Assembly (NCBI GenBank): GCA_964247135.1
Contig: CAXTTL010000045.1
Coordinates: 1-25,378 of the forward strand
Origin: an uncultured Deinococcales bacterium
Lineage (GTDB): Bacteria > Deinococcota > Deinococci > Deinococcales > JAAFIG01
Direction of reading: 5' to 3'
DNA length: 25,378 nucleotides
The position numbers and the translations under genes were made by a program. Under the pieces are notes generated by a model. It worked only from the letters and a program-made list of their open reading frames with translations. It did not search any database and was not told the origin of the DNA. Below are positions 1 through 25,378 of this stretch, piece by piece. Each line of letters opens with the position of its first letter. Positions within the stretch are counted from its first letter, which is position 1.

Positions 1-593
1 TCGGGTACGACCCAAGCATTCCGCTGGCGCAATTTAACCTCGAGAAAGCCAAAGCATTTTTCAAGAAAGCTTTTGGCGGCAAACTCTGGGAGACTGGCTT
101 CACGACCATTGTCAAATACAACCAAGGCAACACGACCCGCAAGCGCATTGCCGAACTCTTGAAAGCTGGCATTGAAGCCGTCAGCCCCAAATTCCATCTC
201 GAGGTGCAGGTCATTCCGTTCGCGCAATTCTTGCAAGACCAACAAGCCAGCCGCCTGGCGCTTTCGGTTGGAGGTTGGGGTCCCGATTATCCCGATCCAG
301 ATGACTTTATCCCCATTTTTTACGGATCGAGTAAGGTCGGTGGTTATTACTCGCCCGCCACCAACTTCGAGAGCAAGACCATCGACAGTGCCATCTCTCA
401 AGCCCGCCAAACCACCGATACCGCCAAACGCGAAGCCCTCTACAAACTGATCGGACGCATCGGTGCCGACCAAGTGCCATTCATCTTGCTGCCGCGCGGC
501 ATCAGCTTCTTACCGATTCGTGACGACCTGAAAGGCGTGTATTACAACAACATGGTCAGTGGCTTGTACCTCTGGAAAGACTTGTCGAAATAA
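1..593 (+). CDS. Peptide/oligopeptide ABC transporter substrate-binding protein (family 5), 5'-truncated by window edge
   Basis: Frame is open from position 3 (GYDPSIPLAQFNLEKAKAFFKKAFGGKLWETGF...). It has the GWGPDYPDPDDF motif and precedes two OppB/OppC-type permeases. Confidence 0.9.
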   Translation, partial: GYDPSIPLAQFNLEKAKAFFKKAFGGKLWETGFTTIVKYNQGNTTRKRIAELLKAGIEAVSPKFHLEVQVIPFAQFLQDQQASRLALSVGGWGPDYPDPDDFIPIFYGSSKVGGYYSPATNFESKTIDSAISQARQTTDTAKREALYKLIGRIGADQVPFILLPRGISFLPIRDDLKGVYYNNMVSGLYLWKDLSK

Positions 594-613
594 GCAATCT
601 GCCCGAATGAGCC

Positions 614-646
614 GTGGCTCGAGCCTCAAAAGGATTCTCGAGCCAC
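614..646. terminator. Stem-loop built from two CTCGAG copies, downstream of the substrate-binding protein gene
   Basis: GTGGCTCGAG-N13-CTCGAGCCAC perfect 10-bp inverted repeat. No U-tract, so it may be an mRNA-stabilising or processing hairpin. Confidence 0.5.
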
Positions 647-663
647 ACCAGAAATCAATAAAA

Positions 664-742
664 CTCCCTTCTCCCGCTGGCGGGAGAAGCGCCCAAGCCC
701 GTCAGGTGCTGCTTTAAGGGCAAGACGGGTCGGGGATGAGGG
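664..742. repeat. REP-like palindromic element (CTTCTCCCGC..GCGGGAGAAG ... GGGGATGAGGG type) with an internal short repeat
   Basis: CTTCTCCCGC-TG-GCGGGAGAAG hairpin, then a CCCGTC-N20-GACGGG hairpin, then TCGGGGATGAGGG. Related sequence occurs at 19357-19423. Confidence 0.55.
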
Positions 743-784
743 TGGACAGTTCAACCCATTTCTCGAGCCTCAACGGAGAATCCC

Positions 785-1813
785 ATGCTGATTTTTGTGA
801 TGCGCCGATTGCTTGCCCTGCCGCTCGTCATGCTGGCGGTCACGGCTTTGATCGTGTTGTTAATGCAGTTTCTCAGCCCCGCCCAACGTGCCGCGTCGTT
901 CGTGCGCGGCGAGCAGCAGTTGCAAAACATTGATGCGCTGGTCAAGCAGTATGGTTTGGATCAACCGTTTTACGTGCAGTATTGGCATTGGATCAACAAT
1001 GCCGCGCAGGGCAATTTGGGTTACTCGAGGGCTTCGCATCAACCCGTGATGGACACCTTGCGAGAGCGTTTTCCGGCGACGGCAGAACTTGCTTTTTATG
1101 CTTGCCTGCCGATCATCGGGATTGGCATTTGGTTGGGAACGCTGGCGGGTTTGAACAAGGACAAACTGGTCGATCAGGTGGCTCGAGTCTTGGCGGTGAT
1201 CGGCTTTTCGTTGCCGACCTTTGTGCTGGGCATTTGGTTGCTGGTGATTTTTTACGGCGTGCTGGGTTGGTTGCCTGGCTTTGGGCAACTCTCGCAGGAG
1301 AGCACCTTGCAAATTGCGATTTCTGGTTTGAAGCGTTACACGGGTTTTTTGACGCTGGACACGCTCTTAAACGGACGCCTTGATTTGTTTGTCGATGCGG
1401 TCAAGCACCTGATTTTGCCCGTCACAACCCTCACTACCATCTCGAGCGCCGGTATTTTGAAGGTCATGCGTTCGAGTTTGCTCGAGGTGTTGGGGCAGGA
1501 TTACGTGCGCACGGCTCGAGCCAAGGGTTTGTCGGAACGCATGGTCAACCTCAAGCACGCGCGGCGCAATGCGCTCTTGGCGGTGGCAACCTTGGCGGGT
1601 TTGACGGTGGCTGGCTTGCTGACGGGCGCGATCATCACCGAAACGATTTTTGCGTACCCTGGCATCGGGTCTTGGGGCGCTCAGGCGGCAACCCAACTCG
1701 ATTATCCTGGCGTGCTCGGTTTCGCGGTCTTCACGGCGCTGCTGGTGGTGGTCGCCAATCTGGTGGTCGATCTGGCTTACGGCTTGATCGATCCTCGAGT
1801 GAGGTTTGAATGA
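785..1813 (+). CDS. Peptide ABC transporter permease (OppB/DppB)
   Basis: GLDQPFYVQY, RFPATAEL, DYVRTARAKGL (EAA-loop region) and ITETIFAYPGIG motifs. SD-like GGAGA upstream. Confidence 0.95.
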   Translation: MLIFVMRRLLALPLVMLAVTALIVLLMQFLSPAQRAASFVRGEQQLQNIDALVKQYGLDQPFYVQYWHWINNAAQGNLGYSRASHQPVMDTLRERFPATAELAFYACLPIIGIGIWLGTLAGLNKDKLVDQVARVLAVIGFSLPTFVLGIWLLVIFYGVLGWLPGFGQLSQESTLQIAISGLKRYTGFLTLDTLLNGRLDLFVDAVKHLILPVTTLTTISSAGILKVMRSSLLEVLGQDYVRTARAKGLSERMVNLKHARRNALLAVATLAGLTVAGLLTGAIITETIFAYPGIGSWGAQAATQLDYPGVLGFAVFTALLVVVANLVVDLAYGLIDPRVRFE

Positions 1814-2823
1814 TTTCCAGCGCTCCAATTCTTGAAGCCGCTCGAGTCACCAAGGAACCCTGGTGGGAATCTCGGGTGGTCAGACGTTTCAGGCGCAACA
1901 CCCTGGCGATGTTGGGCTTGGCAATCATGGTCTTGTTTGCCCTGATGGCGGCATTTGCGCCCCTGCTTGCTCCGCCCGAGCAAGCTTGCGCCCGCGATCT
2001 GGGCATCACCAATCGATCAAGCGTCTACAGCCTCACCAACTCGAGTTTCTGGCAGGTGATGTTCCGCCCGCCGGAGAACTGTTTTGTCATGCCGCGCATC
2101 AGTTTTTCGCCGATTCCGACACCGCCTGGGGTCGGCGGTCGGGTGTTTGGCACGTCCAACGGGTATGACATCAAGTACGGTTTGGTCTGGGGCGCTCGAA
2201 CCGCATTTTTTCTGGGTTTTACCGTCATTATTTCCACGCTTTGCATCGGAACGTTGATCGGCAGTTTGGCGGGCTATTTTGGCGGCTGGCTCGACAATCT
2301 GTTCATGCGTTTTACCGATGTGGTGTTTGCCTTTCCTGGTTTGGTGTTGACCATTGTTTTAATTGCGATTTTCGGGCAAAGTTTAAACAACATCATTTTA
2401 TCCTTGGTGCTGGTCGGTTGGAGCACCTACGCCCGCTTGTTGCGCGGCGAGATTCTGCGTGTGCGTCGCCTCGAGTACGTCGAGGGCGCTCGAGCTTTGG
2501 GGGCACGCGATGCCCGAATTATTCTTTGGCATGTCTTGCCCAATTCACTGACCGCTTTGACCGTACAAGCCACGCTCGACATGGGTTCTGTGGTGCTCTC
2601 GGCGGCGGCGTTGTCGTTCTTGGGGTTGGGAACGCCGCTGGGCTACAGCGATTGGGGGCAACTCATCAATTTTACCAGGGGATTCTTGCAGGGCGTTCCA
2701 GGGCAACCCTGGGCGTACTGGTACGTTTCGTTTTTCCCTGGCTTGGCACTGATTTTGTGGGGACTGTCCTGGAATCTACTCGGCGATGCCCTTCGTGATG
2801 CACTCGACCCTCGAGCGAGATGA
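1810..2823 (+). CDS. Peptide ABC transporter permease (OppC/DppC)
   Basis: EYVEGARALGA EAA motif, HVLPNS and ALSFLGLG motifs. ATGA overlap with the upstream permease. Confidence 0.95.
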   Translation: MISSAPILEAARVTKEPWWESRVVRRFRRNTLAMLGLAIMVLFALMAAFAPLLAPPEQACARDLGITNRSSVYSLTNSSFWQVMFRPPENCFVMPRISFSPIPTPPGVGGRVFGTSNGYDIKYGLVWGARTAFFLGFTVIISTLCIGTLIGSLAGYFGGWLDNLFMRFTDVVFAFPGLVLTIVLIAIFGQSLNNIILSLVLVGWSTYARLLRGEILRVRRLEYVEGARALGARDARIILWHVLPNSLTALTVQATLDMGSVVLSAAALSFLGLGTPLGYSDWGQLINFTRGFLQGVPGQPWAYWYVSFFPGLALILWGLSWNLLGDALRDALDPRAR

Positions 2824-2985
2824 TGCGGTGTCATGCGACTGTTTGGCGTGTTGAATCCCAAGTCAGTTAAGATGATTGCTGAACCCTGAGCTGTTTGATG
2901 CTCGAGCGAACCATGATTTCATTCGGCGCTCGAACCATTTGATTCTCGAACTTGATATCATCGTTTTTTTAACAGGAGCGACCCC

Positions 2986-3609
2986 GTGAAGCACTTTACC
3001 CAGGACATCACCAGAGCCTCAAAAACCAGAAAGCGTCGCCGCAGCAAAGTCCCAGAGCGTAAATTTTCCCGTTCGCTCGAGCTTGATGCCAGCGATGTGC
3101 TCGAGGTTGATCTGATGTCCGAATGGCTGGATTGCTTGACGGGTTTTGGCAATTACGAACCCAAAAAAGTACAGTCCGAGGCTCGAGGTAAGACGTTTAA
3201 AAACTATTTTGCCAACCTCGAGTTCGATCAGCAAAAACGCACCGCCGATTTGGTGTTTGACAGCGCCCTGGGCAAGCTCGAAGCCACGCGTTGGTATGTG
3301 CGCCCAAGCCTCGAGTTGATGCTTGAGCTGTGCAAGAACGGTTTTGAAAACGCGTTTGCCCATCGGCGCACGGAACTCGAGAACATGTTCTTGGATCAGG
3401 CGGCGTTTGAGGCGTGGCTCGAGGCGCGTCAGGGCAGCAAAGCCCCCAGGGGACGGGCGTTTTTGTACACCTGGCGTTACGCGATTTTGCTTTGGAATGT
3501 TTTGAACGCGCTGCATTCGCCGTTCTCGAGCGAAATTTTAACCAAACTCTTAAAACTTCATCGCTTATGGCGTGAAAAATTGCGATCTCACAGCCCTCAA
3601 CTCGAGTAA
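2986..3609 (+). CDS. Hypothetical protein
   Basis: 207-aa ORF with AGGAG upstream of a GTG start. No family recognised. Confidence 0.65.
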   Translation: MKHFTQDITRASKTRKRRRSKVPERKFSRSLELDASDVLEVDLMSEWLDCLTGFGNYEPKKVQSEARGKTFKNYFANLEFDQQKRTADLVFDSALGKLEATRWYVRPSLELMLELCKNGFENAFAHRRTELENMFLDQAAFEAWLEARQGSKAPRGRAFLYTWRYAILLWNVLNALHSPFSSEILTKLLKLHRLWREKLRSHSPQLE

Positions 3610-3640
3610 TCAATTTCTCGAGTATCAAAAAGAGGTTTTT

Positions 3641-4153
3641 ATGAAACGACTTGGCTGGTTTTTGCTGGCTGTCTTGAGCTTTTCTTTGGGAGGTTTTATG
3701 TCTGATTCAAACGCGCAACAGAGCATCGCTTGCTCTTCGCCTGAGCATCGTCAATTTGATTTCTGGCTTGGGGATTGGGAAGTCAAAACCCCCAACGGCA
3801 ATGCGGCTGGCACAAACCTTGTCACCTCAGAATTTGGGGGTTGCGTGCTGCAAGAACATTGGGTTGGCTCGCAGGGCGGTCGCGGCTCGAGTTTTAATAT
3901 TTTCTCCAGCGCAGACCAAAAATGGCATCAGGCTTGGGTCGATGATTCTGGTACGTTTCTAGATTTGACCGGCGGGTTTGAAGACGGCAAAATGATTCTG
4001 GTCAGCAACGCGCCCATGCCGACGGATCGAATCACCTGGAATCTGGTGGATGGCAATAAAGACCGTGTTCGACAGCTTTGGGAGCAAAGCAAAGATGGTG
4101 GTAAAACCTGGACGGTTGCGTTTGACGGGTTGTATGTTCGCAAAGCGCCCTGA
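3641..4153 (+). CDS. Secreted protein, DUF1579-like beta-barrel family
   Basis: Start re-called at ATG 3641 (AGAGG RBS, signal peptide MKRLGWFLLAVLSF...). Motifs QFDFWLGDWEV, W..WVD..G and SKDGGKTW..FDG.Y. Confidence 0.75.
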   Translation: MKRLGWFLLAVLSFSLGGFMSDSNAQQSIACSSPEHRQFDFWLGDWEVKTPNGNAAGTNLVTSEFGGCVLQEHWVGSQGGRGSSFNIFSSADQKWHQAWVDDSGTFLDLTGGFEDGKMILVSNAPMPTDRITWNLVDGNKDRVRQLWEQSKDGGKTWTVAFDGLYVRKAP

Positions 4154-4177
4154 TTTTAAGTTTGCATTCCGGTTCGA

Positions 4178-4236
4178 GTAGGGTGCGCCGTGCGCACCGT
4201 CTCTTATGCATATCTGGTGCGCGAGGCGCACCCTAC
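4178..4236. repeat. GTAG-family REP doublet in inverted orientation (REPIN)
   Basis: GTAGGGTGCGCCGTGCGCACC (4178-4198) and GGTGCGCGAGGCGCACCCTAC (4216-4236), between convergent genes. Confidence 0.85.
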
Positions 4237-4271
4237 CAAAAACTTCTATTTTGTTTGTGATCCTCGTGATC

Positions 4272-4883
4272 TTAGGTTTGTATTCTGGCTCGAGCCGCAG
4301 CTCGAGTCAGGGTTTTTTGTGTCGGAAATGCCAGCATCAACGCTGTTATTCTCAATCCCAATTCTTGCCCGCGCAGGTTCAAGCTGTAGTTTTTTCTCGA
4401 GCCTGCAATGCCCTCAAAAGGCTCGAGCAGCTTGGCGTGGCTTACGTGCCCCAAACCGAGCGCCAAAGCCCGTGTGGTCAATCCTGGCAGTTGCTCGAGG
4501 ATGTCTGTGAAGCGCGGTCGATCTTGCAAGAGCAAAATGATTGGCAGTGACCATTTTTTCAGGGCGATGTCGGTGATTTCAAGTCGCTCGAGGCTTTGCA
4601 TCAATTCAAAAACCGCTTGCCCAATCTGGACGCCTCGAGCCGTCAAAATATATTCGGGGCGCAGCGGGTGTCCGTAGCCAGGGTTTCGCATCACCAAATC
4701 TTCTGTAATCAAGGCGTTTAGGGTGCGACTGAGTGCGTCCTTGCTGAGTTTTAAACGGGTTACCAGCGTGACGAATTTGCAGCCGTTGCTGCGGTGCAGC
4801 TCCGCCAGAATCGGCAATGCCCAGCGAAAATGCACCAAATTGACCAGAGGCTCGAGATTAGGATTATTCATAAGTGCCACCAT
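4272..4883 (-). CDS. HxlR-family winged-helix transcriptional regulator with tandem HxlR domains
   Basis: Two repeats of the W.LPIL..L...F..L...L....L...L pattern and RPEYILTARG. Divergent from the VOC gene. Start could be 4871. Confidence 0.8.
   Translation of the reverse strand: MVALMNNPNLEPLVNLVHFRWALPILAELHRSNGCKFVTLVTRLKLSKDALSRTLNALITEDLVMRNPGYGHPLRPEYILTARGVQIGQAVFELMQSLERLEITDIALKKWSLPIILLLQDRPRFTDILEQLPGLTTRALALGLGHVSHAKLLEPFEGIAGSRKNYSLNLRGQELGLRITALMLAFPTQKTLTRAAARARIQT
4285..4319 (+). terminator. Intrinsic terminator-like hairpin with CTCGAG stem
   Basis: CTGGCTCGAGC-CGCA-GCTCGAGTCAG followed by GGTTTTTT. Overlaps the 3' tail of the HxlR ORF on the opposite strand. Confidence 0.55.
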
Positions 4884-4944
4884 TAAATTACGCTATTGAC
4901 AAAACAAGAATTTTGTATAAAAATAGTACCGAAAGGAGAACAAC

Positions 4945-5355
4945 ATGACAGCAACAGCAGATACAGTTCAAGTCGGCTCAAGCATCGGTATGACCACCGG
5001 TATAACCCTGGCGCTCGAGGTCAGCGACCTGGAACGTTCCAAAACCTTTTACAAAGAGGTACTCGGTTTCAGGTTTAGTTACGAAGTCACCGAGATTGGT
5101 TGGTGCGAATTTGAAAGCCCAACCAAAGATGTGATCATTGGGCTTTCAAAAGTCGAAAAGTCCAATGCTGGCGGTGGACTTGTCCCAACCTTCAACGTCA
5201 GCGACATTGCCCACACCCGCAGCCTGCTCGAGTCCAAAAATGTGCGCTTTGATGGTCCGACCAATGTCATGCCAGGTTTGGTGATGCTGGCGACCTTTTA
5301 CGATCCAGACGGACACGCGTTTATGTTGGCGCAATCTTTGGCGACGCCCAACTGA
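4945..5355 (+). CDS. VOC (glyoxalase/bleomycin resistance) family protein
   Basis: VSDLERSKTFYKEVLG and FYDPDGH motifs. AAGGAG RBS. Confidence 0.9.
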   Translation: MTATADTVQVGSSIGMTTGITLALEVSDLERSKTFYKEVLGFRFSYEVTEIGWCEFESPTKDVIIGLSKVEKSNAGGGLVPTFNVSDIAHTRSLLESKNVRFDGPTNVMPGLVMLATFYDPDGHAFMLAQSLATPN

Positions 5356-5392
5356 TTGGAACTTTTTTGAGCTTGGGCGCGTAAGCTTTGGC

Positions 5393-7030
5393 ATGAGCAA
5401 CCTGCCAAAGAATCTGATCCACAACGCCGCCGCACTGGTTCAACGAGGGCTAAGGTTTTTGCCAGGCGATGCACCAAAAACCGTGGTGCTCGAGTTGCGG
5501 GGAGCGTATCCAATCAGTCGTCCCGCCAATCCATTGCCAATTCCAATTCAATTGCCCGGACAAAAGAAAATCACGACCTTGACTGATCTACGCGATCAAC
5601 TCGAGCGGCTGGCGAAAATGCCCAGCCTGTCTGAACTGGTGGTGCTCGAGCGCGGTTTTGAGGGCGGTTTTGCCAGTGCGTTTGCGGTGCGCGAACTGTT
5701 CCAGAAGTTTCGTCAAAGCGGCAAACGCATCACGTTTTATGCCGACGAAATTGGCAACCTCGGTTTGTACCTGGGAAGCGCCTGTGACCGCTTGGTAACA
5801 CTGTCCGAAGGACAGATCACAGCCGTCGGTTTGGCTGCCAGGGTGGTGTTTTTGGGCGAAACCCTGAAAAAAATTGGCATCGAACTCGAGGTTGAACGGC
5901 GCAGCGAATTCAAGAATGCCCCAGAACGGTTTACGGCAACCAGTTTCAGTGCGGGTCACCGCCAGAACGTCACTGGCTTGCTCGAGGGTTTGTACGATCA
6001 CTGGCTCGAGACGGTTTCAACAGGGCGCAAGTTGTCCACAGATGCTTTGCGGGCGGCTGTGGACAACGCGCCCTTGCTTTCCGAGCAGGCGCTCGAGGCT
6101 GGTTTGATCGACCAAATTGCCTTTGAAGACGAACTGACGTTGAACGCCGTACCCGTCCAGGAGGCATTGCGCTTTGCGCCCTCGAGTTTGCATTGGCACG
6201 CGCCCGAAAGCATTGCCCTGATCTCGCTCGAGGGTTCGATTGTGGACGGCGAATCGCGCAACGTGCCCATTCCCATCCCGTTGTTTGGCGGCAAGCAAGC
6301 TGGCGGGTACTCAATCGCTCAGGCGTTGCGTGCCGCAGCCCAGGACAAGAACATCAAAGCCATCGTCTTCCAGATTGATTCCCCTGGCGGCAGTGCCCTG
6401 GCATCCGAATTGATCTGGCGCGAGGTTTCTCGAGCCAAACAGGTCAAACCCGTGATTGCCGTGATGGGTGAGTACGCCGCCTCGGGCGGATATTATGTCG
6501 CCTGTGCCGCCAGCAAGATTCTGGCGGCACCAAATACGGTCACGGGCAGCATCGGCGTGTTTAACCTTCACGCCAACAATCAAAAACTGTGGGAGCGATT
6601 GGGTTTCATGCCCGAAACCATCAAGCTCTCAAATCACGCCGATTTTTTCAGTCCAGACCGTCCACTTTCTGCATCCGAAAACGCCAAAAATGTTGAATCG
6701 GTGCAACGGGTTTACGATACCTTTCGTACTCGGGTTGCGGCTGGGCGCGCCAAAAGTTTGGAAGAGGTCGAAACCCTGGCTCGAGGTCGGGTTTGGACGG
6801 GTTTGCAAGCCAAAGCAAATGGTTTGGTGGACGAGATTGGTACAGTGTTTGATGCGATAGAACTTGCCCAAAAACTCAGCGGCTTGCCTGAACGTGCGCC
6901 CGTGCTTCATTTCACGCCGCCAACAAAATTTATTGCCGCCACAGACTTGAATGCACTTGCCAAAATGCTCGAGACGCGCACCAGAATTTGGGCGATCATG
7001 CCAGAATTGCTCGAGGTTGTTTTGAAATAA
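5393..7030 (+). CDS. sppA: Signal peptide peptidase SppA (protease IV, S49, tandem domain)
   Basis: IDSPGGSALASELI, AASGGYYVA, TGSIGV and GRVWTG motifs. Confidence 0.93.
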   Translation: MSNLPKNLIHNAAALVQRGLRFLPGDAPKTVVLELRGAYPISRPANPLPIPIQLPGQKKITTLTDLRDQLERLAKMPSLSELVVLERGFEGGFASAFAVRELFQKFRQSGKRITFYADEIGNLGLYLGSACDRLVTLSEGQITAVGLAARVVFLGETLKKIGIELEVERRSEFKNAPERFTATSFSAGHRQNVTGLLEGLYDHWLETVSTGRKLSTDALRAAVDNAPLLSEQALEAGLIDQIAFEDELTLNAVPVQEALRFAPSSLHWHAPESIALISLEGSIVDGESRNVPIPIPLFGGKQAGGYSIAQALRAAAQDKNIKAIVFQIDSPGGSALASELIWREVSRAKQVKPVIAVMGEYAASGGYYVACAASKILAAPNTVTGSIGVFNLHANNQKLWERLGFMPETIKLSNHADFFSPDRPLSASENAKNVESVQRVYDTFRTRVAAGRAKSLEEVETLARGRVWTGLQAKANGLVDEIGTVFDAIELAQKLSGLPERAPVLHFTPPTKFIAATDLNALAKMLETRTRIWAIMPELLEVVLK

Positions 7031-7119
7031 GCTCAAACATCAATTTATCTAACGCATGAATTCAGGGCATGACCTAAACACCGTCTGGATGTTTTGAAAC
7101 TTTCTGCTACAATCCAACC

Positions 7120-7446
7120 ATGATTCTCGAGCCAATCAAATCACCTTTGCGCGAAGAGCGTGGGGTTCTTCTCGTTGGCAAAACTCGAGTTGCTTTTGAA
7201 AGCCTATGGGCAGCCTATCAACGCGGTGAATCGCCCGAAGCCATACAGGAGAATTTTTCAAGCTGTTCCCTCGAAGAAATTTACGCCGTGATTGCCCATG
7301 CGCTTGCCAAGCCAGTAGAAATCAAAGCGTATCTCGAGCGCCGAATGCTCGAAGACGCGGCAAGTCTAGAACTTGTCAGACAAGAACCCAAAAGCACAGC
7401 CTTGCGGACGAAAATTTTGGATCGAGCGGCAACGCTTCAAAAGTGA
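7120..7446 (+). CDS. DUF433 domain protein (VapB45-like antitoxin)
   Basis: VGKTRV...G.SPE.I...F..L..IYAVIA pattern. TACAAT box 6 nt before ATG. Overlaps the DUF5615 gene. Confidence 0.85.
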   Translation: MILEPIKSPLREERGVLLVGKTRVAFESLWAAYQRGESPEAIQENFSSCSLEEIYAVIAHALAKPVEIKAYLERRMLEDAASLELVRQEPKSTALRTKILDRAATLQK

Positions 7447-7790
7447 TTTGTTTTGCCAGCGACGAAAATTTGCATGGTGCGATTGTGACGGGTTTGAAAC
7501 GCAGAATCCCAAATCTCGATTTGGTTCGTATTTGGGATGTCATTCCAATGGCGACAGACCTCGAAGTGCTCGAATGGTGCTTTGTGCAAAATCGTGTGCT
7601 TCTCACCCATGATGTCAACACCTTGCGTGCCGATGCGTATGAGCGGCTCGAGCAGGGATATGGTATTGCTGGAGTATTGCTCATTCCAACGCAATTGCCC
7701 ATCGCTGTTGTCTTGGATGATCTCGAGACGATTGCCTTATGCAGTGAGCAAGAAGATTGGGTTGACGCTGTTTTATTTTTGCCCTTATGA
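7443..7790 (+). CDS. DUF5615 PIN-like protein (VapC45-like toxin)
   Basis: F.SDENL, D..VLEW, RVLLTHD and GVLLI motifs. GTGA overlap with DUF433. Confidence 0.85.
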   Translation: MICFASDENLHGAIVTGLKRRIPNLDLVRIWDVIPMATDLEVLEWCFVQNRVLLTHDVNTLRADAYERLEQGYGIAGVLLIPTQLPIAVVLDDLETIALCSEQEDWVDAVLFLPL

Positions 7791-7877
7791 GCCAAACTTT
7801 CGCTCCAAATACTCGAGCACCATAGGATCAACTTTTCCCGCTTCCACCATGCGTTCTTCGAGATTTTCCACGCCAGC
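7785..7877 (-). pseudogene. Orphan duplicate of the DUF1028 gene 3' end
   Basis: Encodes AGVENLEERMVEAGKVDPMVLEYLERKFGS*, versus AGVENLEERMVEAGKLDPVVLEYLERKFQ* in the intact gene. 7794-7877 aligns to 8460-8543 at 70/84 nt by hand alignment. Confidence 0.9.
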
Positions 7878-7893
7878 CAAAGCCAAGAAAAAA

Positions 7894-8196
7894 TTATGGC
7901 AAATGAATATCGTTGCTGCGCGTGTCATAAATCCGTAAAATCCTGACTTCCATTTCTGGCTCATGAACGGTATACAACAAAGCTTTGGGGAATCCTTTAA
8001 GCAGCATTCGCCGTACTTGCAGACCATTGATTTCAACAACAACCCGAAATGCCAATGGAAATGTCTCGAGGGTTGCAAAACCAGATGTTAACGCTTGCAT
8101 GAAACGGTTTTTGAAGTGGTTTGAAATGAGAGCGTATTGTTCGGACAGAGATGCGATGTCTTGCTCGGCTTCTTCCTCGAGTAAAACCCAGTACAT
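7894..8196 (-). CDS. RelE/ParE-family type II toxin
   Basis: Start re-called at ATG 8196 (TGATG overlap with the antitoxin stop). EAEQDI, FP, RRMLLKGFP..LLY and ILRIYDTR patterns. Confidence 0.85.
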   Translation of the reverse strand: MYWVLLEEEAEQDIASLSEQYALISNHFKNRFMQALTSGFATLETFPLAFRVVVEINGLQVRRMLLKGFPKALLYTVHEPEMEVRILRIYDTRSNDIHLP

Positions 8197-8408
8197 CAAT
8201 CCATTTCTCGCATGAATTCGCGCCAAGGTTTGGCTTCTTTTGGGGATTGTTGCATTCGTGCGATGCGTTGCTCGAGAATCATTTTTTCTTGCTCAGGCAG
8301 TGGCGAATCATTCAAGGGTTCGGCAAGTTGTTCCCACAAGAAATCAAGCAACTCAAATTGTTCTTCGAGCGGCATGTTTTGAACGGTTTCACGCAAGGAC
8401 GTGTTCAT
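8196..8408 (-). CDS. Addiction-module antitoxin (TIGR02574-like)
   Basis: LEEQFELLDFLWEQL...LEQR...PW pattern. TAACAT box 6 nt before ATG. Coupled to the toxin. Confidence 0.85.
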   Translation of the reverse strand: MNTSLRETVQNMPLEEQFELLDFLWEQLAEPLNDSPLPEQEKMILEQRIARMQQSPKEAKPWREFMREMD

Positions 8409-8453
8409 ACGTTTATGTTAGAACCAAGCTTCTAAAAACACAAGATTGAAGTG

Positions 8454-9335
8454 CTATTGAAACTTGCGCTCGAGGTATTCAAGCACCACAGGGTCAAGTT
8501 TCCCAGCTTCCACCATGCGTTCCTCGAGATTTTCCACACCCGCAATTGTCAGCAGTGCTTGCTGTGATTCCTCGCGCCACTGACCATCAGGCTCGGTTTT
8601 CAAATATCCTGCTTTGAACAACACCCGCTCGAGCCGCAAGGCAATTTCACCCTCGAGCGGAATCAGATTCTCGAGATGTGGGCGTTTAAACAATAACCTG
8701 TGAATCGACAGCAGACGCTGCAATTCGGGTATCGGGTCGCCGTGATCGTCCACGCGCAAGTCGATCATGCGGTCATTGAAACCTGCGTAACCGCCTTTGA
8801 CTCGAGCCACGTAAAGGGCTGCCGATTGTCGTCCTCGAGCGTCACCGCCAGCCCGGTCTGCGGCAAGCAAAGCGGCGAGAAGGCGTTCAGGAAATTGCAA
8901 ACTCGGGTTTTGCTCGAAGGTTTCAGCCAGCGCATCGACCACCTGCGCACCTGTCAGCAAATTGCCTTGCGCCGCGTAACCCGCGCCCGTGCGACCTCCA
9001 GCCCAGGCGTGACACTCCGAACCCGTGAACGTAAAACCCTCATTGCTCGAGTTGACCAGCCCGTACTGACGTTGCTGGTATTCGGCATCGTTCGCCTCAA
9101 ATTCTGCAGCGATGTCTTCCAAACTCCAACCCGCGCCCATCAATTCCAAAGCCCGAGGTCCAAAGCTGGTGTTGGCATAGGACTGGGTTGCGACTGCACC
9201 CAGACCGCCCATCACCCACGGCACAACCGCGCCGACCGCCAAGAATTTGCTGGCGACCGCCACGCCCAAATCGCCAGTGCTGGCGTCCCTGGCGACTATC
9301 GAAAACGTGCTGACCCTGCGAATGCTCGAGTTCAT
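8454..9335 (-). CDS. DUF1028 (Ntn-hydrolase-like) protein with C-terminal putative peptidoglycan-binding domain
   Basis: TFSIVARD, GVAVASKFLAVGAVVP, AQGNLL, GGDARGRQSAA and DLRVDDH motifs. Start re-called at ATG 9335 (TAAAAT box 5 nt upstream). Confidence 0.9.
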   Translation of the reverse strand: MNSSIRRVSTFSIVARDASTGDLGVAVASKFLAVGAVVPWVMGGLGAVATQSYANTSFGPRALELMGAGWSLEDIAAEFEANDAEYQQRQYGLVNSSNEGFTFTGSECHAWAGGRTGAGYAAQGNLLTGAQVVDALAETFEQNPSLQFPERLLAALLAADRAGGDARGRQSAALYVARVKGGYAGFNDRMIDLRVDDHGDPIPELQRLLSIHRLLFKRPHLENLIPLEGEIALRLERVLFKAGYLKTEPDGQWREESQQALLTIAGVENLEERMVEAGKLDPVVLEYLERKFQ

Positions 9336-9373
9336 GCTGTATTTTACGCCCAAAGTTGTGCTAAAACTCTTTT

Positions 9374-9649
9374 ATGATTACCGCTTTTGTTCTGGTTCGT
9401 GCCAAACGAGATGTCATTCCCGAAACCGCCGAGGCGCTCGCCGCCATGAAACACGTCGCCGAATGTTACAGCGTGACCGGCGACTGGGACATCGTGGTGA
9501 TCTTGCGTTTCCCGCAATTCGAGGATTTGGACGATATTGTGACGGGTCAACTGCGCAAGATTCCTGGCATCGAACGCACCAGCACGATGCTGGGTTTTAA
9601 AGCCTACTCGAGTGCCTTGCTCGATTCTGCGTTTAACATCGGCGGATGA
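9374..9649 (+). CDS. Lrp/AsnC ligand-binding domain protein (no HTH)
   Basis: MITAFVLV, YSVTGDWDIV and GIERTSTM motifs. 91 aa. Confidence 0.9.
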   Translation: MITAFVLVRAKRDVIPETAEALAAMKHVAECYSVTGDWDIVVILRFPQFEDLDDIVTGQLRKIPGIERTSTMLGFKAYSSALLDSAFNIGG

Positions 9650-10200
9650 ACGATACACTTGCCGCCCTTTTGAAACCTCGGGTGCCGCTGCCCGCCGCGC
9701 CGCGAAATTTTCAGAGCCTCGAGGGGTATTCCAACATCAAACGCTTCTGGGATTGGCTCGAGGCGTTTCACAACCAGGGTCTAATTGTGCGCGTGCCGAC
9801 CCGAGTGCCGATAGAACACTGCCGCCGCACCGTGGTCGGGATTGAGCGCTTCAACGCGGGCGGACTGGTCGATGACCTCGCCATCCTGAACGCTTTGCTG
9901 GACGACGACCACATGACGCTCGAGATTTTCAATTTGGTTCCCGAAGCCGCCGACGCCATGCAGTCCTTGCTCGAGGGTGACAAGCAACCGCTCGTCAGCA
10001 TTCTCTCGAGCGCCTACAAACTGGTTTTTGACGTGCAAGTTGCCTTCACTTCCCGCCGCGAACTTCGTATCAAAGCCGACACGCGATTTGTGGCGCTCGA
10101 GGAAGATGTTTTTCCGCTCAATTGGGATTTGAAAGCCGTGCGGTTGCGGCGCGACGATTGGCGGATGTTGCTTGACCGTGCGGCGATGGGTTTGAAATAA
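9646..10200 (+). CDS. Hypothetical protein
   Basis: 184-aa ORF with an ATGA overlap to the Lrp-domain gene. No family recognised. Confidence 0.75.
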   Translation: MNDTLAALLKPRVPLPAAPRNFQSLEGYSNIKRFWDWLEAFHNQGLIVRVPTRVPIEHCRRTVVGIERFNAGGLVDDLAILNALLDDDHMTLEIFNLVPEAADAMQSLLEGDKQPLVSILSSAYKLVFDVQVAFTSRRELRIKADTRFVALEEDVFPLNWDLKAVRLRRDDWRMLLDRAAMGLK

Positions 10201-10354
10201 ACTTTTGAGGCTCGAGTTAAAACCACGATCAAAACAATCGGTTTCAGCCTTGATTCAGTTTGGGCTTTCGCCAAATTTAGTTTCGTTGTGCATAGTTTTC
10301 CTTGCCGAGCAAAACAATTGAAGCAAAATTGTGACGCTCAGAAAGGAAGTTTTT

Positions 10355-10618
10355 ATGACCGCTAAAAATGAAAAGGACACCAAGAAGACTGGCGCGAGCA
10401 CCTCGAACAAAGCTGGTGTTGGGACTGGCAGCACTGGTAAAACGGGTAAAACCACTAAAACCAGCAAAAGCCAAAATTCATCTTCACGCGACACGACTCC
10501 CAAAGGCGACAGCAGCTCGAGGGGTGAACATGGCGACGACGCGATGCGTCCAATGGATCGCTCCGATACCGAGAGCCAAAACTCGAGCACCGAGGGACGG
10601 GACAGCCGCAACGGGTGA
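10355..10618 (+). CDS. Small hydrophilic low-complexity protein
   Basis: AAGGAAG RBS before ATG 10355. T/K/S/G/D/R-rich with almost no hydrophobic residues. Confidence 0.6.
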   Translation: MTAKNEKDTKKTGASTSNKAGVGTGSTGKTGKTTKTSKSQNSSSRDTTPKGDSSSRGEHGDDAMRPMDRSDTESQNSSTEGRDSRNG

Positions 10619-10667
10619 CCTGGGCTGATTGTGCAAGTTCTTTGACAAGCCTTTCCAACAATCCCAA

Positions 10668-10695
10668 GAACGCTTGACACGAATGTCAAGCGTTC
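10668..10695. promoter_or_regulatory. Perfect 12-bp inverted repeat (operator or RNA hairpin)
   Basis: GAACGCTTGACA-CGAA-TGTCAAGCGTTC, ending 18 nt before ATG 10714. Confidence 0.5.
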
Positions 10696-10713
10696 AATTG
10701 CGAGGTTTTTGAT

Positions 10714-10938
10714 ATGGCACAGGGCAGCAAAAGCGCTTATACGGACAAACAAAAACGCCAAGCCGAGCACATCGAAAAAAGCGAAATCGAACGTGGCGTT
10801 CCCGAGGCTCGAGCGGAACAAATTGCCTGGGCAACAGTCAACAAGCAAGACGGCGGCGGCAACAAATCTGGTTCTGGTAAAAGCGAAGCCGCCAAAAGGG
10901 GCTGGGCAACGCGCCGCAATCGGATGGCGTCCAAGTAA
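10714..10938 (+). CDS. Small basic conserved protein of the YTDKQKRQAEHIE...AWATVNK family (often auto-labelled plasmid stabilization protein)
   Basis: Recognisable family motif. GAGG RBS. Confidence 0.85.
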   Translation: MAQGSKSAYTDKQKRQAEHIEKSEIERGVPEARAEQIAWATVNKQDGGGNKSGSGKSEAAKRGWATRRNRMASK

Positions 10939-10967
10939 AGGTAATTGCGATTTAAGGAGCTGGATTT

Positions 10968-12452
10968 ATGATGCCACAAGAGACGCTCGCCATTTGGTTC
11001 GGCAATCACCACGCCAGCCATCCGGCTTTGGATCACGACCTCAACATTGAGGTGGCGGTGGTTGGTGGCGGCATCATGGGGCTGACCACCGCCCTCGAGT
11101 TGGCACAAGCCGGCAAGAAGGTGGCGCTGTTTGAACGGCGTTCTCTCGGCTCGAGCGAAACGGGTCACACCACCGCCCACGTGACCGCACGCCCCGAAAC
11201 CCCGATGGCAGATTTGATCAAACAGGTTGGCACGGGCGGCGTGACCGAAATTTGGCAAGCCATGAATTCGGGATTGCAGTACATTTCAAAACGCGCCACC
11301 GAATTTCAAATCTCGAGCGCTCGGGTTGATGCCTGGCAAATGGGCAGACGGGGCGCGCTCGAAGCCGAACTCGAGGTGCTGCAAATGCTGGGCGCGAGCG
11401 CGAAAATCGCCAAGCCGCCCGCACCATTGATGGGCAGGCAGGCTTTGTGCCTGTTTGATCAAATGCGCTTTGATGTGGCGCAGTACCTGCGCGGCTTGAC
11501 CGAATGCGCCGAAAAACTGGGCGTGCTGATCTTTGAAAACAGCACGGTCGCCGAAGGCGATGACAATCAACTCGAGGTGCACACCGAGCATGGAATTTGG
11601 AAGGTGAACGCCTCAAAAACGATTCTGGCGACGGGGGCGCCGATGTTCGCCTCGCCAATCTTGCTCGACCGCATTCGAGCCGATCAAAGTTACGCCATCG
11701 CGGTGGCGGTCGCGGTGGGGGCAGCGCCCGATATTCTGGCGGAGGACGACGAAAATCCTTACCATTACTACAGGCTCGAGCCGGGTGTCGCCCGAGGTCA
11801 TGCCCAGGAAGACATCGTGATTTTTGGCGGCGAGGACCACAAAACTGGTCGTGAAGCGACCCCCGACCGCTTTGAATCGCTCGAGCAAACCTTAAAACAA
11901 TGGCTGCCGAATATCGATTGCCGTGTGATGCGCCGTTGGAGCGGTGAAATTTGGACCAGCAGCGATGGTTTGCCAATGATCGGCGAGGACCACAAGGGGC
12001 GCTTTTTTGGCACGGCTTTCGCTGGCGTCGGCATGACCCAAGGTACGCTTGCCGCCCTGATGGCGGTCGATTGGGTGTTTGACCGAACATCAGCTTGGAG
12101 TGATGTTTTTTCGCCCTCGAGATTCTCTCCTTCGGAGCTTCCAGGTATCGTCCAGCAAGGCATTGGTTTTGTGACTCAAATCGTCAAAACGGTACTGCCG
12201 CACAAACTGCCGCCAGAATCATTGACCGCCGGAGAGGGCGCGTTGGTTTCAATCGACGGACAAGTCAGCGCCGCCTACCGCGACCTGTCGGGAGCACTGC
12301 ATCTGTTTGATCCCAAATGCACCCATGCGGGCTGCGAAGTCCACTGGAACCAAGCCGATAGCACCTGGGACTGCGGCTGTCACGGCTCGAGGTTCACCGC
12401 CGACGGGGCGGTACGGTCTGGTGTGGCGCCCAAAGGTTTGACGCCGCGCTAG
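10968..12452 (+). CDS. FAD-dependent oxidoreductase with C-terminal Rieske [2Fe-2S] domain (YhfW-like)
   Basis: VVGGGIMG Rossmann motif, TGHTTAHVT, and Rieske boxes CTHAGC and WDCGCHGSRF. Confidence 0.92.
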   Translation: MMPQETLAIWFGNHHASHPALDHDLNIEVAVVGGGIMGLTTALELAQAGKKVALFERRSLGSSETGHTTAHVTARPETPMADLIKQVGTGGVTEIWQAMNSGLQYISKRATEFQISSARVDAWQMGRRGALEAELEVLQMLGASAKIAKPPAPLMGRQALCLFDQMRFDVAQYLRGLTECAEKLGVLIFENSTVAEGDDNQLEVHTEHGIWKVNASKTILATGAPMFASPILLDRIRADQSYAIAVAVAVGAAPDILAEDDENPYHYYRLEPGVARGHAQEDIVIFGGEDHKTGREATPDRFESLEQTLKQWLPNIDCRVMRRWSGEIWTSSDGLPMIGEDHKGRFFGTAFAGVGMTQGTLAALMAVDWVFDRTSAWSDVFSPSRFSPSELPGIVQQGIGFVTQIVKTVLPHKLPPESLTAGEGALVSIDGQVSAAYRDLSGALHLFDPKCTHAGCEVHWNQADSTWDCGCHGSRFTADGAVRSGVAPKGLTPR

Positions 12453-12462
12453 ACTGTGCTCA

Positions 12463-13086
12463 ATGCTCGATTTCCTGGTCCAAACTTTTCTGACGCTGTT
12501 CGTGGTGATGGACCCCATCGCGCTCGTCCCCACCTTCCTGGGCATGGCGGGCAACCGTCCTCGAGCCGAACAACTGCGCTTGGCGCGAAAAGCCGTGATC
12601 GTGGCGGGCAGTGTGATGCTGTTTTTTGCGCTGTTCGGTCAAGCCTTCTTGCGTTACCTCGGCATCAACCTTGCCGCTTTTCGCGCCAGTGGAGGGGTGC
12701 TGCTTTTTCTTATGGCGCTCGACATGATTTTTGCTCGAGCCAGCGGCGCCAGGGAAACCAGCGAAGAAGAACTTGAAGCCAAAGCCAGAGAGGACATCAG
12801 CGTTTTTCCACTCGGCATTCCACTCATTGCGGGTCCTGGCACACTCTCGAGCATCATGATTTTGATTGGCAAATCCACCAGTTTGATGGGCGACATCGGC
12901 GTGATTCTGGTCGCGTTTTTTGTGCTCGGGATTTGCTATTTCGCCCTGCGCAGCGGCACTCGAGTCATCAACCTGATTGGGAAAACCGGTGTCAATGTGA
13001 TCTCTCGGGTTTTGGGGGTGTTGTTGGCGGCGCTTGCGGTGCAGTACATTGCCGATGGCGCACGGAGTTTGTTGCAGTTGCGCTGA
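12463..13086 (+). CDS. MarC family membrane protein
   Basis: LFVVMDP, FPLGIPLIAGPG and SRVLGVLLAALAVQ motifs. Confidence 0.93.
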   Translation: MLDFLVQTFLTLFVVMDPIALVPTFLGMAGNRPRAEQLRLARKAVIVAGSVMLFFALFGQAFLRYLGINLAAFRASGGVLLFLMALDMIFARASGARETSEEELEAKAREDISVFPLGIPLIAGPGTLSSIMILIGKSTSLMGDIGVILVAFFVLGICYFALRSGTRVINLIGKTGVNVISRVLGVLLAALAVQYIADGARSLLQLR

Positions 13087-13105
13087 AAGTTTATTTCGAT
13101 TAAAT

Positions 13106-13142
13106 AAATTCCCACCCTCGAGTCTCGAGCATGGGAATTTTT
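13106..13142. terminator. Probable bidirectional terminator containing two CTCGAG
   Basis: AAATTCCCA-CC-CTCGAG-T-CTCGAG-CA-TGGGAATTT(TT), between convergent MarC and DAK2 genes. Confidence 0.7.
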
Positions 13143-13162
13143 ACCAATTGCTATTAGTTTTC

Positions 13163-14765
<1,603 letters not shown>

Positions 14766-14773
<8 letters not shown>

Positions 14774-15146
14774 CTCGAGTCCTCCTCAAGCCAGGTTTGC
14801 TAGGCTTGCCCGCTGTCGGTTTTGCCACGCCGACCACGTGGACACTCACACCCTCGAGATGAACGCCCGCCAGGGTTTTGGCGGTATACACAATTCGCTC
14901 GCGGACGTTTTCGGCGACCGTGGAAATATTGGTGCCGAACGCCACGACAATATGCACATCGACGGTTCGCGCCGTCGGTTCGCCAGCCACCAGCACGCCA
15001 TCGCTCGCTTGGGCACGTCCAAGAATTTTCTGCAAGCCCTCTTTGAGGTTGCTTGGCGCCATGCCCACCACGCCAGGGACTTCATGCGCGGCAAGCCCCA
15101 GCAACGAGGCGAGCGCGTTTTCGGTCACGGTCAAAGTACCTTTCAT
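14766..15146 (-). CDS. Asp23/Gls24 family protein (YloU-like)
   Basis: Start re-called at ATG 15146 (GGAGG RBS). AAHEVPGVVGM and VHVVGV motifs. Canonical partner upstream of DAK2. Confidence 0.9.
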
Positions 15147-15237
15147 AATTCCTCCAGCATACTCGAGGTTTGATGCCCGAGAAACCCGTGTTTTCTGAGT
15201 GGGATAAGTATACGTGCTCGAGCTTTGAAAATGCAGC

Positions 15238-15266
15238 AAAAAACTCGAGTGTTGAACTCGAGTTTT
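15238..15266 (-). terminator. Intrinsic terminator of the MFS gene with CTCGAG stem
   Basis: AAAACTCGAGT-GTTGA-ACTCGAGTTTT, 11-bp inverted repeat with T-runs on both strands. Confidence 0.7.
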
Positions 15267-15279
15267 GACGGTTGGACAA

Positions 15280-16548
15280 TCAATGTGCGGTTGAAGCTGG
15301 TTCGCTGCCGAGGGGATTGTTATCTTGAGGGTTGATCTTGCCAAACGCCCGCACGGCGAGCAACAAACCGATGAAGGTAAAAATCGCGCCCGCGAAAAAA
15401 CTTGCGCCAGGCAGTTGAATCGGGGCATTTTTGGAGATGAAAAAGCCAAATAAATTCGTGGCGATCAGCGGTCCAAAAATCGAGGTTAAACCTTGTAAAC
15501 TGGTCAAAGCCCCCTGCACCGCGCCTTGTTCGCGTGCCGAGACGCTTCTCGAGATCAAACCTTGAGCGGCTGGACCACCGATGGCGCCGATGCCCGCAAC
15601 AAACAAAACCACGTACAACATCCAACCTTCGGGCGCAAGTCCGTACAAAACATTGGCGATGGCGCTGATCGTAAAACCAAAAATGACGGCGCGTTTCTCA
15701 CCGAGTTTGGGCAAGATCACCCGCAACAAGCCGCCCTGGACAATTGCCACCGACAGACCGAGTGCGCCCAGCGACCAGCCGACATCTCGAGGTCCCCAGT
15801 TGTAACGGTGTTCGGTGTAGAGCGCCCAAATGCTCTGCAAGCCGTTTTGCGCCAAGCCTGCAAGGACAATCGTGGCGGTCAGGCTTAGGACTACGGGGTA
15901 CTTGCCGAGCGCCATGAGCGAGCCAATCGGGTTTGCCCGCGCCCAGGAAAACGGACGGCGATTCTCGAGGCTTAAAGACTCAGGCAGCACGAACAGACCG
16001 TATAAGAAATTGATGGCGGTGATGCCTGCGACCACGTAAAACGGCAGGCGAATGTTGATCGCGCCAAGAATGCCGCCAATCGCGGGTCCAAAAATAAAGC
16101 CAACGCCGAAAGCCGCGCCGATCAGACCAAAATTCTGGGCGCGTTTTTCGGGTGGGCTGATGTCGGCAATGTAGGCGCTGACCGTGGCAATGTTGGCGCT
16201 GGTCAAGCCCGCAATGATTCGCCCCAGAAACAACCACCATAAACTTGGCGCAAATGCCAGCAGCAAATAATCCAGTGCCGATCCAAATAGGGAAATCAAT
16301 ATGACCGGACGACGCCCGTAACGGTCAGATAAGCTGCCCAGCACAGACGAGAACAAGAATTGCATGATCGCGTAAATGGCGCTGAACCAACCCACGTACT
16401 GCGCGGCTTGCGTTGAAATGCTGATGGCATCGCCGCTCAAAAAACTTTTAATAAGGCTTGGACCAATCGGGGCGATTAAACCAATGCCCAAAATGTCCAA
16501 AAAGAGCGTGACGAAAATAAATCCCAGTGCCGGTTGACGTTTTTGCAT
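15280..16548 (-). CDS. TCR/Tet-family MFS transporter (DHA1)
   Basis: [12 protein letters not shown] motif A, AYIADI and [10 protein letters not shown] motif C, multiple hydrophobic segments. Confidence 0.93.
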
Positions 16549-16570
16549 GAATACCTTTCAATGGCGCGGC

Positions 16571-17071
16571 TTAGTGTTTCTCGAGCACACCCATCAGCCA
16601 ATTGCGGTCAGCCCTTAACAGCACCATTTGTCGCTCGAGTGCGAAATTGACCGCACTTTTGTGGGTTGGGATGTTCTCGAGGTTGGCAATGTAAATGTTT
16701 AGTTTCTCGAGTCTGGTGTTGAGGCAGGCGATTCGCTCAGAAGGCTCGAGTTCGGTCATGAACATGAGCGCCGTGCTTTCTGGACTCGAGATCGGTTCGG
16801 CGTGGCTGAGTTCGGTGCGCAACAGCTCGAGAAATTCTGTTTCGCCGCTTTGGGTGATGGCATAAACTTTGCGCGGTGGTCGGTTGCCCTCCCGCTCCAG
16901 CTTGACCGCCACCAAACCCGATTCGTGCAACCGCTCGAGCAGCGCGTAAGCCGTGGCTTTTTTCAGGTTGGTGACCCGAGCCAGATTTTTTTCGATAAAG
17001 TCGTTCAATTGATAGCCGTGTTGGGCTTGGTTTTTCAGTAAACCCAGCAACAACAACGCGTGATGATCCAT
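16571..17071 (-). CDS. PadR family transcriptional regulator
   Basis: Start re-called at ATG 17071 (GGAGG RBS). LLGLL....HGYQL, Y..L.RL and RKVYAIT..G motifs. Confidence 0.9.
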   Translation of the reverse strand: MDHHALLLLGLLKNQAQHGYQLNDFIEKNLARVTNLKKATAYALLERLHESGLVAVKLEREGNRPPRKVYAITQSGETEFLELLRTELSHAEPISSPESTALMFMTELEPSERIACLNTRLEKLNIYIANLENIPTHKSAVNFALERQMVLLRADRNWLMGVLEKH

Positions 17072-17089
17072 GTTGCCTTCCCTCCAGGC

Positions 17090-17122
17090 ATAGTCAACCA
17101 CAGAATAGTCAAGTCTGACCAT
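17090..17122. promoter_or_regulatory. Candidate PadR operator
   Basis: ATAGTCAA occurs twice (17090, 17105). The second copy forms an imperfect palindrome ATAGTCAA-GT-CTGACCAT, just upstream of padR. Confidence 0.4.
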
Positions 17123-17205
17123 GCCCGTTGCTACACTTTCGTGAGTCATGATTCTCTGAAACGAGCCGTCAATACATCCAAGGCTGGCGTGTTAACCTAA
17201 ACCCA

Positions 17206-17619
17206 ATGAGCAACAATCCCAAAGGCGACCTGATCGAATACTGCAAGCGCAACGGACTCGAGGTTCCAGTCTTTGAAACGGGCGCGACCGGACCCGAGCA
17301 CCAACCCACCTTCGAGAGTTCGGTGCTGATCTCGGGCACGGTCTGGGCGACCAGCACTGGGCGCACCAAACGCGAAGCCGAAAAAGCCGCCGCCCAACAA
17401 ACGCTCGAAAACCTCGAGCACAACGAGCCAGGGGCGCACAACCTCGACCTCGAGCCGAACCCCTGGCCCATCTTTCCAGAGGTGCTGGCGCAGTGCTTGA
17501 ACGTGGCAAACGCCCGTGTCGAAATCTCCAAACGCGGTCAAGCCGCGACGCTCGAGGTTCGGGATTTGGCGCTCGAGTTGTACAAGGGTTTGCTGACCGA
17601 TTTGGGTGAAGTGGTTTAG
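17206..17619 (+). CDS. Stand-alone double-stranded RNA-binding motif (DSRM) protein with C-terminal extension
   Basis: NPKGDLIEY...GPEHQPTF...G.TKREAEKAAA is a dsRBD consensus. No RNase III catalytic domain. Confidence 0.85.
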   Translation: MSNNPKGDLIEYCKRNGLEVPVFETGATGPEHQPTFESSVLISGTVWATSTGRTKREAEKAAAQQTLENLEHNEPGAHNLDLEPNPWPIFPEVLAQCLNVANARVEISKRGQAATLEVRDLALELYKGLLTDLGEVV

Positions 17620-17678
17620 GTTCACATTGTGATGCAGATTCATCGTTTGCTGATATTTACACGCTAAACTTTAAATTC

Positions 17679-18080
17679 ATGGTCGCTTTGAAGAAAACCA
17701 CTTCCTTCACCGCCTCGAGATTCTTATTGATTCTTGGCTTGGGCGTGACATTTTTTGCGGTATATGTGCAGGTTCGGGTTTCGGCGCAAAAGATCATCCC
17801 AACCTATTACACGGACGTTCAACCGATCCTCGAGAAAAACTGTGTCTCGTGCCATGTCAAAGGCGGCATTGCGCCGTTTGTCCTCGATAACCCAAAAGAG
17901 GCTGTGGCTCGAGCCGAGCGCATCGCGCAAGTCACGCAGTCTGGTTACATGCCGCCGTACCCTCCTGGGCAAGATTCGCAACCGTTTTTGAACGAACGCC
18001 GATTGGGTGTTGCATCCAAACAAATTCTTTTCGACTGGGCAAAAGCGGGCGCTCCGCTTGGTACGGCACCGAAAAAATAA
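17679..18080 (+). CDS. Exported/membrane-anchored c-type cytochrome
   Basis: N-terminal hydrophobic segment, CVSCH heme motif, GGIAPF, MPPY (possible Met ligand) and W...GAP. Confidence 0.85.
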   Translation: MVALKKTTSFTASRFLLILGLGVTFFAVYVQVRVSAQKIIPTYYTDVQPILEKNCVSCHVKGGIAPFVLDNPKEAVARAERIAQVTQSGYMPPYPPGQDSQPFLNERRLGVASKQILFDWAKAGAPLGTAPKK

Positions 18081-18105
18081 AATGCCAAAAAGTAAAGGGA
18101 GAGCC

Positions 18106-19344
18106 ATGAAAAAAATTCCGACCCGAGCGATGGCGGCAATGCTGGTGGCAGGATTTGGAGCGCTCAGTTTGGGCTTTGCGACCTTTGGCGGTCTGCCCCC
18201 AGAGGCAAGTTTGCATAATTTTGACCTGGCTGGCAGCAACCACATGCACCGCGTCAACCAGAACATTTCTGACGTTGCCTGGAGTTTAAATCCGCCAACC
18301 TCGAGCAAGTTAGCCACTGCCAAACCCGACGCGATTCTGACCCCAGAAAGCGCTTATACCCCAGACTCGAGCAGCAACGACGATTACCACTGCTTTTTGC
18401 TCGATCCAAAACTGACCCGCGATACCTTTGTGACCGCCACCAACGTCAAACCAGACCAAGCCAGCATTGTGCATCACGTGATTTTATTTAAAATCGGACC
18501 CGAAAATGCTGCCGAGGCTCGAGCCAAAAACCAAGCCTCCGGCGGTAAAGGTTGGACGTGTTTTGGCGGTTCGGACGTTGGCGATATTCGCACCACCGCC
18601 AACAGTTGGTTGGCGGCGTGGGCGCCAGGCTCGAGCGCCCAGACGATGCCAGAAGGCATCGGCGCACTGCTCACAAAAGGCTCATTGATCGTGATGCAAG
18701 TGCATTACAACCTCACCACTGGCGTCAAACCAGACCGCACCAGCGCCGAATTGACCTATGCGCCCGAGGGAACCCAACTGACCCCAATTCAGACGATACT
18801 CGGCTATGCGCCAGTCGAAATTCCTTGCCCCGACGGTCTGAACAGCCCGCAGTGCGACCGTCAGACGGTCTTGAACGAAAACGTTCAAAAATACGGGCAG
18901 AGGGTTGCTTACATCCCGTTAGGCTTGCTGTACGTCTGCAAGAAAAAACTCGAGGATTACCCCAAATCGGTCGGCGATGCCAGCGAGATCAAAACCTCTT
19001 GCGACCGCGAAGTCAAAAAAGCCAGCACCCTCTACGCCGTGGCTGGACACATGCACCTGCGCGGGCAAGACATCAAACTCGAGTTAAACCCTGGCACGGG
19101 TCGCGCCAAAACCTTGTTGCACATTCTCAAATGGGACTTTCACTGGCAGGGCAATTATTGGTTTAAAACCCCGCTCGAGATTGAACCTGGCGATGTCTTG
19201 CGGCTTTCGTGCACGTATGACAACAGCGTGGCGGGTCAACCCGTGTTGAACGGTGTACAAGCCAGCCCGCATTACATCACTTGGGCGGAAGGCACAACCG
19301 ACGAGATGTGCCTGAGCATTCTGACCTCGGCGCCGAAAAAATAA
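18106..19344 (+). CDS. Secreted copper type II ascorbate-dependent monooxygenase-like protein (PHM/DBH family)
   Basis: Start re-called at ATG 18106 (AGGGAG RBS, signal peptide). CuH ligands VHHVI and QVHY, CuM ligands HMH and EMC, plus WDFHWQ. Confidence 0.88.
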   Translation: MKKIPTRAMAAMLVAGFGALSLGFATFGGLPPEASLHNFDLAGSNHMHRVNQNISDVAWSLNPPTSSKLATAKPDAILTPESAYTPDSSSNDDYHCFLLDPKLTRDTFVTATNVKPDQASIVHHVILFKIGPENAAEARAKNQASGGKGWTCFGGSDVGDIRTTANSWLAAWAPGSSAQTMPEGIGALLTKGSLIVMQVHYNLTTGVKPDRTSAELTYAPEGTQLTPIQTILGYAPVEIPCPDGLNSPQCDRQTVLNENVQKYGQRVAYIPLGLLYVCKKKLEDYPKSVGDASEIKTSCDREVKKASTLYAVAGHMHLRGQDIKLELNPGTGRAKTLLHILKWDFHWQGNYWFKTPLEIEPGDVLRLSCTYDNSVAGQPVLNGVQASPHYITWAEGTTDEMCLSILTSAPKK

Positions 19345-19356
19345 TTGCTCTGTCTG

Positions 19357-19423
19357 CTCTCATCCCCGAGCCTTCTTGGAATCAAGAAGGTGCTGCTGTA
19401 AGGGGCAAGAAGTCGGGTGAGAG
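19357..19423. repeat. Nested palindromic REP-like element related to 664-742
   Basis: CTCTCATCCCCGA...TCGGGTGAGAG outer arms, CCTTCTTG-GAAT-CAAGAAGG inner hairpin, and AGGTGCTGCTGTAAGGGGCAAGA core. Confidence 0.55.
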
Positions 19424-19488
19424 TTTTGCTTCTAAGGTAGACTCCTGGGGTTGCTCGAGGGAGTCTCGAGTCTTTTGGAGGTCAGATC

Positions 19489-20367
19489 ATGTCAACAGCC
19501 TTAAATCTTGCAGGTGATCCTGCTGCCGAAGCTTTGTTAAACCGCGCCAAAGACGAGATGCAGGCTCTAAGCGCCGTGCCAAACCTGGTGGTCGTGCGAA
19601 TCGGTGATGATCCTGCTAGCGTTTCGTACACCCGCATGAAAACCCGCAGGGCAAAAAAAGTCGGTTTGGACTCGAGCCTGATCGAACTGCCAACAAGCAT
19701 CTCTGAAGCCGAGATGCTCGAGTTGATCGAGAAATTGAATGCCGACGATACGGTCAGTGGCATTCTGGTGCAACTCCCTTTTCCCAAAGGTTCAGCAGTG
19801 AGCGAAAAACGGATTCTCGAGGCGATTGACCCTGCCAAAGACGTGGACGGTTTGCATGTGGTCAACGTTGGGCGTTTGTGGGCGGGCGAGCCAGGCTTAA
19901 GACCATGCACACCAGCCGGAGTGATCTCGATGCTGGACTTTTACGGCATCCCGCTCGAGGGCAAACGCGTGGTCATCATCAACCGTTCGCAACTGGTCGG
20001 CAAACCCCTCGCCGCCCTGATGCTCGAGCGCAACGCCACCGTGACCATTGCGCACTCGAGGACGCACGACATGAAAGCCGTGACGCTCGAGGCGGATGTG
20101 CTCGTGACCGCCGTGGGTCGCGTGAACTTCATCACGCCCGAGATGGTCAAACCTGGCGCGGTGGTGATCGATGTCAGCATCAACCGCATTGCGGACGCGA
20201 ACGGTGAAGCCAAACTGGTCGGCGATTGCCACCCCGATGTCGCCAGCGTTGCCGGCGCCCTCACGCCCGTCCCAGGCGGCGTCGGACCGATGACGGTCTC
20301 GCATTTATTGTACAACACCGTGCAAGCCTGCAAAAACCAATTGCAGGCTCGAGCAAACTCCAAGTAA
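19489..20367 (+). CDS. folD: Bifunctional methylenetetrahydrofolate dehydrogenase/cyclohydrolase
   Basis: DDPASVSY, GILVQLP, KDVDG, PCTPAG and TPVPGGVGPMT motifs. Confidence 0.97.
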   Translation: MSTALNLAGDPAAEALLNRAKDEMQALSAVPNLVVVRIGDDPASVSYTRMKTRRAKKVGLDSSLIELPTSISEAEMLELIEKLNADDTVSGILVQLPFPKGSAVSEKRILEAIDPAKDVDGLHVVNVGRLWAGEPGLRPCTPAGVISMLDFYGIPLEGKRVVIINRSQLVGKPLAALMLERNATVTIAHSRTHDMKAVTLEADVLVTAVGRVNFITPEMVKPGAVVIDVSINRIADANGEAKLVGDCHPDVASVAGALTPVPGGVGPMTVSHLLYNTVQACKNQLQARANSK

Positions 20368-20420
20368 CCCGAGTAGAATACAATTCAACGTATCCGCTCG
20401 AGTCGCCCTTTGGAGAACCC

Positions 20421-20885
20421 GTGTTTGAACAACTGCTGCACAATCAACTGCTCTGGACGGCGCTGGTCGCTTCGACGGGCGCTCAAATTTTGAAGGTTTT
20501 TCTGGTGCTGCTGTCCGAACGTTCCTGGCAACCCGCTCGGTTTCTCGAGACTGGCGGGATGCCGAGTTCGCACACCGCCAGCGTGGTGGCATTGTCGGTG
20601 GGTTGCGGCATCAAATACGGCTGGGACAGCCCATACTTTGCGATTGCCACGATCTTTGGCATGATCGTGATGTATGACGCCACCGGCATTCGTCGAGCCA
20701 GCGGAATGCAAGCCGAGTTGATCAACGATCTTGTTGAAGAACTTCGCGCCGTGGTGCGCGAAGGGTTCACGCCCAAACCATTAAAAGAACTCTTGGGTCA
20801 CACCTATTTCGAGGTTTTTGTCGGCATGTTGTGGGGCATTTTGGTGGCGGTGCTGTCGTTCTTGGTGGTTGCCAAACAAGCTTAA
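20421..20885 (+). CDS. Divergent PAP2 family protein (DUF212)
   Basis: Start re-called at GTG 20421 (GGAGA RBS). GGMPSSH, VMYDA.GIRR and LKELLGHT..EV motifs. Confidence 0.92.
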   Translation: MFEQLLHNQLLWTALVASTGAQILKVFLVLLSERSWQPARFLETGGMPSSHTASVVALSVGCGIKYGWDSPYFAIATIFGMIVMYDATGIRRASGMQAELINDLVEELRAVVREGFTPKPLKELLGHTYFEVFVGMLWGILVAVLSFLVVAKQA

Positions 20886-21088
20886 CTCGAGCCTGTGCGC
20901 CCCAAGGTTGGTGTTGGACGAAGCCGAATTTTGATGCGGCGCTCAGGCGTTTTGAAAACATTGCGCAGGGTTGCCCGCAAAATTTCACCCTCACCGACGG
21001 TCACGGTCACCACCGTACCATCGGGCAGCTTTGTGCCAGCCTCGAGCACAATCACACCATCTTTGACCAGACCCTTATAAGCCCGCAT
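20882..21088 (-). CDS. Small hypothetical protein (N-terminus resembles AF2212/DUF104-like swapped-hairpin proteins)
   Basis: AYKGLVKDGVIVL...LPDGTVVTV pattern. TAAACT box 6 nt before ATG. Confidence 0.7.
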   Translation of the reverse strand: MRAYKGLVKDGVIVLEAGTKLPDGTVVTVTVGEGEILRATLRNVFKTPERRIKIRLRPTPTLGRTGSS

Positions 21089-21097
21089 GACTTTAGT

Positions 21098-21508
21098 TTA
21101 CTCGAGAATATCCTCTTTCAACCGTGACACAATGCGCTCAAGTTTTTCGGTGTTTTGCCCGCGCTTTTTTTCGATCAGCACGAAACGCTCGAAGACCTCG
21201 ATGGCTTCGCGGCGACGGTTTGCCCGCACCAGCAAATCGCCCAAGAATTCATTTTCCAGTAAATAACTCGAGAATTCCTCGGGCGCAAGGGCAATGTTGG
21301 CTTTGATGGTCTCAATTTTTTCCTGGGTTTCGCGGTAACGTTTGACGCGCTCGCGGATCACAAACCAAGCAACCACCGCTATCGCCCCAAAAACCGCGCC
21401 CAGAATGCTCGAGGCTTGAGGGATGCCGTTCGCGTTCGCCAAACGCACCAGCACTGGGAACGAGAGTCCCAGCACCACCAGCACGGCAAGCAATGCGGCA
21501 TAATTCAC
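21098..21508 (-). CDS. Hypothetical membrane protein with TPR-like C-terminal helices
   Basis: Two hydrophobic segments followed by LGDLLVRANRRREAIEVFER. Confidence 0.7.
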   Translation of the reverse strand: MNYAALLAVLVVLGLSFPVLVRLANANGIPQASSILGAVFGAIAVVAWFVIRERVKRYRETQEKIETIKANIALAPEEFSSYLLENEFLGDLLVRANRRREAIEVFERFVLIEKKRGQNTEKLERIVSRLKEDILE

Positions 21509-21553
21509 GCACCCACCCTAACCCGACAGGCACTTTAAGGGCAACCAGAGGGC

Positions 21554-22375
21554 TTAAATCACGTCCAAACCAAGCCCATCAAAAAACCCGCGCAACGGAT
21601 AACTCGAGATGGCACCGCGAATCCCACCCAAACTGAAATTCTCGAGGCTCATGCGTTTTTGCATTTGTTCGCGTTGCGCTTCGGGCATCTGACCCATTCT
21701 GGATGTCGGACCCACCTGCGAGGCGTGTGCCTTTAATGCCGCCATCTTCTGCTCGAGGTGGGCTGCAATGTCGTGACTGAAGGCAATTGTGTCCTCGGAA
21801 ACACCGTACAATTCTGGCTCGAGTCCAGGCGTTGGCGTGGCGCTCGAGTTAAACATCATGCGGGCAATCTCGATGGGGAACGCCGTGTAAAACAAACGCT
21901 TTGGCGCGTCCGGCAAATGTCCGCTCGAGAAAAACGCCGCCAGCGCCGCGCTGTGAATCACCAAATGATCCGGATGCCCGTAACCGCCGTGAGGATCAAA
22001 CGTCAGCATCACCTGCGGTTTGACCTGTTCAATCACCGCCTTGATTTTGGCTTCAACCTCGAGCGGGTCGGCATTGATGCTCGCCAGAGGATCGTCTTTG
22101 CGCAGACGCTCGAGTCGTCCAGAGTCGTGATAGCCCAAAAAAATTGGCGGGTTGATGCCCAGGGCTTGGCAGGCGTTTTGAAGCTCAGTTTCACGTAGCG
22201 CACCCACGTCTTTAACTTCGCCCAAAACTGGATCGGTGACTTTGCCAGCCTCACCACGGGTCGAACTGATCAACGTCACGTCCACACCCAAGCTTGCATA
22301 ATGCGCCAGCGTGCCGCCGCTCGAGAAGGCTTCATCGTCAGGGTGGGCGAACACGGCAAGCAAAGAGGGTTTCAC
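21554..22375 (-). CDS. PIG-L/LmbE family deacetylase (MshB/BshB-like)
   Basis: AHPDDE, TRGEAG, GGYGHPDH and AHASQ motifs. Confidence 0.93.
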   Translation of the reverse strand: MKPSLLAVFAHPDDEAFSSGGTLAHYASLGVDVTLISSTRGEAGKVTDPVLGEVKDVGALRETELQNACQALGINPPIFLGYHDSGRLERLRKDDPLASINADPLEVEAKIKAVIEQVKPQVMLTFDPHGGYGHPDHLVIHSAALAAFFSSGHLPDAPKRLFYTAFPIEIARMMFNSSATPTPGLEPELYGVSEDTIAFSHDIAAHLEQKMAALKAHASQVGPTSRMGQMPEAQREQMQKRMSLENFSLGGIRGAISSYPLRGFFDGLGLDVI

Positions 22376-22443
22376 CAGATCAGTATGACCGATTTGGAAG
22401 GCGCGAAAAGACTTTTCAAATTCATTTCACCAGCCATAAAAGA

Positions 22444-22629
22444 CAGGGCAACCGCAAAGTCCGAATTTTGCCCATTTTGTCGGAATTCTCGTTTGCTTGC
22501 GGGCGAAGACAAGCTTCGCCCCTACGAAAAAACATTGTCCTGTAGGGGTGAACCTTGTGTTCACCCTTGCGACGGGAAGACCTCCATACATTGTTTGGTT
22601 CATTGGTTTACGACTTTGCGGTTGCCCTG
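22444..22629. mobile_element. MITE (186 bp), probably ISAs1-family derived, containing two GTAG REPs
   Basis: Perfect 18-bp terminal inverted repeats CAGGGCAACCGCAAAGTC (22444-22461) and GACTTTGCGGTTGCCCTG (22612-22629). Flanking 10-bp direct repeat CCATAAAAGA (22434-22443, 22630-22639). No transposase. Confidence 0.85.
22501..22566. repeat. Two divergent GTAG-family REP palindromes inside the MITE
   Basis: GGGCGAAGACAAGCTTCGCCCCTAC (22501-22525) and GTAGGGGTGAACCTTGTGTTCACCC (22542-22566). Confidence 0.75.
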
Positions 22630-22845
22630 CCATAAAAGAAACGCAGCCGCAAAGTTACGGTTCTTTTATGGCAAAATAGTGCTTTATCTTGACTTGAAAC
22701 GCTCGAGTTCAGTTCAAGGCACAGGTTTTTGCATTGCATTTCAGCTCAGTTTGATCCAAGAGCTAATCATTGCTACCTGACGTTGGTATGGTTTTTTGTT
22801 GCTAAATTTTGGGAAAAATGAACTGACTGGAAAAGCTTGAGGCAC

Positions 22846-22875
22846 AAAAAACCGCCAAGGTTGGTCTTGGCAGTT
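22846..22875 (-). terminator. Intrinsic terminator after the small peptide gene
   Basis: Minus strand AACTGCCAAG-ACCAAC-CTTGGCGGTT-TTTTG, 30 nt after the stop codon. Confidence 0.75.
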
Positions 22876-22905
22876 GGAAACTCGAGAGTGAATTTTTAGC
22901 TCGAA

Positions 22906-23040
22906 TTAGGGTTGAGTACATGGTGCAGAAGTTCGGCAGTGCGCTGCTATGTCTTTTGGTGATCCAGCAAACGCTGCACTCAGCGACAAGACGGCAAGTA
23001 AAGTGGAGATGATGGAAATTGCTTTAACAAATTTCTTCAT
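22906..23040 (-). CDS. Small secreted propeptide (44 aa: signal peptide plus 19-aa CX5C peptide)
   Basis: AGGAGG RBS before ATG 23040. MKKFVKAISIISTLLAVLSLSAAFA|GSPKDIAAHCRTSAPCTQP, with an A-F-A signal peptidase I site and its own terminator. Confidence 0.8.
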   Translation of the reverse strand: MKKFVKAISIISTLLAVLSLSAAFAGSPKDIAAHCRTSAPCTQP

Positions 23041-23086
23041 AAAACCTCCTGTGTATGCTTGAGAATTTAAGCTCTTGCACGTCTGG

Positions 23087-23120
23087 AGCTTACTTTTGAA
23101 GGTGGGAAAAAACTGGGAAA
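23087..23120 (-). promoter_or_regulatory. Candidate activator-dependent promoter of the peptide gene
   Basis: Minus strand TTTCCCA-gttt-TTTCCCA (11-bp period), then 10 nt, then a TAAGCT -10-like box. Confidence 0.5.
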
Positions 23121-23123
23121 CAC

Positions 23124-24889
23124 TCAAACCACCCGCAGCCCCAAACGTTCCAAACTTTGCCGCAGCAAATCGCTTGGCGCGAGTCCAAACTCTTCGGACA
23201 GCATTCGCGCATACGCACCGTAAGCCTGGTTTGCCGCCGCCACGCCGCCGAGCGCCAAATGCACCCGAATCAAACCCAGATGACTGACCTCGGACAGCGG
23301 CTCGAGTTCGATGGCACGGCGGTAGATTTTCAGCGCCTCGCGCGATTGTGTCTGCTCGAGTTGCTCCGCCAAGGTCGCGGCGGCTGCCACGGTTTGCTCG
23401 AGGACCCGCGTGCGAATTTCGGCGACCCATTCGGTGTTGACCCCAGGCAAAAATTCGCCGTGGTAAGCCTCAAGCGCCGCCTGCAATTGCAGCATGTTGC
23501 CCGACTCGAGGGCGTGTTGTGCCAGCTCAAAATCGAGCTTTGGGCTTAATTGCGGCGCGAGTGAATAGAGTTTGTTCTCGAAAGGAAAGGCGTTGAATCC
23601 AACCTCTGGGTGCTCGCTCAGCGCGGCGCGTAAACGCCTTGCCGCAACCCGAAAATACTCGTGATGACGGGTTTCAATCGAACCGTCCCAAAGCGCGTTC
23701 ATGATCTCCTCGCGGCTGGATGCGCCGTGCAGCGCCACAAAAATCAGCAACTCGCCCGCCTTGGCAAATGGAATCCGAATTGGCGTGCCGTTCAGACTGA
23801 TTTGCAGTTTGCCCAAGGTCAGAATCTCGAGTTCAAAAGTTGGTTGAGGGATTGCGGCTGCAATTTCGGGTGCTGCTCGGGTTGGAGAATTCTCCACAAA
23901 ACGACTGAAGCGCTCGTTAAACCAACCGCGTTCGATGCAGCTTGCGAACAGATCATGCAGCGGTTCGGCATCGACCATCAGAACGTTGTCGTGCGGCATC
24001 GCGTCAAGGCTGACAATCAAACCTTTGACCTGTTCAAACTCGAGCGAATTTTCTTGACGTGCAATCTCTGCCAGATACGCTCGAGCGCGGGGCTTATGGG
24101 CGGATTCCTCGGATTTTTCCAGCGCCCCACTCAAATATTGACGTGCCGCCTCGAGGTTGTGAGTCCAGAAATTGGCAATGCCCTGATAAAAAGCGTAGAC
24201 CCCTTGAAGGTCGCTGTTGGATTGAGAGTCGTGACCCAGACGCTCCAAGATGCCGGTGGCTCGGGTTGGCTGGTTTGAACGCAGCCAGCTTTCGCTTTGT
24301 TTGAGTTCGATGATCTGCGCCAAGACCTGATCGCCCAGTTCTTGCGCACTGGCAATGCAGTTTTGGTAAGCGGCGATGGCTTGTTCAAAGTTTTGCTGCC
24401 AGAAGTAAACATCCCCCCGAAGCTCGAGAAAGTACGGCAGCAAACGGCTTTGTTCGCGCATTCCAAGTGATATGCCCTGTTCGATCAGGGAAAAAGCTTC
24501 GCCGGTACGGTTTTGCAGGTAACGCAAACTTGCCAGATCAATCAAAAGCGGCAAGGTCCGAACGGGTGTGCCCAGGGCTTCCTACACCTCCATCGCCCGC
24601 AAAATTGATTTCTCGCATTCAAACCACTGCCCCAGGCGGTACTGAATCAATTTTAAGCTGCTGAGGTTGTTGCCCAACTCGCCCAGGTTGTCGTGGTCTT
24701 CCGCCCTTCAATGCGGGCAAACTGCGCCAGCAAGGTGGTCTTGCCATAACCAGAGGGCGCGATCAAAGCCGTCAGTTGCAGATCGCTGGCAGCCTCGAGT
24801 TGCGAAAGTAACCTGGCGCGTTCCAACTCGAAGCGCAGTTTCTTGGGTATGACACTCGAGAGGTCATCATTTGCCCTGCTGCCTGACAT
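23124..24889 (-). pseudogene. Disrupted P-loop (MalT/STAND-like)-TPR-wHTH-BTAD transcriptional regulator
   Basis: The N-terminus has Walker A APSGYGKTTLLAQF. The frame switches near 24693-24702 directly into TPR-like sequence (EDHDNLGELGNNLSSLKLIQYRLGQW...), then hits an in-frame TAG at 24582-24584. After it come an intact TPR region, LEILTLG/SREEIMNALW wHTH and BTAD (YHGEFLPG, LEPLSE) region to 23124. Confidence 0.85.
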
Positions 24890-25057
24890 GAAAACCATCT
24901 TATTCGATTGGTGATGATTCAGAATCAAAGTCATGTTCAACCTGTCTGCAAGGCGCGATTTTTGTAGCGACCTTATACCTTAGGTTAGCAATAGACTGGT
25001 CACACGGTGGTCACAAAAGGAATACTTTCGATGCTTGCCAGATTAAGCTTTAAATTT

Positions 25058-25378
25058 TCAATCGAGCCGCAATTGTGCCATCACGTCACGCTCCATGACT
25101 TCAATCGGTTGACCAACGTCCAGCACCCAGGCATCCTGTGGTGGCTCGAGCGTACTGATTTGAGATTCGAGCAAAATGGCTGGCATAAAATGCTTTCGGG
25201 CTTTCATGCGCCCTGCGATCAAATCACGGTTGCCATTCAAAAAAACAATTTTCACGCCCTCGAGATTTGCGGTGAGCGTCTGACGGTAATTGGCTTTGAG
25301 TGCCGAACACGCCAGCACAAGCGATTGAGTCTCGAGAAGATGCTGTTCAATCAGGGCGTGAAGCCGCTCTAACCAAGG
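25058..25378 (-). CDS. Gluconokinase (GntK/IdnK family), 5' part outside window
   Basis: Frame is open from the window edge (WLERLHALIEQH...). VLACSALK..YR, R.HFMP..LLESQ..TLEPP motifs. Confidence 0.9.
   Translation of the reverse strand, partial: PWLERLHALIEQHLLETQSLVLACSALKANYRQTLTANLEGVKIVFLNGNRDLIAGRMKARKHFMPAILLESQISTLEPPQDAWVLDVGQPIEVMERDVMAQLRLD

Follow-up and report, generated by a model that had tools for sequence, protein, structure and literature searches.

A hyper-abundant, HIP-type CTCGAG word in an uncultured Deinococcales family

Introduction

What keeps a six-base palindrome at a density of several copies per kilobase throughout a bacterial genome? The question is raised by a window of 25,378 bases (the whole stretch of DNA that was analysed) from an uncultured Deinococcales bacterium, in which an exact word search finds 180 copies of CTCGAG, or 7.1 per kb, the very number that an earlier note on this DNA had estimated by hand count. 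Short words of this kind have precedents, of which HIP1 is the most puzzling, since to our knowledge its purpose and origin have been open for three decades and it has been studied in cyanobacteria only. The uptake sequences of Pasteurellaceae (USS) and Neisseriaceae (DUS) are asymmetric words of 9–12 bp that occur roughly once per kb and for which a molecular-drive model has been proposed, and we know of no uptake specificity in this order. CTCGAG is also the target of the XhoI and PaeR7I restriction-modification systems. Finally, very-short-patch repair by Dcm/Vsr raises the frequency of CCWGG-type words, works on a single deaminated position and depends on both a C5 methyltransferase and Vsr. 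No prior report of CTCGAG hyper-abundance was found in the searchable literature, which leaves aside subscription journals and paper supplements.

Abundance and dispersal of CTCGAG

The GC content of the window is 0.5386, from which about 7.1 copies of CTCGAG are expected by hand calculation, and this bears out the earlier estimates of about 7 expected copies, a GC content near 54% and a roughly 25-fold enrichment. In 100 dinucleotide-preserving shuffles of the window the mean was 5.00 copies (sd 2.15, largest 10), and none reached 180. The earlier note had placed copies in all three codon phases, on both strands and between genes, and the split by frame and strand agrees: the CTC-GAG phase accounts for 51 copies in plus-strand and 40 in minus-strand genes, xxC-TCG-AGx for 21 and 16, and xCT-CGA-Gxx for 15 and 10, while 27 copies are intergenic or at gene boundaries, all according to ORF-based gene calls that were made for this analysis and that have some strands wrong. 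Representative loci are collected in Table 1.

Table 1. Coordinates of CTCGAG features and example loci in the window
Feature	Coordinates	Strand	Basis
Dispersed CTCGAG copies (n=180)	1..25378	.	Word search; frame/strand split
Intergenic CTCGAG at 618, 637 and 762, between an ORF ending at 593 and an ORF starting at 785	618..767	.	Word search, ORF calls
Nearest CTCGAG pair (starts 13117 and 13124, spacing 7)	13117..13129	.	Word search
FakA-like (DAK2) gene, housekeeping example with CTCGAG sites at 13166-14533	13163..14773	-	Pfam
FolD gene, 8 CTCGAG	19489..20367	+	Pfam THF_DHG_CYH domains; ortholog alignment

Among the intergenic copies, those at 618 and 637 lie within or adjoin a dispersed short repeat. 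The FakA-like gene has cross-genus DNA matches of 68-71% identity in genera g3 and g5.

The same pattern extends to the whole genome of the window, G000, a MAG of 5.09 Mb in 386 contigs that is 84% complete. It contains 33,925 copies, which is 24.8 times the expectation from base composition and 6.66 per kb, or one copy in about 150 bp; CTCGAG is its commonest hexamer by a margin of more than 2-fold, and CTCGA is followed by G in 88% of cases. All 297 contigs of at least 5 kb carry at least 2.56 copies per kb, and each of the 825 five-kb windows of the genome carries at least 1.6 per kb. The flanks are close to random, with G at -1 in 39% and C at +1 in 38% of copies and positions beyond near background, and the unit is therefore the hexamer itself. 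Dispersed repeat elements of the REP/MITE kind were considered and are ruled out, as no conserved sequence extends beyond the core and the share of copies with GCTCGAGC flanks ranges from 6.5% to 15% among genomes. Close neighbours are scarce genome-wide: spacings below 20 bp reach 41% of the Poisson expectation, and a spacing of 6 is never seen because it would make GAGCTC, a word absent from the genome.

Codon usage, dipeptides and assembly

The most mundane explanation would make CTCGAG a by-product of codon, dipeptide or oligonucleotide bias, of a repeat family, or of assembly and binning. CTC and GAG are indeed common codons, Leu-Glu is a common dipeptide, and high-GC relatives reach 1.2-3 CTCGAG per kb partly through codon usage. 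Nevertheless, coding DNA of G000 contains 23,827 copies, whereas shuffles that preserve both amino acids and codons yield 3,256 +/- 39 (a 7.3-fold excess) and codon permutation yields 1,395 +/- 37. The excess, which the earlier note had thought unlikely to come from codon or dipeptide bias alone, outlasts the stricter shuffle in every frame (14,763, 3,524 and 5,540 observed against 2,554, 227 and 475), and non-coding DNA is just as dense (7.19 per kb against 6.55 in coding DNA). The fourth-order Markov ratio of observed to expected copies is only 1.24, which would favour a bias were it not due solely to the model's own 5-mers, which are dominated by CTCGAG. Taken together with the random flanks, with the conservation of orthologous positions between independently assembled genomes and with the presence of the trait throughout the family, these results refute bias and artefact as explanations, with next to no room for doubt.

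The word also leaves its mark on the proteome of G000, where Leu-Glu has an observed/expected ratio of 2.35, the highest of the 400 dipeptides, compared with only 1.02 for Glu-Leu and 0.97-1.08 for Leu-Glu in the comparator families f2 and f3. CTCGAG spells 77.6% of these Leu-Glu pairs, and arithmetic from the dipeptide counts puts the excess at roughly 11,000 pairs. The FolD gene is an instructive case: its copies start at 19671, 19717, 19816, 19954, 20023, 20055, 20086 and 20348, and seven of the eight are common to two other family MAGs, whereas four orthologs from outside the family carry one each. At the family's Leu-Glu positions, most non-family orthologs have other residues. Among named sequences the nearest to this FolD, at 93% and 91% identity, come from Deinococcales MAGs, in keeping with Deinococcota.

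Distribution across the lineage

CTCGAG is almost certainly a real, lineage-wide HIP-type word of this uncultured family. All 19 species genomes of the family (18 and G000, in 5 genera) carry it at about 4.3-6.8 copies per kb, while sister families have at most about 3.1 per kb. The lineage trait proposed in the earlier note is thereby upheld, and its concern that the enrichment might be confined to one contig or assembly is removed. Other genera of Deinococcales, and high-GC viral contigs unrelated to them, also show the enrichment in weaker form.

Retention, loss and gain

Comparison with two congeners indicates how the word is maintained. The Jaccard index of CTCGAG positions between G000 and G005 is 0.697, the first of 1,152 hexamers (median 0.32), and between G000 and G004 it is 0.665, the first of 833 (median 0.29). 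One-off variants fall at 0.065-0.34 against the G005 median of 0.32, below ordinary hexamers. Non-coding copies persist too, with 198 of 268 G000 sites kept where the identity of the flanks is about 0.80. Synonymous third positions change 3-5 times more slowly inside the word than outside it: divergence from G005 inside and outside is.075 and.359 for CTC,.062 and.311 for GAG,.075 and.273 for TCG, and.132 and.407 for CGA, a result replicated with G004. Synonymous transitions that make the word are favoured over those that break it by a log-odds shift of about 1.9-3.6, whichever of the six positions and whichever frame is considered, in an analysis that assumes stationarity and whose pairwise gain estimates are probably too high.

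Polarised rates of loss and of gain by transition point the same way. The word is lost at a rate of 0.140 per branch, compared with a median of 0.294 (15th lowest of 434), and transition neighbours turn into it at a rate of 0.103 (7/68), about 3.6 times the median of 0.029 (17th of 2,435). On the other side, gain from transversion neighbours is 0/93, and the three-way set holds 98 cases in which two genomes have the word and one lacks it and 63 in which only one has it, just 10 of the latter with the same non-motif word in both remaining genomes. The polarised counts for the window are about 33 losses and 12 gains, and since absolute losses exceed gains, the lineage may be slowly eroding in CTCGAG content.

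It is very probable that CTCGAG is maintained by a directional, DNA-level force on the exact whole hexamer. The force slows loss and speeds the change of transition neighbours into the exact word, overrides codon choice and replaces amino acids. It would appear to act as a bias in fixation or in repair, through selection or biased gene conversion, rather than as a mutational effect at one position.

Methyltransferases and restriction-modification

In a methylation-linked drive of the Elhai type, a methyltransferase for CTCGAG or TCGA would mark the sites, and methylation-guided repair would create and restore them. According to the available text of Elhai 2015 (PMC4390886), every cyanobacterial genome with HIP encodes a methyltransferase that targets some portion of it, and the accessible part of the source on Halorubrum describes natural m5C methylation of CTCGAG. 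The gene content of the family does not bear this out. No C5, N4/N6-beta, gamma (Eco57I/TaqI-like), N6_Mtase or D12 methyltransferase ortholog group spans it, and no group of PF00145, PF01555, PF02384 or PF07669 occurs in more than 3 of 6 genomes. Neither C5 query matched in G008 (21,883 CTCGAG sites) or G043, PF01555 had no match in the closed genome G011 (23,515 sites), and Vsr was not found. The two D12 groups either resemble M.CbeI (310 bits to 7M6B) or adjoin a SacI-like nuclease, and each type II methyltransferase found in G000 adjoins a nuclease of another family, for avoided words. An XhoI-type restriction-modification system was not found either: the XhoI-family nuclease (PF04555) is present in 6 of 121 genomes of the order, 5 of them in family f4, and in 0 of 19 genomes of this family, and the f4 methyltransferases that adjoin true XhoI nucleases have matches of just 25-28% identity in G000 and no ortholog in this family.

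A cognate methyltransferase in every genome, which marks the HIP class, was accordingly not found, in MAGs that are incomplete and among enzymes whose specificity is not readable from sequence. Every family genome examined nevertheless has several methyltransferases, some of them untyped: gamma- and beta-class enzymes in G005, G008, G009 and G010, among them one of 499 aa in G009 (gamma-class) and one of 329 aa in G008 (beta-class), a C5 methyltransferase in a defence-like operon (G011), and a 1,499-aa protein (G000). The cognate enzyme could thus have been missed through the incompleteness of the MAGs, through an unsearched family, or because non-orthologous enzymes differ between genomes. 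Against this, the effect is equal at six positions and not concentrated at one deaminable base, and a methylation-linked drive is unlikely overall. Of the earlier proposal, the HIP-like, non-codon lineage palindrome stands, while the methyltransferase-linked drive receives no support from gene content. The force would appear to be independent of a conserved cognate methyltransferase or XhoI-type restriction-modification system.

Comparison with known systems

CTCGAG is a HIP-type word outside cyanobacteria. Like HIP1 (GCGATCGC) and the alternate HIPs, as described in the available parts of Elhai 2015 (PMC4390886) and Xu, Lawrence and Durand 2018 (PMC5861425), it is a short, GC-containing palindrome that is hyper-abundant and lineage-wide. 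It likewise occurs as a bare word in every reading frame and outside genes, and it coexists with many other palindromes that its genome avoids. Its positions are better conserved than those of control words, and its codons change less within the word than elsewhere, as the accessible text of PMC5861425 reports for HIP1. The differences are also clear. CTCGAG belongs to another phylum, is a hexamer whereas HIP1 is an octamer, reaches about 6,660 copies per Mb compared with 1,000-2,000 for HIPs (Elhai 2015, PMC4390886, in the portion available), and has no cognate methyltransferase that could be found, whereas the same text reports one in every HIP genome. Its one-off variants are unstable, whereas those of HIP1 are conserved according to the available text of PMC5861425. 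The HIP class is further marked, in the accessible portions of the two papers (PMC4390886, PMC5861425), by a quasi-periodic distribution at 10-90 kb.

With USS and DUS, CTCGAG shares over-representation in coding and non-coding DNA, a skewed peptide composition, conserved positions, scarcity in recently acquired DNA and the presence of ComEC; it departs from them in core and density, being a palindrome of 6 bp whose flanks are random and which occurs 6.7 times per kb. XhoI and PaeR7I have the same recognition word, and XhoI-family nucleases occur elsewhere in the order; however, avoidance of restriction targets is the norm, as family f3 illustrates (2 CTCGAG in 140 kb), and the CTCGAG-rich family lacks the nuclease. 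Dcm/Vsr resembles the present case as a repair bias that turns near-cognate words into the cognate word, and differs in that the six positions of CTCGAG behave alike, Vsr is missing and two genomes are without a C5 match.

Possible mechanisms

By analogy with the molecular-drive model of uptake sequences and with the part in transformation or Chi-like processing now suggested for HIP1, the most likely mechanism is a link to transformation or recombination, although it can be put forward only tentatively. CTCGAG would serve as a "self-DNA" word when incoming DNA is recombined: fragments, or strands of a heteroduplex, that carry the exact word would have an advantage in uptake, in processing or as the repair template, and alleles with CTCGAG would thereby displace alleles without it. 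Abstracts on HIP1 describe better transformation and suggest that the word serves in uptake or in the manner of Chi. G000 has ComEC, but so do control genomes of sister lineages without the word, and competence by itself therefore accounts for nothing. A restriction-modification pair almost exclusive to G000 (GC 0.389) has 0.64 CTCGAG per kb against 6.66 genome-wide; this pair and ComEC are compatible with an incoming-DNA link. On the other side, 6.7 copies per kb is several times the density of known uptake sequences, and a palindromic 6-mer is unlike a USS or DUS. The explanation as a whole, a HIP-type word kept by an exact-word force and perhaps through recombination of incoming DNA, is plausible at somewhat less than even chances.

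Binding by an abundant nucleoid-associated or chromosome-organising protein, with weak purifying and positive selection on each exact site, is improbable as an alternative. Site density is near-uniform, neighbours closer than 50 bp are depleted to 0.62 of background pair density, and sites keep their positions both within and between genes, with codons better conserved when they lie in the word than elsewhere, which is the pattern from which, in the available text, Xu et al. inferred selection for HIP1 (PMC5861425). No candidate protein was found, however, and pair density is flat beyond 50 bp, with no 10-bp or ~150-bp phasing at distances up to 600 bp. Binding would also have to be all-or-none, because the conservation of one-off variants falls below that of ordinary hexamers, in contrast to HIP1. 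A methylation-independent repair bias, in which a restriction-enzyme-like nickase recognises a heteroduplex in which only one strand reads CTCGAG perfectly and has the other strand excised, so that replication errors and recombination heteroduplexes are resolved towards CTCGAG, would account jointly for slower loss, faster gain, equality of the six positions, strictness for the exact word and independence of a methyltransferase. It is purely inferential and rather improbable, since the family has no XhoI-family nuclease (though nucleases are so diverse that another could have escaped the search) and a mutation bias at equilibrium predicts equal gains and losses, from which the small polarised samples differ.

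It is conceivable, if doubtful, that the family writes and defends CTCGAG about every 150 bp by a dedicated, methylation-independent and sequence-specific conversion, which would work in the repair of heteroduplexes or through a preference when incoming DNA is taken up or recombined. If true, this would be a second, independent origin of HIP outside cyanobacteria, without the methyltransferases thought central to HIP1.

Significance

CTCGAG offers an independent comparison case for HIP1, in another phylum, with a shorter and different word, several times denser and with no detectable cognate methyltransferase. Features common to both systems are probably what the phenomenon requires, and those that differ, such as methylation, would be dispensable. 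The Leu-Glu excess and the amino-acid replacements in housekeeping enzymes demonstrate how far a DNA-level force can reach into a proteome. The word also has practical uses, since as a strong compositional marker it can aid binning and reveal recently acquired DNA in the family. XhoI, if used for cloning, would reduce the genomes of the family to fragments of about 150 bp.

Abundance and nature of the iterated word

CTCGAG occurs exactly 180 times in the window (GC 0.539), which bears out the hand count of about 180 in the earlier note, compared with a mean of 5.0 and a maximum of 10 in 100 dinucleotide-preserving shuffles. The whole genome to which the window belongs as contig C45 (G000; an assembly of 5.09 Mb in 386 contigs, 84% complete) contains 33,925 copies, a 24.8-fold excess over base composition. 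No other hexamer of this genome reaches half that number, and the runners-up are overlapping fragments of CTCGAG itself. The pentamer CTCGA is followed by G in 88% of cases, and 62% of TCGA tetramers sit within CTCGAG. The density is 2.6-10.5 copies per kb (median 6.8) in every one of the 297 contigs that measure 5 kb or more, and at least 1.6 per kb in each of the 825 five-kb windows.

The flanks of the word are nearly uninformative, with 39% of copies preceded by G and 38% followed by C, and the fraction extended to GCTCGAGC is about 6.5% to 15%, differing among related genomes. The random flanks and the variable share of GCTCGAGC indicate that the unit is the bare hexamer, and a repeat element is rejected as its carrier. 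Extended palindromy is also rejected, because GCTCGAGC is no more frequent than expected from independent flanking bases. Copies in G000 are spaced at a mean of 148 bp (coefficient of variation 0.96). Spacings below 20 bp are depleted (1,355 observed vs 3,339 expected), and a spacing of 6 is never found, since such a pair would create GAGCTC. Pair distances in G000 show no 10-bp or 150-bp periodicity and their density is flat past 50 bp, thus helical or nucleosome-scale phasing is rejected. The 66 tRNA genes of G000 (aragorn) carry 1.95 copies per kb, which is below the genome and still above the composition expectation, and 16 of the 131 TTCGAA words of the genome fall in tRNA genes.

Codon usage and effect on proteins

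Genes of G000 were called as our own ORFs by codon log-odds, which gave 4,375 genes over 83% of the genome, some of them on the wrong strand, and codon nulls were run on the 2,958 genes of at least 600 nt. These genes contain 23,827 copies, 14,763 of them read as CTC-GAG, 3,524 as xCT-CGA-Gxx and 5,540 as xxC-TCG-AGx. Shuffling synonymous codons per gene, which keeps the protein and the codon counts, yields 3,256 +/- 39 copies (2,554, 227 and 475 in the same order of frames), and permutation of whole codons yields 1,395 +/- 37 (1,001, 129 and 265). The synonymous-codon null is conservative, because CTCGAG inflates the usage of its own codons; 44% of CTC and GAG codons fall within the word. Furthermore, the word is no rarer in non-coding than in coding DNA (7.19 vs 6.55 copies per kb). 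A codon or dipeptide artefact is therefore rejected: the excess does not vanish under shuffles that preserve amino acids and codons but persists in every frame, and the HIP-like reading first proposed from the window, after the highly iterated palindrome (HIP1) of cyanobacteria, survives this test. A fourth-order Markov model of G000 gives an observed/expected ratio (O/E) of only 1.24, and is not a valid null because its 5-mers are mostly pieces of CTCGAG.

The word has left its mark on protein composition. Leu-Glu tops the 400 dipeptides of G000 in over-representation (O/E 2.35, 19,030 occurrences; Glu-Leu 1.02), and CTCGAG spells 77.6% of these pairs. The Leu-Glu O/E is 2.33 in the congener G005, 1.08 in the sister family f2, 0.97 in f3 and 1.63 in a genome of f5 (G038). 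The FolD gene of the window has 8 copies of the word, 7 of which are common to two other metagenome-assembled genomes (MAGs) of the same family (f1). Four orthologs from outside the family have 1 copy each, at the same conserved Leu-Glu, and at the other four in-frame sites most non-family orthologs differ, with for example Arg-Arg, Arg-Ala, Arg-Glu or Arg-Gln in place of the Leu-Glu of f1.

Distribution in the Deinococcales

The closest named relatives of the window FolD are in records titled 'MAG: Deinococcales bacterium' (93% and 91% identity), followed by Thermaceae (58%), Deinococcaceae (55%) and Truepera (53%). All 19 species genomes of f1, in five genera, contain 12,028-35,442 copies, about 4.3-6.8 per kb with rounded genome sizes. 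An artefact of one contig or assembly is rejected by the presence of the word in all large contigs, all five-kb windows and all f1 genomes, and the suggestion that the excess is a trait of the lineage, and not of a single library, is upheld. Among the 102 genomes of four sister families, the top density is about 3.1 per kb, and the 26 genomes of f3, which all belong to one genus, have only 40-942 copies each. The ratio to the codon-preserving null, computed on genome samples (see table), is 7.0 in G005 of f1, 3.1 in G038 of f5, 1.7 in G013 of f2 and 0.07 in G014 of f3. The excess in the f5 sample is present in all frames, and that in the f2 sample is mostly out of frame, with GAGCTC nearly absent. 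The gradient makes f1 the extreme case of a tendency that the order also shows, more weakly, outside this family.

The word is strongly avoided in at least one sister lineage, f3: the 140-kb sample of G014 (GC 0.665) contains 2 copies. XhoI-family nucleases were found in none of the 26 f3 genomes, which makes it likely that a CTCGAG-cutting enzyme of another type operates there.

CTCGAG-rich DNA is also found among viral contigs, where at least 120 stretches have three copies inside about 80 bp. Ten contigs examined (L423, L402, L422, L408, L436, L417, L367, L432, L430 and L340), a sample biased towards clustered copies by the search pattern, have 4-6 copies per kb, which is 12-18 times the composition expectation (GC 0.56-0.70). 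Against the codon-preserving null the excess is 2.0-4.7 times and holds in each frame. A tblastx comparison with G000 gave one weak match and left the other nine contigs without any, so the scan is uninformative on phages of f1.

Retention of sites between congeners

The best-assembled congener, G005, was compared with G000 over 400 kb, of which 319 kb aligned at 85.2% identity. In the aligned columns, CTCGAG occurs 2,074 times in G000 and 1,915 times in G005, and 1,639 sites are common to both. The resulting Jaccard index of 0.697 ranks first among the 1,152 hexamers that reach 100 copies, for which the median is 0.320 and the 95th percentile 0.437. Of 268 non-coding sites of G000, 198 are kept in G005 although the 15 bases on either side are only about 80% identical, an identity at which a hand calculation gives a neutral hexamer retention of about 26% (0.8^6). 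Third positions of codons with the same codon and the first two bases unchanged diverge far less inside the word than outside, namely 0.075 vs 0.359 for CTC, 0.062 vs 0.311 for GAG, 0.075 vs 0.273 for TCG, 0.132 vs 0.407 for CGA and 0.164 vs 0.458 for xCT; pooled four-fold sites diverge by 0.301. An independent replicate with the congener G004 (261 kb, 83.7% identity) gave a Jaccard index of 0.665, rank 1 of 833, and third-position divergence of 0.06-0.11 in the word vs 0.29-0.43 outside. In the available text of Xu, Lawrence and Durand (2018; PMC5861425), these same tests led to the conclusion that HIP1 is maintained and not merely replenished.

Words one base away from CTCGAG are less stable than ordinary hexamers, with Jaccard indices of 0.088 (CTTGAG), 0.065 (CTCAAG) and 0.088 (CTGGAG) vs a median of 0.32. 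In this respect the word differs from HIP1, whose one-off variants are described in the available part of that paper (PMC5861425) as more conserved than controls. At the sites not shared by G000 and G005, single differences are spread evenly over positions 1-6 (62, 81, 63, 55, 68 and 63), and 315 of these 392 are transitions. The even spread is at odds with a process confined to a single methylated or deaminated base, and we count it as a further difference from HIP1.

Gain and loss

Unpolarised pairwise rates, which assume stationarity, were estimated at synonymous transition positions of sites whose five remaining bases match the word in both genomes. Loss is 0.018-0.088 in the CTCGAG context vs 0.11-0.27 in control contexts, and gain is 0.40-0.90 vs 0.05-0.28. 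The ratio of motif-making to motif-breaking bases is 4.6-42.7 vs 0.2-2.4 in controls, equivalent to a log-odds shift of about 1.9-3.6, whichever the frame. A polarised sample of the window, aligned with the congeners G001, G003 and G005, has 109 site columns, 59 of them common to all aligned genomes. The patterns, as we read them, indicate about 33 losses vs 12 gains, and the single-step changes about 21 losses vs 2-4 gains.

A three-way alignment of G000, G004 and G005 (41.8 kb) is star-like, as the genomes are mutually 84-86% identical. It contains 201 sites present in all three genomes, 98 in two and 63 in one, and in 10 of the 63 the other two genomes have an identical non-motif word. Per-branch loss is 0.140 vs a hexamer median of 0.294 (15th lowest of 434), and per-branch gain from transition neighbours is 7/68 = 0.103 vs a median of 0.029 and a 95th percentile of 0.070 (17th highest of 2,435); transversion neighbours gave 0/93. 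These rates point in the same direction as the pairwise estimates, more modestly, and the pairwise gain rates should be read as upper estimates. Loss of the word is slowed and its gain by transition is speeded, with absolute losses exceeding detectable gains. An ancestral one-off word does not always persist in both other lineages, and a hand correction for the probability that it does gives roughly 10 single-step gains per branch (a wide interval, about 4-20) vs roughly 23 losses, which may be compatible with either a steady state or slow erosion in the genus of G000.

Methyltransferases and restriction systems

G000 encodes two C5 methyltransferases (C5a, C5b), PF01555 (beta-class) enzymes, one D12 enzyme, one HsdM-like protein, two MmeI-family proteins and one 1,499-aa Eco57I-like protein; neither a Vsr match nor an XhoI-family nuclease was found in this genome. 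Every type II methyltransferase found in it adjoins a nuclease of recognisable family, and the six partners presumably target words that are nearly absent from G000. Nearly missing from G000 are some two dozen 6-bp palindromes apart from CTCGAG, among them the presumed targets GAGCTC, CCGCGG and CAGCTG and also GGGCCC (1), CGGCCG (3), CGTACG (5), GGATCC (7) and GCATGC (17).

Locations of restriction-modification loci, other features and genome samples (the target words are assumed from the nuclease family)
Feature	Location	Adjoining nuclease or content	Presumed target in G000
N4N6b, M.PvuII-like (501 bits to PDB 1BOO)	G000 C36:19235-21059	R.PvuII (222 bits)	CAGCTG, 15 copies
C5a	G000 C14:36040-37936	NgoPII family (286 bits)	GGCC, 380 copies (O/E 0.016)
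C5b	G000 C178:2930-4752	Eco29kI family (228 bits)	CCGCGG, 11 copies
N4N6a	G000 C189:4077-5632	MvaI/BcnI family (217 bits)	CCSGG, O/E 0.066
N4N6c with contig-edge fragment (its N-terminal part)	G000 C207:3-1650 with C4:2-400	NotI-like (25 bits, weak)	GCGGCCGC, 0 copies
D12 enzyme	G000 C320:1061-2985	SacI-like (30 bits, weak)	GAGCTC, 0 copies
C5 methyltransferase of G011	G011 C1:4979788-4983684 = L275:788-4684 (-)	HD-CE protein and ORC/Cdc6-like ATPase
Sample of G014 (f3)	C1:100001-240000 (L235-L241)
Sample of G038 (f5)	C1:1000001-1120000 (L242-L247)
Sample of G013 (f2)	C4:1000001-1140000 (L228-L234)
Dispersed intergenic repeat	window 618-756 (core about 637-745)
Short recurring stretch	window 19386-19426
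Short recurring stretch	window 4178-4240
445-aa ORF	window 18007-19344 (+)	PHM/DBH-like domains

A C5 methyltransferase acting with Vsr is rejected, as C5a has matches of at least 70% identity only in the f1 genomes G001, G012 and G090, and C5b only in G001 and G002, with G007 at 50%; queries with both found no C5 methyltransferase in G008 (21,883 CTCGAG, 91% complete) or G043. N4N6b, present in 4 of 18 f1 genomes, is rejected as M.PvuII with R.PvuII alongside, and its matches outside f1 are only in mildly CTCGAG-enriched genera. N4N6a, with its MvaI/BcnI-family partner, occurs in 1 of 18 and is also rejected. The closed f1 genome G011 (23,515 CTCGAG) has no PF01555 match. When all PF01555, PF07669 and PF02384 matches of G000 and five further genomes, one per genus, were clustered, no group spanned more than 3 of the 6 genomes; the gamma-class proteins, at most 25-27% identical between genomes, are rejected as a shared enzyme. 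Type I HsdM accounts for the N6 enzymes of ~500 aa, and the MmeI family for the proteins of 844 and 929 aa. D12-class matches occur in 17 of 18 f1 genomes, and the class is rejected because its sequenced representatives split into a SacI-linked group and a group near M.CbeI (310 bits to 7M6B), whose target we take to be GGCC.

XhoI-family nucleases were found in 6 of 121 genomes of Deinococcales, five of them in the sister family f4, and in 0 of 19 in f1, so that such a nuclease with a neighbouring methyltransferase is rejected; the methyltransferases adjoining them have no closer counterparts in G000 than the enzymes typed above, at 25-28% identity. A family-independent scan of G000 for (D/N/S)PP(Y/F/W/H), a filter that misses some known methyltransferases, returned 27 ORFs. 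Comparison of the 14 untyped ones and a contig-edge fragment with Pfam found only metabolic enzymes, one rRNA methyltransferase and one 514-aa ORF without a Pfam match, and the fragment was rejected as an extra enzyme, being the N-terminal part of the NotI-linked gene. From these comparisons, none of the methyltransferases of G000 appears to be family-wide in f1, whose MAGs are incomplete and include some untyped enzymes. Gene content thus gives no support to the methyltransferase-linked drive raised in the earlier note, neither a family-wide nor an XhoI-linked enzyme being found in these incomplete f1 genomes. The only C5 methyltransferase of G011 lies in an apparent operon that seems to resemble a defence-system module.

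Possible mechanisms

CTCGAG is a HIP-type word: it spans the lineage, is retained in position, is favoured as the exact hexamer at each of its six positions, does not depend on coding, and alters proteins. The cyanobacterial HIP class is the closest known kind. In the available text of Elhai (2015; PMC4390886), cyanobacterial HIPs reach 1,000-2,000 copies per Mb and have a matching methyltransferase in every case; the word of f1 differs from that description in its density of about 6,660 per Mb and in that no such matching enzyme was found. A full-text literature search found no published report of this excess; subscription journals and supplements, with possible non-cyanobacterial HIP listings, lie outside its reach. 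Papers that matched were an unrelated one on a methylome method and a cyanobacterial repair review.

The force behind the word is, we infer, a bias in fixation or repair that recognises the site as a whole, with no reliance on a conserved cognate methyltransferase. Among the mechanisms that fit, a link to the recombination of incoming DNA is tentatively ranked first, as a possible and by no means secure explanation. CTCGAG would mark self DNA and be favoured when DNA is taken up, processed or resolved from heteroduplexes, and a preference for incoming DNA bearing it could generate a population-level drive for which methylation would not be needed. Thermus and Deinococcus are naturally competent. 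ComEC is present in G000, and a low-GC restriction-modification pair found almost only in G000 has 0.64 CTCGAG per kb, each counted as thin support. Linking the word to incoming DNA also accords with current proposals for HIP1, to which the available literature attributes enhanced transformation, a Chi-like effect and a proposed uptake-sequence role. A drive linked to methylation would have to come from an undetected or non-orthologous enzyme and, with single differences spread over all six positions, is unlikely. A nucleoid-protein site under selection is just as unlikely, and a methylation-independent site-specific repair nickase is more doubtful still. The probability that the excess is an artefact or codon bias is negligible, given the shuffles and the 19 genomes.

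Other features of the window

A short dispersed intergenic repeat of the window has 73 BLAST HSPs in G000, at roughly 80-90% identity over about 70-120 bp, with dozens of matches in the congeners G001, G003 and G005, and also in G007. It is possibly a MITE- or REP-like element, and the CTCGAG copies at 618 and 637 lie within or adjoin it. Two shorter stretches recur on other contigs of G001 and G005 at 84-98% identity. The 445-aa ORF has weak matches to both copper type II ascorbate-dependent monooxygenase domains (36.5 and 34.9 bits), a group of enzymes better known in animals.

Follow-up and report, generated by a model that had tools for sequence, protein, structure and literature searches.

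A STAND-SARP Regulator and an Adjacent Small Gene for a Predicted Exported Peptide in Deinococcales: The Remnant of a Possible Peptide-Feedback Cassette

Introduction

Circuits in which a cytoplasmic receptor responds to a peptide pheromone are known, to our knowledge, essentially from Bacillota. In the RRNPP systems—such as PlcR-PapR, ComR-ComS, Rgg-SHP, and Rap-Phr—an intracellular TPR regulator, bearing an N-terminal HTH or phosphatase, is encoded next to a small gene for an exported propeptide, and related receptors are paired with unrelated peptide families; the mature peptide is re-imported and binds the TPR domain of its receptor. The term Deinococc- does not occur in the searched text of two RRNPP surveys, and literature searches returned no peptide-signalling system described for Deinococcota and no description of a regulator/peptide cassette like the one presented here.

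Other described systems resemble this locus in their parts. MalT/LAL-type STAND activators hold an N-terminal NTPase followed by a helical-repeat sensor and a LuxR-type HTH as output domain. The SdpABC system from Bacillus subtilis yields the SDP peptide, whose mature form carries a CX5C disulfide. AfsR from Streptomyces is built from a SARP DNA-binding domain, an NTPase of the STAND class, and a TPR sensor, in the order SARP-NOD-TPR, and its gene adjoins the small gene afsS. According to excerpts of PMC10936776, SARP targets consist of direct repeats spaced by one turn of DNA (11 bp), adjoining a −10 element; AfsR activates afsS from such a box, with a weak −10 and without a good −35, and AfsS is not the ligand of AfsR.

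Here, we describe a locus in a stretch of 25,378 nucleotides from an uncultured Deinococcales bacterium (hereafter, the window), where a regulator, a predicted box, a peptide gene, and a terminator are all located on the minus strand. Its closest anatomy is that of AfsR-afsS, while its closest logic is that of RRNPP.

The Regulator

Intact relatives of the regulator are proteins of ~1,010–1,027 residues. In the window, the gene is split into an N-terminal fragment holding residues 1–79 with the Walker A motif GYGKT (24698..24934, minus strand; 80% identity to the relative in locus L001 by tblastn), and a C-terminal part comprising a TPR superhelix and a SARP region with wHTH and BTAD (23124..24704, minus strand; 77% identity to L001 residues 502–1027). 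The BTAD domain (PF03704) is recognized in residues 354–466 of the 476-aa ORF with 49.3 bits (E 8.5e-13; cutoff 22.1), and TPR_2 with 29.2 bits against 27, whereas Trans_reg_C is weak by sequence (14.7 bits vs 26.2), and the P-loop is represented by the Walker A segment only, with weak matches to AAA_16 and nSTAND_NTPase5. An AF2 model of the C-terminal part (pLDDT 90.8) had as best Foldseek matches the SARP domain of AfsR (8hvr_I, E 3.7e-8, TM 0.75 on target) and EmbR, aligned over ~245 columns. In this model, a wHTH directly N-terminal to the BTAD and an overall SARP fold are predicted.

The NTPase of the intact L001 regulator matches MalT (NF003420, residues 29–399, E 2.3e-20), although its 72 bits are far under the MalT equivalog cutoff of 537, and in a PDB sequence search with the whole L001 regulator only the MalT NTPase was matched (8bob, E 1.9e-9). 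An architecture NOD-TPR-wHTH-BTAD is supported, as the preliminary description had read it from the window. Like MalT, these proteins begin with an NTPase followed by a helical-repeat sensor, but their output domain is a SARP instead of a LuxR-type HTH. They share all three modules with AfsR (with fold matches of the SARP domain to 8hvr_I and 8k60), although arranged as NOD-TPR-SARP, and at the sequence level the kinship is limited to domains. By homology to L001, the regulator probably starts at the ATG at 24934, not at 24889 as given in that description.

That this copy is broken had also been proposed, and two lesions now account for it. An internal deletion of 1,280 nt has removed residues ~80–501 of the 1,027-aa relative and shifted the frame. 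Its junction (24706..24714, minus strand), located by blastn against L001, falls between short similar sequences (GGGCG.AA / GGGCTGAA), with window 25378–24714 corresponding to L001 2896–3559 and window 24706–23102 to L001 4840–6444. Downstream, a TAG nonsense codon (24583..24585, minus strand) occupies a position held by Tyr in the relatives (TAT in L001; MEVYEAL in P0002). Judged from these lesions, the window regulator is dead. As fragments of AfsR consisting only of the SARP activate transcription in vitro (excerpts of PMC10936776), a truncated but active regulator was considered; this reading was not adopted, there being no plausible ribosome site ahead of the TTG at 24554.

The Peptide Gene

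Following the stop codon TGA of the regulator (23126..23124) and a gap of 83 nt, a 44-aa propeptide is encoded at 22906..23040 (minus strand), enclosed by a longer ORF of 174 aa (22906..23430). The preliminary description had singled out this separately punctuated gene for its strong RBS, its Sec signal ending in AFA, and its own terminator, and each of these elements was recovered. A Shine-Dalgarno sequence AGGAGG (23045..23050, minus strand) lies 4 nt ahead of the ATG, within a CAGGAGG conserved in L001. The predicted signal peptide (23040..22966, minus strand) holds three Lys among residues 1–6, a hydrophobic core, and a cleavage site between AFA and G; with a net charge of +3 and a maximal 10-residue hydropathy of 2.48, a crude heuristic score, it appears to be of the Sec type. 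Secretion and processing would thus leave a mature 19-mer (22965..22909, minus strand) ending in HCRTSAPCTQP, ahead of the stop codon (22908..22906, minus strand). The gene ends in an intrinsic terminator (22844..22875, minus strand) with a stem of ten pairs at 22875..22850 and a T-run, which folds at −15.2 kcal/mol (z = −2.85; equalled by one of 200 shuffles) and is conserved in L001 (window 22886–22838 matching L001 6743–6791 with 86% identity by blastn). A search of Rfam over 22300–23200 gave no match.

The peptide family comprises three known sequences: the window peptide, P0077 from L001 (65 aa; Deinococcales MAG), and the metagenome protein P0078 (67 aa). The same signal peptide and an 11-residue C-terminus, HCxxSxxCTQP, are common to all of them, and the linker in between varies by 22–23 residues. 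Since the longer relatives end in the same C-terminus, the window peptide is an internally shortened copy, and the suspicion that the 44-aa ORF is what remains of the front of a larger secreted protein was rejected. An alignment of 38 codons shows 11, 7, and 19 differences at the first, second, and third codon positions, with the third dominating; 11 codons differ only synonymously, such changes sitting at C-terminal residues that are conserved, and the reading frame is kept across the length difference. This pattern looks like purifying selection. Moreover, start, RBS, and stop are kept in L001, where the ORF is annotated (P0077, source ncbi). Conservation in L001 and P0078 puts the ORF beyond chance, and on these comparisons we regard it as a genuine gene.

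A phmmer search with the 44-aa peptide against 1.84 billion representatives gave a single match, P0076 (E 8.9e-4), which was judged spurious, being a 466-aa repeat protein that matches only ...SxPCxQP. A profile built from the two-peptide alignment matched only the L001 peptide and P0078, the best score of the 65-aa peptide in the ESM Atlas was 0.78, below the useful range, and tblastn of the peptides against plasmids gave no match or self matches only. Neither protein collection contains the peptide of the window, so that gene callers evidently skipped it, and absence from these collections is weak evidence of rarity. Against models of known peptides, the 44- and 65-aa versions had no match to SdpC (TIGR04032) at E<=1, and the Phr N-terminal model TIGR04429 gave 10.4 bits (E 0.76; cutoff 25). 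The mature peptides of the cassette are hydrophilic and conserved only at the C-terminus, a character more in keeping with a pheromone than with a membrane toxin. Closure of the Cys pair as a disulfide is a conjecture.

The Predicted Box and Promoter

Between the regulator and the peptide gene lies the direct repeat TTTCCCA-N4-TTTCCCA (23103..23120, minus strand), with a period of 11 nt, which is the sole match in the window and has no mismatches; the motif occupies the same position in seven further loci. A −10-like hexamer, TAAGCT (23087..23092, minus strand), is placed 10 nt past the second repeat, and a hexamer of the NANNNT type is found at this distance at all nine boxes. No sigma-70-type −35/−10 pair was found.

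Searched on both strands of 132,483 nt, TTCCCA-N5-TTCCCA with at most one mismatch occurs ten times, whereas 100 shuffles gave 0.36 occurrences on average and never more than 3. All ten are located at or after the 3′ end of a regulator of the family or facing a neighbouring operon. The geometry of box and −10 element matches that described for SARPs, and binding of the box by the regulator is predicted on this basis.

Recurrence and Cargo Operons

The core family was defined by a wHTH motif shared among the regulators and comprises ten loci, the window and nine others. Counted outside it were L009, L012, L013, and L014 (plasmid), whose wHTH motif differs and which lack the box, while L004 (Geodermatophilus), which matches in the BTAD part only and lacks the box, was left out of the counts; the context counts also leave out 13 closer regulator clusters, P0007–P0019 (65–87% identity). 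A pattern scan of genome contigs gave at least 604 pattern matches, with at least four confirmed loci, the nearest among the matches listed being Deinococcales MAGs, and all 14 plasmid records carrying regulator relatives are from Deinococcus; both point to a Deinococcales relative as the source of the window. Culturable, non-pathogenic carriers include D. gobiensis I-0 (plasmid P4) and Deinococcus sp. QL22.

The box precedes the next gene in eight of the ten core loci (with two mismatches in L003), and the other two lack both box and downstream gene. Behind the box, an ORF of less than 90 aa with a Sec signal is found in five of the eight. These ORFs belong to three families without kinship to one another, HCxxSxxCTQP, WPPIxWPxGG, and a third that is rich in Cys. 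The expectation that a small secreted ORF accompanies homologous regulators holds for four of the nine other core loci (L001, L007, L008, and L010), making the pairing recurrent, not universal. It fails for the remaining five, two of which have a lipoprotein of 176 or 205 aa, one a non-secreted protein of 126 aa, and two nothing. The small Cys-rich protein from L010 and these lipoproteins share a CP[GS]CG motif, a hint that some of the "peptides" are short envelope proteins. In addition, a second conserved small protein, predicted to be cytoplasmic, is encoded behind the secreted gene at L003/L010/L011 and another at L007/L008.

The genes beyond vary between loci, the small secreted gene being the recurring element. 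A distance of 280 nt separates the L001 peptide gene from a downstream operon, which is preceded by a second copy of the box. This 3.8-kb segment encodes, behind that box, a 301-aa lipoprotein, a 219-aa SdpC-family protein (TIGR04032, E 4e-13; its 49.6 bits are under the cutoff of 99.2), SdpA (92 bits vs 53), and an SdpB (252 bits vs 178) which differs from that of B. subtilis in having a DCC1-like thiol-disulfide oxidoreductase fused to it. The SdpC-like protein lacks a Cys pair, whereas the small peptide has a CX5C. In two Deinococcus plasmids, a box faces class III lanthipeptide genes, and the small peptides of L007, L008, and L010 adjoin other cargo with no Sdp genes nearby.

The Sdp-like operon fronted by the cassette of the intact relative had escaped the preliminary description, and it is lost in the window. 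In its place is a spacer of 411 nt (22427..22837, no strand assigned), delimited by blastn and containing inverted repeats; tblastn for remnants of the L001 lipoprotein and Sdp genes in the window found none. Neither an importer nor a processing protease linked to the cassette was found in the window, whose Opp/Dpp-type genes (3–2823) are generic and lie 20 kb away. The window cassette is a dead remnant, in which only box, promoter, peptide gene, and terminator are intact, and the receptor and the cargo operon have been lost. An intact paralogue of the regulator elsewhere in the genome, if present, could still drive the orphan gene.

Possible Regulatory Mechanisms

The explanation that we prefer, tentatively and with somewhat less than even confidence in the whole, is a two-gene regulatory cassette of Deinococcales with peptide feedback, of which the window holds a remnant. 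A cytoplasmic STAND activator, with a MalT-like NTPase, a TPR sensor, and a C-terminal SARP DNA-binding domain, would bind the 11-nt-spaced TTCCCA direct repeats just past its own stop codon and turn on a monocistronic gene whose product is a propeptide exported by Sec. Upon cleavage of the signal peptide, the conserved C-terminal HCxxSxxCTQP, possibly bridged between its Cys residues, would be the active product. This peptide may accumulate outside the cell and feed back on the TPR sensor, auto-inducing its own promoter together with a second boxed promoter that would drive an antagonism operon, namely, in the nearest relative that is intact, the lipoprotein and SdpC/SdpA/SdpB-like genes, and in the two Deinococcus plasmids the class III lanthipeptides. 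That the peptide is the ligand of the regulator is the least secure step; sensing of the peptide by the regulator is plausible, with the chances leaning slightly against it.

The likeness to RRNPP that had been drawn for this locus stands for its layout, an intracellular TPR regulator with an adjacent small gene for an exported propeptide. To this can be added the presumably active part at the C-terminus, the predicted operator of the regulator ahead of the peptide gene, and peptide families that are unrelated although their receptors are related. It does not extend to homology: the receptors are proteins of ~1,010–1,027 aa with NTPase and SARP in place of the N-terminal HTH or phosphatase, ComR_TPR (12.8 bits vs 26.5; E 0.093) and Phr_nterm stay below their cutoffs, only generic TPR models exceed theirs, and the fold search lists SARP proteins and TPR proteins of a generic kind but no receptor of an RRNPP system. 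By sequence homology, the cassette does not belong to RRNPP. The peptide-signalling interpretation is supported in part, by a real, secreted-looking gene and, newly, by a SARP-type box ahead of it.

The same wiring may, however, serve a peptide that is a secreted output, induced along with the toxin or RiPP operon and acting outside the cell in its own right, while the TPR domain senses something else, as in the logic of AfsR-afsS; this alternative, too, had escaped the preliminary description. We consider this possible, if clearly short of probable; by analogy, a small gene as output fits about as well as the peptide-signalling reading. The box and promoter speak for regulation only, not for sensing, and afsS is activated from an 11-bp direct-repeat box by a protein of which its product is not the ligand (excerpts of PMC10936776). 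Genes behind the box include lipoproteins and a non-secreted protein, the small cytoplasmic proteins that follow the secreted gene at several loci point the same way, and the His-Cys-Cys motif could bind metal. The product of the Deinococcales small gene carries a predicted Sec signal for export, which sets it apart from AfsS, and the phylum is another one. Against the output reading, the cargo operons already provide outputs, leaving the recurrence of unrelated tiny secreted genes in this slot unaccounted for, whereas conservation of the C-terminus only, a dispensable linker, and a hydrophilic mature peptide are typical of pheromone propeptides; the family searches gave no match pointing to another function.

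A further reading, which we hold to be improbable, takes the peptide as the substrate of SdpA/SdpB-DCC1. It would then be a small antimicrobial peptide with a disulfide, belonging to a cannibalism system of the SDP type and orphaned in the window when that operon was lost. The appeal of this reading lies in the short distance to the Sdp genes in L001, in the thiol-disulfide oxidoreductase fused to SdpB, and in the CX5C, which the SdpC-like protein is missing and mature SDP has, but the mature peptide is short and hydrophilic and has no match to the SdpC model, its gene has a terminator and a promoter of its own, and analogous peptides occur at three loci without Sdp genes nearby. Slightly less credible still is an accidental adjacency, with a small secreted protein unrelated to the regulator and repeats serving another purpose: a family of three members and two core loci without a downstream partner would allow it, but every low-mismatch box adjoins a regulator of the family, a small Sec ORF fills the same slot at five loci, and synteny with L001 covers RBS, box, and terminator. 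An untranslated ORF arising by chance in an intergenic region would agree with its absence from the protein collections and with the decay of the locus; the conserved start, RBS, and stop, the annotation in L001, the synonymous changes at conserved C-terminal residues, and the in-frame length difference make it very improbable.

Significance

Extending the preferred reading to the phylum, Deinococcota might hold an undescribed class of peptide quorum-sensing cassette, a claim that we consider rather doubtful. In it, a STAND receptor of ~1,000 aa (NTPase-TPR-SARP) would sense its own Sec-exported peptide, conserved at the C-terminus, would auto-induce via a 22-bp direct-repeat box, and would gate SdpCAB-like toxins or class III lanthipeptides, with the unrelated peptide families acting as pherotypes. 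A peptide of the HCxxSxxCTQP lineage would form a CX5C loop in this quorum-sensing reading.

If the peptides are ligands of the STAND-SARP regulators, quorum sensing by peptides would be known from one more phylum and with one more architecture of the receptor. The TPR sensor of large SARP/STAND regulators, at present poorly understood, would gain a natural class of ligands, and the way in which Deinococcus switches on toxin and lanthipeptide loci would be explained. Setting the signalling claim aside, the conserved TTCCCA box offers a directly testable regulon for an uncharacterised family of regulators, and the copy in the window illustrates the decay of such a cassette, whose peptide gene stays behind as an orphan after the loss of receptor and cargo.

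A Broken Regulator of the STAND-SARP Type

The regulator of the window survives on the minus strand as two ORFs, one of 95 residues (24940..24653) holding a Walker A segment, and another of 476 residues (24554..23124) in which TPR repeats and a BTAD domain scoring 49.3 bits (cutoff 22.1) are found. Its full-length relatives comprise 1,005–1,027 residues, with 13 clusters 65–87% identical over the query, and an intact regulator is encoded in L001, a locus from a Deinococcales MAG. The alignment with this locus falls into two blocks (window 25378-24714 with L001 2896-3559, and window 24706-23102 with L001 4840-6444), which indicates that 1,280 nt, corresponding to residues ~80–501, are gone from the window. 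Two short similar sequences flank the deletion junction, where the frame shifts, and a TAG replaces a Tyr codon at 24585..24583. The deletion, the frameshift, and the stop codon make this receptor a pseudogene, bearing out the preliminary description, which had considered this copy broken. A truncated TPR-SARP product is not assumed here, despite the in vitro activity of AfsR fragments consisting of the SARP domain alone (PMC10936776), since reading the sequence revealed no convincing ribosome site ahead of the TTG codon at position 24554.

In an AlphaFold2 model built on a 43-sequence alignment (pLDDT 90.8), the C-terminal 473 residues form a TPR superhelix, which leads into a winged helix and a helical bundle. 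Among the best PDB matches of this model are EmbR and the SARP domain of AfsR (8hvr_I, E 3.7e-8, TM 0.75 on the target, and 8k60), both AfsR entries coming from transcription complexes. The N-terminal 400 residues of the intact L001 regulator match the NTPase of MalT, the only part through which the kinship with MalT runs.

A Small Gene for a Predicted Exported Peptide Behind the Regulator

A tiny secreted-peptide gene had also been proposed behind the regulator, and its anatomy held up. The regulator TGA (23126..23124) is followed, after a gap of 83 nt and on the same strand, by a 44-codon ORF (23040..22906), concealed in the ORF list within a 174-aa ORF (22906..23430), with an AGGAGG ribosome site (23050..23045) four bases ahead of its ATG. 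The N-terminus of the product holds a Lys-rich n-region, a hydrophobic core, and an AFA|G site (crude score: net charge of +3, hydropathy peaking at 2.48), and the gene has its own terminator (22875..22850), a 10-pair hairpin plus T-run with a fold of -15.2 kcal/mol (z = -2.85). Rfam gave no match between 22300 and 23200.

The equivalent place in L001 is occupied by a 65-aa ORF with a matching ribosome site, signal peptide, and ending, and the sole further relative found is P0078, a metagenome protein of 67 residues. The three C-termini read HCRTSAPCTQP, HCTSSKPCTQP, and HCRTSANCTQP, and the window peptide is devoid of 22–23 linker residues, lost in frame. In a 38-codon alignment of the window copy with that of L001, 13 codons are unchanged, 11 carry synonymous differences only, and 14 encode another residue, with 11, 7, and 19 differences at codon positions 1, 2, and 3, respectively; synonymous changes occur at the residues conserved in the C-terminal motif (His, Cys, Ser, Thr, and Pro). 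Judged on these sequence features, the small peptide gene is real; a Cys–Cys disulfide in the mature peptide is a conjecture. Neither protein collection contains the peptide of the window, indicating that gene callers miss it and that absence from databases is a weak guide to rarity. The peptide matched no family in Pfam or NCBIfam, its comparison with the Atlas gave no lead, and an exhaustive search of 1.84 billion representatives returned only a repeat protein, judged spurious.

The literature search found no description of this regulator–peptide cassette. In anatomy, the nearest system is AfsR-afsS, from which it differs in the reversed domain order and in the predicted export of the small product, which bears a Sec signal in the Deinococcales cassette. 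In logic, the nearest are the RRNPP systems, which the preliminary description had invoked as analogous but different in architecture; that interpretation is supported in part, but membership fails on receptor homology. A search of two RRNPP surveys, supplements aside, found no mention of "Deinococc-".

A Predicted Operator Downstream of the Regulator

Directly after the regulator stop lies a direct repeat, TTTCCCA-gttt-TTTCCCA (23120..23103, minus strand), the only match in the window to TTCCCA-N5-TTCCCA. When this box was sought on both strands of the window and L001–L012 (132,483 nt, at most one mismatch), 10 matches were obtained, whereas 100 shuffles gave 0.36 on average and never more than 3. 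Nine stand at or just past the 3' end of a regulator and are oriented toward the next gene (window, L001 with two, L002 with two that overlap in three repeats, L007, L008, L010, and L011), while the tenth (L008, minus strand, 2883) faces divergent class III lanthipeptide genes. With two mismatches, the box also stands ahead of the L003 lipoprotein gene, and it points toward the lanthipeptide genes of L007 and, in L011, toward a divergent gene. Ten bases beyond the window box is the hexamer TAAGCT (23092..23087); the hexamer so placed holds A at position 2 in 9/9 cases and T at position 6 in 8/9, and a consensus scan of the window's box region found no sigma-70 -35/-10 pair. This layout is that given for SARP targets in PMC10936776, namely direct repeats with a spacing of 11 or 22 bp, near the -10 and over a poor -35. 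From the modeled fold and the positional conservation, the regulator is predicted to bind the box.

Loss of the Cargo Operon from the Window

Beyond the peptide terminator, L001 has a 3.8-kb stretch with genes for four proteins: a lipoprotein of 301 aa whose linker is poly-Pro, a 219-aa SdpC-family protein (TIGR04032, E 4e-13, under the model cutoff), SdpA (92 bits, cutoff 53), and SdpB (252 bits, cutoff 178) as a fusion with a DCC1-like thiol-disulfide oxidoreductase; they are followed by a PIG-L deacetylase gene. The second L001 box, of three repeats, precedes these lipoprotein and Sdp genes, and the region (6840-10576) is an SdpCAB-like system in a Deinococcales MAG. The Pro-rich linker of the L001 peptide (6507-6704) resembles the N-terminal linker of the lipoprotein (6987-7892; 47% over 30 residues, E 6e-5, composition correction off), which may be mere low-complexity similarity.

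In the window, a mere 411 unrelated bases lie between the terminator (22886-22838, aligned to L001 6743-6791) and the PIG-L gene (22426-21612, aligned to L001 10603-11417), and tblastn found no remnant of the four cargo genes; the upstream gluconokinase gene is retained in synteny. What remains in the window is a relic: the receptor is dead, the cargo operon is gone, and the orphaned peptide gene is still intact. The spacer (22427-22837), without a match in Rfam, holds a perfect 18-nt inverted repeat (22444-22461 / 22612-22629, 150 nt between arms) and a further 16-nt repeat (22628-22643 / 22658-22673), and may represent a mobile or structured element of small size where the deletion occurred.

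Elsewhere in the window, 20 kb from the cassette, genes of an Opp/Dpp-type ABC importer (3-2823; a family-5 solute-binding protein and two permeases) could serve peptide import, although they are generic. Adjacent DUF433 and DUF5615 genes (7120-7790) overlap by 4 nt, a pair often read as a toxin–antitoxin-like module. At 17679-19344, a small cytochrome c-like gene precedes that of a 445-aa copper type II ascorbate-dependent monooxygenase-type protein with both monooxygenase domains (PHM/DBH-like fold), a pairing that seemed unusual for a bacterium.

Distribution of the Regulator–Peptide Pairing

Genome contigs yielded at least four loci with regulator relatives, and a tblastn search of plasmids with the L001 regulator found 14 records, all from Deinococcus, ten of which were taken as L005–L014. 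Ten regulators (window, L001, L002, L003, L005, L006, L007, L008, L010, and L011) share the wHTH motif LWDGS..(H)EYF(R/K)V; L009, L012, L013, and L014 hold neither this motif nor the box. Just downstream of the distant relative in L014 (Deinococcus sp. D7000 plasmid p_3), ARAGORN called a tmRNA gene (6520-6876, tag GNNSVSYAYAA), and L012 has a similar sequence without such a call.

The proposed adjacency of a small secreted ORF recurs among these ten core loci, five of which show it, but is not universal. The first co-oriented downstream gene is a small Sec-signal ORF belonging to the HC...CTQP family in the window and L001, one of 56 aa, annotated as hypothetical and ending in WPPIWWPGGG, in L007, one of 62 aa with WPPIGWPDGG, absent from the plasmid's gene table, in L008, and a Cys-rich one of 85 aa in L010. 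In L003 and L011, it encodes a lipoprotein (176 or 205 aa) containing a CPSCG motif, and in L002 and L005 non-secreted proteins of 126 and 103 aa, respectively; L006 has no downstream gene, and both L005 and L006 are without the box.

The cargo varies by locus, from the SdpCAB-like genes of L001 to LanKC and between two and five precursor genes for class III lanthipeptides, oriented divergently to the regulator, in L007 (1-2745, Deinococcus sp. QL22 plasmid) and L008 (1-2627, D. gobiensis I-0 plasmid), which the box faces with two mismatches and one, respectively. In L003, a gene divergent from the D. oregonensis regulator (1485-3266, minus strand) encodes a 593-aa protein bearing a Thiol_cytolysin domain (E 5.4e-15). 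Behind the secreted gene, a small cytoplasmic protein is conserved in L003 (6789-7247), L010 (6201-6596), and L011 (6371-6697), with 47% identity between the last two (E 3e-30), and a second such family, of 85-aa proteins, in L007 (6177-6434) and L008 (6173-6430; E 5e-5 to each other). These proteins might be the real AfsS-like effectors.

Possible Roles of the Peptide

The preferred, tentative reading is that the peptide is a putative autoinducer of the regulator. It is favored because the small secreted gene recurs while the cargo changes, conservation is confined to the peptide C-terminus, the linker being dispensable, unrelated peptide families stand beside related receptors of one DNA specificity, and the mature peptides are hydrophilic and not toxin-like. 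Against it count the lipoproteins and non-secreted products in the downstream slot, together with AfsR-afsS, where the small gene is the output (PMC10936776); both points speak for a somewhat less probable alternative, in which the peptide is an output of the regulator and not its ligand. That it is a substrate of the SdpAB-DCC1 machinery appears quite improbable; the likeness to SdpABC concerns the neighboring cargo of L001, not the peptide.

Autoinduction and output, the two leading readings, share a supported core, in which, through a 22-bp direct-repeat box, a SARP-type STAND activator would drive the monocistronic gene of a small exported peptide, and further boxes would place an antagonism operon under the same activator.
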